In this document: positions 1-64,000 of the stretch, piece by piece | Layout of the letters: every line of letters starts with the position of its first letter | How positions within the stretch are numbered: position 1 is the stretch's first letter | Origin: Acholeplasma sp. CAG:878 | GTDB lineage: Bacteria > Bacillota_I > Bacilli_A > RF39 > UBA660 | Reading direction: 5' to 3' | NCBI GenBank assembly: GCA_000432255.1 | Contig: HF989928.1 | Span: forward strand, 17,260-81,259 | Length of the DNA stretch: 64,000 bases | Notes under the pieces: generated by a model | Databases searched by the model: none | The model's input: the letters and a program-made list of their open reading frames with translations, nothing else | What the model was told of the DNA's origin: nothing | Position numbers and translations under genes: made by a program

Positions 1-3000
1 CTCGTAATTATAGGTATGATTATTATTTATTATTTTTTTAATAACTGTTGAGGTTCTATTTCCTTTGTTTAAATATTCATAATTAGTTACATAATTATTA
101 ATAGTTTTATTTTTCAATCTATTTAATTCATCATAAGCATAATTTATTATTACGTTATCATGAATTATTTTCTCTAAATTATTTTCAAGGTTGTATTCAT
201 AGTTATATGTATAATTATTTTGTTTTTTAGTTTTTAATAAGTTATTTTCAGTGTATTGATAATTAATTCTAAAATCATTTTGAATATAATCAGTTAATCT
301 TTGTGATAGGTCATAAGAATAATTATATATAATATTATTACTTTCTATTTTCTTTAAATTATTAAAATTATCATAATAAATGTTATATTGATTATTTCCT
401 TTAATTATTTTACTAATTCTATTAAAGTTATCATATTCATAATTTATTTTTGAACCATTTCCATATATACTTTCATACAAGTTACCATTATTTTCTTCAT
501 AATTATGAGTAATTAAGTTGTTATTATTAATATTAATTGTTTTAACATTCAAAAATTCATCATAAGTTATAGAATATTCTTTATTTGCTTGAGTTATTTT
601 AGATATTAAATCACAAAAATATGTATAATTTATTTCCATATCTTGTTTTTGGATTTTAATTAATTGTTCTTTATTATTATAAGTATAATTAGTAACATTA
701 CCTAAACTATCAGTAATACTAGTTATTAAACCTTTATAATTGGTTTGATATTGTGTTTTATTTAATAAAGTATCAGTTGTAGAAGTTAAATATTTTCCAT
801 CATTTGTATATGTAGCGTCGTTTTCGATAAAGAAAGAATCTATTTTTTCAAAATAAATCTGTTGATTATCAAAATCTTCTATTTCACTTAAAATAAATTC
901 ATTATTATAGGTTAGGTATTTATTATTACTTTTAAGAATTATACTTTTATTATCTTGATTAATAAATTCATATTGTAAGTTAGCTAAATTTTCTAAATTA
1001 TTTGTACAATAATCATCATAAAACAATGGTTTTAAAGTTATTTTTTCACCTATTGTAACTGTGAATTTTTCATGACTACAATCGTTTTCTTCTAAAATTA
1101 ATTTTTTATTAACAGGGTTTATTTTTAAATATTTGTTTGTTCCTTTCAATCTTAAATAATATACACCATTAGTAGGTTCACTTACTATTTTATTTGATAT
1201 AACTGTTTTAATTGGATTTCCAAATTCATCGTATTTAATTTCATTAGTAATACCATTTTTAGAAATGCCTGACAATATTCTTGATTTAATGTTTTTATCA
1301 TATTCATAACTTAAATCATTTCCTTTTGGTTCAGTCATTTTAATCAGTTGATTATTATTATCATATTTAAAAGTTGTTTCATTGTTATTCTCATCAAAAT
1401 ATGATATTAAATTACCATTTGAATTATATTTATACAAATTAGTGTTTGATGATTTAACTAAGGTAAAATCTGTAATACAGATTTCATTGACATTTTCCAT
1501 ATCTATCATGCTTATATCTATTTCTTGATATGGATATTCTGCTACTATATATCTTGAATAAAATTGCCATTCTTTATCATTTTTATTAAGTGGTATTCCA
1601 AATATTAAACCACTTGGAGTATTTGCATCAGTTGGTATTAGTTGGGTATATATTTGTGTAGATTTATAATCTATACCATAATTTAATCCAGAATTTTTAT
1701 ACCAAAACGATAGAAAATATGTATCACCTATTTCTCCGTTAGTTATTATTTTTTTAGAAAAACTAGGAGCAGAAGTTAATCCCATATTCCTTTTAAAATA
1801 TCTTTTTCCGTTAGAAGTTACAATTTCATCATTATCACATAAAGTAACATTAATGTTATAATCTACTTCCTCAGTTCCATATGTAAATCCTGATAAACCA
1901 TATCTAAAATTAGCATTATCAATTAAGTTATATGAATTAGCTACTTTTCCTTTTTCTAATTGAATATCATCAATATATAAACAAGCATTACTTTCAATTT
2001 CAATAGCGACTATACCCGCTTCACAATAATTAGTTATTTCACTTCTTATAAATTCACTACTATTATTAATAGTTATTTGTTTATTATTTAATTTAACTAT
2101 GAATGGACTATTAGAAATAGAATATAAACTAAATGTATAATAATTACTTTCATTAACATTTTGATTTAATATAGCATTTCCTTCTATTTTTAAACTTCTT
2201 AAACCAGTTCTTTTGTATTCATTTGTAAAAGATATATTTCCACTAAACAATAAATTGTCTTTTTCAAAACTTGAATTATATATATAATTATCAATAAATT
2301 TCATCATATCTTCTTCAAATATTAATTTATTCTTAGTTTGATTTGAATTTCCATAATAACAATTTTTACCATATGATTCATTATTATCTACAATTGTTTT
2401 TGTTTCTGTATTTCCGACACTATTAAATGTATTAGTTTGGATTGTTCCTTTTTCATCTGTTATTATTGTTGCCTCAAAATCGTAATCAAAAGTTAGAGTT
2501 TTACCTAATGTGTTTTCTCTACCTTTTTCTTTTATTTTTTTTATTCGATAAGGATTAACATTATAATATTCAAGTTCTATTTTTTTCCCACTTAAAGTAG
2601 TAATCGTATTAATTAAATTATTAGTATAATTAATATTTATTTCACCAATATTATCAATTATTTTTGTTAAATTATTATTGTTAAGAATGATATTGGTAGT
2701 TTTAGAAGGACTTGTAATAGTTATGTTTTCTTCATAATCTATATTTATTTCTTCGTTGTCACTATCTTTAATTTTAATTATTTTATTATCTTGATAAATA
2801 ATATTAATTTCATTATTTTCAAAGGCAACTATCTTTGTTAAACGATATTCATCACTATTTTTTTCAAAATACATTTGATTACTATCTTTATCTTTTATTA
2901 TACAATTATCATTGTTAACAATTAATTTAAGTGATAGACCATCTTCATCGAAATAGCCTTTTGAAATACTTTCTTCTATTTTTTCGTTAAAATAATGAAT

Positions 3001-4455
3001 TGTTCCATCTTCATCAGTATATTCATAAACAATTTCATCTTCAATAGTTAATTTTTTAATAGTTTGATTAAAATTTAATCTATTACCAATACCAAAGCCA
3101 TAATCTTTATTCAAAATAACATCGTTAGTATTATAATAAAGATTAAGACTAGCTGGAAGTTTACTGTTTAAAGTATTGCCTAAACTAAATGTAGTTGTTA
3201 TGTTTCCGTTATAGTTATTAGCATAAAGTGCTCCATTTTCTAATTCTATTCGTTGATATGTCATATAACTTTCCAATCCATTTTGATTACGGTAAGTTAT
3301 TGCTATAACTGGTTTTAGTTCACTACTAATTGCATTATCATTTGAAAAATATGAAATATTAAAGTTATTACCATAAACTTTTAACATAACACCATAGTTT
3401 TCTAATCCAGAATACCATTTTTTAACTAGATTAGTAATATTTAAATCTGTTGTTATCAATTCATCACTAGGGTAATACAGTTTATAATAAGTACAATAAT
3501 CTTCTATTTTTTCATCATATTTATCATTCATATTATTCCAAGTAGCTGTGTTTGGGTTCCATGGTGTGTTTATTCTATGCATACTTATCTTTGCTTTATC
3601 TTCACATTCATAATCTTCAACTACTAGTGATAATTTAGCATCAATTACATTACTACCTGTTCCTATTACGGGCAAATTAAACTTTATAAGTGTTCTTTCT
3701 TCGTTTTGGTTTTTTGATACTTTTAAATTTTCGCTTGTATTAAAACATTCTGATGGACTATTACTTTTTATATAAGTATCTAATAAGTTTGTTTCATCTA
3801 CTACTATAGTAGGGTCAATTATAACTGGAAATGTTGCTTTTTCTAACCAATTTATATCTAAATTTAATATTATTTTATAACCATTTTTTATTTTAATAAA
3901 ATTATAATAAATATTATTGTTATAGTTATTATTATTATCTATCATAAATGGTTTTTCAATTTTAAAAACTTTTTCCTTATTAAACAATATTAATTCTTCA
4001 TTTTCTTTTTTTAGTTTTAAATCCGTTTTTAAATTAAATACTATTTGTTTTTTTATTCCATTTTTATTTTTTATTATAATTTGTTCTTTTACTTTATTTG
4101 ATAAAACTATATATTCTAAATCTATATTATTAAATATTTCCTTATATTTGATTTTATTTTTATTTTTTTCTCCTTTTACTTTGTTTCCGTTTTCTAATTG
4201 CATTTCAAAATTATTTTTTTGACAGTTTATAGAAAATAATTTTTGATTAATTTCTTTTGAAAATTTAACTTTTAAGTCGTTTTTTTTATTTTGGATTATA
4301 TTTCCATTTTCAATTAATGTATTATCGATTTCTTCATATGAACCATTAGAAAAATAATGTACTCTTTCTTGATATATATCACATTCAAATGTTCCATCTT
4401 TATTTATGAAATGTTTTTCGTAAGGTTTTCGCTTACTTTTTATTTCCTTTCGCAT
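1..4455 (-). CDS. RHS/YD-repeat polymorphic-toxin family protein, N-terminal 1485 codons (ORF open at left window edge; C-terminal toxin tip outside window)
   Basis: Absent from the ORF track because it has no stop in the window. Own translation: RBS GAAGGAG then ATG at 4455 gives MRKEIKSKRKPYEKHFINKDGTFECDIYQERVHYF... In-frame YD units read directly: 1320->1261 NDLSYEYDKNIKSRILSGIS; 180->121 NLEKIIHDNVIINYAYDELN; 120->1 RLKNKTINNYVTNYEYLNKGNRTST. 4455 nt is exactly 1485 codons. No competing >=60 aa ORF in any frame over 1-4543. Confidence 0.85.
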   Translation of the reverse strand, partial: MRKEIKSKRKPYEKHFINKDGTFECDIYQERVHYFSNGSYEEIDNTLIENGNIIQNKKNDLKVKFSKEINQKLFSINCQKNNFEMQLENGNKVKGEKNKNKIKYKEIFNNIDLEYIVLSNKVKEQIIIKNKNGIKKQIVFNLKTDLKLKKENEELILFNKEKVFKIEKPFMIDNNNNYNNNIYYNFIKIKNGYKIILNLDINWLEKATFPVIIDPTIVVDETNLLDTYIKSNSPSECFNTSENLKVSKNQNEERTLIKFNLPVIGTGSNVIDAKLSLVVEDYECEDKAKISMHRINTPWNPNTATWNNMNDKYDEKIEDYCTYYKLYYPSDELITTDLNITNLVKKWYSGLENYGVMLKVYGNNFNISYFSNDNAISSELKPVIAITYRNQNGLESYMTYQRIELENGALYANNYNGNITTTFSLGNTLNSKLPASLNLYYNTNDVILNKDYGFGIGNRLNFNQTIKKLTIEDEIVYEYTDEDGTIHYFNEKIEESISKGYFDEDGLSLKLIVNNDNCIIKDKDSNQMYFEKNSDEYRLTKIVAFENNEINIIYQDNKIIKIKDSDNEEINIDYEENITITSPSKTTNIILNNNNLTKIIDNIGEININYTNNLINTITTLSGKKIELEYYNVNPYRIKKIKEKGRENTLGKTLTFDYDFEATIITDEKGTIQTNTFNSVGNTETKTIVDNNESYGKNCYYGNSNQTKNKLIFEEDMMKFIDNYIYNSSFEKDNLLFSGNISFTNEYKRTGLRSLKIEGNAILNQNVNESNYYTFSLYSISNSPFIVKLNNKQITINNSSEFIRSEITNYCEAGIVAIEIESNACLYIDDIQLEKGKVANSYNLIDNANFRYGLSGFTYGTEEVDYNINVTLCDNDEIVTSNGKRYFKRNMGLTSAPSFSKKIITNGEIGDTYFLSFWYKNSGLNYGIDYKSTQIYTQLIPTDANTPSGLIFGIPLNKNDKEWQFYSRYIVAEYPYQEIDISMIDMENVNEICITDFTLVKSSNTNLYKYNSNGNLISYFDENNNETTFKYDNNNQLIKMTEPKGNDLSYEYDKNIKSRILSGISKNGITNEIKYDEFGNPIKTVISNKIVSEPTNGVYYLRLKGTNKYLKINPVNKKLILEENDCSHEKFTVTIGEKITLKPLFYDDYCTNNLENLANLQYEFINQDNKSIILKSNNKYLTYNNEFILSEIEDFDNQQIYFEKIDSFFIENDATYTNDGKYLTSTTDTLLNKTQYQTNYKGLITSITDSLGNVTNYTYNNKEQLIKIQKQDMEINYTYFCDLISKITQANKEYSITYDEFLNVKTININNNNLITHNYEENNGNLYESIYGNGSKINYEYDNFNRISKIIKGNNQYNIYYDNFNNLKKIESNNIIYNYSYDLSQRLTDYIQNDFRINYQYTENNLLKTKKQNNYTYNYEYNLENNLEKIIHDNVIINYAYDELNRLKNKTINNYVTNYEYLNKGNRTSTVIKKIINNNHTYNYE

Positions 4456-4526
4456 GTAATCATCTCCTTCTTTTGCGAATTCTTGTTATTTTATGAATAA
4501 AAGTTCTAGACCTTCGCTAGATTTGT

Positions 4527-4552
4527 ACAAAAAAAAACGATTTTCATCGTTT
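4527..4552 (-). terminator. Rho-independent terminator after rluA-family gene
   Basis: Minus strand AAACGAT-gaaa-ATCGTTT followed by T8. Hairpin overlaps the TGA stop at 4544-4546. Confidence 0.6.
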
Positions 4553-5194
4553 AAAAATATTCCATGGTTCGAAATTAGGTAATTCTTCTTCAAAAAATAA
4601 TTTTTCTTTTGTAACAGGATGGATAAATTCTAATCTATTGGCAAATAAAGCAATTTGTTGTTTTGGTAGTGCTTTTTTATTATATCTTTGATCACCATAC
4701 AAAGGATAGCCTCTACTTGAAAATTGTACTCTTATTTGATGTGACCTTCCTGTTTCTAAATTAATTTTAACTAATGAATAATTATTTTTATACTCAATTA
4801 ATTCATAACTTAAAATTGCTTCTTTTCCTTTTTCACTTACAACTGTTGTATTAGTTTTTGGATTTTTTAATAATTTGTCTACTAATATATCTTTTTTAGG
4901 TGTTTTTCCACACAAAACTGCCATATATTCTTTTTTAAATGTATGATTTCTTATTTGTTCACTTAATCTTGATGCGGCTTTACTTGTTTTGGCAAATACC
5001 ATAATACCGCTAACTGGTCTATCTAATCTGTGAACTAACCCCAAATAAACATTGCCTGGTTTATTATACTTTTCTTTTAAATATTTTTTTAAATATGTTA
5101 GCATATCTAAATCTTTGCTATCATCTTCTTGAACTGGTATATTAATTGGTTTTAGTACAACTAACAGATGGTTATCTTCATATATTATTTTCAT
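4544..5194 (-). CDS. RluA-family pseudouridine synthase (no S4 domain)
   Basis: HRLDRPVSGIMVFAKT catalytic-Asp motif. Likely start is MKIIYEDNHLLVV at 5194, in an ATGA overlap with the upstream stop (5191-5193). Confidence 0.85.
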   Translation of the reverse strand: MKIIYEDNHLLVVLKPINIPVQEDDSKDLDMLTYLKKYLKEKYNKPGNVYLGLVHRLDRPVSGIMVFAKTSKAASRLSEQIRNHTFKKEYMAVLCGKTPKKDILVDKLLKNPKTNTTVVSEKGKEAILSYELIEYKNNYSLVKINLETGRSHQIRVQFSSRGYPLYGDQRYNKKALPKQQIALFANRLEFIHPVTKEKLFFEEELPNFEPWNIFKR

Positions 5195-6054
5195 TCTTCC
5201 CACAAACCATATATTCCACATGGTAAGACTAAATTATTGTCAGTTATTGGAAGTCCAATTTCACCTGCTGAAACATTTCCTTTATATTTATTGTATAATG
5301 ATGTTTTTAAAATATTATATAAAACTGTACTAGAAATACCCGTTGTATAAGAATTGATTAAGAAAAACAATGGTTTATCACTTAGTATATCTAAACATTT
5401 AGAAATTAAAATGTCTAAATTTTTTTCAAATTTCCACATTTCGCCGTTTGGTCCTCTTCCATAACTTGGTGGATCCATTATAATCACATCATATTTATTT
5501 CCTCTTCTTGCTTCTCTTTCAACAAATTTTAAACAATCATCAACTATAAATCTTATTTTATTGTTTTCTAATTTACATAGTTTCATATTTTCTTTTGCCC
5601 ATTCTGTCATACCTTTTGATGCATCTACTTGAACTACTAATTCGGCACCTGCCTTTGATGCAGCCATAGTAGCAGCTCCAGTATAAGCAAATAGATTTAA
5701 TACTTTAATTGGTCTATTAGCATTTTTAATTTTATTCATTGAATAATCCCAATTAACTGCTTGTTCAGGAAATAATCCTGTGTGTTTAAAATTGGTTGGA
5801 CTAACTTTAAATGTTAAATCTTTATAATTTACTGTCCAAAATTCTTTTGTTTTTTTATTGTGTTCCCAAAAACCACCACCTTTATTTGAGCGATGATAGA
5901 AAGAATCCGGGTTTTTCCACAAATTTGTGTACTCGACATTCCACATTGCCTGAGGATCTGGTCTTCTTAAAATAACATCTTTCCATCTTTCTAATTTTTC
6001 GCCATTGCCTGCTGATATACATTCATAATCTTTCCATTCACTACTTAATCTCAT
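5191..6054 (-). CDS. Class I SAM-dependent methyltransferase (RlmI/RlmK-like, COG1092-type)
   Basis: LNLFAYTGAATMAAS SAM-binding loop and MDPPSYGRGPNGEMW motif. ATG at 6054 is preceded by AGGTG; the track start at 6060 is GTG. Confidence 0.75.
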   Translation of the reverse strand: MRLSSEWKDYECISAGNGEKLERWKDVILRRPDPQAMWNVEYTNLWKNPDSFYHRSNKGGGFWEHNKKTKEFWTVNYKDLTFKVSPTNFKHTGLFPEQAVNWDYSMNKIKNANRPIKVLNLFAYTGAATMAASKAGAELVVQVDASKGMTEWAKENMKLCKLENNKIRFIVDDCLKFVEREARRGNKYDVIIMDPPSYGRGPNGEMWKFEKNLDILISKCLDILSDKPLFFLINSYTTGISSTVLYNILKTSLYNKYKGNVSAGEIGLPITDNNLVLPCGIYGLWEE

Positions 6055-6958
6055 AATCACACCTACCTATTACCTCTTTAATTAGAGCAATTGAATTTTG
6101 TAATTTATTTTTTTCTTCTTCATTTAATTCAACAAATATTTTTCTATCCGCACCATTTTTATTTATAACTGTAGGTAATCCAATATATACATTATTTTCA
6201 CGATTATAGGTTGATACTGTTATAATACTATTTTCATTATTTAAGATAGCATTTGTTATTCTTACTAAACACATTCCTATTCCATAATAAGTTGCTCCTT
6301 TTCTATTAATAATTTCATAAGCTGCATCTCTTACATTTATTTCAATATTATTCATTTCATTTTTAGTAATAAATTTATTTATATTTTCTGTTCCTACTAG
6401 GGCTTTACTCCATAAAACAAATTCTGAATCTCCATGTTCACCGATTACATATGCGTGCATATTTTTAGGATTCATATTTAATTTTTCTCCTAACATATAC
6501 CTTAATCTTGATGTATCTAAACTAGTTCCTGTTCCTATTACTTGATTAGATGGTAGTTTAGAATATTTATATGTTAAATATGTCATTACATCAAGTGGAT
6601 TAGTTGCTACTAAAAATATTCCATCAAATCCTTCATTCATTACCTTACTAATTATTTCTTTAAATATTTTAGCATTTTTATAAATCAAATCATTTCTAGT
6701 TTCACCTATATCTTGATTTGCTCCGGCTGCAATTACTACTATTTTAGCATTCTTACAATCACTATAGTCTCCTGCTTTAATATCGATTTTAGATGGCGCG
6801 AAAGCAAGGCAATGGTTTAAATCCATTACCTCTCCTTCTATTCTTTTTTTATTTAAATCTATTAATACTAATTCATTTACGGCTGTACTTTGGTTTAATA
6901 AGGCATAAGCATAACTCATACCAACATTGCCACATCCTATTATAACAACTTTATTCAT
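6041..6958 (-). CDS. ldh: L-lactate dehydrogenase
   Basis: MNKVVIIGCGNVG Rossmann N-terminus, GEHGDSE, ATNPLDVMT. Confidence 0.93.
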   Translation of the reverse strand: MNKVVIIGCGNVGMSYAYALLNQSTAVNELVLIDLNKKRIEGEVMDLNHCLAFAPSKIDIKAGDYSDCKNAKIVVIAAGANQDIGETRNDLIYKNAKIFKEIISKVMNEGFDGIFLVATNPLDVMTYLTYKYSKLPSNQVIGTGTSLDTSRLRYMLGEKLNMNPKNMHAYVIGEHGDSEFVLWSKALVGTENINKFITKNEMNNIEINVRDAAYEIINRKGATYYGIGMCLVRITNAILNNENSIITVSTYNRENNVYIGLPTVINKNGADRKIFVELNEEEKNKLQNSIALIKEVIGRCDYEIK

Positions 6959-6995
6959 TTTATCGCCTCACATAAATTATACCATATTAAAATAA

Positions 6996-7015
6996 GAAAT
7001 GGAATTTACCATTTC
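6996..7015 (-). terminator. Possible terminator hairpin at the end of xfp
   Basis: GAAATGG-N6-CCATTTC overlapping the xfp stop, followed by a T-rich tract on the minus strand. Confidence 0.4.
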
Positions 7016-9345
7016 CAATTTCTTATTTCTTCTAAATCTTGTCCATATTCTCTTATATATTGTTTATGACTAACTAGTTTATCTTTACATACTTGATATA
7101 GTGTTGAGCCATTATCTTCTAAATTGTCAATATATTTTAATGCATCCATTGCAAGATGGAATCTATCAATTTCATTTTGAACTCGCATATCAAAAGGTGT
7201 TGTAATAGTTCCTTCTTCTTTATAACCATGAACGTGTAGATTTTTATTGTGTCTTTTATACGTTAATTGATGAATTAAGTTAGGATAACCGTGGAACGCA
7301 AATATAATTGGTGTATCAGTAGTAAAGATTTTATCATATTCTTCATCACTTAATCCATGTGGGTGTTCGAGATTTGATTGTAATCTCATTAAATCTACTA
7401 CATTTACAACTCTAATTTTTAATTTAGGATAATATTCTTTTAATAACTTAGTAGCAGCTAATACTTCTAATGTTGGAGTATCTCCACAACAAGCCATTAC
7501 TATATCTGGTTTACTATTTAAGTCACTGCTTGCCCAATTCCAAATTCCAATTCCCTGAGTACAGTGATTAATTGCTTCATCCATAGTTAACCATTGTGGT
7601 CGTGGATGTTTAGAAGCAACTATTACATTTATATAATTTTTTGTTTGAATGCAATGATTAAAACAAGATATTAATGAGTTTGTATCAAATGGAAGATAAA
7701 TTCTTGTAATTTCTGCTTTTTTAGTTACTAAATGGTTTAAAAAACCTGGGTCTTGATGCGTATATCCATTATGATCTTGTTGCCAAATATGTGAAGTTAA
7801 TAAATAATTTAAGGAAGCAATTGGTCTTCTCCATGGCAATTCTTTAGTCACCTTTAACCACTTGGCATGTTGAGAAGCCATTGAATCTACTATTCTTATA
7901 AACGCTTCATAACTATGTATAAAACCATGTCTTCCAGTTAATAAGTATCCTTCTAGTGCACCCTCACAAACATGCTCTGATAACATTGAATCAAATACCC
8001 TTCCATCATTACTTAAAAATTCATCTTCGTTGGTTATTGGTAAATTCCATTTACGACTAGTTTCTTCAAATACAAAATTTAATCTATTTGATAGAGCTTC
8101 ATCAGGTCCAAATATGCGAAAATTTTTATTATCTTCGTTTAATTTAACGATATCTCTTACAAACTTTCCTAATTCCATTGTATCTTGAGCTAAAACATGT
8201 CCTCTTTCTTTAATATCTAACGCATAATTTCTAAAATCGGGCATTCTTAATTCTTTTAAAATCGAACCACCATTTGTAACTGGTTGAGAGCCCATTCTTC
8301 TATTTCCTTCTGGGCTTAAACTTTGAATAGTAGAAAATAATTTCCCATTTTCATCAAATAATTCTTCTGGTTTATAACTCTTTAACCATTTTTCTAATAA
8401 AGAAACATTTTCTAATTTTTCTTTATTTACAACGATTGGTACTTGATGTGCTCTAAAACTACCTTCTATTTTTTTTCTTTCAACTTCTTTTGGGCCAGTC
8501 CAACCCTTTGGTGTTTTTAAAACAATCATTGGATATAATTCTCTTACATTTTCAGGGTTATTCTTTATTTTTTTTATTTTTTCTACTATTTTATCTAATG
8601 TTTCAGCCATCAATTCGTGCATTTTAAGTGGTTCATCACCTTCAACATAATATGGTAACCATCCACATCCTTTAAAGAAACAATCTAACTCTTGTTTAGA
8701 TATTCTAGATAATATTGTTGGATTAGCGATTTTAAATCCATTTAAATGCAATATTGGAAGTACAATTCCATCTGTTTTAGGATTTAAAAATTTATTAATA
8801 TGCCATGAAGTGGCTAATGGTCCTGTTTCAGCTTCGCCATCTCCTACAACGCATGCAGCAATTAAATTAGGGTTATCTAAAACTGCTCCAAAAGCATGTG
8901 ATAAGCTATAACCTAATTCACCACCTTCATTTATTGAGCCTGGCGTTTCAGGAGCAACATGGGATGAAATTCCACCTGGAAAACTAAATTGTTTAAATAA
9001 TTTTTTCATTCCTTCTTCATCTCTTGTTATGTTAGGATATACCTCACTATAACTACCTTCTAGATAGGTGTTAGAAACGATTGCATTCCCTCCGTGACCT
9101 GGTCCTGATATATAAATCATATCTAAATCATATTTTTTTATTATTCGGTTTAAATGAACATAAATAAAATTTTGTCCTGGTACAGTTCCCCAATGACCTA
9201 CTACATTAGGTTTGATGTCATTTATATCAAGTGGACGCTTCAATAGTGGATTGTCTAATAAATATAATTGTCCTGCTGAAAGATAATTAGCAGCTCTAAA
9301 ATATTTATCAATTAAATTTAATTCTTCATTGCTTAATGTACTCAT
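7006..9345 (-). CDS. xfp: Xylulose-5-P/fructose-6-P phosphoketolase
   Basis: 779 aa. [31 protein letters not shown] and [11 protein letters not shown]-binding motifs. Confidence 0.95.
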
Positions 9346-9462
9346 AATTCACCTTCTTATTCTAATAATATTATATCGTATTTTAAATTTATTTTAAATA
9401 CAAAATAAATTACAATTTTTTTATTTAAATATTTTTACATTTATTTACAAGAATTTTTAAAT

Positions 9463-9492
9463 AAAAAACCTTGCAAATAAATTACAAGGTTT
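9463..9492 (-). terminator. Rho-independent terminator after rpsI
   Basis: Minus strand AACCTTG-N11-CAAGGTT followed by TTTTTTATTT. Confidence 0.7.
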
Positions 9493-9508
9493 ATATATGC
9501 AATATTTA

Positions 9509-9919
9509 TTATCTCTTTGAGAATTGTGGCGCACGACGAGCAGCTTTAAGTCCTGGTTTTTTACGTTCTTTAGCTCTTGGGTCTCTTGTAACAAATCCAG
9601 CTTTCTTTAATATTTTACGATAACTGTCTTCATTTTCTTCATTTGCTTTATCATATTCTAATAAAGCTCTTGTGATACCTAATCTAATAGCTCCTGTTTG
9701 ACCAGTAAATCCACCACCATTAACTTTTACTTCGATATCGAATGATTCTTCGTTATTAGTAGCAACTAATGGTTGCATTAAATCCATTACATTTGTTTCG
9801 TATGGGAAGAAATCTCTAACATCTCTTCCATTAACTGTTATTTTTCCTTTACCTGGGGTTAACTTAACTTGGGCAACAGAACTTTTTCTTCTACCAGTTC
9901 CTAGAAATACTTTTTCCAT
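9509..9919 (-). CDS. rpsI: 30S ribosomal protein S9
   Basis: [10 protein letters not shown]...[19 protein letters not shown]...PQFSKR. Confidence 0.97.
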
Positions 9920-9928
9920 AATTACCTC

Positions 9929-10354
9929 CTACATTTCCTTTGGTTGTTGTGCTTGATGTGGATGAGACTCATCTGCATAAACAAATAATTTTTTATACAT
10001 TTGACGTCCTAATCTTCCTTTTGGAAGCATTCCTTTAACAGCTCTTTCAACCATTTCTACAGGATAACTTTCTTTCATAACTCTAGCAGTTCTTTCTCTT
10101 AAACCACCAGTATATCCGCTATGATTGTAATAGATTTTTTGATCTAACTTATTACCAGTTAAATTGATTTTAGAAGCATTAACAACTATTACATAGTCAC
10201 CACAATCGATATGAGGTGTATATGTAGGTTTATGTTTACCTCTTAAAACATTAGCAACTTTTGTAGCTAGTCGACCTAAGTTTTGACCTTCAGCGTCAAT
10301 TACATACCAAGTTCTCTCTAAGTCTTCTTTTCTTTGCATATAAGTATTTTTCAT
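9929..10354 (-). CDS. rplM: 50S ribosomal protein L13
   Basis: [33 protein letters not shown] at 10354 is preceded by AAAGGA; the longer track ORF starts further upstream. Confidence 0.95.
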
Positions 10355-10426
10355 AATATTTTCCTTTCTTACCAAGAATGAATTTTCCCACGATTCATTC
10401 TAAGCGGGAATAAATTTAATGTACCA
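10355..10426 (-). promoter_or_regulatory. rplM 5' leader with a 9-bp stem hairpin (candidate L13 autoregulatory leader)
   Basis: AGAATGAAT-N9-ATTCATTCT (10375-10401) lies between the predicted promoter and the RBS. L13 leaders are known in Firmicutes (Rfam L13_leader). No covariance model was run. Confidence 0.35.
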
Positions 10427-10432
10427 TTATCA

Positions 10433-10461
10433 ATTTTACTAAAAAAGCACATATTTGTCAA
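10433..10461 (-). promoter_or_regulatory. Sigma-A type promoter for rplM-rpsI
   Basis: Minus strand TTGACA-17 nt-TAAAAT. The -35 sits in the loop of the prmC terminator. Confidence 0.6.
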
Positions 10462-10476
10462 CTAAAATATATGCTT
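10439..10476 (-). terminator. Rho-independent terminator after prmC
   Basis: 12-bp stem AAGCATATATTT / AAATATGTGCTT (one G-U pair) followed by T6 on the minus strand. Confidence 0.7.
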
Positions 10477-10503
10477 TTACTTTACTTTTAGTACTAATAT
10501 CAA

Positions 10504-11205
10504 CTAACTATTTAATTGAATAAATAAATACCTATCTTTATCACTTAAATCTTTTTCAATTGTAACAGTACAATCTAAATAATTCAAAGCCAATTCTTTT
10601 ATTTTTTCTCCTTGTTTATAACCTATTTCAAATGCTATTAAAGCTTTTTTATTTAAATATTTATGACAATCTTTTAATATATCTTCATAACATTTTAAAC
10701 CTTCGTTTAAAGCAAATAACGCAATATGTGGTTCATTATTATAAACTACATCCATAATATCTTCACCATATGCAATATATGGTGGGTTACTAATAATGCA
10801 ATCATATTTATTTTTTAATGGTTTTAATAAATCGCCTAAATAGAAATTTATGGAAACATCATTGTTTATTGCGTTTTTTTCGGCTACCTCTAGTGCTTTT
10901 GAACTAATATCTACTGCATCTACTTCGCAGTTTAATTTTTTTGCTAGGGTAATTGCAATGCATCCACTTCCTGTTCCTAAATCAACTATTTTTAAATTTT
11001 TCCTATTTTTTAATCTTTCAATTGTCTTTTCCACTAATCCTTCGGTTTCAAATCTTGGAATTAAAACATTTTCATTGACTTCAATTACATTACCATAGAA
11101 ATCAACATTTCCAATAATATATTGAACAGGAATCCCTTGATTTAGTTTTTTTATGCCTTCTTCTAATTCTTCTTCTTTTAAATATTTCTTTAAATATTCA
11201 ATCAT
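10504..11205 (-). CDS. prmC: Release-factor glutamine N5-methyltransferase (short form)
   Basis: VDLGTGSGCIA and ISNPPYI motifs. Immediately downstream of prfA. Confidence 0.9.
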   Translation of the reverse strand: MIEYLKKYLKEEELEEGIKKLNQGIPVQYIIGNVDFYGNVIEVNENVLIPRFETEGLVEKTIERLKNRKNLKIVDLGTGSGCIAITLAKKLNCEVDAVDISSKALEVAEKNAINNDVSINFYLGDLLKPLKNKYDCIISNPPYIAYGEDIMDVVYNNEPHIALFALNEGLKCYEDILKDCHKYLNKKALIAFEIGYKQGEKIKELALNYLDCTVTIEKDLSDKDRYLFIQLNS

Positions 11206-12261
11206 TTATTCTCCTCTAAGTTGTCTTGCTTGATCTTCGTTAATTAAAGCTTCTATGATTTCATCCATATCACCTTCTACAACTCTATCTAATTGTTTAG
11301 TTGTAAAAGATATTCTGTGGTCAGTTACACGGTTTTGAGGATAATTATAAGTTCTAATTTTTTCGCTTCTATCTCCAGTACCAATTTTATTTCTTCTTTC
11401 GGCGCCCAATTCTTTTTCTCTTTGTTGATTATAATAATCAAATAATCTTGTTTGCAATATTTTAATTGCTTTTTCTTTATTTTTAATTTGGCTTCTCTCA
11501 GTTTGTGAATAAACAACTATTCCAGTTGGAATATGTGTTAGTCTAACAGCTGAATCAGTCGTGTTTACTCCTTGTCCCCCACAGCCTGAACTTCTTGTTA
11601 TATCAATTCTAACTTCATTCATATCTAATTCATAGTCTAATTCTTCTGCTTCTGGCATAACTAATACGGTTGCTGTTGAAGTGTGCACTCTTCCTTGTGT
11701 TTCTGTTTCAGGTACTCTTTGAACTCTATGAGCTCCACTTTCATATTTTAATTTTGAGTAAACTCTATCACCTTTAATCATAAATTCGACTTGACTATAA
11801 CCTCCAGCTTCACCTGGTTCTTCATTAAGCATTTCAATAGTCCATCCTTGCTTATCAGCATATTTACTATACATATGAAATAAATCGCCAGCAAAAATAT
11901 TTGCTTCATCACCACCAGCTGCACCTCTTATTTCAACAATAACATTTTTATCATCATTTGGGTCTTTTGGTAATAGTATAACTTCAATATCACTTTCTAG
12001 TTTTTCTTTTCTTTCGTTTAAATTTGTTAATTCTTCTTTAGCAAATTCTTGTAAATCACTATCTTTTAACATTTCCTTTGCAGCTTCTATGTCTTCTAAA
12101 ATTTGTTTATACTCTTGGTAGGCTTGATATGCATCTTTTAAATTTGCTTGTTCTTTGGATAAATTAGTCATATTTTTTACATCTGATATAATCTCTGGTT
12201 TAGTTAATAAATCATTTATTTCATTATATCTTGATTCTATAATTTGTAATCTTTCTATCAT
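11206..12261 (-). CDS. prfA: Peptide chain release factor 1
   Basis: RVQRVPETETQGRVHTS and SGCGGQGVNTTDSAVRLTH (GGQ motif). Confidence 0.97.
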   Translation of the reverse strand: MIERLQIIESRYNEINDLLTKPEIISDVKNMTNLSKEQANLKDAYQAYQEYKQILEDIEAAKEMLKDSDLQEFAKEELTNLNERKEKLESDIEVILLPKDPNDDKNVIVEIRGAAGGDEANIFAGDLFHMYSKYADKQGWTIEMLNEEPGEAGGYSQVEFMIKGDRVYSKLKYESGAHRVQRVPETETQGRVHTSTATVLVMPEAEELDYELDMNEVRIDITRSSGCGGQGVNTTDSAVRLTHIPTGIVVYSQTERSQIKNKEKAIKILQTRLFDYYNQQREKELGAERRNKIGTGDRSEKIRTYNYPQNRVTDHRISFTTKQLDRVVEGDMDEIIEALINEDQARQLRGE

Positions 12262-12351
12262 TATTTCACCTTCTTTTTGAACAATTAAAATTATACTATA
12301 TTATAAGTTTTTTAGCAATAAAAAGACTATTATAATAAAAAAAATTGTAAA

Positions 12352-12732
12352 TTAATTACAACTTTCCATATAAGTATAAGTCAATTGATTGTATTGTCCG
12401 CTATTTTCAACTACAAAACATCCATTAATTTCTTCTTTATTAATTGGATTATATATTTTCCCATCTTTAGTTTTTCTAACATAACCATTAGTTATTAAGT
12501 CATTTACACTTATATTATATTTTCCATTTTCTTCAATTTCATCAATTATATCAGTATGGTCGGAAACATATCTAATTGCACTTTCTTTTAAGTTAGATAG
12601 TTGTTGTTGATAAGATTTCTCTTTTGCTTCCTTAATAAAACCTATTACAGAAGGCATTACTACAAAAGTTAGTAATCCTAATAAAATAATAACTGCTAAT
12701 AATTCAACTAATGTAAACCCTTTTTTTTTCAT
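12352..12732 (-). CDS. Prepilin-type N-terminal cleavage/methylation domain protein (ComGC / type IV pseudopilin-like)
   Basis: MKKKGFTLVELLAVIILLGLL class III signal. Paralogous C-terminus to 39359..39727 (..INGCFVV.. versus ..IPGCIIV.., both ending ESC). Confidence 0.8.
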   Translation of the reverse strand: MKKKGFTLVELLAVIILLGLLTFVVMPSVIGFIKEAKEKSYQQQLSNLKESAIRYVSDHTDIIDEIEENGKYNISVNDLITNGYVRKTKDGKIYNPINKEEINGCFVVENSGQYNQLTYTYMESCN

Positions 12733-12749
12733 TTTATTCATTCCTTTAC

Positions 12750-12777
12750 AAAAAAGAACCTATTTACAGGTCTTTTT
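12750..12777 (-). terminator. Terminator after tRNA-Trp
   Basis: Minus strand AAAGACCT-gtaaat-AGGTTCTT (1-nt bulge) followed by T6. Confidence 0.5.
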
Positions 12778-12788
12778 AAATTACTTAA

Positions 12789-12863
12789 TGGCAGGGAGTT
12801 TCAGATTCGAACTGAAATTCTCGGTTTTGGAGACCAAGCGAATAACCATTAACTCAACTCCCT
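12789..12863 (-). tRNA. trnW: tRNA-Trp (anticodon CCA), CCA end encoded
   Basis: Reverse complement is AGGGAGTTGAGTTAATGGTTATTCGCTTGGTCTCCAAAACCGAGAATTTCAGTTCGAATCTGAAACTCCCTGCCA. It has a 7-bp acceptor stem, anticodon loop CT-CCA-AA and T-loop GTTCGAATC. Confidence 0.9.
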
Positions 12864-12962
12864 ATATAAAGGTTAAAACCCATATAACAAGTTGATTATA
12901 TCATATATTTTTTAAATATTCAATATTTTTCTTTAATTTCATATAATAAAAGAGGTGATTTA

Positions 12963-13385
12963 ATGATAATTAAGTATAATACCAAAGAAAGAGATTTACT
13001 TGCTAGGTTAATGAGAGCTGAAGCTGTTGGTGAGGGAGACCTTGGAATGTTGATGGTTGGTAATGTTGTTGTGAATAGAGCTCTAGCTGATTGTTTAACT
13101 TTCAAAAATGTTACTACAATTACTGATGTTTTGTACCAAGCTAACCAATTTAGTGGTGTTGATAGTCCTTTATTTTTCAGTAGTCCAACAACTATTGAAA
13201 AAAGTTTAGCAAATCGAGTTTTAAGAGGGGATTATTTCTATCCGGCTACTAATGCTTTATGGTTTTATGCTCCTAGAACCGGTGAATATTGCAAGAGTGT
13301 GTGGTATGGTCAAACACTAGCTGGCAGATATAAAAGTCATTGTTTTTACAACCCTGAACCAGGGATTTGTAAAGATATACATTAA
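12963..13385 (+). CDS. Cell wall hydrolase, CwlJ/SleB (Hydrolase_2) family spore cortex-lytic enzyme
   Basis: ERDLLARLMRAEAVGEGDLGMLMVGNVVVNRA signature. RBS AAGAGGTGA. Confidence 0.85.
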   Translation: MIIKYNTKERDLLARLMRAEAVGEGDLGMLMVGNVVVNRALADCLTFKNVTTITDVLYQANQFSGVDSPLFFSSPTTIEKSLANRVLRGDYFYPATNALWFYAPRTGEYCKSVWYGQTLAGRYKSHCFYNPEPGICKDIH

Positions 13386-13414
13386 AATGAAGGAAAACTT
13401 CATTTTATTTTTAT
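13384..13414 (+). terminator. Bidirectional terminator between convergent genes
   Basis: AAAATGAAG-gaaaa-CTTCATTTT followed by ATTTTTATTT. Confidence 0.65.
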
Positions 13415-13942
13415 TTCATTTAAACTATTTATATAATTATTAAACTCTTTAAAAGATAAATTGGCATCAACCTTATAAAATTGTGTAACTGGTCTTGCTA
13501 TACCGCCTGATAGAGCAATAAAATAATCATTTATTTCTTTTAAAGCTTGTTCTTCACTTTCATATTCATATATTCCAACTTTTAAATAATTTGGGTGTTC
13601 AAGGTGATAGACTTTATCATCTTTATAATACAAAATAAAACAGTGCATATGTTCTTCAGCTTCTAAATCATCAAAGTCATCGCTTTCATAAATTCGCGTG
13701 CAATACATTTTATTTTGTATATTTAAGCTTTCTAGTAAATAGTGTATTAAATACACTTGTTCAACACAAGTTCCGATTTTGTGTTTTAAAACTTCTTCTA
13801 TTGAAGCTGTTTTGTATAATTTCCTTACATTTTTCATCTCACCCATATGTTTTTGTCCGTTGTAATCTAGCCAACCATATTTTATGTTTTCTACCATGAA
13901 TGCTAATATATCTTCTGGAGTTCTTATATCTTTTATTTGCAT
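13400..13942 (-). CDS. Hypothetical protein (possible transglutaminase-like / papain-fold Cys-His protein)
   Basis: Good RBS (GGTGG). Candidate Cys (IGTCVEQ) and His (EHMHCFILYY) spacing is reminiscent of transglutaminase-like proteins. Function is a guess. Confidence 0.5.
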   Translation of the reverse strand: MQIKDIRTPEDILAFMVENIKYGWLDYNGQKHMGEMKNVRKLYKTASIEEVLKHKIGTCVEQVYLIHYLLESLNIQNKMYCTRIYESDDFDDLEAEEHMHCFILYYKDDKVYHLEHPNYLKVGIYEYESEEQALKEINDYFIALSGGIARPVTQFYKVDANLSFKEFNNYINSLNEIKIK

Positions 13943-13986
13943 ATAACCACCATATCTATACTACTAGATTATTTATCTATTTGCAA

Positions 13987-14008
13987 GAAAAAAAGAAGAT
14001 TTCTCTTC
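13987..14008 (-). terminator. Terminator of the (split) amidase gene
   Basis: Minus strand GAAGA-gaaa-TCTTC followed by T7, directly after the TAA at 14012-14014. Confidence 0.55.
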
Positions 14009-14011
14009 AAT

Positions 14012-14938
14012 TTAGATTTTTAAGACTTGACCTATACTTAATATATTACTTGTTAAATTATTTTTTCTTTTTATTTCATCTACAGTTGTGTTGTAATTTC
14101 TTGCAATACTATATAAATTATCACCTTTTTTTACTGTATATGTGTTTGCCTTAGTAGATGGAATTAGTAATTTTTGATTGATACTTAATATATTACTTGT
14201 TAAATTGTTTAATGATTTTATTTCATCTACAGTTGTATTGTATTTGTTTGCAATACTGTATAGATTATCTCCTTTTTTAACTATATAAGTTTGATAACCT
14301 TCTGATGGTGTGGGTACTGTTTTTGTAGGAATTAATAGTCTTTGACCTATACTTAAATTAGTAGTTGATAGGTTGTTATAGTCTACTATATCCTTTACAT
14401 CTAGGTTATATCTTCTTGCAATGTTATATAGATTATCACCTGATACTACAGTATAAACTGTATAATCACCTGGTTCGACCGGAACTTCTGTTTGTGGAAT
14501 TTTTAGGACTTGGCCTATATTTAACAGATTACTTGTTAAATTGTTTGCAGCTTTTAATTGTTCTACAGTTGTGTTGTATTTTTTAGCTATACTCCAGAGG
14601 CTATCACCCTTTTTTACTGTATATGTATTTTGAGTTGATGGTAATCCTATATATTCGCTAACTGCTCTAACTACTGCTTCTGCATATCGTTCATAATTGT
14701 TTTTTAACCTATTGGCATCAGCTTCTGTGTCTAGAAATCCATATTCTACTATAATTGGTTCTGTTATACCTGTGTTTCTATGTATAAAATAGTAATCTTT
14801 TGATGTGTTGCTTGGTAATCTTCTTTGATATGCTTTTCTAAGTACTTGGCCTTCCTTACCGATTTCTTCTAAAACTAAGTCTGATAATTCATTATTATTG
14901 CGTAGAGCGTATATTACTTCGGCACCTTCGCCACCTCC
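14012..14938 (-). pseudogene. C-terminal 308 codons of N-acetylmuramoyl-L-alanine amidase (Amidase_3 second half + 4 LysM), separated from its 5' part by the mobile element
   Basis: Own translation gives GGGEGAEVIYALRNNNELSDLVLEEIGKEGQVLRKAYQRRLPSNTSKDYYFIHRNTGITEPIIVEYGFLDTEADANRLKNNYERYAEAVVRAVSEYIGLP, then 4 units of YTVKKGD.LYSIA..YNTTV.E....NNLTSN.L.IGQ.L.IP, then TAA. It contains no ATG or GTG and so is missing from the ORF track. 927 nt is in frame. Confidence 0.9.
14015..14625 (-). repeat. Four tandem LysM-coding repeat units (about 130-160 nt period)
   Basis: Recurrent DNA blocks such as acttgttaaatt...atttcatctacagttgt.ttgta...ttgcaatact..ta.a.attatc.cc. They translate to LysM modules on the minus strand. 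Confidence 0.85.
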
Positions 14939-14958
14939 GGAAAGATTTTATGTGATTA
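14934..14958. other. attL: 5-bp crossover core CCTCC (14934-14938) plus element-side arm TTATGTGATTA (14948-14958)
   Basis: The core is shared with 32943-32947. The arm is the inverted partner of TAACCACATAA at 32920-32930. Confidence 0.75.
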
Positions 14959-15002
14959 GGCTATCATTTTTTTCTTGATTTTACTGCATTTTTATTTTTT
15001 CT

Positions 15003-15056
15003 AAAAATAGTATAGGGGATGGTAAGATTGTGTGATTAACAATTTTACCACCCTAT
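15003..15056 (-). terminator. Long hairpin / terminator after the recombinase gene
   Basis: ATAGGG(GA)TGGTAA...TTACCACCCTAT arms with an inner ATTGT/ACAAT stem. T-rich on both sides. Confidence 0.45.
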
Positions 15057-15065
15057 TTTTATTAT

Positions 15066-16691
15066 TTAATTTATTTCTTCATAATTAGTTTTTATATCTT
15101 CTAGCACCTTAAATCTATATTGAATTTCTATATTTCTATCTTTATCAATATAAATATTTTTTACTAAAGTTTTTATGAGTTCTCTGTTGGGTTCATCTAA
15201 ATTTAAAAGTGATTTTATTTGTTTTTCATGTTTAGCTATTTCTTTTGTATCTTCTTTAATCTGATTTTCTTCATTATCAATTTCATTAATTTTATAATTT
15301 AAGGCTGATATTTGTTTTTCCGTTTGTGTCGACATTCTTGTATAAGTATCAACACTTATTATTCCATTAAATTTGTCATCATATAAAGCATCAGATTTTC
15401 TTTTTAATTCATCAATCTCATTTAATAATTGTTGCTTTTCCTTTTGCCTATCATTCTTTTCCTTTGCTCTATCTTGTAATACTCTTTCAGATAACTCTTT
15501 GATATTTAAACTATCTAAATATTTTTGACAAGTAGTTTTAATAACACTCATTATTTTTTCTTCTAGTTTATCATAAGGAAAGAAATGTGGATAACACAAA
15601 TGTCTTCTTGGATCTCTTGCATATTTATTGCAATTAACACTCCAATATTCTCCATCCTTATAGTTTTTATTTTTTCTATAAAGAACACTTAAAGAATTTC
15701 CGCATTCTTTGCATACAAGTAGATTTTCTAATAATCTTTTTTCTCTATTACAATGAGTTGTTCTTACTCTTGCAGGAGCATTTTGTATTGCTTCAAACAC
15801 TGTCTTACTAACTAGAGGTTCATGAGTGTTTTCTACTATTATCCAAAACTCTTTTTCTAAAGCAACTTTCTTTTGAGATTTATAGCTTAATTTTGTTTGA
15901 ACATTTTGTACCATATCCCCTATATACATTCTATTTTTTAATAATTTATTTACTGAGGATATTGTCCATACATTCACTTTTTGTCTTGAAGATGATTTAG
16001 TATTTTTATACATACTAGGACTTAATACCTTATTATCATTTAAGTATGATACTATATCACTTACTCCAGTTCCAGAAAGAGCCATTTTAAATATATTTTT
16101 AACAACGGGAGCAACTTCTGGATCGGGTATTAAATGTCCTTTATCAAGTGGATCTCTCATATATCCATAACATGGTTTACTACCTATAAATTTACCTTGC
16201 TCTTTTTTATTTTTTAGTATTGAACGAATCTTCTTAGAAGTATCTTTACTAGTCATATCATTAAACAAAGCTTTAAATGGAGCAATGTCATTATTAGCGC
16301 TTTCTAGAAATGTATCAACTTGATCTAGTATAGAAATATATCTAATTTTCTTTTGTGGAAAATATTGTTCTACATAATAACCACATTGAATGTAATCTCT
16401 ACCTAATCTTGATAAGTCTTTCGTGATTACACAATTGATTCGACCACTTTCAATATCTTTTAATAATCTTTGAAAAGAAGGTCTATCAAAGTTAGTTCCA
16501 GTAAATCCATCATCTACATATTCATCAACCAAAGTATATCCACTCATTTTTACATAATCCATTAATAAATTTCTTTGATTGATTATACTTTCACTCTCTG
16601 ACTCATAAGTTTTATCTTCATCACTTTCTGATAATCTGATATATAAACCTACTCTATAAAAACTTGGTGCTTGTATTATATTGTTATACAC
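15066..16691 (-). CDS. Large serine recombinase (resolvase N-domain + recombinase domain + zinc ribbon + coiled coil)
   Basis: VGLYIRLSESDED catalytic-Ser region, VITKDLSRLGRDY, CKECGNSL...CNKY zinc ribbon, and a K/E-rich coiled-coil tail. GTG start is preceded by GGAAGGAG. Confidence 0.93.
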   Translation of the reverse strand: MYNNIIQAPSFYRVGLYIRLSESDEDKTYESESESIINQRNLLMDYVKMSGYTLVDEYVDDGFTGTNFDRPSFQRLLKDIESGRINCVITKDLSRLGRDYIQCGYYVEQYFPQKKIRYISILDQVDTFLESANNDIAPFKALFNDMTSKDTSKKIRSILKNKKEQGKFIGSKPCYGYMRDPLDKGHLIPDPEVAPVVKNIFKMALSGTGVSDIVSYLNDNKVLSPSMYKNTKSSSRQKVNVWTISSVNKLLKNRMYIGDMVQNVQTKLSYKSQKKVALEKEFWIIVENTHEPLVSKTVFEAIQNAPARVRTTHCNREKRLLENLLVCKECGNSLSVLYRKNKNYKDGEYWSVNCNKYARDPRRHLCYPHFFPYDKLEEKIMSVIKTTCQKYLDSLNIKELSERVLQDRAKEKNDRQKEKQQLLNEIDELKRKSDALYDDKFNGIISVDTYTRMSTQTEKQISALNYKINEIDNEENQIKEDTKEIAKHEKQIKSLLNLDEPNRELIKTLVKNIYIDKDRNIEIQYRFKVLEDIKTNYEEIN

Positions 16692-16941
16692 TTACTACTC
16701 CTTCCAATGTGCATAACTTCAATAAGCAATATCATTATACCACAAACTTTTACTGCTTACTATTTTCTAACATCAATTTTAAGTACTCCTCTATTAAATC
16801 AACCAAGTTTTTATCTTTATCGAAAGTTTCAGTTATATTCACTAATCTACACCTCTCCTTTCATTTTATGAAATAAGAACGACTATAAGACTTTATTATC
16901 AAAATTAGAGCATAAAAAAATTAGTTATATTTCAAACTAAT

Positions 16942-17514
16942 CTAGTAATAGAAAATATTATATTCTTTTAATCTATTTCGTTTTCGCTTAACATTTTGAA
17001 GTTCTAATTTGTAAAATTCTAGTTTTTTTAAATAATCTTTACGGAAATAGTTTTCACTTAACCATTTAACGCCTTCTTTAGAAATTATTACTTTACCATC
17101 TTTTAAATACTTAAATGATTGATTATTTCTTTTTTCCATTCTATTAACTGCAACACCAATAACATTTTTACTTCTATTAAAATAACTTCTTAAATCATAT
17201 AAAGATATATCTTTATATTCAAATTTATTATGAGGAAAATTAAGCTCGTCTTCTAATCTTAATATTTGTTTTTTAAAGAAAACAATTTCAGCATCTAAAT
17301 AAAATAGATTGTTATTTAAATAAACTTCTTCTATCCATTCTACAAGTTCCAATTTTAGATATACTACTCTTTCACCATTCTGAGCAAAATGTTCATCAAT
17401 CCATCTCTCATTTGGATGTCTTCTTTCTAATCTTTTCACTAATCTCTTATACTGTTTCTCACTCATATTAAACTTCTGTAAAACACGCCACTTCTCCATT
17501 GATTTAAATTCCAT
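16942..17514 (-). CDS. Hypothetical DNA-binding-like protein with internal duplication (candidate element regulator or RDF)
   Basis: ATG at 17514 (MEFKSMEKW) is preceded by AAAGGAG. Two halves each end in a similar segment: ERVVYLKLELVEWIEEVY and GKVIISKEGVKWLSENYF. No family recognised. Confidence 0.6.
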   Translation of the reverse strand: MEFKSMEKWRVLQKFNMSEKQYKRLVKRLERRHPNERWIDEHFAQNGERVVYLKLELVEWIEEVYLNNNLFYLDAEIVFFKKQILRLEDELNFPHNKFEYKDISLYDLRSYFNRSKNVIGVAVNRMEKRNNQSFKYLKDGKVIISKEGVKWLSENYFRKDYLKKLEFYKLELQNVKRKRNRLKEYNIFYY

Positions 17515-17785
17515 ATTTCTCCTTTCATTTCTTATCACATTTTAGGTTACAATTAAATCCTCTTTTTAGGTTACATAACCGTGTAATACAATATATCAAG
17601 CATGGTGTATACACACCCATCTAGCTTGTTAGGGAATATCCCTAAAACCCACTAATAATCTCCGACAGTTTAGAAATTTTTTAATCAAATTTTCATTTAA
17701 TATTTCAACTATTTCATAAAATTCATTATCAATTTTTAAAAATATAACTCACCCTCTTTCTTTGATAAAAATAAACATGGACATG

Positions 17786-17811
17786 AAAAAAGAGAGATAA
17801 AAAAATCTCTC
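17786..17811 (-). terminator. Rho-independent terminator inside the element's intergenic region
   Basis: Minus strand GAGAGAT-tttttt-ATCTCTC followed by T6. Confidence 0.65.
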
Positions 17812-17845
17812 AAATAATCCTTCTTTATAATTACCCTATATTACC

Positions 17846-17874
17846 ATAATACCACAAAATAATAGGAATTGCAA
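17846..17874 (-). promoter_or_regulatory. Promoter-operator module A (extended -10 sigma-A type)
   Basis: Minus strand TTGCAA-17 nt-(TGg)TATTAT. Overlapped by the inverted repeat TCCTAT-N22-ATAGGG (17834-17867). Confidence 0.6.
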
Positions 17875-17991
17875 TGGCACGATTTTCATCAAATGCTTCA
17901 CTATCCATTATAAAATAAGGGCTTGTAAAAGAAAAAATAATTTGCAAAAATACAAATTATTTCTATCATCTTACAACTTTCCTATATTATC

Positions 17992-18020
17992 ATTTTAGCA
18001 CAAAATCATAGGACAGTCAA
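17992..18020 (-). promoter_or_regulatory. Promoter-operator module B (extended -10 sigma-A type)
   Basis: Minus strand TTGACT-17 nt-(TGc)TAAAAT. Overlapped by the inverted repeat TCCTAT-N22-ATAGGA (17980-18013). About 75% identical to module A, 146 bp away. Confidence 0.65.
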
Positions 18021-18078
18021 CGGACATGATGCAATATTAACCTTCTTTTCCTGAAATTCTATTGAATTTATATATTAT

Positions 18079-21000
18079 TTAATGCACTCTAAATTCATCA
18101 ATTAATACACCTGCAATTTCATTGTCATGAGCTATCAATATACATAAAATATCTTCATAAGACTTAATTAATTCTTCATCTAATTTTATTTTATCGCTAT
18201 ATTTTGTAAATGATTTAATAATTATCATATTAATAATAATATCTACATCGCCTTTTAATTCTTTTTCTAGAATATTATAGTTACTATTGTTGTAAGATAA
18301 GATTTCTTTTACACTAATTAAAATTTCAGGTAGTAATTCATCAACATTCAGTAAATATAAAGATTTAATAGCATCCCTTATATAATAAATTCCGTACTTT
18401 GAAAACTGCCTGTTTAAAAACATTTTATCTTCATAGCTATAACTTGTTTTTATCTCCGAAGGATTCCACTTACAATCTCTTGATGCATTAAAGAAAAGAC
18501 ATTTATATAATTGCTTTTTTACTTTTTCATTTTTAATATTAACAATTCTTTTTTCAACTTCTGATATCTTCTTTTTACAGATATTTCTCCTAGAAGCATT
18601 ATTATAAGAATCATAAAATTCAGCAATAAAACCACCCATAATTTTCTGATAAAATTCTATTGCTTCCTCTTGAAATATTTCAAAATTAATATCTTTAAAC
18701 AAAAAATCAATCACATTTTCATTATATTCTAATGTGTAAATTAATTCTTTTTGTATAAAAGAAACTAATTCAAATTCACTATATGTATCAATGATTTCAT
18801 AATATAGCCTATCTTCTTTACAAGAGTCATATATATTTATCATGCATTTCAACAATTCTTTTAGAATTTTTTCAAAAGATTTGTTACTTAAAGTCATTCC
18901 ACAATTAACAATTTTAAATAGTAATTGTATATCATAATCATCAATATTGAACTGATCAAAATTTAATTTTTTTTCATCAAACAAATAATCTTGTATAACT
19001 TGTTCTTTTAAGCTTTCATACTTTTTTTCGCGACTTTCTTCAAGTTGATAATCCACACCAGAAAGATTGGGCACAAAATTAGGCTTAAATACAAATCCAG
19101 ACTCTTTAACATACGTAGCATTATATTTTTGATGATTCATTTCGTCTTCTGAAAGTTTGATGATAGTATTAAATATAATTCTAGATAAGTTAGAATTACC
19201 TAACAAATACTGAGATATTTTTAATTGTATTTGTTTAATAATACCATCATGTGTATCATTTATAATGCATTTCAAAATTATTGTTTTAATTTTATTTTTT
19301 ATTTCATCACTTGTATCTTCATATAATTGACCTAATAAAATATTAATTAATTGTGGTTCAAAAATAAAAACTTCGTTTTCAAATATTTTTTCCAGTCCAG
19401 TAATCCAGAAATCACAAAAATTATTTCTTTCTAATGTAGATAATTTTTCTTCTTTTAGGGCTATGGAGATAAAACATATTAAGATGGATTCATATCCACT
19501 AGTTCTATCACTATTGCTATTTATAATACCATTTAATTCTTCAATACAATTTAGGAGCTTATCTCTATCGTTTTTTCCTCTTTTTCTATCTCTAATATAA
19601 TTATCAATTTTATTTTCTAATTCAACATAAATCTCATTTTGTTTTTCATGTAAATCTGTCACTTTTTTTGCTTCACCAGTAATTTTAGTTTCAATCATTG
19701 ATGTATTTTTATCAACTTCAGTTATTACAGCATTTCGCATATCGATTTTTTGTATTTGAAGATAATTAATTGCATTATCCTCAGTATTAGTAATAATAGT
19801 ATATAAATAATCCAATATTTTAAAAACCCGTTTTTGAAAATCAAAACCAAAACTAATTTGCAAACTTATAGCATAATTTTCAATATGAATTGCACATTTT
19901 TTATCTAATTCATATCTATATTTTATTTCTGGCAACCCAATTTTTAATAATAATTGTTTTTCTAGCATTTGTAATTGAGAGTTATTTAAATATAAGGAAT
20001 ATCTATGAGTATCCCAATTTATAATATCAATACTCGTAACTAAATCTAAGGCATATCCAGGAAACTCATTTTGAAAATGTAGTCCTATATTCTCTATTAC
20101 TGTCAATAAAATTACGTTATTTGATTTTGAATAAATTTTATTTTTAATATTTAATAGTATCTTTTCAACATTTTCTTTATCAGATAAATTCTGTTGAATA
20201 AAATTAATTATGGAATCTTTAATATAAAATACAATATCACTTAACAAATCAGGAACATATCCGTCCCTTGTACCAGCCATCCACATATTATTATTTCCAT
20301 AATATTGCTTAATTTCATTTGTATCAATAAATTTTATTTTTACTTTAAGAACATTGTCGGGTGAGTTTTCTGCATAAACGTCAACAGAATTATTTATAAA
20401 ATCAATTGCCCAATCTAATCCAATATAAAAGTTTACTCTAAAAAGATTCCACAACAAAACATTTTTATTTGGTGTTTGAAATGAATACTTATAATCTTCA
20501 CATAATCCATAATCATTCTCGACATTACTATGATAATAAAATTCATTATTTGAGTTTTTTTTGATCCACAGAGTATTAGCAATAAAACACATTTCATGTG
20601 GCAATTCTTTAACAAGATTATAGTGTGCATTTTCTGAAATCCATTGTAATATTTCTTCCAACATTCTCTGATTTTTTTTACTTTCGCTGTTATAATCCTC
20701 TAATAATTTAGTGAAAAAGTTCTTTAACCATTCAGAACAAGTTTCTGAAAGTTTGAAAAGTACAACAAGATATTTATCAATATATTCAATGACATTGAAC
20801 CACTCTTTATCGACTTTTTGGAAAGCATCATCAACAAAAAATTCTAAAATTGAACAAACAAGTATATCAATTTCTTTTAATCTGTTATTGTTTTGATTTG
20901 TATAGTCTAAACAAAGTTTTGCAACTTTAGACTCATTAATAGCATTTTTTAAATATAACTTTTCTTGAGCAATTATTTTTATTATATTTTTACGACTTCC

Positions 21001-22821
21001 ACCAGTTGGAATCAATATAGCTTTTGGAAATTCATTATTAAAATCAACTAATTTCAAATCGAAGCAATAAATATTGCAAATATCTATAAATTCATCTAAT
21101 AAATTATTATCTAAAATATTAAATATATTTTTTTCGAAGAAATTGTCATTATAATTTGATTTTAATATTCCAATTTCAGTTTGCTTTTTCCACTCGTTAG
21201 ATACGCAATTAGAAAATACCAAGTTATTTATAAATTTATCCTGATTTTCTTTAGTAAATAATTTATTAGAAATCCATATTTGATATCTTCTATAGACACA
21301 TCTACCCATTTTTTCTATTTTTTTATAAAAATTATCATATTTCCCTTTACAAGAGATAAACTGTTCATCAAAAAATTGTTCAAAACATATGTCTTCAAAT
21401 ATATCATATTTTAAACGAATACCCTCTTTATTACGTATAACTATTTCTTCTGAAATTAAAGCAGAAATAATATTAGAATCAATATCTTTCTCACTGACTC
21501 CTAAAATAAATTTTTTTGCTCTGTCAAAAACTATTTTTTCTATTGCCTTTCTAACATTAGATACTTTAATATTATATTTTTTAGTTTCAGACTTCAAACA
21601 AATTATATTTTCCCAAATATAATATCGGAGTTTATTAATATCATCTATACAGTCTGGATTAATATTATATGACATAATGATATTTATATAAAAAGGTATT
21701 TTAAGCAAATCGTTATAGCTATTATTTTGTGCTAACTTGTTTATAATTGGGTATTTTTCTTTAATTAAATTTAACTCTTTTGATGAGATTTCGTCTATCT
21801 CATACAATTTAATCATATAGTTAGATTCAAGTTTTATAAATGCATTATTATCATTTGATCTACATGAAGTTATTATATGTGCATTCTCATATTTTGATAC
21901 TGTGGAATATAATGATTCTAATAATTCTAGTTTAGTTTTTGACGCATCAGCAATAAATTCTAAAGCATCTATAAAGAATACAATTCTTTTACCATTTAGA
22001 AAATCTAACATAGTTTTAATATCAAAATCCCAAATACTATTTAGATGAGTTTCTTCAACAAATCTTTCAGCACGTGCAAATAAGACCAATTCCTCATCAT
22101 CAAGGTATTTTTTGCATAAAACTGACTTCCCGCTACCAGCAATCCCTTGAATGGATATAAATTTATTATTATCATCTTTTATTTTTTTCAAAAAATCTGA
22201 TCTATCAATTTCATATTCGCCATTTATTTTTACATCTATATTTTTTATACCAACATTTTTGCTAATATCTAAGGCTTCACTAAATTTTAGTGATATTTCG
22301 TTGTAATTTTCAAATTCTTGTTTAAGTAATATGAAGATATCTTCTTGAAATTTTATATCATTTTTTGATCGTGTTACAATATCTAGAGTAGTTATTAAAT
22401 TCTTGCTTTTATCAAAAGGAATATTACCAATTTGATTTTTTCCAGTATAATTTTTAATTTTTGTAATTTTATCATTATGTAACACAAAGAAATAGACTTC
22501 TGTAATTTCAGAATATTTATTATCCTTGTTATCTCTGACATTTTCTAAAGTACTTTTAATCTTATTTTCCACATCAAAAGTTGTACTTACTTGAATATAT
22601 ATTTTTTTATCTTCTGATATCAAATCAAAATAAGGAAAATTACATCTCTCATCATTTAAATTATAAAATTTTTGATTAAAGTATAGTTCACAAATATTCT
22701 GCGCAAATAATTCAAACATTTTTGCATTATCAAATAGTCCATTTTTATTAGCTAATTTTATCTTTTGTTCATATGCAGACATATAATCTATAATAAAATC
22801 CATTCTCTCTTTTGAATACAT
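18079..22821 (-). CDS. Giant STAND (NACHT-like) P-loop NTPase with SMEK-like N-terminal domain and about 1150-aa helical C-terminal region; candidate antiphage NLR/Avs-like protein
   Basis: Walker A ISIQGIAGSGKS (DNA about 22124-22150). Walker B RIVFFIDALEF. HIITSCRS and LLKIPFYINIIM resemble the NACHT sensor and winged-helix motifs. N-terminal NAKMFELFAQNICELYF...NFPYFDLISEDKKIYIQVST resembles the SMEK-domain pattern (from memory). Adjacent to Type III R-M. Confidence 0.7.
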   Translation of the reverse strand: MYSKERMDFIIDYMSAYEQKIKLANKNGLFDNAKMFELFAQNICELYFNQKFYNLNDERCNFPYFDLISEDKKIYIQVSTTFDVENKIKSTLENVRDNKDNKYSEITEVYFFVLHNDKITKIKNYTGKNQIGNIPFDKSKNLITTLDIVTRSKNDIKFQEDIFILLKQEFENYNEISLKFSEALDISKNVGIKNIDVKINGEYEIDRSDFLKKIKDDNNKFISIQGIAGSGKSVLCKKYLDDEELVLFARAERFVEETHLNSIWDFDIKTMLDFLNGKRIVFFIDALEFIADASKTKLELLESLYSTVSKYENAHIITSCRSNDNNAFIKLESNYMIKLYEIDEISSKELNLIKEKYPIINKLAQNNSYNDLLKIPFYINIIMSYNINPDCIDDINKLRYYIWENIICLKSETKKYNIKVSNVRKAIEKIVFDRAKKFILGVSEKDIDSNIISALISEEIVIRNKEGIRLKYDIFEDICFEQFFDEQFISCKGKYDNFYKKIEKMGRCVYRRYQIWISNKLFTKENQDKFINNLVFSNCVSNEWKKQTEIGILKSNYNDNFFEKNIFNILDNNLLDEFIDICNIYCFDLKLVDFNNEFPKAILIPTGGSRKNIIKIIAQEKLYLKNAINESKVAKLCLDYTNQNNNRLKEIDILVCSILEFFVDDAFQKVDKEWFNVIEYIDKYLVVLFKLSETCSEWLKNFFTKLLEDYNSESKKNQRMLEEILQWISENAHYNLVKELPHEMCFIANTLWIKKNSNNEFYYHSNVENDYGLCEDYKYSFQTPNKNVLLWNLFRVNFYIGLDWAIDFINNSVDVYAENSPDNVLKVKIKFIDTNEIKQYYGNNNMWMAGTRDGYVPDLLSDIVFYIKDSIINFIQQNLSDKENVEKILLNIKNKIYSKSNNVILLTVIENIGLHFQNEFPGYALDLVTSIDIINWDTHRYSLYLNNSQLQMLEKQLLLKIGLPEIKYRYELDKKCAIHIENYAISLQISFGFDFQKRVFKILDYLYTIITNTEDNAINYLQIQKIDMRNAVITEVDKNTSMIETKITGEAKKVTDLHEKQNEIYVELENKIDNYIRDRKRGKNDRDKLLNCIEELNGIINSNSDRTSGYESILICFISIALKEEKLSTLERNNFCDFWITGLEKIFENEVFIFEPQLINILLGQLYEDTSDEIKNKIKTIILKCIINDTHDGIIKQIQLKISQYLLGNSNLSRIIFNTIIKLSEDEMNHQKYNATYVKESGFVFKPNFVPNLSGVDYQLEESREKKYESLKEQVIQDYLFDEKKLNFDQFNIDDYDIQLLFKIVNCGMTLSNKSFEKILKELLKCMINIYDSCKEDRLYYEIIDTYSEFELVSFIQKELIYTLEYNENVIDFLFKDINFEIFQEEAIEFYQKIMGGFIAEFYDSYNNASRRNICKKKISEVEKRIVNIKNEKVKKQLYKCLFFNASRDCKWNPSEIKTSYSYEDKMFLNRQFSKYGIYYIRDAIKSLYLLNVDELLPEILISVKEILSYNNSNYNILEKELKGDVDIIINMIIIKSFTKYSDKIKLDEELIKSYEDILCILIAHDNEIAGVLIDEFRVH

Positions 22822-22965
22822 CCTAATCACCCTAACAACTTATTTAATAATATAGAAAAATTTTTTTTATTTTGATTTATCACTAAAGATTTAGTATTTA
22901 CTTTTTTTAGCCTTTTTTACAAAGAATATCTCGAATATAAAATCTATACCATTTTTTATAAAAAT

Positions 22966-25620
22966 CTAATCAACTTTGTATTGTTCAGTTAAATATTTAA
23001 AAGTTGAATTACTTTGTATCTTACTTGAAGGTATCAAAACATATTCCCAATGTTTATTACCTGTTGAGTCTGCCCATTTTGATACTAATTGACAATATGA
23101 AAGTGCTCTTTCCTGTTTTGCTAAAACATCAGCATCATCTAATTTATTATCTGCTTTTACTTCAACTAAATATACAATAGATTCTGTTTCTACTACAAAG
23201 TCTGGTTCATAACGTTTTCCACCATTATATATAATATTAAACTCATTTGGACTAGGTCTTAACCATGTACGTACAAAATTATCTTCTCTTTCAAGCTGTC
23301 TGGCAAGTATAAGTTCTGGTTCACTATCAAATTTTGCTGAACTAAATACACCTCTCTTTATTCCATCAAATAATATTGAAGTTATTTTTCCATCGTTTTT
23401 AGAATCATATGAATCAAAAATATTCTTTACTTTACTATAACTGTAATTTGATTGAAAATTTATATTACTATTACTAAAAGCTTCTTCCTTTATCAATCCT
23501 TCGTTTCTAATAAAATGTCTTAACATTTGAGAATAAATTTCTGATGTTATTTCATTTTTATACATCATAACTATGTTTTTTGTTCCGTCTACACCATATT
23601 GTTGTTCATAATAATCTGTCAACTGACTTATTAATTTAAATAATAGCTCTGAACTTTTTTCATAATCAATTTCTGCTTTTTTTCGTAACTCATCAACAAT
23701 CGACTTTTTAGGATTCAATATATCAAAAGTAATATAACCTTTTTCTATTTTTTCTTCGTCTGAGGAATCTAATAAATTTCTTAAAATTAATTCATTTTCT
23801 ATAGGTTGCTGATTAAATTTAGTTAAATCCAAATCAAAATCATCAAAGTAGTATTCACCTTCTTCTCTTTCTACCTTAATCTTTGGTATTAAAATAAATT
23901 TATTAAGAATTTGATCGTGTGTCTTAATAATATTTTCTTTTATCCAATTTTCAATCGGATTTTTATTTTCATCATAAATTTTACCATAATCCTTATCTTT
24001 TTTTATTTCATATTCTATAGCATCTTTTATTTTAATTTTTCCTTCATCCGTAAAATTATTATTAGAACTTAAAGTGTAATTTTCAACATTCTTTACTAAT
24101 AAATCATTTATTCTATTTGCAAAACCATATTTTTCGCTTTCCTCACATACAACAAGTTTATCACACAATTCATCATCTGAGGGATATTCCAGAGGTAAGC
24201 GCGTAAAAATTATTTTTTCCTTTTCTAGTTCTTCAGCTTTTATAATATTACCTTTATTAAAAATTGAATCACCTTTTTGGGCTTCTTCTATAATTTCCTT
24301 AAATTTATCATGTGCTGTAAGCATAACAGAGTCAATATCCTTATCACCAGTTCTTTCACCATAAGGTAATCGCAGTCCTCTTCCTACCATTTGTTCCCTT
24401 AATATTTTTGAACTTGCTGTCCTTAAAGGCACAATTGTATAAAGATTATTTACATCCCATCCTTCTTTTAACATATTAACATGAATTACTATTTCAATTG
24501 GATTATCAACTTTTTCAACATCCAAAAGCAACTTTGTATTAACTTCAGTTTCAACGCCTGACATTTTTGAATTTATTGTTATTGTTTTAAATTTATAATG
24601 TCCATTCTGAAAGTCATCAGATTTTATATACTTTTCTATTTTTGAAGCATGTTCAGTGTCTTTACATACAACTAACATAAATGGTTTTATTAAATCCTTT
24701 TTCATACTTCTAGAATAATAAAATAGTTTTTCCTTAATGCGTTTATGACATAAAATTCCATCATTTAACATCAATTTATCTATCTCATCATCACCAAAAT
24801 TATAAAAATTAATATCCGTTCTAGTAACTGCAAAAGGAACTCTTGTATATCCGTCTTTTATTGCTTCAGATAATGGATATTCGTACACAACATTTTTAAA
24901 TGGAATTTGCTTACCTTTTACATTTACTAAAGGTGTGGCAGTCAATTCTAAGCCTAAAATTGGTTTCAGATTGTTTATAGTTTCCATTCCTCTATCTGCT
25001 CTATAATGATGTGATTCATCCATAATAATGACTAAATCTTTCATTTCTGCTAATTCATCATAAAAAGACATTCCTCTTACTTCACTGAAAGCTTTCATTT
25101 TTGTATTTTCTTTATCAAATTTACTTATATTATAAACATAAATTGTTACTTCAGAATCAAATAAATTTATCATTCTATTAAAATCATCATCAGCGACTAC
25201 TCTTGGAGGATTATTAAAACATCCAATTCCTTTAAACACATATTTAGAATTATCTGGATTTCCTAGGTCTCTTTTTAATTTTTCATATATAGTTGTAGAT
25301 GGAGCAATTACTAAAAAATTTTTAATATTATAATTTGTATAAAGATATGTTATGAATGCTCCCATAAGTCTAGTTTTACCAACACCTGTTGCTAATGCAA
25401 ATGTTAATGAAGTAAATGTTCTTTCAAATTCAGTAAATATTGGATATTTTGAATTAATTACCTTTAAATTATTAATATTATCTTGGTTATATTCACTCAT
25501 TAAGTTCGTACTTTTTAATATATCATCCAATATTTGCAATGACTTTTCTTGCGGGTTTCTTAACGACATTATACCAGATATATAATCAATAGAATACTTC
25601 ATACTATTTACATCATTCAT
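22966..25620 (-). CDS. res: Type III restriction enzyme, Res subunit (SF2 helicase + PD-(D/E)xK nuclease)
   Basis: LATGVGKTRL (motif I), IIMDESHHY (motif II), MLKEGWDVNNLYTIV, QMVGRGLRLP (motif VI), C-terminal YEPDFVV...YLVEVK. ATG at 25620 lies 9 nt after GGAGG and overlaps the mod stop by 8 nt. Confidence 0.93.
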   Translation of the reverse strand: MNDVNSMKYSIDYISGIMSLRNPQEKSLQILDDILKSTNLMSEYNQDNINNLKVINSKYPIFTEFERTFTSLTFALATGVGKTRLMGAFITYLYTNYNIKNFLVIAPSTTIYEKLKRDLGNPDNSKYVFKGIGCFNNPPRVVADDDFNRMINLFDSEVTIYVYNISKFDKENTKMKAFSEVRGMSFYDELAEMKDLVIIMDESHHYRADRGMETINNLKPILGLELTATPLVNVKGKQIPFKNVVYEYPLSEAIKDGYTRVPFAVTRTDINFYNFGDDEIDKLMLNDGILCHKRIKEKLFYYSRSMKKDLIKPFMLVVCKDTEHASKIEKYIKSDDFQNGHYKFKTITINSKMSGVETEVNTKLLLDVEKVDNPIEIVIHVNMLKEGWDVNNLYTIVPLRTASSKILREQMVGRGLRLPYGERTGDKDIDSVMLTAHDKFKEIIEEAQKGDSIFNKGNIIKAEELEKEKIIFTRLPLEYPSDDELCDKLVVCEESEKYGFANRINDLLVKNVENYTLSSNNNFTDEGKIKIKDAIEYEIKKDKDYGKIYDENKNPIENWIKENIIKTHDQILNKFILIPKIKVEREEGEYYFDDFDLDLTKFNQQPIENELILRNLLDSSDEEKIEKGYITFDILNPKKSIVDELRKKAEIDYEKSSELLFKLISQLTDYYEQQYGVDGTKNIVMMYKNEITSEIYSQMLRHFIRNEGLIKEEAFSNSNINFQSNYSYSKVKNIFDSYDSKNDGKITSILFDGIKRGVFSSAKFDSEPELILARQLEREDNFVRTWLRPSPNEFNIIYNGGKRYEPDFVVETESIVYLVEVKADNKLDDADVLAKQERALSYCQLVSKWADSTGNKHWEYVLIPSSKIQSNSTFKYLTEQYKVD

Positions 25621-27361
25621 AAAATTCATCCTCCATATCATTGGAAATATCATTTACAACATTTAGATTATAATTATTTACATTAAAAACACATTTATTT
25701 AATAACATCTCTGGTATTTTTTTTATCATTATATTTTTGTACTTATTTAACAGTTCTTCATCATAAGCAGTACACGCAATAACAAGATACTCTTCAGGAA
25801 GCATAGAACCCTTTATTTTTTCTAGTGTCATTGAATTTAAAAATTGAGTTGTTACATATAAATAACTATTTTCATTTCCTATTGATTGTTTCCAAAAAAT
25901 TTCTTTATCAGGATTGTATTCAAAACCTTCATGGAGTGCAACTGATCTTGCTAGCATTTCTGGATTGTAGTTTTTATTAATAACCATTTCCCCAAAAGAA
26001 TCTTCATTTATTAAAGTTGGTGCAAGTTCATAAAAATTGTAACCTCCTCCACCATTCCAATTAACAATCGAGGTAATTCCACCATTATCTTTTCCATCAA
26101 TGATTAAATTTAATCTTTTTATACAATGCGTATATACATGTTCACCCATCTCAATTCCTATCCAATTTCTATTCATTTTATGAGCAACCGCTGCTGTAGT
26201 ACCACTACCTAAAAATGAGTCTAAAACATAATCTCCTTCATTTGTACTCATTTCTATTATCCTGTTTAACAATAATTCTGGTTTTTTACCATTAGGAAAT
26301 TCTACTTGACCTTCTTTTGTTAAATTATTAAGATTTATTCCATCCCATAAAGTTCCTTGTAAGTCTTTCTTTAACCATTTTCCATCTTTATATTCTGTTA
26401 CATCTTTTAGCCAAGTAAGTAATCTAAATTTATCGCCTTTATAGAATTGCTCATATTCATTTCCTTTGTTTTTACCAGTCTTAGGAATATATTTGATGCT
26501 AATTACATCTGAATGTTTAATGCCTTCTAATCTTTCCATTACTCTTGGTCTAATTGAAGATTGTGGCATTGCAGTTGTATGAATTCGATCCATATACTTA
26601 TAATATACTTCATTTTCTGAAATATTTTCTTGCTTTGCAATTTGAGATATTGACATAAATTTTGCATTTTGACGATTATATATTTTAATTTCATTTCCAT
26701 CGCCATCTACTGTTGATGCTAGATATTCAGGGTCTCCTTTTTCATATAATACCGACGTATATTTCCAGCTAATACCTTCATCTTTATATTTTTTTACCAA
26801 TTCACATATTTCTGTATACGCATATGCATTTTGTAGCCATTTAAAATTATCATATTTTTTAGTATATGTAAGGATAAATTCAATATTCTTTTTTAATCTT
26901 TTATCTTCCCCTCCACCACTTGCACCTGCAATATTCTTCATTTTAACTGTTATAGTATTCAAATAATTATTTCTACCAAAAATTTCATCACATAATACTT
27001 TCAAATATGCATATTCATTATCATCAATTTGAATAAATATTATACCATCCTCTCTCAATAATCTCCGCAAAATAACTAAACGTTCCTTCATTAGGTTTAG
27101 CCAAATACTATGTTCTAGATTATCATTATAATGTTCAAATGCACTTCCAGTATTATATGGAGGATCTATATAAATACATTTTATCCTTTCTGAATAATCC
27201 TTTTCTAATGCTTTCAATGCTAAAAGATTGTCCCCATGAATGAGAATGTTTCGAGAATTTTTATCACCATAACTTCTTTCATCATCCTTAATCAATATTC
27301 TAGGTTCTACCTTTTCTTCATTGTTTTTTCCTATCCATGTTAATTCTAATTTACTTTTCAT
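25613..27361 (-). CDS. mod: Type III R-M Mod subunit, N6-adenine DNA methyltransferase
   Basis: CIYIDPPYNTGSAF (motif IV) and DSFLGSGTTAAVAHKMNRNWIGIE (motif I), in beta-class order. ATG at 27361 (MKSKLELTWIGK). Confidence 0.93.
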   Translation of the reverse strand: MKSKLELTWIGKNNEEKVEPRILIKDDERSYGDKNSRNILIHGDNLLALKALEKDYSERIKCIYIDPPYNTGSAFEHYNDNLEHSIWLNLMKERLVILRRLLREDGIIFIQIDDNEYAYLKVLCDEIFGRNNYLNTITVKMKNIAGASGGGEDKRLKKNIEFILTYTKKYDNFKWLQNAYAYTEICELVKKYKDEGISWKYTSVLYEKGDPEYLASTVDGDGNEIKIYNRQNAKFMSISQIAKQENISENEVYYKYMDRIHTTAMPQSSIRPRVMERLEGIKHSDVISIKYIPKTGKNKGNEYEQFYKGDKFRLLTWLKDVTEYKDGKWLKKDLQGTLWDGINLNNLTKEGQVEFPNGKKPELLLNRIIEMSTNEGDYVLDSFLGSGTTAAVAHKMNRNWIGIEMGEHVYTHCIKRLNLIIDGKDNGGITSIVNWNGGGGYNFYELAPTLINEDSFGEMVINKNYNPEMLARSVALHEGFEYNPDKEIFWKQSIGNENSYLYVTTQFLNSMTLEKIKGSMLPEEYLVIACTAYDEELLNKYKNIMIKKIPEMLLNKCVFNVNNYNLNVVNDISNDMEDEFYE

Positions 27362-27503
27362 AATATACACCACACTTATAATTTCTCTTCTAATCTTAAA
27401 TACTTATTTTTATCTAATTAAAAAATTTTTTAAATTAAAATTTTTTGGATGATTGCTAATATTAATTATACTATAAAAACTGGCAAAAATCGACTTTTTA
27501 TGA

Positions 27504-28539
27504 TTAATTAGTATCAATTATTGTTTTTCTTAATTCTTCTTCTAAAGAATGCGATAATTGTATTAAATATTGTTCATTAAAATCAATATCAGTTCGATTT
27601 GACATCTTTTTTTCAATAAGATCAAATATTTCATTTCTATCTTTTTGAATAGCAATTCTATCAAAAATTAATCCAGCCCATGAATTATCAAAATAATGGC
27701 AGCCCATAAATATTAATTTTAAATTTTTATCATTTGTTGCAAAGAAAATTTCTTTATCTGAAAAATGGTAGTGAAAATTATTGATTGATGACAAATAAGA
27801 GATATCCCAAGCCTAATTTTTACATCCCCTAATAATTTTTTCAAAATCTTTACTTTTAATATTTTTTGGTGCCTTAATAGTCGAATAGTTAGTGAATAAT
27901 AAAATTGCATAGGTAATATCATACATAGATAATTTTAAATTATCATAATACCAATCAAGATACTTTAAAATTTTGTTTTTTGTAGATAATTTAGTTAGAA
28001 AAACCTCTGCAATTTTTAAAACCGAACAATAACTAAGTAAATATGTAATACTTTTATTTTTATAATTTGCATGGCGGTGAAATTTTACTGATATATCAAA
28101 TTTTTGTAATTTATAGTTCCCATTTTTTAAATGATTTAAAAAAACTAAACTTGGAATTTCAGATAGATAAGTCAACAACTCATTTAATTGCCTAATGACT
28201 TCTGAATTTTCTGTTAAATCTCCATATTCATTCATTGCCAATCCAATATTATATTGTAATCCATTACAATTACAAAACATCAAAAATGATAGTAGCATTA
28301 TCATATTATCTTCTTTTTTTTAATTCACCATTTTTAAGATAATCAAACAACATTGAAGTTATATTTCTATCTAATACAATAATTTTGTCTTTCTTATTCA
28401 TCAAATATTCTTTGTAATGAGTAAATTTTCCTTCCATAGCATAATAAGGATGAAAAATAATTTGAAAAGAATTAACTAAATCAAATATATCATTTAAATC
28501 ATTATCCTCTAAAATAATCAAATCGTTCATACAAATCAC
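27504..28539 (-). pseudogene. Decayed single gene (about 340 codons) now read as three ORFs of 77, 163 and 96 aa; function unknown
   Basis: ORFs 28306..28539 and 27813..28304 are joined by removing one A from an A8 run (28314-28321): ..NGELKK|EDNMIMLL... ORFs 27813..28304 and 27504..27794 are in the same frame, separated only by one TAG (27813-27815): ..RGCKN*AWDISYLSSINNFHY... Confidence 0.5.
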
Positions 28540-28711
28540 CTCAAAACATTAGCATAGCTATTCTTATAATAATTAAACAGTTAATTATATTATACCATGT
28601 CTATATGGTTTTATCGTCTTTATCTATTTGTTTTAATAATTGATTTTAAATAATTTATTATGAATTAAAAACCGTATTCGGAAATCCACATACTCGTAAT
28701 GGTGCACTGGA

Positions 28712-29008
28712 TTAATTTTCATATGGTTTTTCATAAATTATATATTCATAATCAAATCTGCCATTTTCATCTCTAGCTTCAATAACTTTTAAATATTTAT
28801 TAACTTTTAATTCATTTAATATTTTTCTAATAGTATCTCTACTTTCAACACAAATACTTGATAATCCTAATATAGAATAGTCCCAATTATCTGGTAATGA
28901 TAACATTAAAGATAATAAACCCTTTGCCTTTAAACTTAATCTTCTATCCTTCAAATGATAATTTCCCATAACTATATATCCTTCTTCTCTATTTGATTTT
29001 ATTTTCAT
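28712..29008 (-). CDS. Winged helix-turn-helix DNA-binding protein (HTH_36-like, common on Firmicute mobile elements)
   Basis: LSLKAKGLLSLMLSLPDNWDYSILGLSSICVESRDTIRKILNELKVNKYL pattern. Confidence 0.65.
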   Translation of the reverse strand: MKIKSNREEGYIVMGNYHLKDRRLSLKAKGLLSLMLSLPDNWDYSILGLSSICVESRDTIRKILNELKVNKYLKVIEARDENGRFDYEYIIYEKPYEN

Positions 29009-29036
29009 ATTCTCATATCCTTTCTTTTCTCAAAAT

Positions 29037-29059
29037 AAAAAAGCCTATATAAATAGACT
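29037..29059 (-). terminator. Terminator after the rnlB-like gene
   Basis: Minus strand AGTCTAT-ttat-ATAGGCT (one G-U pair) followed by T6. Confidence 0.5.
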
Positions 29060-29086
29060 TTACGCTCAACAAACAATTTCATAAAT

Positions 29087-29440
29087 CTAATTGTTTAATA
29101 CATAATTTATTGTTGATTTTGTTAATGTACCATTATTTAATATATCAACATGTTCTTTTAAATATTGTTTAACAGTTTTTTTACTTGATTCTGATACATC
29201 ATTTGGATTTATGATTATACTATTATAGCTTCCTTCTTCAAAGTTTAATAATACATACCTATTAAATGAATATCCATTTCGCAAAAACAAATCTACAATA
29301 ACAGAGAATTTATTTCCTTGAGTTTTTGAAAGTTCATTGTATATATCTTCAGTAAAAAAATATAAGTCATCAATATTGTTCAAAAAAATATAATTTTTAT
29401 TTATATCCTCTTCAAAATTAAAAATTTCATAATCGTTCAT
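29087..29440 (-). CDS. RnlB-like antitoxin
   Basis: 117 aa, directly downstream of the RnlA-like gene as in E. coli rnlAB. VIVDLFLRNGYSFNRYVLLNFEEG versus E. coli RnlB ILFDLLCANGPEWNRFVTLEMKYG (recalled sequence). Confidence 0.6.
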   Translation of the reverse strand: MNDYEIFNFEEDINKNYIFLNNIDDLYFFTEDIYNELSKTQGNKFSVIVDLFLRNGYSFNRYVLLNFEEGSYNSIIINPNDVSESSKKTVKQYLKEHVDILNNGTLTKSTINYVLNN

Positions 29441-29452
29441 AAATATTCTCCT

Positions 29453-30499
29453 TTATTTATAAAAAACATTATAAGATTTTTCAATATTTTCAATAATTTC
29501 ATCAACTATTTCTTTTGCTTCTTGCCAATTTTCAATTATTCTTGTTTGTGATGGTTCAATTGTTGCATGCAAGAACACATTTCTCTTATTTGAATATATT
29601 TTATTTAATTTTATTAAATATTCTTTTTCATCATTACTTATTAATTTATCATTTTCAATTTTACTTGAATTTCCTCTATCTTTATAAAACATTGAAAATT
29701 TATTTTTTTTATCAATCTTATATGAATACTTATTCACTAATACTTTTGTTAAGTAACCTTCTAATGTTTTAAATGCACCTGTAACACAACAAGTATAATC
29801 CTCACTTTCTTTTATTGTTTTAAGTGATGTGATTGATCCTGAAAGAGATTTTATCAATGCTTCATCTAAAAAAGTATATGAATTTGATAAATTTGCTTTA
29901 ATTGTTTCTCTTATATCAGCTGTTGAAATTTTTGTTGTTGTAAACATGTTGTTTATTTCTATAATACTATCAAGAGATACAGAAGATAATTGAGATAATA
30001 AGGTCATTATTATACCAAAAGTTTTAAAAGGTCTACCTTGAATCATAACTTTATTAGTTTGAGGGTAAAATGTTATATCAATATGATCTTTATTATACCC
30101 AATAAAACGAATTCTATTATTACTATAATATTTAATTTGAATTTCAGAAGAAAACTCATCTTCAACACATTTAATAAGTTCTTCAATTGTTTCTTTATTA
30201 CATGAAAACACTGTTTGTTTGGGTTGAGCACTATCAATAGGATAACCTAATTGAGCTAAATATTTTATTAATCTATTAGATTCTTCAGCATTTTTTCCAA
30301 TAGGCATCATTTTTACAGACATCTTTTTAACCTTAACATAAAATTTAACTTTGCATTGTTTTCCTGATATAAAAAAGTTGCATGTATATTCTTCTTTACC
30401 TTGAACTTTAATATAATTACTAAAAACAAAATCAATATTCTTTTTAGAATAATCTTTGATATAAGTTTCTATATCATCTGGATTTATATATACTTCCAT
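29453..30499 (-). CDS. RnlA/LsoA-family toxin (HEPN-type endoribonuclease)
   Basis: 348 aa. TNKVMIQGRPFKTFGIIMTLL versus RnlA TGKLQIQGRPLSCYRVFTFNL. DYTCCVTGAFKTLEGYL versus DYCMLLYPELRTIEGVL. Rx4H motif is RNVFLH. Confidence 0.75.
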   Translation of the reverse strand: MEVYINPDDIETYIKDYSKKNIDFVFSNYIKVQGKEEYTCNFFISGKQCKVKFYVKVKKMSVKMMPIGKNAEESNRLIKYLAQLGYPIDSAQPKQTVFSCNKETIEELIKCVEDEFSSEIQIKYYSNNRIRFIGYNKDHIDITFYPQTNKVMIQGRPFKTFGIIMTLLSQLSSVSLDSIIEINNMFTTTKISTADIRETIKANLSNSYTFLDEALIKSLSGSITSLKTIKESEDYTCCVTGAFKTLEGYLTKVLVNKYSYKIDKKNKFSMFYKDRGNSSKIENDKLISNDEKEYLIKLNKIYSNKRNVFLHATIEPSQTRIIENWQEAKEIVDEIIENIEKSYNVFYK

Positions 30500-30501
30500 T
30501 A

Positions 30502-31815
30502 CTACTTCACTCCTTCAACACAAATTGCTTCTGTTTTTTCATTATCATTTATTATTATTTTATATTTGACTCTTTTGCCCTTTTGTAATAATTGTTTATT
30601 ACCAATAACACTACGCATATTAAAATATATATTATCTTCATTATTATCTTGCTTTATAAATCCCGAATATCCATTTTTCAATATCTTATCTATTTCACCA
30701 AATAAATATTCATTATCATTTTGTTCAATATATTCTCTTGCTATAGATTTTAATTGATACATATTTGGTTTTTTGGTAACATCTAAATCATATTCAGATA
30801 TATAATATTGTAATTCCTCTGATAAATTCCAACCCATTAAATTTCTAAAATAAGCACACGCTTGATAATATTTTATGGCATTATCTTTTTTACCCTGCGA
30901 TTCCCAACATAATCCCAAGTTATGCAATAAGGTCACTTTTGTTTCATCAATTAATTCATTCTGAATAGCTTTGCAATTATACAATAAACTCTCTTCAAAC
31001 TTCCCAAAGCTATAGCAAATATTTGCAAGTTTATGCCATAAAAACCAGTAATTTTCTTTTTCTGCAAATTTTTTATAATTTTGAAAATCAATTTCTCTAT
31101 TACTAGAAATCATACACTTTGAATATAGTATTCTACCTGTAATCCAAATTTTATTTTTATAATGAAATTTTTTAATTATTTCTAACGCTTCTTCACCAAT
31201 TAAAATACATTTTTCATATTGTCCTATTTTTTCATATGACTTAACCATATTTTGATAATAAAATTCCTTGGACGATGCTTGTTCAAACTCGTCTTCTCCT
31301 ATTTTTGTTGTAAAACATTCCTCAGATAATATTGTTGGATTAAGCTTTTCTAACCATTGCACAATCTTTTCTTGATTACTTCTAGATGTTAGTGAAGATG
31401 GTTTATTGTTATACACTTTTACAACTTTTTTGATAGTCAAAACATATGGTGTAAGAATTTCATTAGTTCCTTCTCTTTGTACAGAATGTTTAATAATTAA
31501 TTCAGCCATTTTTATGAATTCTTCAAAGTTAGACTCATCATTATCTATATAATCTTTAATATATATGTCATATACACACCAACATAAAACCGATATTACA
31601 TAACTGTTTTTTCTTATATATGAATCTTTAGGAATTTTAGAAAACTCACTTAAAAAAATATCTGATTTATTACATTTACGCAATGAATTACCATACTCTG
31701 CAAAAAGATTATGATCATCCTTATTAGAAGAATTCCATATTTTTTTATATAATACTAACGCATCATCAAAATTTTTATTATTATAAAATTCTTTTGCTTG
31801 ATTCCTTTCGTTCAT
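30502..31815 (-). CDS. TPR-like repeat protein with C-terminal cold-shock/OB-like domain
   Basis: Helical repeat body. C-terminus GEIDKILKNGYSGFIKQDNNEDNIYFNMRSVIGNKQLLQKGKRVKYKIIINDNEKTEAICVEGV fits the CSD pattern G.V...G.GFI...DIF.H...V....L..G..V.F. Its stop lies 2 nt before the rnlA-like ATG, with the RBS GAAGGAG inside its last codons. Confidence 0.6.
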   Translation of the reverse strand: MNERNQAKEFYNNKNFDDALVLYKKIWNSSNKDDHNLFAEYGNSLRKCNKSDIFLSEFSKIPKDSYIRKNSYVISVLCWCVYDIYIKDYIDNDESNFEEFIKMAELIIKHSVQREGTNEILTPYVLTIKKVVKVYNNKPSSLTSRSNQEKIVQWLEKLNPTILSEECFTTKIGEDEFEQASSKEFYYQNMVKSYEKIGQYEKCILIGEEALEIIKKFHYKNKIWITGRILYSKCMISSNREIDFQNYKKFAEKENYWFLWHKLANICYSFGKFEESLLYNCKAIQNELIDETKVTLLHNLGLCWESQGKKDNAIKYYQACAYFRNLMGWNLSEELQYYISEYDLDVTKKPNMYQLKSIAREYIEQNDNEYLFGEIDKILKNGYSGFIKQDNNEDNIYFNMRSVIGNKQLLQKGKRVKYKIIINDNEKTEAICVEGVK

Positions 31816-31907
31816 AATATCAGTCCCCCACAACAACTTAATATAAGTATAACATATATCTTGCTAATTTTAATTTTTTATAGAAAATACACATCAAAAA
31901 TTTTATT

Positions 31908-32828
31908 TTACAGTTCTTTAGGACAATTTGGTTTATAATTAACATCATTAAATCCATAAACTTTTTTACAATCATTACAAATGATAGCAATAAAATCTAA
32001 ACCATTAATATTGTGTCCTTCACCTTTTTCTATAACTATATTATCTCCTTTACATATAGGACAATATTTATAATCCTTTTGACTGCATGCATCTCTAACT
32101 ATTTCATAACCATTATGAAAATCGTATTTGGGAATAAATTCTCCTGTATCAACACTTTTAATTCTTCCAAACATAAACTCTAACTTATCCACAGTTTTTT
32201 CCAAATGATAATGTCCACAATACCATTTATCATAATCTAATCTTTGCTCTACTTCATTTAGAAAATACTCCATAGATTTATCTACTGCTATTTGTGGTAA
32301 ACTTAATTTAAAACTTTCTTTGGGTTCATATTTTAATGGACAAGTATGAGACAAAATTATATCAACATGTTTTCCTGAATACTTGTCTAATATATCTAAT
32401 CTTTCTTGTTCAGTTAATTGTTCATCTTTAAACCAAGGATATCCTTTACTTATCCTATAATCTTTATCAATAGAATAAGCACCACCTATTACTAAAATAC
32501 TTTTACCATCGATATTATAAAGTTCTCCATTTTTAGCAAATATTAAATTAGGATATTCATCTTCTACAAATACTTTACCACCAAACATTTCTACTTCATG
32601 ATAACTTGAAATGTTTTCTGGTCTTTCTTCATGATTACCTTGAATACAGAAAAATTTAAAATTATATCGTTTTAATCTTTTCTTTAACTTTTTATCATAT
32701 TCGTCTAAATAATAATTAATACCCACATAGCCTAAGATAATCATGATATCATCTTCATTTAATCCTAAATGACCGAATCTATAAAAATCTCCGTGAGTAT
32801 CACCAGTTATATATAACATTCTTTTCAC
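31908..32828 (-). CDS. Metallophosphoesterase (calcineurin-like) with C-terminal double CxxC zinc ribbon
   Basis: LYITGDTHGDF, QGNHE, ILSHTCP, CGHYH. C-terminal CPICKGD...CNDCKK. Confidence 0.8.
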   Translation of the reverse strand: MKRMLYITGDTHGDFYRFGHLGLNEDDIMIILGYVGINYYLDEYDKKLKKRLKRYNFKFFCIQGNHEERPENISSYHEVEMFGGKVFVEDEYPNLIFAKNGELYNIDGKSILVIGGAYSIDKDYRISKGYPWFKDEQLTEQERLDILDKYSGKHVDIILSHTCPLKYEPKESFKLSLPQIAVDKSMEYFLNEVEQRLDYDKWYCGHYHLEKTVDKLEFMFGRIKSVDTGEFIPKYDFHNGYEIVRDACSQKDYKYCPICKGDNIVIEKGEGHNINGLDFIAIICNDCKKVYGFNDVNYKPNCPKEL

Positions 32829-32919
32829 CTCTCATTTTTAAAGTAATTTGATATATCTATTATACCATCATATCCAGTAAAATAAGAAGCTTATTAAAGT
32901 TATACACTATGCCTAGAAT

Positions 32920-32947
32920 TAACCACATAATACGCGTCCTCGCCTCC
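32920..32947. other. attR: element-side arm TAACCACATAA (32920-32930) plus core CCTCC (32943-32947)
   Basis: See attL. The arms are a 10/11 inverted repeat, 26 nt apart once the ends are joined. Confidence 0.75.
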
Positions 32948-33202
32948 TGCATTTATGTGATTAGATATCACTATAACATCTTTATCATTTCCAAAAGCAT
33001 CTAATATTCTATTAACTCTATCAGTAGGATTAACCGTTTCATCACTATTTCTAGTTAGTTTAACAGGTATCCCTAGTTCCCTAAACCTATCATACATGTA
33101 TTCAGATATAGCCAAAGTCATGTTTTTTTCAGTAATTCCATTACCTAATGCACCCGAATCTTCCCCACCATGACCAGCGTCTATTACAATCTTTCTATTC
33201 AT
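32943..33202 (-). pseudogene. N-terminal 86 codons of the same Amidase_3 gene (the ORF continues 14 codons into the element before TAA at 32900)
   Basis: MNRKIVIDAGHGGEDSGALGNGITEKNMTLAISEYMYDRFRELGIPVKLTRNSDETV...VISNHINAGG, then unrelated EDAYYVVNSRHSV*. RBS AGGTGA precedes the ATG at 33202. No signal peptide. Confidence 0.9.
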
Positions 33203-33281
33203 TATAATCACCTATAATAATGTATGAAAAAAAGAAAAATAAGTTAATACAAAAAAACAGGCAACAAAATACCCGTTTTAA

Positions 33282-34049
33282 TTAACCTCTAATTTTATGA
33301 AAATCTAGCCTTAATTTATCAGCAACTGTAACCAAAAACTCTGAATTTGTAGGCTTTGCCTTATCAATATCAACACTATGTCCAAAAATTTCTTCCATGT
33401 AGTGCCAATTACCACGATTCCAGCTAACTTCTATAGCATGTCTTATAGCCCTTTCAACTCTAGAAACAGTTGTCTTATACTTTTCCGCTAATTCCGGATA
33501 CAATTCTTTAGTTATACCACCAATTATATCGGGATTTTCAAATATTATAGCAACTCCTTCTCTTATAAACTGATATCCTTTTATATGAGATGGTATACCT
33601 AATTCATGCAACATTTTAGTAATCGCAACTTGCAAATTAGAATTATAAAAGTCTATATTTTTATTATTATCCTTAACTTTCATACATTCTTTAATTCTTT
33701 TTGCCAAATCAACCAACTCAAAAGGCTTCAATATAAAATAACTTACTCCGTACTCCGAAACTTCTCTTATTACTTCACTAGCATTATAACTAGTTGCAAC
33801 GATAACTTTCTTATCGATACCATTTTCACGCATTTTTTCTAAAATATAAATACCATCTTTTTTAGGCATAATAAGGTCTAACACAATAACATCATACTCA
33901 TTTATTTTATTAGTTATTACTTCAAATCCTTCTAATCCATCATAGGCACTTAAAACGATATCAATCTCGTCATTATCCTTAAAATATTCTTTTACAGCAT
34001 CAACCAATTTGACATTATCGTCAATCATCAAAACTTTGATTTTTTGCAT
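33282..34049 (-). CDS. spo0A: Sporulation master regulator Spo0A
   Basis: Receiver domain (VLMIDDN..VLDLIMPKKDG) plus the Spo0A-specific C-terminus TTVSRVERAIRHAIEVSWNRGN. Confidence 0.95.
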   Translation of the reverse strand: MQKIKVLMIDDNVKLVDAVKEYFKDNDEIDIVLSAYDGLEGFEVITNKINEYDVIVLDLIMPKKDGIYILEKMRENGIDKKVIVATSYNASEVIREVSEYGVSYFILKPFELVDLAKRIKECMKVKDNNKNIDFYNSNLQVAITKMLHELGIPSHIKGYQFIREGVAIIFENPDIIGGITKELYPELAEKYKTTVSRVERAIRHAIEVSWNRGNWHYMEEIFGHSVDIDKAKPTNSEFLVTVADKLRLDFHKIRG

Positions 34050-34116
34050 AACTATCTCCTTCTATTGTACTGCTAGAATTATTATATAACATTATTGAAT
34101 TTTTGCATAGAGTAAG

Positions 34117-34145
34117 ATTTATCTAGTTATGTCATATTGTGTCAA
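34117..34145 (-). promoter_or_regulatory. Candidate sigma-A promoter upstream of spo0A
   Basis: Minus strand TTGACA-17 nt-ATAAAT. A near-0A-box ATCGACA lies just upstream (about 34166-34172). Confidence 0.4.
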
Positions 34146-34148
34146 GTA

Positions 34149-34808
34149 TTAACATTTATTGTCGATTACAATTTTAATTAAATCTTTTAATTTTTCAGGA
34201 ACAACAGCACTTCTACTAACAAGCAGACCATCGCATAATTTTACAATATCATTAATATTATTTATATTAACATTCCCACCATATAACACTTTATTTATAC
34301 CTTGTTCTTTGATAAAACTAATTGTTTCATCAAGCATTTTTAAATCTAGTTCTTTAACTTCAAGTGGTTCGAAAGCAACTATTACATCACTTCGATTAAT
34401 TCCTTTTAAACATTCATCTATTTGCTTTAACAATTCATTTTTCAAAAAATTATCGCCAATACATAAAATAGGTATTAAATTATTTTTTAAGCAACTTTTA
34501 ATTTTTTTATTTATAATTTCATTTGTTTCATTAAATAATTTTCGTCTTTCGCTATGACCTACAATAGCATATTCTAATCCTATACTTTTAGCAAGAAAAG
34601 AAGATACTTCTCCCGTGTAAGCACCAACATCTTCATAAAATATATTTTGAATACCAACCTTGTATCCTTTATTTAAAAAATAAGAAATATAAATATTAGA
34701 AGGACAAATAACAACTTTAGGATTTTTTACATCATCTAATTCTTTAACAAATTTTAAAGTTTCATGGAAATCCATATACATTTTTAAATTAGCTACTAAA
34801 AGTTTCAT
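34149..34808 (-). CDS. tpiA: Triosephosphate isomerase, short divergent form (219 aa)
   Basis: VANLKMY (Asn/Lys), AIVGHSERR (His), AFEP (Glu), YGGNVN. ATGA overlap with pgk. The loop-6 WAIGTG motif is not visible. Confidence 0.75.
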   Translation of the reverse strand: MKLLVANLKMYMDFHETLKFVKELDDVKNPKVVICPSNIYISYFLNKGYKVGIQNIFYEDVGAYTGEVSSFLAKSIGLEYAIVGHSERRKLFNETNEIINKKIKSCLKNNLIPILCIGDNFLKNELLKQIDECLKGINRSDVIVAFEPLEVKELDLKMLDETISFIKEQGINKVLYGGNVNINNINDIVKLCDGLLVSRSAVVPEKLKDLIKIVIDNKC

Positions 34809-35965
34809 TTAATTGCCTTCAATCCAACTAGTTTCTTACCTTCAAGTAAAACTAAAGTTGCCCCACCACCGGTTGAAATATGACTAAAAGCGGAAGTATA
34901 ACCAAATTCATTGATAGCAGCTGCTGTATCCCCACCACCAGCTATTTTTAAAGCGTCAATTTTACTTAATATTTCACACAACTTCCTAGTTCCATTACTA
35001 AATTGTTTTACTTCAAACATTCCAACTGGTCCATTCCATATAATTGTTTTGCTTTCTAAAAGATACTGTTTAAATAATTTAATCGTTCTAGAACCAATAT
35101 CAAAGCCCATTTCATCTTCTTTTATTTCATTAATAAAACATTCTATTCCTTCATCATTTTTAGTTTTTGCTTTAATTACATCAATTGGCAATATAATTTT
35201 TTCAGGATATTCATCCAAAATTCTTTTACAAAATTCTATGTTATCATTATCAACTAACGATGAACCAACACTAAAGCCAAAGGCTTTAATAAATGTAAAA
35301 GCCATCCCACCACCTATTAAAATATAATCAGCTTTTTTTACTAAATTTTCAATTACACCTATTTTATCACTCACCTTAGCCCCACCAAGTATAACAACAA
35401 AAGGTCTTTTAGGTTTTTTTAAAGCATTGTTGATTGTTTTTAATTCATTTTCCATCAAAAATCCAATTCCTGATTCTATATTACTAGATATTCCTAAATT
35501 GGAAGCATGTGCTCTATGTGAAGTTCCAAATGCATCATTGATAAATAAATCACCTAAAGAAGCCCAATATTTCCCAAGTTCATAATCGTTATTACTTTCC
35601 AATTTACCATTTAAATCCTCAAATCTAGTATTTTCCATTAAAACTATTTTATTTTCTTTTATGGCCTTTTCTAGTTTACCTCCTCTAGTAAAAGGAACAA
35701 AAGTAACTTTTTCGTTAATTAATTCTTCTATTCTTTTAGCTACCGGTCTAAGTGTATACTTTACTTTATCACTTTCTTCTTTCACTTTTCCAAGGTGACT
35801 CATTATAACTACATTAGCACCATTCGTAATAGCATATTCTATTGTTTTAATGCTTTGTTTTATTCTAAAATCATCCATTATTTTTCCATTTTCAATTGGT
35901 ACATTTAAATCTGCTCTTATGATTACAGTTTTTCCTTTTAAATCAAAATCTTTAATTGTTTTCAT
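34805..35965 (-). CDS. pgk: Phosphoglycerate kinase
   Basis: MKTIKDFDLKGKTVIIRADLNVP, FGTSHRAHASN, STGGGATL. ATG at 35965 follows AAGAGG. Confidence 0.95.
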   Translation of the reverse strand: MKTIKDFDLKGKTVIIRADLNVPIENGKIMDDFRIKQSIKTIEYAITNGANVVIMSHLGKVKEESDKVKYTLRPVAKRIEELINEKVTFVPFTRGGKLEKAIKENKIVLMENTRFEDLNGKLESNNDYELGKYWASLGDLFINDAFGTSHRAHASNLGISSNIESGIGFLMENELKTINNALKKPKRPFVVILGGAKVSDKIGVIENLVKKADYILIGGGMAFTFIKAFGFSVGSSLVDNDNIEFCKRILDEYPEKIILPIDVIKAKTKNDEGIECFINEIKEDEMGFDIGSRTIKLFKQYLLESKTIIWNGPVGMFEVKQFSNGTRKLCEILSKIDALKIAGGGDTAAAINEFGYTSAFSHISTGGGATLVLLEGKKLVGLKAIK

Positions 35966-36117
35966 AAATACCTCTTTTCTTAATATTATTATAACATTTT
36001 TATCAATAATTATTTGGTTTATTAAACTTTGTTGTCTTTTGGTTGTCATTTTTTAAAAAACAATTTTAATTATTGTAATTTTTAAATTAATAATATATAA
36101 TGTTCTTGGTGATTTCG

Positions 36118-36822
36118 ATGGAAAGATTACAAAAAGTTATAGCAAACAGCGGTTATTGTTCTAGAAGAAAAGCAGAAGAATTAATTAAAAATGGAAAAGT
36201 AATGGTTAATGGAAAAAAAATAGAAGAATTAGGTTTTAAAGTTGATGGAAATGATATTATAACTGTTGAAAATAAAATTTTAAAAAAAGAAAATAAGGAA
36301 TATATTTTACTTTACAAGCCAAGAGGTGTTGTTACAACTACTAGTGATGAAAAAGGAAGAAAAACAGTATTAGATTTAATAGAAACAAACAAAAGATTAT
36401 ACCCTGTTGGAAGATTAGATTATGATACATCAGGGTTATTATTGCTAACTAATGATGGTGAATTAACAAACATACTAATTCATCCAAAAAATGAAATAGA
36501 TAAAGTGTATATTGCAAAAATAAATGGAATTATGAATGGTTTTGAAATTAAAACACTAGAAAAAGGTGTTTTAATAGATGGTAAGAAAACCGCACCTTGT
36601 AAAGTAAAAGTTAGAAAAAAAGAAAAAGATTCTTCAATTATAGAATTAACTATTCACGAAGGAAAAAACCATCAAGTGAAAAAAATGTTTGAAACAATTG
36701 GATTTAAAGTTTTAAAACTAAAAAGAGAAAAATTGGCATTTTTAAATTTATCAGGTCTAAAACCTGGAGAATACCGTTATTTATCGATTAAAGAAGTTAA
36801 AATGTTATACAGTTTAAAATAA
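36118..36822 (+). CDS. rluB: RsuA/RluB-family pseudouridine synthase (S4 domain + catalytic domain)
   Basis: MERLQKVIANSGYCSRRKAEELI (S4 domain). GRLDYDTSGLLLLTNDGEL. Confidence 0.9.
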   Translation: MERLQKVIANSGYCSRRKAEELIKNGKVMVNGKKIEELGFKVDGNDIITVENKILKKENKEYILLYKPRGVVTTTSDEKGRKTVLDLIETNKRLYPVGRLDYDTSGLLLLTNDGELTNILIHPKNEIDKVYIAKINGIMNGFEIKTLEKGVLIDGKKTAPCKVKVRKKEKDSSIIELTIHEGKNHQVKKMFETIGFKVLKLKREKLAFLNLSGLKPGEYRYLSIKEVKMLYSLK

Positions 36823-36841
36823 AAGTTGAAATAAATTTATT

Positions 36842-37891
36842 TCAACTTTTATACACTCTTGCGACTCTTTTAGAAACACCACATATAAGTTCATAAGGAA
36901 TTGTGTTTAAATAATTACTCAAATATTTAATATGTTCTATATCTTTATAAATATAGACCTTAGAATGCAAATTAACAGAATCGTCTATTTTAACCATTAA
37001 CATATCCATACATATAGTACCAATTATTTGGTATTTTTTATTATTAATATAAACATATGAACCAGTCATTTTTCTATTTATTCCATCAGCATAACCAATT
37101 GATACAATACCAATTTTAATGTCACTGTCAGCTTTATATGTACCATTATAACTTACAATTTCACCCTTTTTAACTGTTTTTATTTCAATTATTTCACTTA
37201 TCAAACTAAAGGTATTAGAAAAATCTAGATTGCCAGTAAGTCCATACATAATAATACCTAATCTACAACCATTACAAAAAGGAATTTTTGGATAATTAAT
37301 TAATGTATCACTTTGCGCGATGTGAACAATTGGTATTTTACTTAAATCAATATCCTTAGTAATTTCTATAAATTTATCAATTTGTTTTTTTGTGTTTTCT
37401 TTATTTGAACCCTCATAAATATGTGTAAAAATACCTTTTAAATTTAAATTACTATTTTTAATTTCGTTAATTATTTGATTAAATTCATCTTTTTCTTTAA
37501 TTCCTAATCTATTCATTCCAGTATCTATCTTTAAATGAATATTCAAATTATAATTTTTAATTTTATTAAAATAATCATAATTAGTTACTGTTACATCAAT
37601 ATTATTTTTTTCACAAATTTTCAAGTATTTTTCATTTATTATACCTAAACATAAGATAGGAATATTGAATTTTTTTCTTATTACTAAAGCTTCATCTAAT
37701 GATGATACTGCTAAATAATTACACCCACCATCAATAATTGATTTTACAACTCTTAATCCATAATGACCATAAGAATCTGCTTTAACAACACCTATATAAT
37801 ATTTATAATCATTATATTTATTAATTACCTTTTTTATATTGTTACTTATATTAGTTAAATTAATACAAGCATAAGTATTTCTATAAGACAT
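36842..37891 (-). CDS. alr: Alanine racemase
   Basis: GVVKADSYGHYG PLP-lysine motif. 349 aa. Confidence 0.9.
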   Translation of the reverse strand: MSYRNTYACINLTNISNNIKKVINKYNDYKYYIGVVKADSYGHYGLRVVKSIIDGGCNYLAVSSLDEALVIRKKFNIPILCLGIINEKYLKICEKNNIDVTVTNYDYFNKIKNYNLNIHLKIDTGMNRLGIKEKDEFNQIINEIKNSNLNLKGIFTHIYEGSNKENTKKQIDKFIEITKDIDLSKIPIVHIAQSDTLINYPKIPFCNGCRLGIIMYGLTGNLDFSNTFSLISEIIEIKTVKKGEIVSYNGTYKADSDIKIGIVSIGYADGINRKMTGSYVYINNKKYQIIGTICMDMLMVKIDDSVNLHSKVYIYKDIEHIKYLSNYLNTIPYELICGVSKRVARVYKS

Positions 37892-37940
37892 AATCTCACC
37901 ACTTTAATTATATTCAAAAACAAACAAAAAAACCAAATTA

Positions 37941-38132
37941 TTAGTTTTCTTCTACTTCTATAGCTTCAGTAGGACAATTCTCTGCAGCGTCGCGTACATC
38001 ATCATATAGATTTTTTTCTATATCTTCCTTTATAACACGAGCAACTCCATCTTCTAAATCAAACACCTCATCACAAATTGCTTGGCAACTTCCGCAACCA
38101 ATACATCTATCTTCTATAACTTTAGCTTTCAT
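37941..38132 (-). CDS. 4Fe-4S ferredoxin
   Basis: CIGCGSCQAIC...CPTEAI. 63 aa. Confidence 0.9.
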   Translation of the reverse strand: MKAKVIEDRCIGCGSCQAICDEVFDLEDGVARVIKEDIEKNLYDDVRDAAENCPTEAIEVEEN

Positions 38133-38242
38133 ACTATTCCTCCTCGTAAATAATTATAGATAATTTATAATAAAAATGCAAGTAATTATTTGAAAAAAAT
38201 GTAAAGTGTGGTATTATTATTATATAACATTGGGGTGAGATA

Positions 38243-38926
38243 ATGCCAAGTAGAATGGAAAGATATTATCAAGCAGATGAGCGAATTCAAAAAAGAAGTA
38301 ATAAAAATAAAAGTTTATACGATTCTTTATATGAAGGAGCAGAATATTCAAATGTTGAAGGAATTTCAATAATTGAAAAAAATGAAAGCGTTGATATAGA
38401 AAAAATAAAAGAACTTTTAAATTATGACAAAAAAAAGGAAGAACAAAAACCACAAACACCAGCTAGAGTTTATGAAGAACCTAAAATTGTTGAAGAAAAA
38501 AACTATGATTTAAAAGATTTTTTGGCTCAAGCAAAACAAGATAGACCAGAAAAAAAAGAATTAGCAAATACTCAATACAACATTTTAAAAAATATCGATT
38601 TAACTAAAAATTACAATGAAAAAGCAACTGAAGATGAACTAAAAAAAATGATTGAATCAATCACTTCTAATAATCAAACTGGTGATTTATTTGATGATTT
38701 AAAAACAATTCATAGTCCAAATTTAAAAGAAGAAGTTGAGGAAGAAATGGATAAATCGTTATTTACTTCAAGTTTAGGGTTTACTTCAAAAGATTTTGAA
38801 GATTTAAACGACATAAAACACGAAGTTAAGAAAAACGGAATATTAGTTAAAATACTTTTGTTTGTATTTTTAGTTATTATTGTTACATCATGTATATTTT
38901 TGGGCTATAGTTTTTTTAACAAATAG
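38243..38926 (+). CDS. Hypothetical Lys/Glu-rich protein with C-terminal transmembrane anchor
   Basis: MPSRMERYYQ N-terminus. C-terminal ILVKILLFVFLVIIVTSCIFLGYSFF. Confidence 0.6.
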   Translation: MPSRMERYYQADERIQKRSNKNKSLYDSLYEGAEYSNVEGISIIEKNESVDIEKIKELLNYDKKKEEQKPQTPARVYEEPKIVEEKNYDLKDFLAQAKQDRPEKKELANTQYNILKNIDLTKNYNEKATEDELKKMIESITSNNQTGDLFDDLKTIHSPNLKEEVEEEMDKSLFTSSLGFTSKDFEDLNDIKHEVKKNGILVKILLFVFLVIIVTSCIFLGYSFFNK

Positions 38927-39358
38927 GAGGAAGGTTGAAAATAATAGTTGTTAGCAAGCATTGACTGAAAATCTCTATTCTAAAACTAGGAAATTGTTTA
39001 CCAAAGATAAGGTTCCGTGCTCTTAAATATAGATATGAAATCTTATGGCACACTCATTTGTACTCCAGAGATAATCGACACATATAAATATACGGGTTTA
39101 AGAAACTAGTCTTAACACCTCTCAGTTTCCTTGCTCTTTAGTATACCTGATAACAATTTACTATTATAACAAAGAATAAATAATTATTATATATTTTCAC
39201 TGCTGTTTGTGGCTTAAGCAAACGTAGTGAGCGGAAAGGAATGTTTAGAAATATGAATAAAAAGGGATTTATTTTAATAATTCCAACTTGATAAATAAAA
39301 TAATTAATGGTAAAAATGTAATAAAAAGTAAATATATAATTGATTGGAGGAATATTTA

Positions 39359-39727
39359 ATGAAAAACAAAAAAGGATTTACTTTAATTGAACTTATTGGA
39401 GTAATTATATTACTAGGTATTATTGCTTTAATTACCTATCCGATAGTTGGGGCGGTTATCGAAGAAAGTCAACAAAAAGCTTATGAAAAGCAAATTTCAG
39501 AATTAGAAAGGTTAAGTTATACTTGGATAACTAGAAATTTAAACAAATTAACAAAAGATGAAAGCATCGAGTATAAATTAAATTTCAGTGAATTGAATGA
39601 TAGTGGTTTAGTATCATCATCACAAATTATGAGTCCAATTACCGGAGAAAACATCCCAGGTTGCATAATAGTTACCTACGAAGAATCAACTAATAAATTC
39701 ATAGCCAATTACTCAGAATCATGTTAG
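39359..39727 (+). CDS. Prepilin-type N-terminal cleavage/methylation domain protein (pseudopilin-like)
   Basis: MKNKKGFTLIELIGVIILLGIIALI. RBS GGAGG. Confidence 0.8.
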   Translation: MKNKKGFTLIELIGVIILLGIIALITYPIVGAVIEESQQKAYEKQISELERLSYTWITRNLNKLTKDESIEYKLNFSELNDSGLVSSSQIMSPITGENIPGCIIVTYEESTNKFIANYSESC

Positions 39728-39735
39728 GAGAAATT

Positions 39736-40890
39736 ATGGAACAACTTATAGTAATAAAATATGGTGAACTAACAACCAAAAAAGGAAATAGAAATACATT
39801 TATAAATGCACTTAAAAATAATATTAAAAGAGTTTTAGTAAACAATGATTATAACATTATTGCTAATAGAGACCATATATACATTGAAACTAAAGAAATA
39901 GATGATGTATTAAAAAAATTAAAAAAGGTTTGTGGTATTCAAGGTATATTAGTAGCTTATAAAGTAAATACTAATACTGATACTATTAAAGAAGAAGTAT
40001 TAAATATATTAAAAAATATGACATTCAAAACTTTTAAAGTTGAAACCAAAAGAGCTTTAAAAAGTTTTCCAATTAATTCAATGGAATTTAGTCGAATAAT
40101 AGGTGGGCATATTTTAAAAAATATACCTAATATTAATGTAGATGTTCATAAACCTGATGTTTTAGTTAAAATTGAAATTAGAGAAGATACATATATATAT
40201 TTTAACGAAATCAAAGGAATTGGTGGATATCCTGCTGGAATTCAAGGAAAAGGATTATTAATGTTATCTGGTGGGATTGATTCTCCTGTCGCTGGTTATA
40301 TGGCATTAAAAAGAGGAATTGATATTGATTGCTTATATTTTGAATCCCCACCTCATACTAGCTTACAAGCTAAAGAAAAGGTTGTAAAGCTTGCTAGTAT
40401 TTTAAATGAATACAGCGGAAATGTAAGATTATTAGTAGTTCCTTTTACTAAACTTCAGGAAGAAATTTATAAAAACGTTTTAAGTGAATATAACATCACC
40501 ATTTTAAGAAGAATGATGTATAGAATTGCTAGTAGATTAGGATATAAAGTATTGATAAATGGAGAAAGTGTTGGCCAAGTAGCTAGCCAAACTATTGATA
40601 GCATGTATGTTATTAATAGTGTAACCAATTTACCAATAATTAGACCCGTAAGTTGCTTAGATAAACTAGAAATTATTGACATAGCAAAAAAAATTGGAAC
40701 ATACGAAACAAGTATCTTACCATATGAAGATTGTTGTACGATTTTCGTTCCAAAGCATCCTGTAATTAATCCTAAAATAGAAAAATGTTTATTATATGAA
40801 AATTTTTCTTATGAAGATTTAATCGAAGAATGTATCAATAATATAGAAATTATAGACAATTTTAATAAAAAGTATACAAATTATTTATAA
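39736..40890 (+). CDS. thiI: tRNA 4-thiouridine(8) synthase ThiI
   Basis: MEQLIVIKYGELTTKKGNR (THUMP region). LMLSGGIDSPVAGY PP-loop. Confidence 0.93.
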   Translation: MEQLIVIKYGELTTKKGNRNTFINALKNNIKRVLVNNDYNIIANRDHIYIETKEIDDVLKKLKKVCGIQGILVAYKVNTNTDTIKEEVLNILKNMTFKTFKVETKRALKSFPINSMEFSRIIGGHILKNIPNINVDVHKPDVLVKIEIREDTYIYFNEIKGIGGYPAGIQGKGLLMLSGGIDSPVAGYMALKRGIDIDCLYFESPPHTSLQAKEKVVKLASILNEYSGNVRLLVVPFTKLQEEIYKNVLSEYNITILRRMMYRIASRLGYKVLINGESVGQVASQTIDSMYVINSVTNLPIIRPVSCLDKLEIIDIAKKIGTYETSILPYEDCCTIFVPKHPVINPKIEKCLLYENFSYEDLIEECINNIEIIDNFNKKYTNYL

Positions 40891-40904
40891 CCATTTATTA
40901 CCAT

Positions 40905-40933
40905 GTATTAAATTACCTAAAGTACGCAAGATA
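40905..40933 (+). promoter_or_regulatory. Candidate forespore (sigma-G/F type) promoter of SASP gene 1
   Basis: GTATT-17 nt-CAAGATA, with the same architecture upstream of the second SASP gene. Resembles the GHATR-N17/18-CATxxTA consensus. Confidence 0.4.
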
Positions 40934-40955
40934 TTAGTGTACAGGAGGTGAGTAC

Positions 40956-41159
40956 ATGAATAAATCAACTAATAAGATGGTTGTACCAGGAGCTAAACAA
41001 GCTATCGATAGAATGAAATATGAAATAGCTAACGAATTTGGTGTTAATTTAGGACCAGATGCTACAAGTCGTGCTAACGGAAGTGTTGGTGGAGAAATCA
41101 CTAAAAGATTAGTTCAAATGGGTGAACAACATCTAGGAGGTAGCTTTCAAGCTAAATAA
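40956..41159 (+). CDS. ssp: Alpha/beta-type small acid-soluble spore protein
   Basis: [33 protein letters not shown] signature. Next to thiI, as sspA is in B. subtilis. Confidence 0.95.
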
Positions 41160-41166
41160 TTAAAAT

Positions 41167-41191
41167 AGATAGCAAATTCTGCTATCTTTTT
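41167..41191 (+). terminator. Rho-independent terminator
   Basis: AGATAGCA-aattc-TGCTATCT followed by TTTT. Confidence 0.75.
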
Positions 41192-41206
41192 AGTTATTAT
41201 TGTCAT

Positions 41207-41235
41207 GTATTTAAATTATTCTTTTGCCCAAAATA
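41207..41235 (+). promoter_or_regulatory. Candidate forespore (sigma-G/F type) promoter of SASP gene 2
   Basis: GTATT-17 nt-CAAAATA. Confidence 0.4.
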
Positions 41236-41255
41236 ATAATAAAGGTGGTGAGATA

Positions 41256-41450
41256 ATGAATAAATTAATAACACCAAACTCTAAAAAAGCATTAGAAAAT
41301 TTAAAATATGAAATTGCTAAAGAGTTAAATATTAATTTAGGTGCTGACCAAACATCAAGACTAAATGGAACAGTTGGTGGCAACATGACAAAAAGATTAG
41401 TCGAGTTAGGACGCGAATACTACTCTAAAACAGAATCTACTAGTCCATAG
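41256..41450 (+). CDS. ssp: Alpha/beta-type small acid-soluble spore protein
   Basis: [52 protein letters not shown] at 41256 follows AAAGGTGGTGA. Confidence 0.92.
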
Positions 41451-41989
41451 TTTAACGCTTCATCTGCCGATAGAAAATAATCTCTTTCTGTGTCATGCTC
41501 AATTATTTCTAAACTTTTGTTAGTGTTTCTAGCTAATATGTTATTTAATTTAGATTTAAGACGTAAAATTCGTTCAGCTGCTATTTTAATTTCTGTTGCT
41601 TGACCACTAGCTCCTCCTAAAGGCTGATGTATCATAACTTCACTATTTGGCAAACAAGAACGTTTGCCTTTTGTGCCACAAGAAAGTAAGAATGCCCCCA
41701 TTGAAGCTGCCATTCCTAAGCAAATTGTACAAACATCAGATTTAATAAAATTCATCGTATCATATATAGCAAATCCTGCTGTAATGCTCCCACCAGGTGA
41801 ATTTATGTATAAACTAATATCATCATGATTAATTGAATCTAAATATAGTAATTGAGCAACTACAATATTCGCACTATCATCAGTTATTTCTCCTGTTAAA
41901 ATAATTATCCTATCCTTTAATAATCTTGAATATATATCATAAGCTCTCTCACCTAAACTACTCTTTTCTATAACAGTTGGTATAAGCAT
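41420..41989 (-). CDS. clpP: ATP-dependent Clp protease proteolytic subunit
   Basis: [11 protein letters not shown] (Ser), MIHQPLGG (His), [10 protein letters not shown]. Confidence 0.96.
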
Positions 41990-42098
41990 AAAATCATCTC
42001 CTCTTTTATATAATAGTTAATAGATTGTATTTTATTCATTAAAATAAATGACAAATTTTTATTTTTTTGATATAATCAAAAAGAATAGGAGTGTACAA

Positions 42099-43748
42099 AT
42101 GATAAAAGTTACATATAAAGACAATATTTATGAATATCCAGAAGGAATACTTTTATACGATATTGCAAAAGATTTTGAAAAAGATTTTAAATATCCAATA
42201 TTGATAGCTAAGGTTGATAATCAAATCGAAGAACTAAGCAAAACTTTAGAAAAAAGATGTAATATCGATTTTTATGATAGAACTAGTATACCTGGCAATT
42301 CAAGTTATTCAAGAGCTGTTCATTTCTTAATGTTAGTTGCTTTCAAACATATTTTAGGTAATGACGCTGATGTTAAAATAGAGCATTCAATTGATAAAGG
42401 TGTTTACTGTACATCACTAAATAAAGAAATAAATGAAAAAATTATTTTAGATGTTGAAAACGAAATGAAAAAAATGGTTTCAATTGATTATAAATATGTA
42501 GAATTAAGTGTTTCAAGAAGAGATGCAATAAAATTTTATAAGAAAAAAAATCAACTTGATAAAGCTGAAGTTTTAAAATATATAAGCAACACATATGTTA
42601 ACTTATATAGACTAGATGAATATTACGATTATTTCTTCAGTGAACTACCATATAGTACATGTGATGTTGATTCTTTTAAATTAACATATATTAAAGAAAA
42701 CGGATTTGTATTAAGTTATCCTAATATCCACAACCCAGAAAAAACTGTTCCTTATACTCATCATGAAATGTTATTTGAAGCATTTAAAGAGTATACAAAA
42801 ATGGGAAAAACATTTGGTATTTCTACGGCCGCTGATTTAAATGAAATAGTATCAACTGGTAAATACAACGATATAATAATGTTAGCAGAAGCTAGATACA
42901 ATAGCCAATTATCAAATGTTGCTAATAGAATATATGATAAGAAAGGAAAGACTAAAATCATTTTATTGGCTGGACCTTCATCTAGTGGTAAAACTACAAC
43001 GTCTAAAAAATTAGAAATTTATTTAAAAGCTAAAGGGTTTAAAACTCATAGTCTATCAATAGACGATTACTTTTTAGATAGAGAAAAAACGCCTAAATTA
43101 CCAAATGGTGATTATGATTTTGAATCTATTAGAGCAATTGATATTGATAAGTTTAATGAAGATTTAATTAAACTATTAAATGGGGTTAAAGTAAATATTC
43201 CAACATTTAATTTTATAACTGGAAAAAGAGAATACAAGAAGAATTATCTTCAATTAAGTGAAGATGATATTATCATAATTGAAGGATTACATGCTTTAAA
43301 TGATGAGTTAACTAAAGAAATAGATGACTCTTTAAAATTTAAAATATATATTAGTCCACTAACTCAATTAAACATTGATAACCATAATAGAGTTCATACT
43401 TCTGATACAAGGAGATTAAGAAGAATTGTAAGAGATAATAAATATCGTGGATATAATGCCAGTGATACTCTAAAGAGTTGGGGAAATATATTAGATGGTG
43501 AAGAAAAATATGTTTTTCCATATCAAGATAAAGCCGATGTAATAATCAATTCTGCTTTAATTTATGAATTAGGTGTTTTAAAAACATATGCTGAACCTTT
43601 ATTATTTTCAGTACATGAAGATGATGAAGTTTACCCAGAAGCAATTAGATTAATTAATTTTTTAAGAAATTTTTTACCTATACCAAGTGATGATATACCA
43701 AAAGAATCACTATTAAGAGAATTTATTGGTGGTAGTATTTTTAATTAA
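42099..43748 (+). CDS. TGS / ThrRS-N-like domain fused to uridine-kinase-family P-loop nucleoside kinase
   Basis: MIKVTYKDNIYEYPEGILLYDIA (TGS-like). LLAGPSSSGKTTTSKKL Walker A. IIIIEGLHALND. Confidence 0.75.
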   Translation: MIKVTYKDNIYEYPEGILLYDIAKDFEKDFKYPILIAKVDNQIEELSKTLEKRCNIDFYDRTSIPGNSSYSRAVHFLMLVAFKHILGNDADVKIEHSIDKGVYCTSLNKEINEKIILDVENEMKKMVSIDYKYVELSVSRRDAIKFYKKKNQLDKAEVLKYISNTYVNLYRLDEYYDYFFSELPYSTCDVDSFKLTYIKENGFVLSYPNIHNPEKTVPYTHHEMLFEAFKEYTKMGKTFGISTAADLNEIVSTGKYNDIIMLAEARYNSQLSNVANRIYDKKGKTKIILLAGPSSSGKTTTSKKLEIYLKAKGFKTHSLSIDDYFLDREKTPKLPNGDYDFESIRAIDIDKFNEDLIKLLNGVKVNIPTFNFITGKREYKKNYLQLSEDDIIIIEGLHALNDELTKEIDDSLKFKIYISPLTQLNIDNHNRVHTSDTRRLRRIVRDNKYRGYNASDTLKSWGNILDGEEKYVFPYQDKADVIINSALIYELGVLKTYAEPLLFSVHEDDEVYPEAIRLINFLRNFLPIPSDDIPKESLLREFIGGSIFN

Positions 43749-43762
43749 GGAAGGAAGATAAT

Positions 43763-44767
43763 ATGATAAAAGTTGCAATTAATGGATTTGGTAGAATCGG
43801 AAGATTAGTATTTAGAATTATGGAAGAAAGTAATGATTTTGAGGTTGTAGCAATCAATGACTTAACTGATGCTTGCCAATTAGCTTACCTTTTAAAGTAT
43901 GATTCTAATCATAGAAATTATAAAAGTGAAGTTTCTTTTGACGAAAACAATTTAATCGTAAATGGTAAAAAAATTAGAGTTTTTGCTGAAACCGACCCTA
44001 ATAAATTGCCATGGAAAGATTTAGAAATTGATCAAGTATTCGAATGTACTGGTAGATTTACTAGCTTAGATGGTGCAATGAGCCACATAAATGCAGGAGC
44101 AAAACATGTTATTATATCTGCTCCTGGTAAAGGCGATATGAAAACTATTGTTTATAATGTAAATGAAAATATATTAGATGGTAGTGAAAAAATTATTTCA
44201 GCTGCATCTTGTACAACTAATTGCCTAGCGCCAGTTGTAAATGTTATAAACAGAGAATTTGGCATTGTTAAAGGTTATATGACAACAGTTCATGCTTATA
44301 CAAATGATCAAGTGATTCTAGATGTTGCCCATAAAAAAGGAATAAAAGCCAGAAGAGGTCGTGCTGGAGGAATAAATATTATTCCATCTAGTACAGGAGC
44401 CGCTAGTGCTCTTGGTTTAGTAATACCATCTCTAAAAGGAAAAATGGATGGAAATGCCTTAAGAGTTCCTGTTCCAACTGGTTCTATCGTAGATTTAACA
44501 CTAGAATTAGAAAAAAATGTAACTGTTGAAGAAATCAATGATACTTTCATTAAAAATAGCAATGATACTCTTCAATTTACATATGACCCAATTGTATCAA
44601 GCGATATTATTGGTTCAAGCTGTGGAGCTTTAGTTGATGGATTATTAACTGATGTATTAGAGGTGGATGGAAAACAATTAGTAAAAATTGTTGCGTGGTA
44701 CGATAATGAAATGGGATATTCTTATCAGATGGTAAGAACAGCTAAATATTTAGGTAGCAAAGAATAA
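43763..44767 (+). CDS. gap: Glyceraldehyde-3-phosphate dehydrogenase
   Basis: INGFGRIGR, ASCTTNCLAP, WYDNEMGYS. Confidence 0.97.
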   Translation: MIKVAINGFGRIGRLVFRIMEESNDFEVVAINDLTDACQLAYLLKYDSNHRNYKSEVSFDENNLIVNGKKIRVFAETDPNKLPWKDLEIDQVFECTGRFTSLDGAMSHINAGAKHVIISAPGKGDMKTIVYNVNENILDGSEKIISAASCTTNCLAPVVNVINREFGIVKGYMTTVHAYTNDQVILDVAHKKGIKARRGRAGGINIIPSSTGAASALGLVIPSLKGKMDGNALRVPVPTGSIVDLTLELEKNVTVEEINDTFIKNSNDTLQFTYDPIVSSDIIGSSCGALVDGLLTDVLEVDGKQLVKIVAWYDNEMGYSYQMVRTAKYLGSKE

Positions 44768-44782
44768 AATCTTTGCTTTTTT
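44756..44782 (+). terminator. Rho-independent terminator after gap
   Basis: AGCAAAG-N8-CTTTGCT followed by TTTTT. Confidence 0.65.
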
Positions 44783-44858
44783 GTTTATTTTACACTTTTA
44801 AATGTGAAATAATCTTGTTAAAATTTAAAAAATATTATACAATATAATTGGTGATGAT

Positions 44859-47024
44859 ATGAAAAATCGTGGTTTTACTTTAATTGAAATGATAGCTATT
44901 GTTACAATATTGGTTGCAATATCACTAATAGTTGCACCTGCTATTATAAATACAATAAATGATAAAAGTGGAAAACAAAAAGAAGCTTATTTAAATAACA
45001 TTTACATAGCCGCTGAAAATTACATGTTAAATGAAGATGGCGCTAAAGATGATTTAATTAAATCAAAAAGATATTTCATAACATTAGATGATTTAATTAG
45101 AAATAACTATATTGGTAGTGATGTTCTTAACACAACTTATTTTAAAATTAATTCAAGCACAAAAGTTTCTGTTATTGTTAATAATGATGGAACATGGAGA
45201 TATGAGTTTCCATCATCCGGATTTGATGGACCTGCTGAAATAGTATTTTCAGTTGATGCAGGTACAATTAACTCTAACGGCTGGGCAAAAAATGATTTTA
45301 ATGTTACTGTTGTAGGAAATAATATATTGAATTATGTCTACTGCACAGGTAGTACTAATTGTATTCCTGATATTACAAAAAAAGCTAGAGATAACAAAAT
45401 AAGAATTTCTAATGAAGGTACAACTTATGTATGTGCGAAAGGAACAAATGATGCTGAAGAAACTGATGTCATTTGTGAAAGTTATAAACTGGACAAGACT
45501 GCTCCAACTATTGGTACTCTTAATGTAAATGGAAATAGAGGACTAAACGATTGGTTCGTTGGTGATGTTACTATTTCATATACAAATTCAACTGATGAGT
45601 TAAGTGGAATGGATACTAATATATTAAATCCTAGCGCTACAAAAGTAACTACTGACACAGCCGGAACAACATATACCTTAACTGCTAAAGATAAAGCTGG
45701 AAATACTAGTCAAGTTAGTTATGTTGTTAAAAGAGATACAAAAGCACCAAACGTTGGTAAGGCCTTGTTTAATGGTTTAGAATATGATGCAAATAAGTGG
45801 TTCAATTCTAATGTAACGGTTAGTGTAGTAAATGGTAGTGATAGTACATCTGGTCATTTCACAACTACAACCGATGTAAGTACAGTAACTAACCAAGGTA
45901 GTGTTAATAAAGTAGTATTAACAACAACTGATAAAGCTGGAAATACAAGCACAAGGGGATACAATATTAAATTAGATAAAAAAGCCCCTACAATTACAGC
46001 TAGATATTCATCGATTACCGTTGGGGATATTATTGAAACAAATGTATCTGATTTATTCACTGCAACATATTCAATTAGCGGTGGTAGTATGAAATGCGAT
46101 GTTGAAAAAACCACTGATGTTAGAGGAATACATAACCCACTTAAATGTACTGCTACTGGAGGAAATGGATTATCATCAACGGCAAGCATAAAAGTAATCA
46201 ATCCATTAATTGGTATTACTATTGCATCTGTTCCTACTAAAGTAGATTACAAAGTCGGTGAAGCATTTGATAAAACAGGAATGGTTGTTGAAGCAATTTA
46301 TACAGATGGATCAATAGCAAACGTAACAGGATACACAACAAGTATGGAAAGTAGCTCAACAGATGATAAAAACAATCAAATGAGTACTCCATATGGTATA
46401 AATAACCTTAGACCAGGAAAAGAACAAACAGTAACGATTTCATATACCGAAAATGGAATTACAAAAACTGCCACTACTAAAATTAATACATATATATATG
46501 GAGACCAAATTTCTAATTTAACAATAGCACTTAAAAACTATGGTATTGAACAAGTAACAAGTTGGGTATATGTAGGGGACCCTGGATATACTAACCCAAT
46601 AAGTACTGGTACTTATAATACTAACAACAATCCATATGCTCATTATACTCTTGGAACAAGTTATATTCAAACAACAACTAAACAAAGTGGATACAATGCT
46701 GTTGTAAACTATAACTTATATGTTAAATTAAAAGATGGCTCATATTGGTTCCCAGGTAATTACGAAAAGAATGTCAATTATTCACTTACAGTTGGCCATG
46801 AAATAGTAAATAGAGGTTATGGTAGTATGAAATGGGTTGGAAATGTAGGAGCAAATGAATTTAGTGGTAAAAGCCAAGTTATGACTAAAACTATAACTAG
46901 TCTAGGTGATGGTAGTATAAGTATTGCTAGTTCTAGTGGAACTCCAACAATTAAACAAACATTCTCAAACTTCAAAGTAAATAATAATTCTATTCCTCTT
47001 GTATTTATAGAAATGGGAGGTTAA
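44859..47024 (+). CDS. Giant prepilin-signal protein: pilin N-terminus + 3 Ig-like repeats + Big_3-like domain + C-terminal domain (pilin-adhesin fusion)
   Basis: MKNRGFTLIEMIAIVTILVAISL. Repeats start DKTAPTIG (about 45491), DTKAPNVG (about 45733) and DKKAPTIT (about 45974), each containing KDKAGNTS. ITIASVPTKVDYKVGEAFDKTGMVVEAIYTDGS is a Big_3-type module. Confidence 0.8.
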   Translation: MKNRGFTLIEMIAIVTILVAISLIVAPAIINTINDKSGKQKEAYLNNIYIAAENYMLNEDGAKDDLIKSKRYFITLDDLIRNNYIGSDVLNTTYFKINSSTKVSVIVNNDGTWRYEFPSSGFDGPAEIVFSVDAGTINSNGWAKNDFNVTVVGNNILNYVYCTGSTNCIPDITKKARDNKIRISNEGTTYVCAKGTNDAEETDVICESYKLDKTAPTIGTLNVNGNRGLNDWFVGDVTISYTNSTDELSGMDTNILNPSATKVTTDTAGTTYTLTAKDKAGNTSQVSYVVKRDTKAPNVGKALFNGLEYDANKWFNSNVTVSVVNGSDSTSGHFTTTTDVSTVTNQGSVNKVVLTTTDKAGNTSTRGYNIKLDKKAPTITARYSSITVGDIIETNVSDLFTATYSISGGSMKCDVEKTTDVRGIHNPLKCTATGGNGLSSTASIKVINPLIGITIASVPTKVDYKVGEAFDKTGMVVEAIYTDGSIANVTGYTTSMESSSTDDKNNQMSTPYGINNLRPGKEQTVTISYTENGITKTATTKINTYIYGDQISNLTIALKNYGIEQVTSWVYVGDPGYTNPISTGTYNTNNNPYAHYTLGTSYIQTTTKQSGYNAVVNYNLYVKLKDGSYWFPGNYEKNVNYSLTVGHEIVNRGYGSMKWVGNVGANEFSGKSQVMTKTITSLGDGSISIASSSGTPTIKQTFSNFKVNNNSIPLVFIEMGG

Positions 47025-47030
47025 TAAAAA

Positions 47031-47094
47031 CTGATTGATTAATTGAACTGAACCCCAAAAGTGAACTGAATAATAATCAATCAGTTCTTTTTTT
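47031..47094 (+). terminator. Terminator (11-bp stem, large loop) after the giant pilin gene
   Basis: CTGATTGATTA-N32-TAATCAATCAG followed by TTCTTTTTTT. Confidence 0.55.
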
Positions 47095-47095
47095 A

Positions 47096-47122
47096 AACTA
47101 AAAATCCCAACAATTGGGATTT
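47096..47122 (-). terminator. Terminator at the end of ezrA
   Basis: AAATCCCAA-caa-TTGGGATTT overlapping the ezrA stop. Confidence 0.6.
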
Positions 47123-48830
47123 ATTTTTCATAGAAACTTAATAACTTATTATAAATACCTGGTTCCACTTTATTAAGTGTATTAATACTTAACTCTAATG
47201 ATTTTTGATAATCGCCCTTATAAAATAATAATTCACAATAAGTTAAGTTCTTATTTATTTCATCTGATAAAACTCTATACCTATTTCCATAAACAATAGC
47301 CATTTCAGCAAACATAGCTGTTTTCATCATTTCTTTGGTCTTAGTATATAATTTTAAAACTAAATCACGAGCAGTATCTACCCTAGTATTTAAAACACTG
47401 ATGGTTATTGGTTTTTTTTCAAGTTCATTTACAATTTCTCTAATCGCACTACTAGCTTCATTTAATTCAATGTAATAACTTTTAGGAATTAATGGCAAAT
47501 TGTATTCTTTAATTTTATTTTTTGAATCTTTTAATATGTTTTTAACTTCTTCTAATTGTTGACGAGCTCTAACCTCATCTTCTCTCATACTACCAAGCGC
47601 ATCTAATGAATTATCTAATTTATCTTCTATATTAGCTAATCTAACACTTAATCCTTCTATTTCATGAGTTAATTTAGAATATGCAAATGTTTTATTTCCA
47701 GTATGAGAAATTAAAACATTATAATCATCGTTTAAAGTTTTTAAATCTTTATCGATTTGTTCTAATAATAAAACATCTTCATTAGATAAATTGTAAACAT
47801 TTTTGATATCATCAATTTGTGATAAAATGTCAGTTATTAAACCATTAATTTTGTTTAATCTTACCTTAAAATTATCTACTAAATCTTCGTAATCTTTACG
47901 GTGATTTTTTTCTTTTTCAAAATCTATAAATAATGAATCAAAATAATCTAATAATACTTTTAATTCAAAAAGACAATCTTCTAAATTTAATACTCTAGTC
48001 CTATTTATAACATCTTCTAATTTTTTATTGGCTTCATCAATGTTGTATTCAACATTTAAATAATCCAATGGATAACCTTCTTTAGTCATTTTTTGATACA
48101 TTTCTTTTATTTCTTTTATTTTTGAAGGAATTATATTATAAGCCATCAATACAACTGATGGAACTTCATCAATCACTAATTTCATATGTTTTAACATCTC
48201 ATCAATTGATTTAATTATTTGTGTTACTTCATTATAATCATTATTGTCCATAGCATTTTCAAACATTTCAAATCTTTTAGCAATATTTTCAAATTGAAGT
48301 GATACAGAATTAGATATTTCTCCATATTCTGCTTTATTTTGATTATATTTTTCAAATAATTCACGATAATCAGATTTTAATTTAGTAATAATTGCTCTAT
48401 TTCTTTCATCACTTGTTGTGATTTCTTTTATTTGTTCTAATAAATGATCAGCAGTATTTTTAACCTTATAAATTTCCATTTCAAGTTTTGCAGTTTTATA
48501 TAAAACTGAGCGATAATCTTGTTGTGATAGAGAATATTCTGCTTCTAATAACATATCAGTTAGTTTTGGTATTTTATTATTTTTAATGTCGTCAAATTGC
48601 TTTTGCCATTCGTTAAAACTTTCTTCTAATTTGTCATTTTTTACTATTGATTTAATTTTTGAAATTTCTGATAAAATTGGTGTACTATCAATAACATTTT
48701 TTTCAACCTCTAAATTATCTAAAACTTTACGATATTTCTTATTTTTTAATCCTTGAATAAGGTTTAAAACCAAAACAATAGCTAATACAGTTATTATATA
48801 AATTGTAATAGCAACAATTGTGTAGTTCAT
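47121..48830 (-). CDS. ezrA: Septation ring formation regulator EzrA
   Basis: N-terminal TM helix, about 530 aa of coiled coil, and a conserved C-terminal GNRYR patch (IVYGNRYRVLSDEINKNL). Confidence 0.88.
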   Translation of the reverse strand: MNYTIVAITIYIITVLAIVLVLNLIQGLKNKKYRKVLDNLEVEKNVIDSTPILSEISKIKSIVKNDKLEESFNEWQKQFDDIKNNKIPKLTDMLLEAEYSLSQQDYRSVLYKTAKLEMEIYKVKNTADHLLEQIKEITTSDERNRAIITKLKSDYRELFEKYNQNKAEYGEISNSVSLQFENIAKRFEMFENAMDNNDYNEVTQIIKSIDEMLKHMKLVIDEVPSVVLMAYNIIPSKIKEIKEMYQKMTKEGYPLDYLNVEYNIDEANKKLEDVINRTRVLNLEDCLFELKVLLDYFDSLFIDFEKEKNHRKDYEDLVDNFKVRLNKINGLITDILSQIDDIKNVYNLSNEDVLLLEQIDKDLKTLNDDYNVLISHTGNKTFAYSKLTHEIEGLSVRLANIEDKLDNSLDALGSMREDEVRARQQLEEVKNILKDSKNKIKEYNLPLIPKSYYIELNEASSAIREIVNELEKKPITISVLNTRVDTARDLVLKLYTKTKEMMKTAMFAEMAIVYGNRYRVLSDEINKNLTYCELLFYKGDYQKSLELSINTLNKVEPGIYNKLLSFYEK

Positions 48831-48997
48831 CTTGACTCACCTCATAACATAATTTTATCATAAAATTCGACATTTTAATACAAAAATAGTTAAATTTATA
48901 TATGAATTTTTTGATTAATAATTTTCTATAAAACAAATAAATTAAAAATATAAATTATTTTATTACATAAAATATTTAATTTTATTGGATTTTGTTC

Positions 48998-49026
48998 TTG
49001 ACTTATGTTTCAATGCATAATATAAT
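48998..49026 (+). promoter_or_regulatory. Consensus sigma-A promoter of rpsD
   Basis: TTGACT-17 nt-TATAAT. Confidence 0.7.
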
Positions 49027-49032
49027 TATAAG

Positions 49033-49188
49033 TGCGATGCATCTAGCAGCGTCAATTAGAATTTTGTAATGTGTTGTTACCTTTAAGGGGTTATTACTTA
49101 AAATAGCTGCAAGTGGTAATATTTAAATTTAACACCCTATAAAATGACTTATTGACCTTTTGATGCTAAAGAGAAAGGAGAGAAATAG
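49033..49188 (+). promoter_or_regulatory. rpsD 5' leader (candidate S4 autoregulatory region)
   Basis: About 155-nt untranslated leader between the promoter and the RBS AAAGGAGAG. S4 autoregulates rpsD via its leader in B. subtilis. Structure not modelled here. Confidence 0.35.
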
Positions 49189-49791
49189 ATGTCAAGGTAT
49201 ACAGGACCAGTTAATCGCAAATCTCGTCGTTTATCATTCTCTACACTAGAAAATGGTAAAGATATCGCTAAAAGACCTAATGTTCCAGGTCAACATGGTG
49301 GTAAAAGAGGTAAAAAATTATCTAACTATGGTGTTCAATTACAAGAAAAACAAAAAGTTCGTTTCATGTATGGTGTATCTGAAAAGCAATTTGAAGCTAT
49401 CTTCAAAAGAGCTGGTAAGATGAAAGGTGTACATGGCGAAAACTTCTTAAAACTTCTTGAAAGTAGATTAGACAACCTAGTTTATAGGTTAGGTTTTGCT
49501 ACTACAAGACGTGGAGCTCGTCAATTAGTTAACCATGGGCATATTACTGTTAATGGTAAAAAAGTTGATATCCCATCTTATACTTGCAAACCTGGTGATG
49601 TTATTGCGGTAAAAGATAATGCTAAAGAAATAGTTGTTATTAAATCAAGTTTAGAAGCATTAAATAAAAGAGTTGAATTTGTTACTTATGATGATTCTAA
49701 AATGGCAGGTACTTATGTAAGATATCCTGAACGCAGTGAATTAAATGCTGATATTAATGAATCATTAATCGTTGAATTCTACAACAGATAG
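49189..49791 (+). CDS. rpsD: 30S ribosomal protein S4
   Basis: MSRYTGPVNRKSRRL...RLDNLVYRLGFATTRRGARQLVNHGHI. Confidence 0.97.
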   Translation: MSRYTGPVNRKSRRLSFSTLENGKDIAKRPNVPGQHGGKRGKKLSNYGVQLQEKQKVRFMYGVSEKQFEAIFKRAGKMKGVHGENFLKLLESRLDNLVYRLGFATTRRGARQLVNHGHITVNGKKVDIPSYTCKPGDVIAVKDNAKEIVVIKSSLEALNKRVEFVTYDDSKMAGTYVRYPERSELNADINESLIVEFYNR

Positions 49792-49817
49792 GAAATATTT
49801 ATTTCCTATTTTTTTTA
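49788..49817 (+). terminator. Rho-independent terminator after rpsD
   Basis: ATAGGAAAT-attt-ATTTCCTAT followed by T8. Confidence 0.8.
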
Positions 49818-49818
49818 A

Positions 49819-49842
49819 ACAAAAAAGAAGTTTTCACTTCTT
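49819..49842 (-). terminator. Terminator after the lipoprotein gene
   Basis: Minus strand AAGAAGT-gaaa-ACTTCTT followed by TTTTT. Confidence 0.6.
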
Positions 49843-50290
49843 ATTTGCATGTGAATCCTGATTCTTCTAGGCCTTTTTTAATAGAATCCATACTATCACC
49901 ATTTAAATTTAAAGCTTGTTTTTGTTCATCAGATAATTTATCCGAATTAATATTTGCTTTAAATTTAATAGTGTTATTGCTTACCTTAGAATCAACAGTA
50001 AATCCTTCTTCTTTTAACTCATCAAAGTTACTTGACATTGTTTTAGAAAAAGCTTCCATAGACATTCCAGTTTGTTCCATTACTTTTTTAGTTTCGTCAT
50101 CAACAGTGATATTCATTTCAACATCTACTTTTTTAACTGCTTCATCTTTGTCATCAAAATTAATAATCATTTTACTTTTCATATCAATTCCTGATTGACT
50201 TTGATCAAGTGTACAAGTTAATGTTTTACCTCCACATCCCGTCAATACTAATGTAGAACATAACCCCAATCCTAATAAAATTTTCTTCAT
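49841..50290 (-). CDS. Lipoprotein (DUF1307/YehR-like)
   Basis: MKKILLGLGLCSTLVLTGCGG lipobox. Confidence 0.75.
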   Translation of the reverse strand: MKKILLGLGLCSTLVLTGCGGKTLTCTLDQSQSGIDMKSKMIINFDDKDEAVKKVDVEMNITVDDETKKVMEQTGMSMEAFSKTMSSNFDELKEEGFTVDSKVSNNTIKFKANINSDKLSDEQKQALNLNGDSMDSIKKGLEESGFTCK

Positions 50291-50342
50291 AACATACTCC
50301 TTTCTATAATGATTATATCAAAAATAAAATTATTTTACAACA

Positions 50343-50843
50343 TTAAAATAAAAATGAAACTAAAATAATACTTAATGTAATACTAGCTAAATCAGCTAAT
50401 AATCCTGCCCATAAAGCATATTTTATTTTTTTTATACCAACACTTCCAAAATATAGGGTTAGAACATAAAATGTTGTATCTGTCGAGCCTTGAATAAAAG
50501 ATGCTAGTGTTCCTATATAGCCATCTGGAGTAAATTGTTCATAAATATTTGCCAAAATAGCAAGTGATGATGTTCCAGAAATCGGTCTTATTAAAGCCAT
50601 AGGAATGATTTCACTAGGAATTAATTTTAAGATGTTTATATAATTTAAAAGTTCTAAAATATTACTATTTACTAAAATATTAATAGCCAAAACCATTGCT
50701 AACAATGGTGGAAATAATTTTAATATCATTTCAAAACTTTCTTTTGCTCCATCTATAAAAGTATCATACAAAGGAACTTTTTTATAAAATCCATATAAAA
50801 TTATAAACAAAACTATAAAAGGAATAATTAATTTTGACATCAT
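50343..50843 (-). CDS. spmB: Spore maturation protein B
   Basis: Nucleoside-recognition-type membrane protein, third gene of a dacB-spmA-spmB arrangement. Confidence 0.8.
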   Translation of the reverse strand: MMSKLIIPFIVLFIILYGFYKKVPLYDTFIDGAKESFEMILKLFPPLLAMVLAINILVNSNILELLNYINILKLIPSEIIPMALIRPISGTSSLAILANIYEQFTPDGYIGTLASFIQGSTDTTFYVLTLYFGSVGIKKIKYALWAGLLADLASITLSIILVSFLF

Positions 50844-51415
50844 TTCCTCCTTGCAAATAGTCTATCAATCATTAGCCCAATTATTGTACCTAGTACACTT
50901 ATAAGAAAACACATCCCAACAATACTAGTTGGATTATTACTTCCATAAGCAATTCTAAGAGAAATAATTGTTGTTGGAACAATTGTAATTCCACTTGTAT
51001 TTAAAACTAAAAAAGTTATCATCGACCTACTTGCTACTTCTTTATTATCATTAAGTTCTTGTAGAGATTGCATCGCCTTTAATCCAAATGGTGTTGCAGC
51101 ATTACCCAACCCAAACATATTAGCAATTATATTTGAACTAATATAACTTAATGATACATGACCTTTAGGAATTTCAGGAAATATGTATTTAAGAACAAAA
51201 GAAATTTTATTAGATATTTTTTTTAACAAACCAGATTCTTCAGCTATTTTACATATACCTAGCCATAAAGCCATAACAGGAAATATTTTTACAACTAATG
51301 AAAAAGCTTTAGAAGCACTATCTAATATGGTTGTGTTTAAGGTATCTAATTCTCCTTTAGAAAAACAATATATTATACCTATTAATATAAATAAGCCCCA
51401 TATTTTATTTACCAC
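50840..51415 (-). CDS. spmA: Spore maturation protein A
   Basis: Membrane protein overlapping dacB and spmB. Conserved operon order as in B. subtilis. Confidence 0.8.
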   Translation of the reverse strand: MVNKIWGLFILIGIIYCFSKGELDTLNTTILDSASKAFSLVVKIFPVMALWLGICKIAEESGLLKKISNKISFVLKYIFPEIPKGHVSLSYISSNIIANMFGLGNAATPFGLKAMQSLQELNDNKEVASRSMITFLVLNTSGITIVPTTIISLRIAYGSNNPTSIVGMCFLISVLGTIIGLMIDRLFARRK

Positions 51416-52475
51416 ATAACCAATCCTTTATTCTTTGAAAAAAACTTTTCTTTTGTGTTTTAAGTACATATACATCTTGTTCATCTACTTTTTCATTATT
51501 TACTAACAATTTTACTTTTCCAACTATTTCTTCATCACTAAAATTATTTTTTTTAACTAATTCATATTTGAGAAGAACATTATTTTTATCACTATCTTTA
51601 AGTAACAAATTAAATTCTCTTTTGACACTTAAATTATTATAGTAATTTTCTCCTATAATGTTTATTCGACCACTTTTTAAGATACGATATTTAGTGTAAT
51701 TATTAAATGCTTCTTCATACATATTTATATGGTCATAGAAGTCATTGCCATCATTTAGTGTTACTGCGACTAAATTAATATTATTTTTACTTGCACTTGT
51801 TACTAATGTTCTTCTAGCTATTTCTGTAAATCCTGTTTTTCCTCCTGTTGTATATTTATAATTAAATAATAGTTTATTTTTATTTGTCCATGAATAATAA
51901 TTCATATTAGTTTTAACAGTGTGTTTTTTAGTACCAACTATTTTTTTGAATTCATCATTTTTAATAGCATAACTCATAAGTAAAGCCATATCATAAGCTG
52001 TTGACATATTTCCCTTTTTTTCATCTAAACCACTAGGGTTATTGAATGTTGTATTTTTCATTCCTATTTCTCTTGCTTTTTCATTAAGCATTTTTACAAA
52101 TGTTTCTACATCACCACCTACATATTTAGCAATCGCTAAAGCAGCATCATTTCCACTTCTTAACATCAAACCATAAAGTAAATCTCTTAAACTTATTTCT
52201 TCACCAATATGGATATATATTCCTGAACCATAAGCATCATTTATTTCGTCACCCACTTTAACTACATCATCTAATTTACCAGATTCTATAGCAACTATAG
52301 CTGTCATTATTTTAGAAATTGAAGCTACACTTCTAATTTCATTTGGATTACTTTCATATAAAACGTTGTTAGTATCACTGTCCATTAAAACAGTTGCTCT
52401 ACTCGATGTAGAAAAAGCAAAAACATTATTTAAACCAATTATAAACAAACTAACTACAAACACTATTTTTTTCAT
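51405..52475 (-). CDS. dacB: D-alanyl-D-alanine carboxypeptidase (PBP5* type)
   Basis: SVASISKIMT (SxxK), LRSGND (SxN), GGKTGFT (KTG). Signal peptide present. Confidence 0.9.
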   Translation of the reverse strand: MKKIVFVVSLFIIGLNNVFAFSTSSRATVLMDSDTNNVLYESNPNEIRSVASISKIMTAIVAIESGKLDDVVKVGDEINDAYGSGIYIHIGEEISLRDLLYGLMLRSGNDAALAIAKYVGGDVETFVKMLNEKAREIGMKNTTFNNPSGLDEKKGNMSTAYDMALLMSYAIKNDEFKKIVGTKKHTVKTNMNYYSWTNKNKLLFNYKYTTGGKTGFTEIARRTLVTSASKNNINLVAVTLNDGNDFYDHINMYEEAFNNYTKYRILKSGRINIIGENYYNNLSVKREFNLLLKDSDKNNVLLKYELVKKNNFSDEEIVGKVKLLVNNEKVDEQDVYVLKTQKKSFFQRIKDWLCGK

Positions 52476-52577
52476 AAAACCACCTACATAATATTATGTA
52501 ATTTTAAACTTTTTATTTCAACTTGAAAAATATTAATATATTTGATACAATGTTTATTGTCTAGTTAGGAGTAAAAT

Positions 52578-53435
52578 ATGAGTAAAAATAGAAAAGATGG
52601 TAAATACATCAAACCAGAGGATTCAATTCATGCTATAATGCCATATTTGTTTAAAAATAGAACAGAAGCAGAAGTTTATATGAAAGCTGAATTTGATGTT
52701 ACCAAATTAGTTGAATATGTCGATAAATTAAACAAAGAAAGTGATTATCCAATAACTTATTTTCATGCTTTTACAACAGCAATCGCAAAGGTAATCTATA
52801 ATAGACCACTATTAAATAGATTTGTTGCTGGAAGAAGAATGTATGAAAGAAATAAAGTTACATTTTCTTTTGTAGCTAAAAATAAATTTGAAGATAATGC
52901 ACAAGAAAGATTAATTATTTTAGATGCTTATAAATCTATGAATTTAGACAAAATTAGTAAATTTATTCAAGACAAGGTATCAAAAACGAGGAAAGAAGGA
53001 ACAAATGATATAAATGATACATTAAAATTTGTAACAAGTTTTCCAAGATTCATTACCAAAGCAATCGTCAGATTTTTTTATTTTTTAGATTATCATGGAT
53101 TAGTTCCAAGTAGTATAGCTGATACTGATAGTAATTATGCGACAGTGCTTTTATCAAATTTAGGAAGCATTAAATCAGCTTCTTGCTATCACCATTTAAA
53201 TAATTATGGTACAAATTCAATTGTAGCAACAATAGGTGAAATACACAAAATTAATTATTTAACTGAAACTGGCAAAGTTAAAGAAAAAACTATAGTTGAT
53301 ATAAGTTTTACTTTAGATGAAAGAATTGCTGACGGATTTTACTTTGCAAAATCTATTAAGTTATTAGAATACATTATTAATAATCCTGAATTATTAAACG
53401 ATGAAATCAGTAAGGAAGTGAATTATGAAAATTGA
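52578..53435 (+). CDS. 2-oxoacid dehydrogenase E2-like acyltransferase catalytic-domain protein (stand-alone)
   Basis: C-terminal FTLDERIADGFYFAKS aligns with the E2/CAT DHRxxDG motif, with Glu in place of His. Confidence 0.5.
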   Translation: MSKNRKDGKYIKPEDSIHAIMPYLFKNRTEAEVYMKAEFDVTKLVEYVDKLNKESDYPITYFHAFTTAIAKVIYNRPLLNRFVAGRRMYERNKVTFSFVAKNKFEDNAQERLIILDAYKSMNLDKISKFIQDKVSKTRKEGTNDINDTLKFVTSFPRFITKAIVRFFYFLDYHGLVPSSIADTDSNYATVLLSNLGSIKSASCYHHLNNYGTNSIVATIGEIHKINYLTETGKVKEKTIVDISFTLDERIADGFYFAKSIKLLEYIINNPELLNDEISKEVNYEN

Positions 53436-55116
53436 TACACCTTGGTTAAGTCAATATGAAAATATAAAAGCAAGTTATGATTATCCCGATATAAGTTTAG
53501 TCGATTTTTTAGAGGAAACTGTAAAAAAATACCCTACACATATTGCTTATAATTATTTTAATAGGCAAGCTACTCTAAAAGAATTTTTTGATGATATATT
53601 AGAATGTGCGAAAGCTTTAAAAGCAATTGGAGTTGAAAAGGGAGATAGAGTTACAATTTGTATGCCTAATACTCCTGAAGCTATCACTTTCTTTTATGCC
53701 CTTAACACGATAGGGGCAGTAGCAAATATGATTCATCCCTTATCAGCGGAAAGTGAAATTAAATTTTATTTAAATGTATCTGAAAGTAAAGTTGCATTAG
53801 TTATAAATGTATGTTATGACAAGTTTAAAAACATAATTGATGAAACAAAGTTGGAAAAAATAATTATTGCTAGCCCAAATATTTCTATGCCTACTATTTT
53901 ATCAGTTGGTTATTACGTAACACAAGGAAGAAAAATAAAAATTTGTGAAAATGACAAAATCATAGATTATAATAAATTCATTAAACTCTCAAAAAAATAT
54001 AGAAAAAATCCTAGAATTCATACTAGTGGTAAAAATGCAGCTGTAATATTATATAGCGGTGGAACTACTGGAAAACCAAAAGGAATCGTTTTATCAAATT
54101 TAAATTTCAATGCTGTTGCTATTCAAGGTAAAGCTATGTGTGACTGTATAGAGCCAGGAGATAAAGTTTTATCAATTATGCCTATTTTTCATGGGTTTGG
54201 TTTAGGAATCTGTATTCACACTGTAATTTGTGCAGGAGCGACTGCTGTTATATTACCACAATTCGATGTTAATACATTTGATAAATTACTTAAAAAATAT
54301 AAGCCAAATATCATTGCTGGCGTTCCAACACTTTACGAAGCATTACTTAGAAATCCAAAAATCGATGAAATGGATTTATCTTTCTTGAAATGTGCAATTT
54401 CTGGTGGCGATAGTCTATCAATAAATTTGAAGAAAAAAGTTGATAAATTTCTTCAAGAACATAATGCTAAGTGTCAAATTCGTGAAGGTTATGGTTTAAC
54501 TGAATGTGTTACCGGAAGTTGCCTAACTCCTAAAGAAAATTACAAAGAAGGAAGTATTGGAATTCCATATCCAGATACTTACTATAAAATAGTTATTCCT
54601 AATACTCATACTAAATTAAATTATGGCGAAACTGGTGAGATTTGTTTATCAGGACCAACTGTTATGTTAGGATATTTAAATGAACCAAAAGAAACTGGCC
54701 ATACACTGCAATTACATGAAGATGGACTTGTTTGGCTACACACAGGTGATTTAGGTTCTATGGATGAAGAAGGATTTATTTATTTTAAACAAAGATTAAA
54801 AAGAATGATTATTTCATCAGGTTACAATATTTATCCACAAGTAATCGAAAATGTTATTGACTCTCACCCTGATGTATTATATTCAACAGTAATAGGAATT
54901 CCCGATGATTACAAGGGGCAAAAAGTTAAAGCATTTATAGTATTAAAAAATGGTATAAATCCAACCGATGAGGTTCAAAATAGTATAAAAGAACATTGTT
55001 CTAAAAATATTGCAAAATATGCAATGCCAAAGGAATTTGAATATCGTGATTCACTTCCAAAAACTCTAGTTGGAAAAGTTGCATTTCGAGAACTAATGGA
55101 TGAAGAAAAAAGGTAG
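53425..55116 (+). CDS. AMP-dependent synthetase/ligase (acyl-CoA ligase family)
   Basis: ILYSGGTTGKPKGIVLS AMP-binding signature, TGDLGSMDEEGF, PKTLVGKV. Confidence 0.9.
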   Translation: MKIDTPWLSQYENIKASYDYPDISLVDFLEETVKKYPTHIAYNYFNRQATLKEFFDDILECAKALKAIGVEKGDRVTICMPNTPEAITFFYALNTIGAVANMIHPLSAESEIKFYLNVSESKVALVINVCYDKFKNIIDETKLEKIIIASPNISMPTILSVGYYVTQGRKIKICENDKIIDYNKFIKLSKKYRKNPRIHTSGKNAAVILYSGGTTGKPKGIVLSNLNFNAVAIQGKAMCDCIEPGDKVLSIMPIFHGFGLGICIHTVICAGATAVILPQFDVNTFDKLLKKYKPNIIAGVPTLYEALLRNPKIDEMDLSFLKCAISGGDSLSINLKKKVDKFLQEHNAKCQIREGYGLTECVTGSCLTPKENYKEGSIGIPYPDTYYKIVIPNTHTKLNYGETGEICLSGPTVMLGYLNEPKETGHTLQLHEDGLVWLHTGDLGSMDEEGFIYFKQRLKRMIISSGYNIYPQVIENVIDSHPDVLYSTVIGIPDDYKGQKVKAFIVLKNGINPTDEVQNSIKEHCSKNIAKYAMPKEFEYRDSLPKTLVGKVAFRELMDEEKR

Positions 55117-55132
55117 TATAAATACCTTTTTT
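55107..55132 (+). terminator. Rho-independent terminator
   Basis: AAAGGTA-N7-TACCTTTT followed by TT. Confidence 0.65.
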
Positions 55133-55163
55133 GTATAACTTTTTTTAATTTACATATAATATT

Positions 55164-55190
55164 TTAGCACTCTTACTTGACAAGTGCTAA
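55164..55190 (+). promoter_or_regulatory. CIRCE operator (HrcA binding site)
   Basis: TTAGCACTC-ttacttgac-AAGTGCTAA. This matches TTAGCACTC-N9-GAGTGCTAA at 17/18 positions. Confidence 0.85.
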
Positions 55191-55205
55191 AATAAGTAGT
55201 ATAAT
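55177..55205 (+). promoter_or_regulatory. Consensus sigma-A promoter overlapping CIRCE
   Basis: TTGACA-17 nt-TATAAT. The -35 lies inside the CIRCE spacer. Confidence 0.75.
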
Positions 55206-55230
55206 TGTTATGTTAAAAAGGAGGGATAAC

Positions 55231-57345
55231 ATGAATAATCTAGAGCAAGAAAACTTAGAAAATGTTTTAGAAAAATATGGTCGTGATATAACACAAGCTG
55301 TAAAAGATAATAAAATTGACCCCGTAATAGGTCGTGATGATGAAATAAGAAGCATCACAAGAATTTTATCTCGTAAAACTAAAAATAACCCAGTTTTGAT
55401 TGGTGAACCTGGTGTTGGTAAAACCGCCATCGTTGAAGGTTTAGCTAATAGAATTGTTAAAGGTGATGTTCCGAATAGTTTAAAAAATAAAAAAATATGG
55501 GAATTAGATATGGGAGCATTGATTGCCGGTGCAAAATACCGTGGTGAATTCGAAGAAAGACTAAAAGCTGTTTTAAAAGAAGTAAAAGATTCTAATGGTG
55601 AAATAATTATGTTTATCGATGAAATTCACATGATTGTTGGTGCTGGAGCTATCGAAGGAGCAATGGATGCTGGTAACATGTTAAAACCTATGCTAGCAAG
55701 AGGCGAAATTCATTGTATTGGAGCAACTACATTAAATGAATATCGTAAATATATTGAAAAAGATGGTGCATTAGAAAGAAGATTTCAAAAAATAATTGTT
55801 AAAGAACCAACTGTTATAGACACAATTACTATTCTACGTGGTTTAAAACAAAGATTAGAGGTTTTTCACGGAGTTAACATCAAAGATAAGGCAATTGTAG
55901 CTGCTGCTACACTCTCAGATAGATATATAACAAATAGATTTCTTCCGGATAAAGCAATTGATTTAATCGATGAAGCATGTGCAACTATAAAAGTTCAAAT
56001 GGAATCTGTACCAACTGAACTTGATACATTGACGCGAAATATAATGCAACTTGAAATAGAAAATCAAGCTTTAAAAAAAGAAAAAGATGATATTTCTAAA
56101 AAAAGGAAACAAGAAATTGAAGAAGAAATAAGTAATCTTAAAGTAAGAGAAAAAGAACTTCGCGATAGATGGGAAGATGAAAAAAATATTAATAACCAAA
56201 TTAATAAGAAAAAAGAAGAGATTGCCGCTTCCAACCACCAACTAGAGCAAGCAGAAAACGTTTACGATTTGGAAAAAGCAGCTAAATTAAGACATGGAAC
56301 AATTCCAAGACTTGAAAAAGAATTAGAAGAATTGCAAGCTAAAAATAAATCAGATATTTTAAGTGATACAGTTGATGAAAATGATATAGCTTCTATCATA
56401 TCTAAGTGGACTAATATTCCGATTAGTAAACTAGTTGGTAGTGAGAAAGACAAATTATTAAATTTGGAAAGTAATATGCTTAAGAGAGTTAAGGGTCAAG
56501 ATGATGCTATTAAATTAGTAAGTGAAGCAATTATAAGGGCAAGGGCAGGAATAAAAGATCCAAATAGGCCAATTGGCTCATTTATCTTCCTAGGTCCTAC
56601 TGGAGTTGGTAAAACTGAAGTTGCTAAAACTTTAGCTTATGAATTATTTGATGATGAACGACATATGATTAGAATTGATATGAGTGAATATATGGAAAGT
56701 CATTCAGTTTCAAGATTAATCGGTTCACCTCCAGGATATGTTGGTTATGATGAAGGTGGTCAATTAACTGAAGCAGTAAGAAGAAATCCATATAGTATTG
56801 TTTTATTTGATGAAATTGAAAAAGCTCATCGTGATGTATTTAATATACTATTACAAATATTAGATGATGGTAGAATTACTGATTCACAAGGAAGAACAGT
56901 TGATTTTAAAAATACAATTATTATAATGACATCTAATTTAGGTAGTGAATATATATTAGATAATAACACTAATTCTAATGAACTAGTAATGAATGAACTT
57001 AAAAAAACTTTTAGACCTGAATTTATCAATAGAATAGATGAAATAATTATATTTAAATCATTGGATAAAAACACTATTTATGAAATTCTTGATAAAATAA
57101 TTGGAGAAATTGAAAAGCGTTTAAGTGACACAAATGTAAAAATAACCTTGTCAGATAAAGCAAAAGACTATATTATCAACCATTCATTCGAACCATCATA
57201 TGGAGCAAGACCAATTAAAAGATTCGTAACTAGAACAATTGAAAACAAACTTGCACAAGCTATAATTAACAATGAAATAAAATTTGGTTCAAACATTTTC
57301 TTTGATATTGAAAATGATGATTTAATTATCAAAAAAATCTCGTAA
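55231..57345 (+). CDS. clpB: ClpB disaggregase lacking the N-terminal domain (704 aa)
   Basis: Starts at the ..[28 protein letters not shown] linker. Two AAA+ modules ([18 protein letters not shown]). Long M-domain coiled coil. ATG at 55231 follows AAGGAGG. Confidence 0.92.
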
Positions 57346-57360
57346 TTATACGGGATTTTT
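57333..57360. terminator. Bidirectional terminator shared by convergent clpB and the FkbM gene
   Basis: AAAAATCTCG-taattata-CGGGATTTTT (one G-U pair), overlapping both stop codons. Confidence 0.6.
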
Positions 57361-58422
57361 TAGTCTATTTTTAGGTACTGCATACATAACTAACTCTGCA
57401 TTAGTAAATCTATTTCTTGTAGTAGAAGCATATTTTCTATATATAATTTCATAATCATCAGAAATATTTTTTATAAACATTGGTAATTCATATAAATCGC
57501 TAGGCAAGTGATAAGCACAACAAGCAATTACTGGTTTATATTTTTTTATTGTTTTAATAGCTCCCTTGATTATATCTAATTCCATTCCTTCTACATCCAT
57601 ATTAATAATTGTAACTTCTTCATTAATTAAATTATCAATAGAATTAGAACTATTAATTTCACTATCTATAATCGATATTTTACTAGATATATTAAGTGGT
57701 AATAAATTTATATTACATCTACATTCTAAAACTCTTTTTTCATCACTTTCTAAAGCAAAATACTTATAAAATTTTTCATAATTTTCTAAAAAGTAAAACA
57801 AAGTATCTCCATTTGAACTACCACAATTAACTACACATTCATTTTCGAGTTTCAAAAAAACATTACTATCAAAATATTTGTTCCATGTTGGGTGCTGTGT
57901 TAATCTATAAAAATCATAGTTCATTATGCTTCTTATATATTCAACATATGTTTCTCTAGATTCGTCATCATATAGTAAGTTGAGCATTGTTTCGATATTT
58001 TTTTTATTTTTTTCTAAATAATTAATATAGTTATAATCATGTTTAACTATTTTTTCATAATCATACGGACACAAAGAATATTCTATATTTTTATTCTTCA
58101 TTTCTTTTAACAACAATTTGTTGTAAGAAACTGTCTTGTGACTATCATTGGTCAAAACAACAAAATATTTATCGTTTGGTAAATTTTTTATTTCATTGAT
58201 ACTACTTAATATTTTATAAGGTATAATTCCCTCGGTTTTTAACCATCTAATACAAGATTTTCCCAATTTAGAATCATCTATAACAATTACTTTATAATTT
58301 TCTTTAAAATGTTTATACCTTAGTATAGGTATATTATTCGGCGGTTCATAAACACCATGGGTAATTGATAAGTCATTATCCATTATTTTATTAAATTTTT
58401 CTATACTTTCTTCTATACTCAT
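57346..58422 (-). CDS. FkbM-family methyltransferase
   Basis: VTIINMDVEGMELDIIKGA, typical of the FkbM domain. 358 aa with an extra N-terminal region. Confidence 0.7.
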   Translation of the reverse strand: MSIEESIEKFNKIMDNDLSITHGVYEPPNNIPILRYKHFKENYKVIVIDDSKLGKSCIRWLKTEGIIPYKILSSINEIKNLPNDKYFVVLTNDSHKTVSYNKLLLKEMKNKNIEYSLCPYDYEKIVKHDYNYINYLEKNKKNIETMLNLLYDDESRETYVEYIRSIMNYDFYRLTQHPTWNKYFDSNVFLKLENECVVNCGSSNGDTLFYFLENYEKFYKYFALESDEKRVLECRCNINLLPLNISSKISIIDSEINSSNSIDNLINEEVTIINMDVEGMELDIIKGAIKTIKKYKPVIACCAYHLPSDLYELPMFIKNISDDYEIIYRKYASTTRNRFTNAELVMYAVPKNRLKNPV

Positions 58423-59183
58423 TTTTTCATCCTAACTATTTTAATTTTGCTACTATAAAAATCATTTTCTTTTGTAAACTCATATTCAGGATAAACACTT
58501 AGAATATGTTCCATGCTATCAAAAGTTACACTACCTGGTTTAATGATTTTTTTATTTTCACTCAAAACTTCAAATGTTTTATAACCCAATTCACGAGCAA
58601 TTTCTTTTATACTTTTTTCACTGCCATTTGTATTTTCGATACCAAGAAAATCAAAAATTAATATATATAAACTACCATCATCGTTTAAATGAGCTCTAGC
58701 TTCTTCCATTATTTTTAATATATATTTTCTTCCATCTATACCTCCAGAATCATGGACACTACCACTTATCATAGGCATTTGTGGTGGGTTTGATAAAATA
58801 ATATCATATTTTTTATTATCAACATTTTTAAAATAATCACTTTGATAACAATCAATATTAAAATTATTATCTTTAATTAATTTATTAAACCAATAAACAC
58901 AATTTAAATCGTAATCTACAGCTTCAATAGTTTTTGCTCCTCTTAACATAGATATAATTCCAAGAATTCCAAGAAAACCACATCCTAAATCTAAAATACT
59001 CTTATTTGCAATATTTTTTTCATTCAACACATCATAAAATAACAAGCCTGATTTTGGTATATAACCATTTTCAGAAATTTCTAATAAAAGATTTTCTATT
59101 TTAAAGTACCTTTTATTATTATCAGTTATGATGTGAAATTCGCTATCCATATTAAATGGATTATAAACTTCTATTTTTTCCAT
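58419..59183 (-). CDS. Class I SAM-dependent amino-methyltransferase (HemK/MTS-like, NPPQ motif)
   Basis: ILDLGCGFLGILG. ILSNPPQMPMISGSVHDSGGIDGRKY parallels PrmC NPPY...GG.DG. Confidence 0.7.
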   Translation of the reverse strand: MEKIEVYNPFNMDSEFHIITDNNKRYFKIENLLLEISENGYIPKSGLLFYDVLNEKNIANKSILDLGCGFLGILGIISMLRGAKTIEAVDYDLNCVYWFNKLIKDNNFNIDCYQSDYFKNVDNKKYDIILSNPPQMPMISGSVHDSGGIDGRKYILKIMEEARAHLNDDGSLYILIFDFLGIENTNGSEKSIKEIARELGYKTFEVLSENKKIIKPGSVTFDSMEHILSVYPEYEFTKENDFYSSKIKIVRMKK

Positions 59184-59928
59184 ATTCTTTTATTATCCTT
59201 TTCGCATATTTTTCATAACCATTTTCCTTGATATAATCTTCTAATTCTACCAAAGGAAAGATGATTTCTCCTTTAGAAACAAAAGGTGTTTCAGCATTTA
59301 TAAGCATTCTAACAGCTTCATAATAATCTTTTAAACTACAAGAAGTAGTGTATCCCAATTGTCTTAAAATCATTTTAATTCGCTTACTTTTAATGTTTTC
59401 AACAATTATATTTTTACAATTAATATTTAGTGGTAAGGCTTCATCAATTGATATTTGTCTTTCATCTGGAAGTAAGAAAGCACTATATTCTTCATACACA
59501 TTATTAGCAAAATAATCATTAATATTAATACTACCCAATACTAGTCCTCTTTCAAAATCCATTATATAAATATAATTATCGTTAATCATTATGTTTCTTG
59601 GGGCAAAATCTTTCCAAAAAAATTTATTTTCTATAAAATACTTTAAAAGTTCATTCACTAATAAAGCATTTACAGAGTGTTTACTCCCTCTAAGTAAAAT
59701 TTCAAGATTGTCACCAAAACATCTTTCCATTGTTAATTTTCCATTTGAAAAATCATAAACATTTGGTGTACATATATTATATTCTTTTCCTTGAAAAGAA
59801 AAAGGAGAAAAAGTTTTTAGAGTTTCACTTGCTTTTACTAAACAAGCTTTTTCACTTTCACTTGTCAATTTTATTACTTCTTTTTCATTAAATACTATTC
59901 TTCCTTCATCAAGCGATATAACTTCCAT
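59161..59928 (-). CDS. Protein-kinase-like fold protein (small-molecule or Kdo/RIO-type kinase family)
   Basis: WKDFAPRNIMIN (catalytic-loop D..N) and YIMDFERG (DFG-equivalent). Confidence 0.6.
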   Translation of the reverse strand: MEVISLDEGRIVFNEKEVIKLTSESEKACLVKASETLKTFSPFSFQGKEYNICTPNVYDFSNGKLTMERCFGDNLEILLRGSKHSVNALLVNELLKYFIENKFFWKDFAPRNIMINDNYIYIMDFERGLVLGSININDYFANNVYEEYSAFLLPDERQISIDEALPLNINCKNIIVENIKSKRIKMILRQLGYTTSCSLKDYYEAVRMLINAETPFVSKGEIIFPLVELEDYIKENGYEKYAKRIIKEYGKNRSL

Positions 59929-59936
59929 TTTCCCTC

Positions 59937-62114
59937 CTATAATTTTTTTTGTTTACTTTTTTCAGTTACAAATTTTTGTAAAACTTCTGGTATCTTTCCA
60001 TTATATGTAATATCTAATTCATGTAATGCTCTTGTTACTGCAACATATAATAACTTCATATCTAATGTACTATCACAAGAATATATTTTGTCATTAACAT
60101 TATTTAATATTACAGCGTCAAATTCTAATCCTTTAGCTAATTGGTTAGAAATTGTACATACACTAAATTCATCAAGAGATACGTCATCTTTTTCTGTTAC
60201 ATTTGGAATAACAATTCCTAATTCTCTTAAATCATCATTAATATATCTTGATAATAAATCTGTTTTACTTATAACAGCAATTGTTTTGTAACCTTTTTCT
60301 TTATATTCTTTGATTTTATTTGCAATCTGTTCAACTAATTCATTTGAGGTTGGTGCTTCATCAAATGAAACTGGCAAACCTTGTCTTACTACTAAATCCG
60401 ATTTACCTAAATTTATACTTTCTGATATTGCATCAGCAACATTCATTATTGAAGCTGTCGTTCGATAACTTTTATTAAAGTTAACTATATTAGCTTTATT
60501 ATTAAATATCAAAGAATTTACTTCATCCCAATTGTCAATTCCTCTATAGTCATAAATCGATTGAGCTAAATCACCAAATATACTAAATGTTGATGTTGGT
60601 AAACATTTTTTTAATACATAAAAATTAAATATACCTAAGTCTTGTGCTTCATCAATCACTGTATGTTTTATATTACTATATTGTCTATTAGGTTCAGTTC
60701 TTAATTTTAAATATAATAATGCAGCTAAATCTTCAAAGTCATATTTATTTCCTTTAATATTAGCCATAGTCGTTTTTTTAAGTTCATTTATTTTTTTATA
60801 ACCATAAATATTAAAATCATCAAGCATTGATATAAATAAACGATATAGTTTTATTGGACTTAATACCGCCTTAGCAAAATATTTTCTAATAGTTGCGGAA
60901 CAATTTTTTTGAATTTCAATTCGTTCTTTTATAAATTTTTTTCTTAAACTTTCTCTTTCTTCCAAAGAAGCATTTTTAAATAAATTATTTTCATATTCAT
61001 TATATCTTGTCAATATAGAATCTACGTTATTTTTAACATAATCTATTAATCTTTCGATTGTAGCATCTACTCTTCCTTGCAATGTTGCGTGTTGTTCTTC
61101 TAAGGCTCGAGCAAAAATAGGTGCAATTTCTTCCTCGGTTAAAACAACGAAATCATTTAATTTTAATGGTTTTGAAACAATTCCTTTTAAGTATAATTCA
61201 AAAAAGTTTTCTAACATATTTTTATATAACATCGATGATTTAAATTTGTCAATATCATTTGATTTTCCAGCTATACTTGCACTTATTTTTTTATCTGAAG
61301 GATTTATTTCAAATTCCTCACCTATATAATCTTTAGCAAATTGTTCAAATGTTAATTGACTAACACCACTTACATCTAAATCTGGTAATACGGTTTTAAT
61401 GTACTTTATAAATACTGGATTAGGGCCTATAACTAGATATTGACTTTGTTTAACACTATTAATATAGTTATATACTAAATATGCTATTTTATGCAAAGCA
61501 ACTGTTGTTTTTCCACTTCCAGCTACTCCTTGAATAATTACATTTTCATCTATAGGTCTTCTAATAATATCATTTTGTTCACTTTGAATAGTTGCTACGA
61601 TACTTTTTAATCTTGAATCGTTATTAGCATTTAAATACTTTTGTAATAAATTATCACTTGAAACTAAATCAACATCAAAATACTCAATTAGTTTACCATT
61701 TTCAATATCATATTGTCTTTTTAAAGCTACTTCACCTAAAACATCTCCAGTCGGTGATTTATAACTTGTCTTCCCAGTAGAAGAATCATAATAAAGCGAA
61801 CTAATCGGTGCTCGCCAATCAGTAATTAAAACTTCTCCATCTTTACTAATTCCATTTCTACCAATATAAATTTCTTTGAAATCAGAATCAGTAATTGCTT
61901 TAAAATCTATTCTTGCAAAGTATGGATTCAAAGATGCTTTTTCTAATACTTTAATATGATTTTTTCTAAAATTAGCAACTCTTAATCTCTCATCAATCTC
62001 TCTAGAATAATCATTATAAACTCTTTCTAATTCTTTTTGTTCAATACCTAAAAGTTCTGAAATAATTTTTATAGTTTGTTCTAATTTTTGTTGTTCACGA
62101 ATAAATTCAGTCAT
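59937..62114 (-). CDS. helD: HelD-type UvrD-like helicase (RNA polymerase recycling factor family)
   Basis: PYFARIDF...ITDWRAPISSLYYD N-terminal signature. IIQGVAGSGKTTVALHKIAYLVY Walker A. VIDEAQD. Confidence 0.85.
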   Translation of the reverse strand: MTEFIREQQKLEQTIKIISELLGIEQKELERVYNDYSREIDERLRVANFRKNHIKVLEKASLNPYFARIDFKAITDSDFKEIYIGRNGISKDGEVLITDWRAPISSLYYDSSTGKTSYKSPTGDVLGEVALKRQYDIENGKLIEYFDVDLVSSDNLLQKYLNANNDSRLKSIVATIQSEQNDIIRRPIDENVIIQGVAGSGKTTVALHKIAYLVYNYINSVKQSQYLVIGPNPVFIKYIKTVLPDLDVSGVSQLTFEQFAKDYIGEEFEINPSDKKISASIAGKSNDIDKFKSSMLYKNMLENFFELYLKGIVSKPLKLNDFVVLTEEEIAPIFARALEEQHATLQGRVDATIERLIDYVKNNVDSILTRYNEYENNLFKNASLEERESLRKKFIKERIEIQKNCSATIRKYFAKAVLSPIKLYRLFISMLDDFNIYGYKKINELKKTTMANIKGNKYDFEDLAALLYLKLRTEPNRQYSNIKHTVIDEAQDLGIFNFYVLKKCLPTSTFSIFGDLAQSIYDYRGIDNWDEVNSLIFNNKANIVNFNKSYRTTASIMNVADAISESINLGKSDLVVRQGLPVSFDEAPTSNELVEQIANKIKEYKEKGYKTIAVISKTDLLSRYINDDLRELGIVIPNVTEKDDVSLDEFSVCTISNQLAKGLEFDAVILNNVNDKIYSCDSTLDMKLLYVAVTRALHELDITYNGKIPEVLQKFVTEKSKQKKL

Positions 62115-62213
62115 TTAATCACCTTCTTTATAATTTATTGTCTAGTATTATAGCACTAGTTTCCTTAATAATCAATATAAAAAGTCCATTAGGACTTCCT
62201 AAATTGAAATTTG

Positions 62214-62239
62214 AACCGCACCAAAAGGTGTGGTTTTTT
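62214..62239 (+). terminator. Orphan terminator-like hairpin in the helD/lipoprotein intergenic region
   Basis: AACCGCACC-aaaa-GGTGTGGTT followed by TTTT. There is no upstream plus-strand gene. Confidence 0.4.
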
Positions 62240-62277
62240 GTTATATAAAAATGTTATATAATTAATTAGGTGGTTTT

Positions 62278-63207
62278 ATGAGGAAGTATCTATTACTGTT
62301 ACTATTATTATTAACCGGATGTGGTAAAAATAGTAATATTGAAGGAGTTTATGATAGTAATTATTATAAAGTATATTCTCCTTACAAGGAAAGTGTTGGT
62401 GGATATACTAAAGATTCATACGATTTAAAAGATGTAGAAAAAACACTTATGCAATTATCAAGCAATTACTTTAAAACTAACAATACTTATTATCAAGAAG
62501 GTCAATATTTAACTAATGATGATTTAAAATATTTATTAAATGATTGTCTAAATCAAGAAGACGATTATATAAAAACTATTTATGAACAAAACTACCTAAA
62601 TAATGATGGAACACTAAAAGGAATTTCTCTAGCAATAGTTTTAGATGATGAGATTGAATACAAAGAAGATGGCAAAATAAAAACAAAAACTATTAGTGAT
62701 GAAGAATTAATAAAATATGCTAAAGAAGTCGCACCTGATATTATAAAATACACAAGAGAAAAAGTACCTAACGTTAGAATTCTATTAGGTATATATATAG
62801 ATTCAACTGATGGAAAATTTGTATCTTTTGCTGTAACTAGTGATGAAAAATTAAAATTTAAGGATGTTAATATAGAAAGTTATAGTTTAAGTGGTAATTA
62901 TGTTGCTAAAAATGATACAGACAATTATAATTATTATATTGAACTAAAAGAAGCATTAACTGATTTTGATGTTTACATCGATGGAAAAGCACTATATCAA
63001 GACAATAAAGTTAAAAGCATAACAATTAATATAAACACTAGTTATTTAACAAGAGGAAAACTTTTATATTTAACTAATTTAGTTAGTCAAAATTTAAAAT
63101 TTAATTATTCAACTAAAGTTTATATAAATTATAATAATAAACCAAAAGCACTATTAGTAAAAGAAGAAAATACATTAGAAGTAAAAATATATTTAATGGA
63201 GGAATAA
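62278..63207 (+). CDS. Lipoprotein, probable CamS/YerH family
   Basis: LLLLLLTGCGKN lipobox. Its position immediately upstream of gatCAB mirrors B. subtilis yerH. Confidence 0.5.
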   Translation: MRKYLLLLLLLLTGCGKNSNIEGVYDSNYYKVYSPYKESVGGYTKDSYDLKDVEKTLMQLSSNYFKTNNTYYQEGQYLTNDDLKYLLNDCLNQEDDYIKTIYEQNYLNNDGTLKGISLAIVLDDEIEYKEDGKIKTKTISDEELIKYAKEVAPDIIKYTREKVPNVRILLGIYIDSTDGKFVSFAVTSDEKLKFKDVNIESYSLSGNYVAKNDTDNYNYYIELKEALTDFDVYIDGKALYQDNKVKSITININTSYLTRGKLLYLTNLVSQNLKFNYSTKVYINYNNKPKALLVKEENTLEVKIYLMEE

Positions 63208-63208
63208 A

Positions 63209-63493
63209 ATGATAGAAGAAAATGAAGTAAAACACATTGCTGATTTGGCAAAATTAGAAATAAGCGAAAGTGAAATGAAAAAATATCAAAAACAATTAAC
63301 TGATATTTGGAATGATATCGAAAAAATAGTTAATGTTGAAATACCTGATGTCGATATTATGATTAGTCCATGTATTAATAAAAATGTTTACGAAGAAGAT
63401 AAAATAGGTTTTCATTTAAGTAGGGAAAATATTTTTAAAAATGCAAAAAAAGTAGTAGGAGACTACATCGCAGTTGTTAAGGTGGTAGAATGA
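63209..63493 (+). CDS. gatC: Asp/Glu-tRNA amidotransferase subunit C
   Basis: EVKHIADLAKLEISESEMKKYQKQL. 94 aa. ATGA overlap with gatA. Confidence 0.93.
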   Translation: MIEENEVKHIADLAKLEISESEMKKYQKQLTDIWNDIEKIVNVEIPDVDIMISPCINKNVYEEDKIGFHLSRENIFKNAKKVVGDYIAVVKVVE

Positions 63494-64000
63494 AATATTT
63501 AGATTTAGATATAAAAACAATTAATGAGAAATTAAAAAACAAAGAAATAAAGCCTATTGATTTAGTTAATGAAGCATTTGAAAGAATAGAAAATGATAAA
63601 TTAAACTGTTTTATAACATTAAATAAAGAAGAAGCAATCAAAAAAGCTATTGAATTAGAAAATATGGAAGTTGATAATTTGTTATTTGGATTACCAATTG
63701 CTATTAAAGATAACATTATAACTAAAGATTTAAGAACAACTTGTGCATCACATATATTAGATGATTTTATGCCGATATATGATGCAACAGTTATAAAAAA
63801 AATAAAAGAAAAACACATGATTATAATTGGAAAAACTAACATGGATGAATTTGCTATGGGCTCTACTGGAGAAACTAGTTACTTTGGTCCAATTTTAAAT
63901 CCGTGGGACCATTCATTAGTTCCAGGAGGTTCTTCTAGCGGTAGTGCTTCTTGTGTCGCAAGTCGTATTTGTCCTTTCGCACTAGGTAGCGATACTGGTG
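63490..64000 (+). CDS. gatA: Asp/Glu-tRNA amidotransferase subunit A (5' part, runs off the right edge)
   Basis: Own translation: MKYLDLDIKTINEKLKNKEIKPIDLV...GLPIAIKDNI...GKTNMDEFAMGSTGE...GGSSSGSAS amidase signature. Not in the ORF track because it is open-ended. Confidence 0.93.
   Translation, partial: MKYLDLDIKTINEKLKNKEIKPIDLVNEAFERIENDKLNCFITLNKEEAIKKAIELENMEVDNLLFGLPIAIKDNIITKDLRTTCASHILDDFMPIYDATVIKKIKEKHMIIIGKTNMDEFAMGSTGETSYFGPILNPWDHSLVPGGSSSGSASCVASRICPFALGSDTG

Follow-up and report, generated by a model that had tools for sequence, protein, structure and literature searches.

Within the 64-kb stretch of DNA that was analysed, referred to here as the window, a minus-strand gene encoding an Amidase_3 enzyme with four LysM modules is split into two parts (32943-33202 and 14012-14938). 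Between them, on the same strand, lies an inserted element of 18,004 bp (14939..32942), bounded by two copies of a GGAGG core (plus-strand CCTCC at 14934-14938 and 32943-32947) and with a GC content of 24.6% vs 26-27% in the flanks. The 5' part of the gene (32943..33202, located by tblastn and Pfam) comprises 260 nt, codons 1-86 plus 2 nt, and ends in the core at attL; its product begins MNRKIVIDAGHGG and runs to SNHINAG, from where unrelated sequence follows in frame, the ORF called at this place (32900..33211) being a chimera. The 3' part (14012..14938, 927 nt) starts at the core at attR and carries the rest of Amidase_3, the four LysM modules that form the C-terminal end, and the stop codon; its translation begins GGEGAEVIYALRNN and contains no Met. 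As a preliminary description of this DNA had worked out to the base, the two parts join in frame when one core copy is kept, giving 1182 nt, or 393 codons and a stop. Pfam matches Amidase_3 positions 1-173/174 across the join (residues 5-179 of the reconstructed protein), followed by the four LysM modules, and since the domain begins at residue 5 the enzyme has no signal peptide.

The uninterrupted alleles expected from this reconstruction exist. A total of 24 database proteins, each exactly 393 aa long, are 99-100% identical to the reconstructed amidase, the intact genes lie in the same PGK-TIM-spo0A-amidase-180aa-cwlJ-like-pilin-prfA context as in the window, and the predicted 33-nt attB has an exact match in two contigs that carry intact 393-aa alleles; on these three grounds the split is not a product of chance. 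The reconstructed amidase has no NCBIfam equivalog above cutoff (CwlD scores 66 bits vs a cutoff of 221), and its best match among solved structures is the amidase domain of Cwp6 (3e-12).

Several sporulation-related genes are found nearby, namely spo0A (TIGR02875, 258 bits), a cwlJ/sleB-like Hydrolase_2 gene (12963..13385, plus strand) and dacB, which is followed by a spmA-like gene. The adjacency to spo0A, to which attention was drawn at first, holds for the window species only, and the conserved neighbour of the amidase gene across species is the cwlJ/sleB-like gene. Sporulation of the carriers is predicted rather than seen, as the organisms are uncultured (PMC10868615).

Attachment sites, recombinase and defence cargo

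When the element ends are joined, the P arm with core (TAATCACATAAAATCTTTCC-GGAGG, 14934..14958, minus strand) and the core with P' arm (GGAGG-CGAGGACGCGTATTATGTGGTTA, 32920..32947, minus strand) form an attP of the form TAATCACATAA-N26-TTATGTGGTTA, a 10/11 inverted repeat with its dyad centre exactly at the last GG of the core. The preliminary description had recognised here the geometry of a large serine recombinase (LSR) site, and this extends to the 27 loci where both amidase halves are present: attP is an inverted repeat in each lineage, in others with perfect 17-bp arms (e.g. GTTACACTTTGACCATC and its complement), and this agrees with what is expected of an LSR attP, an imperfect inverted repeat of ~50 bp around a 2-bp crossover that shares only a short identity with attB. 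The 5-bp GGAGG proposed as the shared core is correct for the window genome only, while across the 27 reconstructed pairs what attL and attR share at the junction is GG, positions 1-2 of codon 87, which fits the 2-bp crossover of an LSR. The integration point is the GG of Gly-87, within the conserved HxNAGGGEGAE motif of the amidase.

Just inside the attR end, at a distance of 127 bp and as first described, lies a gene for a 541-aa protein (15066..16691, minus strand) in which Resolvase, Recombinase and Zn_ribbon_recom (PF00239, PF07508 and PF13408) each score above the Pfam cutoff; the YIRLS catalytic motif is conserved, and the alignment shows no variation at R19 and S21. By its domains and catalytic serine this protein is an LSR. 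Its gene is preceded by a sigma-A-type extended -10 box, TGTGGTATAAT (16734..16744, minus strand), conserved in the sub-lineage, and by a conserved micro-ORF of 30 aa (VNITETFDKDKNLVDLIEEYLKLMLENSKQ; 16750..16842, minus strand), which is found ahead of the LSR gene at 44 loci and is a candidate recombination directionality factor (RDF). Conservation of a 198-aa protein encoded further upstream (16942..17538, minus strand) is limited to the closest sub-lineage (LSR identity of 79% or more).

The remaining genes, all on the minus strand, begin with one for a 1583-aa SMEK_N and STAND NTPase (18079..22830; Pfam) that is Avs4-like (PADLOC Avs4, 1e-28 over 83-1560 of 1570), followed by a type III restriction-modification (R-M) pair (22966..27373; Res 22966-25653, Mod 25613-27373), an HTH_36 protein (28712..29008) resembling the N-terminal domain of replication-initiator or DnaD-like proteins, the RnlB antitoxin (29087-29440) with the RnlA toxin (29453-30499; together 29087..30499), a TPR protein fused to a cold-shock domain (TPR-CSD; 30502..31836, PADLOC PDLC01170) and a metallophosphoesterase (31908..32828), which also occupies the LSR-distal end in related elements. 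PADLOC recognises Avs4, the type III REase and MTase and the TPR-CSD protein, and RnlA and RnlB are recognised by Pfam; with such systems dominating its content, the element has the make-up of an anti-phage defence island.

Distribution and mobility of the element family

The analysis covered 74 species-representative loci whose LSR shows 45% identity or more to that of the window. In 61 of these 74 contigs, from uncultured gut Bacilli, the amidase is split at the same codon beside an LSR of 45-97% identity, and the sequence downstream of the LSR gene encodes the C-part from residue 88 onwards; at 8 of the 13 other loci, under 3 kb of sequence is available downstream. The 27 loci with both halves share one split codon and the GG crossover, and the reading is open in 27/27 C-parts and 23/27 N-parts, with no decayed C-part in these 27 species. 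The elements measure 6.5-18 kb and carry variable cargo, mostly defence genes, which in relatives of the window element include type I and II R-M, Mrr, GmrSD, OLD/AAA_15 and MutH-like REase genes, and in some of them Bro-N and Fic-type genes. TnpV (PF14198, 5e-37) is found at the LSR-distal end of 14/27 members, the window element being without it.

Hosts with amidases of 55-69% identity carry LSRs of 96-97% identity, so that the two sets of identities are incongruent, and occupied and empty sites coexist within the window species; one species has three or more different elements at this amidase codon, as well as empty sites. Many insertions may be recent on both these counts, for which reason the open halves are weak evidence of continued function. 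The family is thus in horizontal movement between species rather than a fixed, domesticated relic. A second, unrelated LSR lineage inserts at another motif of the same amidase gene.

Promoter footprints and the nature of the amidase

Upstream of the amidase start lies ACTTATTTTTCTTTTTTTCATACATTA (33218..33244, minus strand), of the form AC-N16-CATAnnnTA; 4 nt separate it from the RBS AGGTGA, and this is the sole occurrence of the full motif with RBS and start in the window. Across species, CATAnnnTA at -23..-29 precedes the amidase in 26/27 cases vs 10/562 control genes (p=4.5e-36), and the full AC-N16/17-CATAnnnTA does so in 18/27 vs 1/562 (p=1e-26). As its -35 AC and CATA-type -10 match the sigma-K consensus, the promoter is regarded as sigma-K-type. 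A CATAnnnT-RBS geometry like that at the amidase is shared by the cwlJ-like gene (22/25 species) and by dacB in the window, where the only other instances are the micro-ORF and one intragenic site.

At the micro-ORF, the mother-cell-type -10 box CATAAAAT (16863..16870, minus strand) stands just 5' of the RBS. CATAnnnT is found in 25/27 distinct upstream sequences of this micro-ORF vs 19/562 controls (p=7e-30), and it persists across LSRs that are ~50% identical, where the surrounding sequence is unalignable. The -35 region has no clean match to sigma-E or sigma-K, and in the L006-type sub-lineage, which also occurs in the window species, the CATA box is absent before a 61-aa version of the micro-ORF. 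Since CATAnnnT contains TAnnnT, its use by sigma-A remains compatible with the sequence, and the sigma factors that would drive the amidase and micro-ORF promoters are those suggested by these motifs.

The most likely role of the amidase is that of a cell-wall hydrolase acting late in the mother cell (sigma-K). The enzyme shares with CwlC and CwlH of B. subtilis and with CD1898 and CD2184 of C. difficile an Amidase_3 domain, a sigma-K-type promoter, C-terminal peptidoglycan-binding repeats and the lack of a signal peptide, its repeats being LysM where those of CwlC are SPOR-like, and sigma-K-dependent amidases are proposed mother-cell lysins (PMC3789822). The original suggestion of a CwlC-like lysin thus holds for architecture and promoter footprint; it does not extend to orthology with cwlC, as no NCBIfam equivalog was reached, and the likeness is one of regulation and architecture.

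A proposed excision cycle, its alternatives and related systems

Like the known gene-intervening elements with which we compare it (skin, SPbeta, vfbin, vrin, gin and yin), the element interrupts a coding sequence in such a way that precise excision would restore one ORF, and it carries its own site-specific recombinase near one end. We lean towards the reading that it belongs to a new, non-phage family of sporulation gene-intervening elements targeting an amidase, which is rebuilt by excision in the mother cell. The element would stay integrated in vegetative cells and in the forespore, where it would supply anti-phage defence through the Avs4-like NTPase, type III R-M, RnlAB and the TPR-CSD protein. 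In the mother cell, a sigma-E/K-type promoter directly 5' of the micro-ORF and the adjacent LSR gene would fire and trigger attL x attR excision, restoring the 393-aa ORF behind its sigma-K-type promoter. With excision confined to a terminal cell, the germ line would keep the island. Against this reading, B. subtilis can do without cwlC alone, and a cell might therefore tolerate an insertion that is not excised.

A possible but less probable explanation is an ordinary integrative mobile defence island that excises for transfer only, unlinked to sporulation, the amidase motif having been chosen as a broadly conserved attB and a dispensable hydrolase knocked out. The clear horizontal spread, the several elements and empty sites at one codon of a single species, the variable cargo and the sigma-A-type box before the LSR are all in keeping with this, as are the backbone genes TnpV and HTH_36, which recall Tn4451-type elements. 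The attP junction, for which mining had been proposed, likewise had no match in JGI metagenomes or IMG/VR with patterns for two sub-lineages, so that the excised form was not observed, a weak negative given that circles are rarely assembled. Such an island, however, leaves unexplained the retention of a mother-cell-type -10 box at the micro-ORF across diverged LSRs, the sigma-K-type promoter on the target and the choice of the same gene by an unrelated LSR lineage, and it sits poorly with the lack of any decayed C-part.

A defective prophage or phage satellite in a lysin-like gene, after the classical skin/SPbeta picture, is unlikely. In its favour, the LSR has a match to phrog_95, an integrase family of PHROGs (4e-99), the HTH_36 protein is similar to replication initiators of phages and some relatives have the Bro-N and Fic-type genes. 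Against it, Pfam and PHROGs detect no capsid, tail, terminase or lysis genes in the window element, the elements are small, and the gene order around the amidase is that of the conserved core chromosome. Among the phage records searched, the nearest LSR reaches 34% identity, and IMG/VR has next to no members of the LSR family, a single contig there matching at 51% identity. The initial view of the cargo as defence genes rather than a prophage is thereby upheld. An assembly artefact, with a chimeric contig joining unrelated DNA inside the amidase gene, can practically be dismissed, as dozens of assemblies made independently, one of them a closed 1.31-Mb chromosome, show the same base-precise architecture, and the att sites have LSR geometry.

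The comparison with skin and SPbeta, cautiously drawn at the outset for the split gene, gains support from the amidase promoter footprint and the mother-cell-type -10 box of the LSR module. Skin in sigK (B. subtilis SpoIVCA; C. difficile CD1231 with the RDF CD1234) is an LSR element in a mother-cell gene, as proposed here, whose precise excision restores the ORF, as excision of the window element is expected to do. In C. difficile the RDF is small and sigma-E-controlled and the recombinase constitutive (PMC5025042), an arrangement that the micro-ORF with its CATA box and the LSR with its sigma-A-type box would parallel. The target of skin is a sigma factor, whereas here it is a cell-wall amidase, and excision would therefore not gate the sporulation programme; the window element also differs from skin in its non-prophage origin, its variable defence cargo and its clear horizontal mobility. 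SPbeta in spsM (SprA/SprB) shows mother-cell-specific excision and is retained in the spore genome (PMC4191935), but this 134-kb element is an active phage that can also be excised by a second route, driven by SOS, whereas phage genes are lacking from the window element and an SOS module is not evident in it.

Elements of the Tn4451/Tn4453 type (LSR TnpX, with TnpV) are likewise LSR-driven, share TnpV with those family members that carry it, and excise as circles, as the amidase-targeting elements probably do. No Mob or relaxase gene was detected. Tn4451 is not known to target a single conserved codon of a sporulation gene.

Defence cargo in place of a prophage has a precedent in gin, the closest among gene-intervening elements, a non-prophage island in gerE of B. 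cereus ATCC 10987 that carries R-M genes and serine recombinases and undergoes excision when the cells sporulate (PMC5595907). In gin the serine recombinases number three and are accompanied by a recJ homologue, whereas the amidase family has a single LSR and the micro-ORF; and while reports of gin concern B. cereus strains and B. toyonensis BCT-7112, the amidase family extends over at least 60 species-level genomes with a modular defence load.

The split amidase gene and its uninterrupted alleles

On the minus strand, nucleotides 33202..32943 encode the first 86 codons plus two nucleotides of an Amidase_3 enzyme (MNRKIVIDAGHGG…SNHINAG), whose frame then continues into unrelated sequence to give a chimeric ORF (32900..33211). 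The missing part is found 18 kb away at 14938..14012 and consists of GGEGAEVIYALRNN…, four LysM modules and a stop codon. The sequence GGAGG occurs at both junctions, and keeping one copy yields 1182 nt, or 393 codons and a stop, with positions 1–173 of the 174 in the Pfam Amidase_3 domain matched across the reconstructed join. The domain begins at residue 5, so the enzyme has no signal peptide. Joining the ends of the element gives TAATCACATAA-N26-TTATGTGGTTA, a 10/11 inverted repeat with the last GG of the core at the dyad; this attP junction contains …AATCACATAAAATCTTTCCGGAGGCGAGGACGCGTATTATGTGGTTA…, and the predicted attB is AATCACATAAATGCAGGAGGTGGCGAAGGTGCC. A large serine recombinase (LSR) of 541 aa, with Resolvase, Recombinase and Zn_ribbon_recom domains, is encoded 127 bp inside the element end (15066-16691). 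The preliminary description of the split gene, its in-frame join, the GGAGG cores, the att geometry and the position of the LSR was correct in every detail. The sole Rfam/ARAGORN match in the window, a tRNA-Trp (CCA) between the pilin-like and cwlJ-like genes (12789-12863, minus strand), does not serve as one of the att sites.

Uninterrupted orthologues, the absence of which was named beforehand as the main objection to this reconstruction, do exist: 24 database proteins are each exactly 393 aa long and 99–100% identical to the reconstructed amidase, and empty sites are on this count common. The contigs encoding an intact allele lack the 18 kb and share the neighbourhood of the window (PGK, TIM, spo0A, amidase, a 180-aa gene, the convergent Hydrolase_2 gene, the pilin-like gene and prfA), with the predicted attB present exactly in two of them and with a one-base difference in two others. 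The adjacency to spo0A, which had also been put forward as a feature, is not kept in other species and we no longer regard it as meaningful. The spo0A gene itself is bona fide (TIGR02875, 258 bits), and in its region (33282-36049, minus strand) it is preceded by pgk-tpi; in Bacillus and Clostridium it is usually preceded by spoIVB-recN.

A mobile family of defence islands at one codon

Between its cores the element measures 18,004 bp and has a GC content of 24.6%, against 26–27% in the flanks. Reading from the LSR end, the LSR is followed by a 30-aa micro-ORF, a 198-aa protein of no assigned family, a 1583-aa SMEK_N/STAND NTPase (matching PADLOC Avs4 at 1e-28 over nearly its full length), type III Res and Mod, several small ORFs without assigned family, an HTH_36 protein resembling the N-domains of replication initiators, RnlB and RnlA, a TPR-cold-shock fusion (PADLOC PDLC01170) and a metallophosphoesterase. 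A 540-bp non-coding gap (17539-18078), in which Rfam at gathering thresholds finds nothing, separates the Avs4-like gene from the 198-aa gene. Genes for phage structure, packaging, lysis or conjugation were not found in the window element, and the earlier characterisation of the cargo as defence genes rather than a prophage stands. A phage origin is rejected, as viral collections contain almost no members of the LSR family (a single IMG/VR contig at 51% identity; phage records at 34% or less). The element is an LSR-integrated, non-phage defence island, for which gin in gerE of Bacillus cereus, a non-prophage intervening island carrying a restriction-modification (R-M) system, provides a precedent (PMC5595907).

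The LSR has hundreds of relatives, closely graded between 97% and 80% identity, and 526 were recovered when one genome per GTDB species was scanned. The best 80 of these 526 come almost all from gut MAGs labelled 'uncultured Bacilli', with some labelled Mollicutes, Tenericutes, Erysipelotrichaceae or Clostridium sp. CAG:433 / CAG:1193, and they include one closed 1.31-Mb chromosome. A common layout of cargo, a gene of about 190 aa, LSR and a LysM-containing fragment recurs with varying cargo. Where the LSR is at least 45% identical, the C-terminal part of the amidase begins exactly at residue 88 downstream of it in 61 of 74 loci, and 8 of the remaining 13 have less than 3 kb of sequence downstream of the LSR; none of the LSRs at 43% identity or below has an amidase nearby. 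In all 27 loci with both amidase halves present the N-terminal part ends at residue 87 and the C-terminal part starts at residue 88, with elements of 6.5–18 kb in between. The GG of codon 87 is all that every attL/attR pair has in common at the junction in these loci, and the attP arms are palindromic with their own set for each LSR sub-lineage. By cargo comparison the LSR is the sole gene common to all 27 elements; HTH_36 is found in 16 and TnpV in 14, and the other cargo is mostly defensive (type I, II and III R-M, Mrr, GmrSD, OLD/AAA_15 and a MutH-like REase).

LSRs 96–97% identical to that of the window occur in hosts whose amidase catalytic part is only 55–69% identical, and at one locus (L024) the host amidase is 96% and the LSR 79% identical. 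This incongruence rules against a vertical, skin-like domestication and indicates that the family is mobile rather than a fixed relic. Within the species of the window, or one very near to it, other elements sit at the same codon (L005-L008, e.g. L006:1934-4735, and L024); one type has an LSR of 524 aa (59% identical), the junction …CGACTTCGGGGG|TGGCGAAGG and a C-fragment ORF starting MPTFHDFGGGEGAEV. The same amidase has a second insertion site (L060:1647-3290; L070:21-960; L014:1-130), used by a distinct LSR 29–32% identical to the window's, which ends about 20 nt before an amidase fragment starting 'HGG' (residue 11, DAGHGG motif); in these three genomes, that of L060 being a closed 1.31-Mb chromosome, the gene is therefore in three pieces.

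In the open-access papers searched, no earlier report of an intervening element interrupting an amidase was found, and on that basis this widespread defence-island family, which targets one codon of a sigma-K-type amidase gene, is previously undescribed. While the principle is known, novelty lies in the target gene and host clade, in the breadth of the family, in its modular defence cargo and in the micro-ORF.

Promoter footprints of the amidase and of the micro-ORF

Upstream of the amidase start the sequences of 27 species are unalignable apart from a shared CATAnnnTA at -23..-29. This box precedes the amidase in 26 of 27 cases against 10 of 562 controls, taken from the RBS-bearing starts of other genes at these loci (p=4.5e-36), and the full AC-N16/17-CATAnnnTA in 18 of 27 against 1 of 562 (p=1e-26). 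The window's own amidase promoter footprint lies at 33218-33244. The full motif is the sigma-K consensus, which combines a -35 AC with a CATA-type -10; sigma-E has the same -10 but a -35 ATA (PMC3789822). Sigma-K-dependent amidases (CwlC and CwlH; CD1898 and CD2184) are presumed mother-cell lysins (PMC3789822).

Across the 64-kb window the strict sigma-K form precedes the amidase only, and the CATAnnnT geometry is seen at five places: the cwlJ-like gene, dacB, the amidase, the micro-ORF and one intragenic site (10755, minus strand, with RBS and ATG) that lies within a prmC-like methyltransferase gene (10504-11205) and is probably a chance match. The B. subtilis counterparts of the cwlJ-like gene and dacB are mother-cell genes, and these two positive controls show the same geometry, the box standing 3–5 nt before the RBS. 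The cwlJ/sleB-like Hydrolase_2 gene (140 aa; 12963-13385, plus strand) is convergent with the amidase, next to which it is conserved in about 30 species, and has this geometry in 22 of 25; dacB is followed by an spmA-like 'Gate' protein and a 166-aa ORF without Pfam match (50343-52475, minus strand). With the box only 3–4 nt from the RBS in both genes of the window, mother-cell promoters in this clade would produce very short leaders, as transcription is predicted to begin at the Shine-Dalgarno sequence or immediately ahead of it. Among uncultured orders of Bacilli such as these, some families are predicted spore formers (PMC10868615). Taken together, these features make the amidase a probable late mother-cell gene, which resembles CwlC in regulation and architecture and is not its orthologue; CwlD or CwlC orthology is without NCBIfam support. 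Such footprints provide a first sequence-level handle on the mother-cell sigma regulons of this uncultured clade.

The micro-ORF (16750-16842, minus strand; VNITETFDKDKNLVDLIEEYLKLMLENSKQ) came to light when the sequence ahead of the LSR was aligned; it is preceded by an RBS of its own and varies at synonymous positions. Homologues of 27–61 aa with the pattern NI[TK]ETF…[DN]L[IV]xEY[IL]K stand immediately ahead of the LSR in 44 loci, down to LSRs of about 50% identity, ending 56–87 nt before the LSR start in most loci and overlapping the LSR in L006, where this version is 61 aa long, and in L085. The micro-ORF has no match in PHROGs. No other gene accompanies the LSR from one sub-lineage to the next, which makes the micro-ORF a candidate recombination directionality factor (RDF), although an unusually small one, the known RDFs of intervening elements being 53–72 aa (PMC10747680). 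The 198-aa gene beside the LSR ranks below it, since only the closest sub-lineage has that gene (3 of 27 elements by clustering), and it has no match in Pfam, PADLOC, PHROGs or NCBIfam.

A CATAnnnT box at -23..-29 precedes the micro-ORF in 25 of 27 distinct sequences against 19 of 562 controls (p=7e-30), and the sequence around it is not conserved between sub-lineages; in the window this promoter region lies at 16852-16873. Since the upstream sequences are homologous, Fisher tests overstate their independence. This signal emerged after the micro-ORF had been found and the motif relaxed to CATAnnnT; strict sigma-K motifs before ORFs inside the 27 elements gave scattered, non-conserved matches only. 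The -35 is not a clean match to ATA or AC, the L006-type sub-lineage lacks the box, and as CATAnnnT includes TAnnnT the promoter may also be used by sigma-A. The LSR of the window sub-lineage additionally has a sigma-A-type TGnTATAAT box, an arrangement resembling that of Clostridioides difficile, in which expression of the recombinase is constitutive and cell-type specificity comes from an RDF that depends on sigma-E (PMC5025042).

Proposed excision in the mother cell, or simple use of a conserved site

We consider reconstitution of the amidase in the mother cell, in parallel to skin, SPbeta and gin, the most likely mechanism, if with restrained confidence. The LSR would excise the island in the terminal mother cell and rebuild the amidase gene, the micro-ORF product of about 30 aa would act as RDF under a sigma-E/K-type promoter, and the germ line would keep the island, its removal being confined to the terminal cell. 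The overall observation of the preliminary description is confirmed, and its interpretation along these lines is supported.

The main rival, an integrative island without such regulation that simply makes use of a conserved attB, is possible but in our judgement the less probable account. The attB sits within the conserved HxNAGGGEGAE motif, and one site is for that reason available in species with amidases only 50–70% identical. An open reading frame is kept in 27 of 27 C-terminal and at least 23 N-terminal parts, which is weak evidence of continued amidase function and no proof of selection, because different elements and empty sites occur and the insertions may be recent. Searches of JGI metagenomes and IMG/VR for excised circles, using the attP patterns of the window and GTTACA sub-lineages, gave zero matches, a weak negative that is uncalibrated against the number of integrated copies there.

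A broader version of mother-cell excision is as a whole less likely than not: that the defence islands are specialised in 'parking' in one late mother-cell amidase gene, with two unrelated LSR lineages at two catalytic motifs, an RDF of about 30 aa, which would be the smallest known, under a sigma-E/K-type promoter, and cost-free germ-line carriage. If mother-cell excision is true, a cell-wall amidase would join the short list of sporulation genes known to be rebuilt in this way (sigK, spsM, spoVFB, spoVR, gerE and yabG), and the phenomenon would extend from cultured Bacillus and Clostridium to dozens of species of uncultured, reduced-genome gut Bacilli. A terminal-cell gene would then be a cost-free docking site for anti-phage cargo, linking defence-island mobility with developmental DNA rearrangement. 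The natural LSR / attB / attP triplets, with graded divergence, one conserved site and a candidate micro-RDF, are also potentially useful as integrase tools.

Two further arrangements were observed among the relatives. An intact tandem amidase paralogue lies 1–1.5 kb downstream of the split copy in two loci (L027:1997-4322 and L038:7236-8791), so that in some species redundancy could make the interruption tolerable. In four others (L037, L055, L077 and L082) two LSR genes of the broad family occur within about 10 kb, which suggests elements in tandem, or one nested in another, at the amidase site or close to it.

Follow-up and report, generated by a model that had tools for sequence, protein, structure and literature searches.

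A divergent Avs4-family STAND protein with an N-terminal SMEK domain on a mobile element of Acholeplasma sp. CAG:878

It is likely that the gene analyzed here, which lies within a window of 64,000 nucleotides (the whole stretch of contig HF989928.1 under study), codes for an Avs4-family STAND that acts against viruses as a single protein and is composed of a predicted SMEK nuclease, a STAND switch and a homologue of the Avs4 portal sensor, in which a phage portal would trigger degradation of DNA. Avs4 being a known family, we regard the gene as one of its divergent representatives from gut Firmicutes and as a real defence gene of a kind already understood; its Avs4 homology, by which this STAND is no orphan, and its SMEK identity lower its novelty. 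On every point tested the core of the initial annotation holds (SMEK module, STAND P-loop NTPase, long sensor, single NLR-like defence gene on a mobile element), and none of the outcomes named there as refuting it arose.

Gene boundaries and motifs

The longest reading of the open reading frame in the ORF listing is 18079–22830 on the minus strand, with a GTG start and 1583 amino acids. An ATG at position 22821, 6 nt past the sequence AGGGTG, gives instead 1580 amino acids plus the stop codon; because all homologues begin with MxYSxERM, the ATG start is right, and with it the intact 1580-aa gene at 18079–22821 proposed in the initial annotation. The motif strings quoted there are likewise all present in the translation: MFELFAQ (residues 35–41), FPYFDLIS (62–69), IYIQVST (74–80) and KIKSTLENV (87–95) in the SMEK module, and GIAGSGKS, VFFIDALEF and IITSCRS (Table 1) together with KIPFYINII (374–382) in the NTPase. 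No variation occurs among 52 family members (24–76% identity to the window protein) at G226, G229, G231, K232, D285, L287, E288, C320 and R321 of the NTPase, nor at E37, D66, Q77 and K87 of the SMEK module, and these motifs are therefore not due to chance. Since a promoter scan of the gene region gave no signal above the shuffled background, no promoter is claimed. Terminator-like sites in the region number two, compared with 0.4 expected.

Table 1. Positions of the gene, its modules and the surrounding features within the window
Feature	Position	Strand	Basis or remarks
Complete CDS, Avs4-family antiviral STAND protein with SMEK nuclease (predicted)	18079..22821	-	ORF, homologue N-termini, Avs4 profiles, hhalign
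SMEK_N domain, residues 1–175, Mrr-like PD-(D/E)xK-fold nuclease effector (predicted)	22297..22821	-	Pfam, NCBIfam, PDB profile, AF2
Putative nuclease active-site residues	22561..22713	-	E37 (22711–22713), D66 (22624–22626), Q77-V-S79 (22585–22593), K87 (22561–22563)
STAND NTPase, residues ~195–520, P-loop domain and helical/winged-helix part	21262..22239	-	Collinear with EcAvs4 175–~550
Walker A GIAGSGKS, residues 226–233, K232	22123..22146	-	Aligns to GEGGSGKT of E. coli Avs4
Walker B VFFIDALEF, residues 281–289, D285/E288	21955..21981	-	Aligns to VIVVDSAEKL of EcAvs4
Sensor-1-like IITSCRS, residues 316–322, R321	21856..21876	-	Aligns to VVFTTRN of EcAvs4
C-terminal sensor, residues 521–1580, helical solenoid with beta-hairpins (predicted), homologous to Avs4 portal-binding sensor	18082..21261	-
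A+T-rich spacer (144 bp), Type III res stop to Avs4-like start, includes AGGGTG ribosome-binding site	22822..22965	-
Terminator-like hairpin and T-run, ~270 nt past the gene's stop codon	17792..17811	-
Type III R-M, context, independent co-cargo	22966..27373	-	res 22966–25653, mod 25613–27373
Integrative element (~18 kb) carrying the gene, context	14938..32936	-	Bounded by halves of split Amidase_3-LysM gene

Homology to Avs4

Homology to Avs4 (AVAST type IV) extends over the entire stretch from residue ~185 to residue 1580. The PADLOC Avs4 model (PDLC02169) is matched at E=1e-28 (residues 97–1568 against profile positions 83–1560 of 1570) and the NCBIfam model (NF041815) at E=1.3e-44 (residues 92–1549 against 75–1550 of 1579), both alignments starting within the SMEK domain. 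A profile of the 52-sequence family searched against the PDB finds 8DGF_A, "ATP-binding protein Avs4", at E=2.3e-53, with residues 173–1336 collinear with 175–1351. For the E. coli plasmid Avs4 WP_042035445.1 (PGAP name "AVAST type 4 anti-phage nuclease Avs4"), BLASTP gives E=4e-21 with 21% identity over 883 columns, and hhalign with the family gives Prob 99.9 and E=1.7e-34 over 1304 columns (184–1578 against 174–1573 of 1587). The tripartite single-polypeptide architecture (residues 1–175, ~195–520 and 521–1580) is that of Avs4, in which one chain of ~1,500–1,600 aa carries the three modules, with boundaries that coincide with those of EcAvs4 (173 against 175), and the AF2 model of residues 1–560 has 8DGF as its sole Foldseek match (E=2e-9).

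The NCBIfam rule for NF041815 assigns equivalogs (same-function orthologues) at 1500 bits or more. Because the window protein scores 151.9 bits, missing this threshold, and other members of the clade score 105–154, the clade is placed by these sequence comparisons as a distant sister of Avs4 and not as an equivalog; the NCBI name for its relatives is "SMEK domain-containing protein". N-terminal modules other than SMEK also occur on the same NTPase and sensor, the exchange point being at residue ~179: within the clade SMEK is replaced by a ~150-aa module of no recognised type, and one representative (P0147) has a longer module of ~254 aa that appears trypsin-like by eye. Among published Avs4 homologues the effector is variously Mrr, a protease or PD-DExK, and every one of them responds to portals (PMC12642450).

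The C-terminal sensor

The reading of the long C-terminal region as a sensor is borne out by a predicted Avs4-like fold and by a profile match over the whole of it; the region is predicted to be mostly helical with a few beta-hairpins, in keeping with the initial description, although its length is ~1,060 aa (residues 521–1580) and not ~1,150. The AF2 model of residues 381–1580 (pLDDT 77.6) matches 8dgf_B, from the EcAvs4–portal structure, in a Foldseek search of the PDB (E=1.6e-21, TMq 0.57, 1264 columns); the best 50 matches include no other Avs structure, the remainder being generic solenoids with TM of at most 0.19. The trigger, which had been called unknown, has a strong precedent, since the NTPase and the whole sensor are homologous to those of portal-sensing Avs4.

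The sensor region is common to 305 representative clusters. In the same homologues identity is 43–74% for residues 381–1580 and 57–82% for residues 1–560, and judged by these values the sensor evolves faster than the effector plus NTPase and appears to be the fastest part of the protein. Because identity to EcAvs4 is 16–21% and the score is 152 against 1500 bits, ligand specificity could have drifted from that of the tested Avs4 proteins. The low identity and the rapid evolution of the sensor would both suit an Avs4-derived chassis that works by the same mechanism but whose Firmicute sensor has been retargeted to a non-portal phage protein or to several proteins, as would the published findings that the protein sensed differs from one Avs family to another and that more than one trigger can be bound by a single sensor (PMC13581612; 10.1101/2024.12.17.629029). 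Such retargeting is nevertheless unlikely: the Avs4 fold and profile match span the whole sensor to the C-terminus, distant Avs4 homologues of Streptomyces and Acinetobacter are still portal-responsive (PMC12642450), and Avs4 accepts portals with mutual identity of 10% or less (10.1101/2024.12.17.629029).

The STAND NTPase

STAND NTPases are recognized by a Walker A motif GxxxxGK[ST], a Walker B motif hhhhD with a downstream acidic residue, a sensor-1 arginine, and helical and winged-helix domains. In the window protein GIAGSGKS, FFIDALE and SCR321 are invariant and are matched to the EcAvs4 motifs. Matches to STAND models of Pfam (nSTAND5, NB-ARC, NPHP3_N) are weak and sub-threshold, a profile match to CED-4 was found, and the NTPase core (residues 178–344) is poorly modeled (pLDDT <50). 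Of the initial designation as a NACHT-type STAND NTPase, "STAND" is supported, as profile searches did not put the NTPase outside this class, and assignment to the NACHT clade is not established: the NACHT model PF05729 matches at E=0.012 and only over the P-loop (residues 43–59 of the excised NTPase), and the full-length protein has no NACHT match in Pfam at E<=1.

Along the lines of the initial annotation, a bNACHT-like protein, meaning a generic bacterial NLR of the NACHT clade with a sensor and an effector chemistry of no known type and no relation to any characterised Avs family, would account for the acidic residue at +3 after Walker B (D285-A-L-E288), which is NACHT-like by reading of the sequence, and for the weak Pfam matches to NPHP3_N and NACHT. 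It is nonetheless very improbable, as the NACHT match is equalled in weakness by those to NB-ARC and nSTAND, and the end-to-end, highly significant Avs4 homology seen with Foldseek, with the family profile against 8DGF, with BLASTP and with hhalign largely refutes it.

The N-terminal SMEK domain

The SMEK domain that the initial annotation had proposed for the N-terminus was correctly recognized: Pfam SMEK_N (PF21941) is matched with 98.3 bits (E=4.6e-28, residues 10–151), above the curated cut-off of 27, and NCBIfam SMEK_N (NF033859) with 53.4 bits compared with a threshold of 30. The family profile also matches the Kordia Mrr/SMEK domain (PDB 26bh) at E=2.5e-12. The AF2 model (pLDDT 72–92) has the order alpha-beta-beta-beta-alpha-beta and places E37 on helix 1, D66 on strand 2, Q77 on strand 3 and K87 on helix 2; these residues may be catalytic. 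A PD-(D/E)xK or Mrr-like nuclease should have this same core topology, acidic residues both in helix 1 and in strand 2, and, in strand 3, the motif (D/E/Q)xK. The topology, E37, D66 and Q77 fit this pattern, whereas the place of the lysine in canonical QxK is taken by S79 (>=90% conserved), and no lysine is invariant other than K87, in the helix that follows.

SMEK is treated in the literature as an Mrr-like nuclease (10.1101/2023.06.08.544223), and DNase activity is reported for the SMEK-APAZ partner of the Kordia short Argonaute (PMC12205087; PMC10810196), that of SMEK-APAZ/KjAgo being collateral and weak (PMC12205087). The effector chemistry, initially called unknown, is thus indicated by membership in SMEK_N, an Mrr-like domain of restriction-endonuclease fold, and by analogy with the activity reported for the Kordia homologue (PMC12205087) the domain may be catalytically competent. 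Because hhalign of SMEK (52 sequences) with the canonical Avs4 N-domain (77 sequences) gives E=0.11, over a 25-column collinear patch only, and because S79 occupies the QxK lysine position, nuclease activity and its substrate are proposed here as predictions.

Genomic context

The gene is carried on a mobile defence island, directly downstream of a Type III R-M system, as the initial annotation had stated. The res and mod genes are confirmed (Pfam ResIII and N6_N4_Mtase; PADLOC REase_III E=2e-125 and MTase_III E=1e-144), and the res stop codon, at 22966, lies 144 bp upstream. Both ends of the element were mapped; it encodes a large serine recombinase (15066–16691), and its insertion splits a cell-wall amidase gene. 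No neighbour or partner family is conserved across 79 genomic loci, in agreement with a single-gene NLR-like defence protein; the largest neighbour cluster consists of serine recombinases, at 10 loci and in variable positions, and no APAZ or PIWI gene occurs in the window neighbourhood. Of the 79 loci only 4 have a res homologue beside the gene, and these 4 are copies of the element described here; the Type III R-M is therefore an incidental neighbour and not a partner. That the gene follows res on its strand after 144 bp and has no convincing promoter of its own might suggest that it is an accessory subunit of the Type III R-M or serves addiction or maintenance of the element, a reading that merits hardly any credence given that res is found at none of the other 75 loci, that no neighbour family is conserved, and that Avs4 homologues have been tested as single-gene systems or with protease-effector partners absent here.

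Proposed mechanism

Judging from EcAvs4 and the other Avs4 homologues that have been tested, the protein probably recognizes a portal, upon which its N-terminal DNA-cutting domain is switched on. In the uninfected cell it would be monomeric, with the nuclease off. Upon expression of the portal protein by a tailed phage the sensor would bind the portal by its fold, and the NTPase modules, in their ATP-bound state (K232 in Walker A, D285/E288 in Walker B), would oligomerise, as EcAvs4 does to form a tetramer. Oligomerisation would bring SMEK domains together as active nuclease dimers, which may degrade DNA indiscriminately and so abort the infection. The portal trigger, oligomerisation, DNA substrate and abortive outcome are all carried over from the tested proteins.

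Comparison with known systems

The closest comparison is with EcAvs4 (AVAST type IV; PDB 8DGF), an antiviral STAND that senses portals and has an Mrr-like nuclease. The two proteins are almost equal in length (1580 and 1587 aa) and alike in module boundaries (N-domain ~1–175, NTPase beginning at ~185, sensor running to the C-terminus), in the homology of NTPase and whole sensor by both sequence profile and predicted fold, in an N-domain of ~170 aa of a type described in the literature as an Mrr-like nuclease in both cases (predicted here), and in being encoded by a single, mobile gene. They differ in that identity is only 16–21% and the score far below the equivalog cut-off, and in that the N-domain here is Pfam SMEK_N, whereas that of canonical Avs4 matches no Pfam model and has the pattern E...E/D...QAK in place of E37...D66...Q77-V-S79...K87. 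The hosts of the present clade are Firmicutes and gut anaerobes, unlike the Proteobacteria of canonical Avs4.

The Kordia jejudonensis SMEK-APAZ protein (Mrr-APAZ; PDB 26bh) is homologous over its N-terminal 160 residues, and keeps E, D, Q and K at the corresponding sites; there too this is an N-terminal effector domain, coupled to a sensor that works by induced assembly (here by analogy). However, sensing there falls to a guide-loaded short pAgo, which acts via APAZ, in contrast to the STAND NTPase and protein-binding solenoid of the present protein. Effectors have been swapped in AtAvs4 (MBL-protease), SsAvs4 (trypsin-like protease plus Pepco) and S. exfoliatus Avs4 (PD-DExK) (PMC12642450). 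Although effector and sensor are here parts of one polypeptide, with no separate effector gene conserved nearby, the present protein resembles these three in its presumably portal-sensing chassis and exchangeable N-terminal effector.

Identification of an Avs4-type protein

The long minus-strand open reading frame (18079-22830 in the window) is read here from the ATG at 22821, because an AGGGTG lies upstream of this codon at 6-nt spacing and all homologues begin with 'MxYSxERM'; the product is 1,580 aa long, exactly as delimited in the initial annotation (18079-22821). Every sequence string quoted there was located in the window protein (see the table), and when 52 family members, 24-76% identical to it, are aligned, the residues E37, D66, Q77 and K87 of the SMEK part and G226, G229, G231, K232, D285, L287, E288, C320 and R321 of the NTPase part are invariant; the motifs are thus selected and not due to chance. 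A promoter scan stayed at background level (55 sites versus 53.7 expected).

Beyond the N-terminal domain the protein matches Avs4 almost end to end. The PADLOC Avs4 profile PDLC02169 (E=1e-28) aligns residues 97-1568 with profile positions 83-1560 of 1570, covering 94% of the window protein, and the NCBIfam Avs4 model NF041815 (E=1.3e-44) aligns residues 92-1549 with positions 75-1550 of 1579. In PDB searches the E. coli protein EcAvs4 was missed by the single sequence and by a narrow 16-sequence profile; the broader 52-sequence family profile retrieves it (8DGF_A, 1587 aa) with E=2.3e-53 and a collinear alignment of residues 173-1336 to 175-1351. WP_042035445.1, obtained by tblastn against plasmids and named by PGAP 'avs4: AVAST type 4 anti-phage nuclease Avs4' (E. 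coli), served as full-length reference: BLASTP aligns it with the window protein at E=4e-21 (21% identity, 883 columns), and hhalign aligns it with the family at a probability of 99.9 (E=1.7e-34; 1,304 columns, 184-1578 to 174-1573 of 1587). An AlphaFold model of residues 381-1580 (pLDDT 77.6, pTM 0.65) has as its top PDB matches two EcAvs4-portal chains (E=1.6e-21, TM 0.57, 1,264 columns), followed only by generic HEAT/ARM solenoids with TM of 0.19 or less, and for the model of residues 1-560, in which the NTPase core is poorly predicted, 8DGF is the sole significant match. Together the profile, sequence and model matches identify the C-terminus, initially described as a region with no recognisable catalytic motif, as an Avs4 sensor.

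Of the designation 'NACHT-type STAND', STAND is supported and NACHT-type is not established: the window NTPase gives only sub-threshold Pfam matches (NPHP3_N, nSTAND5, NB-ARC, and NACHT at E~0.01 over the P-loop alone); fragments of canonical Avs4 give equally weak matches to nSTAND3/6/1, NB-ARC and NACHT. The window protein is a divergent member of the Avs4 type, which amounts to a correction of annotation and not to a new system. NCBI names its relatives only 'SMEK domain-containing protein', without reference to Avs4, because clade members score 105-154 bits, far short of the 1500 bits that the equivalog cut-off demands; no paper in the library searched names both 'Avs4' and 'SMEK'.

The SMEK N-terminal domain

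The SMEK domain suggested in the initial annotation is confirmed by Pfam SMEK_N, which scores 98 bits over residues 10-151 (E=4.6e-28; cut-off 27), with NCBIfam SMEK_N as a second match. Among solved structures, sequence searches relate the domain to one entry only, 26bh ('the Mrr domain from Kordia jejudonensis Mrr-APAZ pAgo'), which the single sequence finds at E=1.3e-4 and the family profile at E=2.5e-12; its strings AEHF, AIDL, FQIT and QKIT preserve all four of the E, D, Q and K positions. Published work names SMEK as the 'Mrr-like' effector nuclease that clade S2B short Argonaute systems carry and places AspBHI closest to it among nucleases (10.1101/2023.06.08.544223), and SMEK-APAZ with KjAgo is reported to have weak collateral DNase activity (PMC12205087; PMC10810196).

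In the AlphaFold model of residues 1-560 the N-domain (pLDDT ~72-92) runs helix (E37), strand, strand (D66), strand (Q77, S79), helix (K87), strand, and this modelled order is that of a restriction-endonuclease core. Where Mrr-like nucleases, canonical Avs4 ('GWQAKFY') among them, have the lysine of a QxK motif, the window SMEK domain has S79, a conserved serine at the lysine place of the usual (D/E/Q)xK, and the invariant K87 lies eight residues further on, in the helix that follows; Q77/S79 with K87 would make up an unusual putative active site. The canonical N-domain (FEWFC...IETNP...GWQAKFY), which matches no Pfam family, was compared using proteins of at most 835 aa, the only ones returned by an EcAvs4-fragment search and not used as full-length references. 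Because hhalign gave no significant profile similarity between the two N-domains (E=0.11), assignment to one family was dropped, and the SMEK effector is treated, on its sequence, as a Mrr-like domain that is either different from that of canonical Avs4 or extremely diverged.

Distribution, autonomy and exchange of N-terminal modules

An exhaustive search with the sensor only returned at least 305 representative clusters (50% identity) at E<=1e-3, 130 of them at <=1e-30. All full-length members have ~1,500-1,600 aa, with the sensor beginning at ~510-525. Homologues were placed in 79 genomic loci from Clostridia, Lachnospiraceae, gut 'Bacilli' MAGs, Acholeplasmatales, Cetobacterium and others, and clustering of three ORFs on each side revealed no conserved partner gene; the biggest neighbour cluster, serine recombinases, occurs at 10 loci in varying positions. 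The Avs4-like gene is a single-gene system moving on mobile DNA, as first proposed. The possibility that the gene product belongs to the Type III R-M as a subunit was rejected, since a res homologue adjoins the gene only in L001-L004 (96-98% identical copies of the window's element) and at none of the other 75 loci.

SMEK is present in 53 of the 63 full-length representatives. Six others (P0121, P0124, P0128, P0139, P0141, P0179) and 11 of the 79 loci (L025, L027-L031, L033, L034, L054, L064, L076) carry instead a ~150-aa module, 'MDLxxxIGLLSSxVTxEEAGRSW...NWDSDDPxVQ', which has a hydrophobic first helix, takes the place of SMEK on this Avs4-like chassis with the switch at exactly residue ~179, and is a candidate new effector. 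Pfam has no match for the alternative N-terminal modules, orf198 or orf163. One protein, P0147, has a 254-aa N-terminus with no Pfam match whose 'TAHH...GFSGCPF' strings look, by eye, like a trypsin-type serine protease and recall the published protease-bearing Avs4 homologues.

Two contigs deserve mention. A 20.5-kb unannotated contig from human faeces, deposited as phage (L081; MT835780.1, 'UNVERIFIED: Bacteriophage sp.'), encodes at 858-5072 a homologue (39% identity) whose N-terminus is not of the SMEK type. A contig labelled Escherichia coli (L078; CAVGNR010000003.1) encodes a 34%-identical member of the Firmicute clade; it was dropped as a bridge to canonical Avs4, its score on the Avs4 model being just 133 bits, and is probably mis-binned, as megablast found no match among 5,426 complete E. 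coli genomes.

The integrative element

The proposed mobile setting was borne out: an ~18-kb element with a large serine recombinase interrupts an Amidase_3-LysM gene, leaving one half on each side, in a region that includes spo0A. The junction lies within conserved 'HINAGGG' codons, and 'AATCACATAAA...GGAGG' is repeated at both element ends. The rejoined amidase aligns end to end with the CwlD model (3-189 of 189), yet scores below the curated cut-off. The element is similar to intervening elements of the skin type, excised by a serine recombinase.

Features of the Avs4-like protein, the integrative element and its flanks
Feature	Position	Strand	Remark
Amidase gene, C-part	13945-14960	minus	Amidase_3 + 4xLysM with N-part; restarts 'GGGEGAEV...' ~14938
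Integrative element	~14938-32936		~18 kb
Large serine recombinase			CcrB/XisF-like
198-aa basic ORF	16942-17538	minus	between recombinase and Avs4-like gene
Gap	17539-18078		540 bp
Terminator-like hairpin	17792-17811		in gap
Avs4-like gene	18079-22821	minus	
MFELFAQ	residues 35-41		SMEK
FPYFDLIS	residues 62-69		SMEK
IYIQVST	residues 74-80		SMEK
Q77-V-S79	22585-22593		SMEK
KIKSTLENV	residues 87-95		SMEK
K87	22561-22563		SMEK
GIAGSGKS	residues 226-233		NTPase
VFFIDALEF	residues 281-289		NTPase
IITSCRS	residues 316-322		NTPase
KIPFYINII	residues 374-382		NTPase
Type III res/mod			
HTH protein			
RnlB-like antitoxin	29087-29440	minus	
RnlA-like toxin	29453-30499	minus	
TPR + cold-shock-domain protein	within 29087-32828	minus	444 aa; PADLOC PDLC01170, E=7e-38
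Metallophosphoesterase	31908-32828	minus	
Amidase gene, N-part	32900-33211	minus	ends '...HINAGG' ~32936
spo0A	33282-34049		flank

The RnlA/RnlB-like, TPR-cold-shock and metallophosphoesterase genes (29087-32828, minus strand) form a second, defence-like cassette. The 198-aa ORF is conserved at 84-92% in other copies of the element, has no match in Pfam, NCBIfam or PADLOC, and might act as a regulator or as a recombination directionality factor. Copies of the element lie inside the orthologous amidase gene in L001, L002 and L003 (with the fragment L004), from three other species-level gut 'Bacilli' MAGs; their Avs4-like genes are 96-98% identical and their amidase halves just 46-57% identical to those of the window, which indicates that the element has recently spread horizontally and targets a specific site. 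Among the copies, L002 alone shares the RnlAB and TPR-cold-shock cassette with the window, and L001 and L003 have Type III mod genes of 58-73% identity, suggesting a different specificity.

Proposed mechanism and comparison with known systems

The anatomy and homologies of the window protein are established here; its trigger, oligomeric state, substrate and phenotype we infer by analogy with EcAvs4 and other Avs proteins. Phage portal would bind the C-terminal sensor, ATP-bound STAND modules would then oligomerise, pairing of the N-terminal nuclease domains would create active sites, and DNA would be degraded, aborting the infection. Avs3 and Avs4 tetramers are described in published work, and the EcAvs4 tetramer and its portal binding are taken from later papers citing Gao et al. 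2022. We regard this portal-triggered, oligomerising, DNA-degrading, abortive account as probable.

Published Avs4 homologues all respond to portals, whether their effector is of the Mrr, MBL-protease, trypsin-Pepco or PD-DExK type (PMC12642450). In the window clade the sensor diverges more (43-74% identity) than the effector and NTPase of the same homologues (57-82%). It is unlikely that the Firmicute SMEK clade is a functionally distinct Avs4 offshoot, which it could be in either of two ways: the highly diverged sensor could recognise a non-portal target such as a structural protein specific to Firmicute phages, or the SMEK nuclease (E-D-QxS plus helix lysine, not QxK) could have another substrate (ssDNA or RNA) or assembly geometry. 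In a related scenario, the 'MDLxxxIGLLSS...NWDSDDP' module that stands in for SMEK in sister proteins would be a new, possibly membrane-active, effector type. That the same machine operates with a drifted ligand we consider unlikely, and the small remaining share falls to a generic NACHT reading, at odds with the Avs4 matches of NTPase and sensor, or to a non-autonomous role, at odds with the neighbourhoods of the 79 loci.

The Avs4-type account gives many 'SMEK domain-containing' proteins of gut Firmicutes a likely trigger, the phage portal, and makes DNA cleavage the likely action of their effector, which is of use in gut phage-host work, and extends the Avs4 chassis to Clostridia, Bacilli-type MAGs, Acholeplasmatales and Fusobacteria, a whole clade that the NCBI 1500-bit cut-off overlooks and that PADLOC-type profiles with fold comparison recover. 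Conceptually it adds nothing new to effector swapping on the Avs sensor, of which it is another instance, here carried by a small integrative defence island. The window protein and EcAvs4 share one architecture of a putative Mrr-like nuclease domain, STAND NTPase and sensor (1,580 and 1,587 aa), and module swapping in the window clade parallels the effector variety of the published Avs4 homologues.

Follow-up and report, generated by a model that had tools for sequence, protein, structure and literature searches.

Closest described systems

The RnlA-RnlB pair is among the best-studied anti-phage toxin-antitoxin systems, and the catalytic residues of the HEPN domain of RnlA are R255, E258, R318, and H323. 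Both RnlA-RnlB from Escherichia coli (RNase LS; structures 4I8O and 6Y2P) and the plasmid-encoded LsoA-LsoB (5HY3) are described as two-gene modules, in which the gene for the toxin precedes that for the antitoxin and the toxin combines a TBP1-TBP2-HEPN fold with an Rx4H active site. In RnlA these domains are named TBP1 (NTD), TBP2 (NRD), and HEPN (DBD), the N-terminal ones being TBP-like; binding of the substrate depends on TBP1, and RnlA itself has little sequence specificity (PMC8266594). A 2013 survey of HEPN proteins mentions RNase LS proteins fused to TBP or RNase H domains, and no partner with TPR and cold-shock domains (PMC3710099).

The earlier note on the locus described here had implied that such a partner in front of an rnlAB-like pair is an uncharacterized arrangement. 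This has to be corrected: Pfam holds the models TBP-TOTE and S1CSD-TOTE-2, PADLOC holds PDLC01170 for exactly this type of protein, and the class was named TOTE in 2022 by comparative genomics. Aravind, Iyer and Burroughs reportedly drew up the class of TOTE (TPR, OB, TBP, Effector) conflict systems by computation, and the definition is used here through a description that cites it. Since the class already has a name, the locus is of limited value as a discovery. The literature search found no experimental study of any TOTE system or of a sensor or regulator role for the TPR-cold-shock protein, and nothing relevant on RnlA with a TPR or cold-shock partner, or on DUF7017. A further relative is TALON, which shares with the present locus a TPR-cold-shock fusion and TBP proteins. 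TALON also has a helicase of the YprA-like type and a NERD nuclease, neither of which is present here, and is largely confined to Chloroflexota.

Organization of the three-gene cassette

The window, that is, the whole stretch of 64,000 nucleotides analyzed, contains a compact cassette of 2.7 kb. The three open reading frames that had been described for it are all present on the minus strand, with the following features:

30502-31815, minus strand: gene for the protein with TPR and cold-shock domains (TPR-CSD), 437 aa plus stop, ATG at 31815
30718-31815, minus strand: TPR-like alpha-solenoid, residues 1-366 (secondary structure of the model)
30511-30705, minus strand: cold-shock/OB domain, residues 371-435 (Pfam CSD, profile, and model)
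30497-30516, minus strand: coupling junction between the TPR-CSD and rnlA-like genes (read from sequence)
29453-30499, minus strand: gene for the putative RnlA-type HEPN endoribonuclease, 348 aa plus stop
29567-29584, minus strand: predicted HEPN catalytic motif Rx4H, R306-N-V-F-L-H311 (22-orthologue alignment)
29087-29440, minus strand: gene for the putative RnlB-type antitoxin, 117 aa plus stop
31840-31873, minus strand: candidate sigma-70-type promoters (consensus scan of the 92 nt preceding the TPR-CSD gene)
29031-29061, minus strand: possible intrinsic terminator (AT-rich 9-bp hairpin and U-run)

The TPR-CSD gene starts at an ATG preceded by a GGGGGA ribosome-binding site; an alternative TTG start, which would give a protein of 444 aa, finds no support among the homologues. 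Its end is closely interlocked with the beginning of the next gene, and both features claimed earlier for this junction, the 2-nt spacing and a ribosome-binding site inside the upstream gene, are seen in the sequence. The GAAGGAG site (30510-30516) lies within the final codons of the TPR-CSD gene, whose stop codon TAG (30502-30504) is separated by a 2-nt spacer (30500-30501) from the ATG of the rnlA-like gene (30497-30499). The rnlB-like ATG, with an AGGAG site, follows 12 nt past the rnlA-like stop.

Upstream of the TPR-CSD gene, two promoter-like sites are found (TTAAAA-16-TATACT with TG, and TTAGCA-16-TATATT). They are regarded only as candidates, because in the consensus scan this AT-rich region contains no more sites of the kind than expected from shuffled sequence. 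At the other end, 26 nt past the rnlB-like stop, a hairpin with a minimum free energy of -9.1 kcal/mol (z = -0.59, not significant by z-score) offers a weak possibility that the operon ends in an intrinsic terminator; a scan for consensus terminators gave no match.

The RnlA-type RNase and its antitoxin

By sequence and by predicted fold, the product of the second gene is an RnlA-type RNase in which two TBP-like domains precede a HEPN domain whose Rx4H site is intact. Its product matches the three Pfam models of RnlA in the expected order, RnlA_toxin_N (E=1.9e-3), RnlA_toxin (E=4.9e-6), and RnlA-toxin_DBD (E=1.9e-12), and among 22 orthologues the DBD model is matched by all, the NRD model by 21, and the NTD model by 13. 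A profile of these orthologues retrieves LsoA (5hy3) at 3.5e-14 and RnlA (4i8o, 6y2p) at about 1e-5. The AlphaFold model (pLDDT 89.4) aligns in Foldseek with full-length RnlA (6y2s/4i8o) over about 356 columns with a TM-score of 0.64-0.66 (E=7e-15), and places TBP1 at about residues 1-90, TBP2 at about 94-172, and HEPN at about 176-348. The TBP-like character of the N-terminus rests on this similarity of fold to RnlA in the superposition. The Pfam model TBP-TOTE gives no match to the RnlA-like proteins at E<=1, and hhalign of their profile against one TBP-TOTE sequence, the tail of a helicase, was negative.

Residues E247, R306, and H311 are invariant in the 22 orthologues, and the RNVFLH motif aligns with the RHGLFH motif of LsoA. 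The sequence blocks on which the RnlA assignment had originally been made are real and conserved, namely MIQGRP, (K)xLEGYL, which contains the invariant E247, and RNVFLH, and the assignment itself agrees with Pfam, profile, and fold. The distance from the known toxins is nevertheless large, with only about 14% identity to RnlA and 18% to LsoA. At the position of RnlA R255 the window protein has the nearly invariant K244, a conservative substitution, yet a difference.

The third gene, on sequence evidence, encodes the corresponding RnlB-type antitoxin. Its product matches Pfam RnlB_antitoxin (E=4.4e-8), and its profile the RnlB chain 6y2p_C (E=1e-8). Within the DLxxxNGxxxNR motif recognized beforehand, D49, N54, G55, N59, and R60 are invariant among orthologues, and an RnlB-like gene is seen in every related locus with room for it. 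PADLOC gave no match for the RnlA-like or the RnlB-like protein, and NCBIfam was uninformative for all three proteins of the cassette.

The TPR-cold-shock protein

The first gene of the cassette encodes the component that sets it apart from the enterobacterial modules. Its product matches PADLOC PDLC01170, described as a TPR repeats containing protein fused to a cold shock-like domain (OB-fold), with E=2.5e-37, and Pfam TPR_2, TPR_1, CSD (E=4.9e-5), and, weakly, DUF7017. The protein belongs to a large family, with 1644 representatives at E<=1e-3, of which 296 still match at E<=1e-30. The AlphaFold model (pLDDT 90.9, pTM 0.83) consists of a TPR solenoid, into which a beta-hairpin is inserted (residues 168-179), followed by a five-strand barrel at residues 371-435. 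The architecture first read from the sequence, TPR plus a C-terminal cold-shock/OB fold, is supported by Pfam, profile matches, and the modelled barrel. The Foldseek matches of the model are generic TPR solenoids only (consensus TPR, OGT, and LGN at best, with E-values down to 2.4e-7), and include no informative specific relative.

The score of Pfam PF00313 (CSD) in the window protein is 23.6 bits, under the 27-bit cut-off, and 17 of 18 homologues match the model at E<=0.01; the family profile also matches the cold-shock domains of Unr, CSDE1, and CspA, at best with 2.6e-6. An RNP1-like SGFI (G385, F386, I387) and an RNP2-like IYFN (Y397, F398) are conserved, with G385, I387, and F398 invariant. 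The first aromatic residue of RNP1 and the histidine of RNP2 are missing, and the canonical aromatic set is only partly kept. Conservation, measured as mean top-residue frequency, is higher in the TPR solenoid (0.57-0.60) than in the OB domain (0.45), and the most conserved motifs (LCWCxYD, TPYVLTxKKV, ASSKEFYYQ, and KFHYxNxxW) all lie in the solenoid.

Conservation of the cassette

The three genes are inherited together as a unit across Bacillota, with junctions that appear translationally coupled. Two surveys support this. The first covered 24 genome loci with a TPR-CSD homologue, down to 33% identity, and enough downstream DNA; the order TPR-CSD, RnlA, RnlB is kept in all 24, and the junction between the first two genes measures between -23 and +4 nt in every case. 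The second, a reverse survey seeded by the RnlA-like protein, covered 47 metagenome loci with room upstream, and a TPR-CSD gene precedes the toxin gene in about 46 of them. Given the conserved order and tight junction in both sets, the linkage is not due to chance, and the three-gene operon implied by the earlier note and the recurrence of TPR-CSD genes beside rnlA homologues, which it proposed to survey, are well supported, the association being near-obligate. Neither of two outcomes that the note had named as refuting its view was seen, since the two families do co-occur and the C-terminal domain is modelled as an OB barrel. The only clear exception is an IS21 insertion, in a locus where the RnlA and RnlB reading frames are still intact. 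Three further candidate exceptions were set aside: two (L064, L087) resemble chimeric low-coverage assemblies, and in the third (L085) a diverged CSD tail remains upstream and the RnlA gene is frameshifted. The matrices of pairwise identities also correlate across the three proteins (r=0.89-0.93), and the correlation between TPR-CSD and RnlA (r=0.93) is as strong as that between RnlA and RnlB (r=0.90), which are established partners.

In the sampled Bacillota relatives, the RnlA/RnlB pair is therefore almost never found without its TPR-cold-shock partner, which is upstream, coupled, and obligatory in the cassette, in contrast to the two-gene modules of enterobacteria. The antitoxin family and the order of toxin and antitoxin genes are common to both; the host, a member of Bacillota, and the carrier, a serine-recombinase element, are not. 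Beyond these loci, no member of the viral contig collection encodes the RnlA-like protein and no related locus was found there; tblastn searches of plasmids and phages returned one distant match each, and none among plasmids for P0150.

Relationship to TOTE systems

The three genes very probably form one operon representing a TOTE-class conflict system, whose effector branch would be an RnlA/RnlB toxin-antitoxin pair. The assignment is one of architecture, which matches the class as it is known from the citing description. TPR and OB domains are joined in one protein; the effector, a HEPN domain with an intact Rx4H site, is fused to TBP-like domains; and the neighborhood of TPR-OB and TBP-effector genes is conserved in 24/24 genome and about 46/47 metagenome loci. 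The TBP element of the partner is seen in the superposition of the model on the TBP-like NTD and NRD of RnlA, and the Pfam TBP-TOTE and hhalign comparisons were negative, as described above. According to the same description, a TPR-CSD fusion encoded beside a protein combining a TBP-like domain with a nuclease effector is common to TOTE systems and the cassette, and RNase H modules, reported for TOTE, occur in relatives of the cassette. Distantly related homologues of the TPR-CSD protein in the window, or proteins encoded next to them, match the models TBP-TOTE and S1CSD-TOTE-2. The cassette differs in that its own proteins match the Pfam CSD and RnlA models and not those labelled TOTE, and in that it has no RNase H component.

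The wider TPR-CSD family is associated with a diverse set of effectors. Among eight sampled contexts, five have an RnlA-type partner, one a helicase carrying Pfam TBP-TOTE, adjoining a distant homologue, and one a HEPN fusion, in which HEPN_Swt1, TPR, and CSD are found in a single chain. HIRAN is among the other partners, and one homologue has S1, another RNA binder, in place of the OB domain. RNase H-RnlA fusions, with an N-terminal RNase H of the caulimovirus type (Anantharaman et al. 2013, PMC3710099), and RnlA cassettes linked to RNase HIII share the HEPN family of the window toxin. In the sample (L094, L096, L098), a TPR-CSD homologue is again encoded immediately upstream of them, and RnlB is included where the contig allows; the window toxin differs from them by a TBP-like domain replacing the RNase H module and by having no rnhC neighbor. 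Annotated relatives are present in cultivable Bacillus (plasmid NZ_CP152438.1), and on a Bacillus megaplasmid rnhC is followed by the gene of a TPR protein, which matches S1CSD-TOTE-2 weakly, and then by two genes that PGAP names 'RnlA family toxin' and 'RnlB family antitoxin'. This sharing of the partner module by other effectors suggests that it is a general device providing input to, or targeting of, effectors directed at RNA and DNA.

Possible roles of the TPR-cold-shock protein

By analogy with its described relatives, the cassette would be a tightly conserved three-gene anti-virus system, for which toxicity, neutralization, and anti-phage activity are predicted. As in E. coli RnlAB, RnlB may bind the canonical HEPN dimer and block the substrate groove. 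Phage infection, for instance through host shut-off and loss of the labile antitoxin, would free RnlA, which would then degrade mRNA and so abort or curb the infection. The TPR-CSD protein is preferentially viewed as an additional layer of input or targeting on top of this scheme. Its OB domain could bind single-stranded RNA or DNA, and its TPR groove a protein, which may be a phage product or one of RnlA's TBP-like domains; in this way, the recognition of a foreign nucleic acid or a foreign protein may be coupled to the release or positioning of the RNase. The role of sensor or regulator suggested in the earlier note is plausible, and functional coupling of TPR-OB modules to RNase effectors is supported by the HEPN_Swt1-TPR-CSD fusion and by the RNase H-RnlA proteins encoded downstream of TPR-CSD homologues. 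The cassette bears on how RnlA-RnlB is triggered and on the purpose of the N-terminal TBP-like domains.

In its most specific form, this idea makes the TPR-CSD protein the trigger of RnlA. Its conserved TPR groove would dock the TBP-like domain or domains of RnlA, the OB domain would recognize single-stranded nucleic acid made by the phage or an RNA-DNA intermediate, and RnlB would be displaced or overridden. Taken as a whole, this combination can be put forward only tentatively. If true, enterobacterial RnlAB and LsoAB would be stripped-down derivatives of an ancestral sensor-effector system of three or four components, in which host RNase HI took over part of the accessory role.

Alternatively, and with somewhat doubtful prospects, the protein could be a constitutive subunit for substrate recruitment or specificity instead of a sensor of infection, with the OB domain holding single-stranded RNA (or an R-loop or ssDNA) and handing it over to the TBP/HEPN enzyme, much as RNase HI stimulates E. 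coli RnlA and RNase H or RNase HIII modules are fused to RnlA or adjoin it in relatives. The need of RnlA for TBP1 in substrate binding and its own low specificity would fit such a subunit (PMC8266594), as would the homologue with S1 in place of OB; the RNase H fusions and adjoining rnhC genes of relatives suggest that accessory parts deal with nucleic-acid substrates. A pure adaptor, however, would need no solenoid of 366 residues conserved above the OB domain, and the same TPR-OB module serves effectors as unrelated as a helicase, HIRAN, and the Swt1 HEPN, which a general input module fits better than an RnlA-specific cofactor.

It is unlikely that the protein acts as a regulator of the module or a second safety catch, either as an RNA-binding autoregulator of the operon mRNA or as a chaperone or adaptor stabilizing RnlB or the RnlA-RnlB complex. 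SecB-like chaperones in tripartite toxin-antitoxin-chaperone systems offer an analogy, cold-shock domains commonly control mRNA, and TPR domains are typical chaperone and adaptor scaffolds. RnlB has no DNA-binding domain, leaving the pair without the usual antitoxin autoregulator, and the position of the TPR-CSD gene, first in the operon and translationally coupled, ties its dose to that of the toxin. Against this, TPR-CSD homologues pair with effectors lacking any RnlB and are even fused to HEPN, and the canonical RnlAB and LsoAB pairs of E. coli and of plasmids are established to function without them; the IS21 locus, which keeps RnlA and RnlB intact in the absence of TPR-CSD, argues weakly against an essential antitoxic role. 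Finally, that a two-gene rnlAB merely lies downstream of an unrelated TPR gene has a negligible chance of being correct, since the two-gene nature of the canonical module is all that favors it, and the order, orientation, and coupled junction conserved in the independent loci of both surveys, down to about 30% identity, together with the co-divergence of the three proteins, already rule it out.

Mobile and defense-rich context

The cassette is carried as cargo by a serine-recombinase element of about 18 kb, on which a type III restriction-modification (R-M) system and a gene resembling Avs4 are also found. Being compact, intact, on a mobile element, and with relatives in Bacillus, it provides a practical starting point for experiments on TOTE systems. 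Its defense context within the window comprises the large serine recombinase, a giant SMEK-NACHT protein, and the type III Mod and Res proteins. In related loci, the flanks likewise contain integrases, ResIII, Eco57I, type I R-M systems, MADS, and AbiEii-like ATPases.

Organization of the cassette

The three-gene observation at 29087-31815 is confirmed, and the cassette belongs, to judge from the class definition as quoted from Aravind, Iyer and Burroughs 2022, to a computationally known class of conflict systems named TOTE (TPR, OB, TBP, Effector). It consists of three co-directional ORFs on the minus strand of the window:

30502-31815, minus strand: TPR-CSD gene (TPR and cold-shock domain, 437 aa), with its ATG at 31815 and a GGGGGA ribosome-binding site
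29453-30499, minus strand: RnlA-like gene (348 aa), with its ATG at 30497-30499
29087-29440, minus strand: RnlB-like gene (117 aa), with an AGGAG site ahead of its ATG

The start of the TPR-CSD protein is the same in the aligned homologues. Its stop codon (TAG, 30502-30504) lies 2 nt from the RnlA-like ATG, and a GAAGGAG motif at 30510-30516 falls within the last codons of the TPR-CSD gene, so that the window sequence agrees with the spacing and motif position described in the earlier note. The RnlA-like stop and the RnlB-like ATG are 12 nt apart.

The RnlA-like RNase and the RnlB-like antitoxin

The RnlA-like protein matches the Pfam families RnlA-toxin_DBD (1.9e-12) and RnlA_toxin (4.9e-6), with a weak match to RnlA_toxin_N. 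With a profile of 22 orthologues, residues 63-329 match LsoA (5hy3) at 3.5e-14, and the RnlA structures are matched at about 1e-5. The AlphaFold model built from the same alignment (pLDDT 89.4, pTM 0.83) superposes on full-length E. coli RnlA (6y2s, 6y2r, 4i8o) with E=7e-15 and a TM-score of 0.64-0.66 over about 356 columns, and no unrelated fold came near the score of RnlA in this structure search. E. coli RnlA has a TBP1-TBP2-HEPN architecture, requires TBP1 for substrate binding, and uses R255, E258, R318 and H323 as catalytic residues (Garcia-Rodriguez et al. 2021, PMC8266594). Across the 22 orthologues E247, R306 and H311 are invariant, and the position of RnlA R255 is occupied by a nearly invariant lysine, K244. 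The identity, fold and catalytic motif of the RNase are established.

The identity of its smaller partner is likewise clear: Pfam assigns the 117-aa protein to RnlB_antitoxin (4.4e-8), its family profile picks out the RnlB chain in structure 6y2p at 1e-8, and the DLxxxNGxxxNR core is invariant in the family. The original assignment of both proteins to RnlA and RnlB is therefore upheld by Pfam, the family profiles, the conserved motifs and the RnlA superposition.

The TPR-CSD protein

The first protein of the cassette matches Pfam TPR models, with a CSD match slightly below the Pfam cut-off; the CSD is detected in 17 of 18 homologues, and the family profile matches the cold-shock domains of Unr, CSDE1 and CspA (best 2.6e-6). 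In its AlphaFold model (pLDDT 90.9, pTM 0.83), an alpha-solenoid (residues 1-366) carrying a beta-hairpin (168-179) is followed by a five-strand barrel (371-435). The cold-shock/OB C-terminus proposed from the sequence is thus borne out by the CSD matches, the profile and the modelled barrel. Foldseek searches with the model returned only generic TPR solenoids. The protein also matches PADLOC model PDLC01170, 'TPR repeats containing protein fused to cold shock-like domain (OB-fold)', with E=2.5e-37. The solenoid is more conserved than the OB domain.

Linkage of the three genes

Scanning species-representative genomes with the TPR-CSD alignment yielded 27 loci, almost all from Bacillota MAGs. 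The order TPR-CSD, RnlA-like, RnlB-like is found in all 24 loci with sufficient downstream DNA, at identities down to 33%, and the first junction ranges, without exception, from a 23-nt overlap to a 4-nt gap. In the reverse direction, the RnlA-like alignment retrieved 60 loci from metagenomes, and a TPR-CSD gene lies upstream in all those with upstream room except one. In this locus (L031, 1110-3880), the RnlA-like and RnlB-like genes are intact, but the place expected for the TPR-CSD gene, directly upstream, is occupied by an IS21-type element with istA/istB-like ORFs; the cassette has been reduced here to a natural two-gene form. Two further apparent exceptions resemble chimeric assemblies. 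The metagenome contig L085 retains a diverged CSD tail upstream and is thus only an apparent exception; its RnlA-like gene (241-1261) is split by a frameshift into two overlapping ORFs. Downstream of this split gene are an AbiD/F-like and a DUF262-like gene.

Pairwise-identity matrices from 22 loci correlate with r=0.93 for TPR-CSD/RnlA, 0.89 for TPR-CSD/RnlB and 0.90 for RnlA/RnlB; the TPR-CSD gene is therefore co-inherited with the pair as faithfully as RnlA is with RnlB. Chance adjacency of TPR-CSD and rnlAB is ruled out by both surveys together with these correlations, and the three-gene operon first suggested is supported by conservation; in other genomes the co-occurrence with rnlA homologues is near-obligate.

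The wider TPR-CSD family and its partners

With a cut-off of E<=1e-3, an exhaustive profile search recovered 1644 cluster representatives, and 296 remained at E<=1e-30; almost all are about 430 aa in length. Partner contexts were sampled at growing distance from the window protein. In two loci (L093, L095) the partner is an RnlA-like gene with a small downstream gene, and in two others (L094, L096) a Cauli_VI-RNase H-RnlA fusion, with RnlB too where the contig permits. One partner type lacks any RNase: in L088 (5001-7138), the gene after the TPR-CSD homologue encodes a CSD and HIRAN protein of 241 aa, and a Mutator-type transposase and a DEAD/MZB helicase lie in the vicinity. The partner in L089 is a RecD2-like helicase with Pfam PF22721, 'TATA-binding-like protein domain of the TOTE conflict systems'. 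Other family members have a fused BT4734-like N-terminal domain, or S1 in place of the CSD.

The 707-aa protein P0071 (L097, 2094-4217) combines a Swt1-type HEPN, a TPR/DUF7017 solenoid and two CSD stretches in one polypeptide. It is a 'Rosetta stone' fusion in which the TPR-OB module is linked to an RNase effector, and RnlB is absent. A cultured host is provided by Bacillus sp. BR3, whose megaplasmid (NZ_CP152438.1; L098, 4042-7801) carries rnhC (RNase HIII), a TPR protein, RnlA and RnlB in a row. The TPR protein weakly matches Pfam 'S1/CSD-like domain 2 of the TOTE conflict systems', and PGAP annotates the genes singly, without a system name ('type II toxin-antitoxin system RnlA family toxin', 'RnlB family antitoxin'). 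A further TOTE-like pairing is found in MT837669.1 (L099, 1317-6176), where a TPR/DUF7017 protein precedes a 1214-aa UvrD-type helicase with Cauli_VI (RNase H1 N-terminal) domains; this scaffold is labelled as unverified 'Bacteriophage sp.' and its viral origin is putative.

Comparison with TOTE systems and proposed mechanism

Compared with the TOTE definition as quoted, the cassette fits the architecture letter by letter, with TPR and OB in the first gene and two domains that are TBP-like in fold plus the HEPN effector in the second; against the same definition, the RnlB antitoxin is an addition. The Pfam TBP-TOTE model does not match the RnlA-like proteins at the sequence level. The earlier note is partly supported. 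It identified the parts, operon and fold correctly but implied an unknown arrangement, when the class had already been named in 2022 and PDLC01170 models the TPR-CSD architecture. The literature searched contained no bench study of a TOTE system.

By analogy with E. coli RnlAB, RnlB would hold RnlA in check by blocking the groove of its active HEPN dimer; once freed, RnlA would cleave mRNA broadly. The TPR-CSD protein would act as a layer for input or targeting, with single-stranded nucleic acid bound by the OB domain and a protein bound in the TPR groove. This role is suggested by the sharing of the module among several unrelated effectors, the existence of a fusion to a HEPN domain, and the stronger conservation of the solenoid. 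Alternatively, the protein may be a constitutive substrate adaptor, or a regulator or chaperone of the toxin-antitoxin pair.

Carrier element and neighbors

An integrative element of about 18 kb (window 14012-33211), which splits an Amidase_3-LysM gene in two, carries the cassette as cargo. Besides the cassette, the DNA between the amidase parts encodes a giant SMEK-NACHT protein, type III Mod and Res, an HTH_36 protein and a metallophosphoesterase. The features are:

14012-14938: Amidase_3-LysM gene, C-terminal part
15066-16691: large serine recombinase
28712-29008: HTH_36 protein (98 aa), immediately downstream of rnlB
31908-32828: metallophosphoesterase ending in a zinc-ribbon-like tail, next to the cassette on its upstream side
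32900-33211: Amidase_3-LysM gene, N-terminal part

The same element end occurs in another gut MAG, 97.5% identical over 8.5 kb, adjoining an amidase N-terminal fragment of only 65% protein identity (L001, 4600-4990; L002, 4588-4990), and an identical stretch (ATCTAATCACATAAATGCAGGAGGCGAGGACGCGTA) reaches and spans the element/amidase junction. The element is therefore mobile and probably site-specific, inserting at an amidase motif that different species share.

The three small ORFs after the HTH_36 gene (27504-28539) have no family matches. The metallophosphoesterase is kept beside the cassette in L001 and L002 (93% aa identity) and is absent at all other related loci. The flanks of related cassettes hold many integrases, ResIII/Eco57I/type I restriction-modification genes, MADS components and AbiEii-like ATPases.
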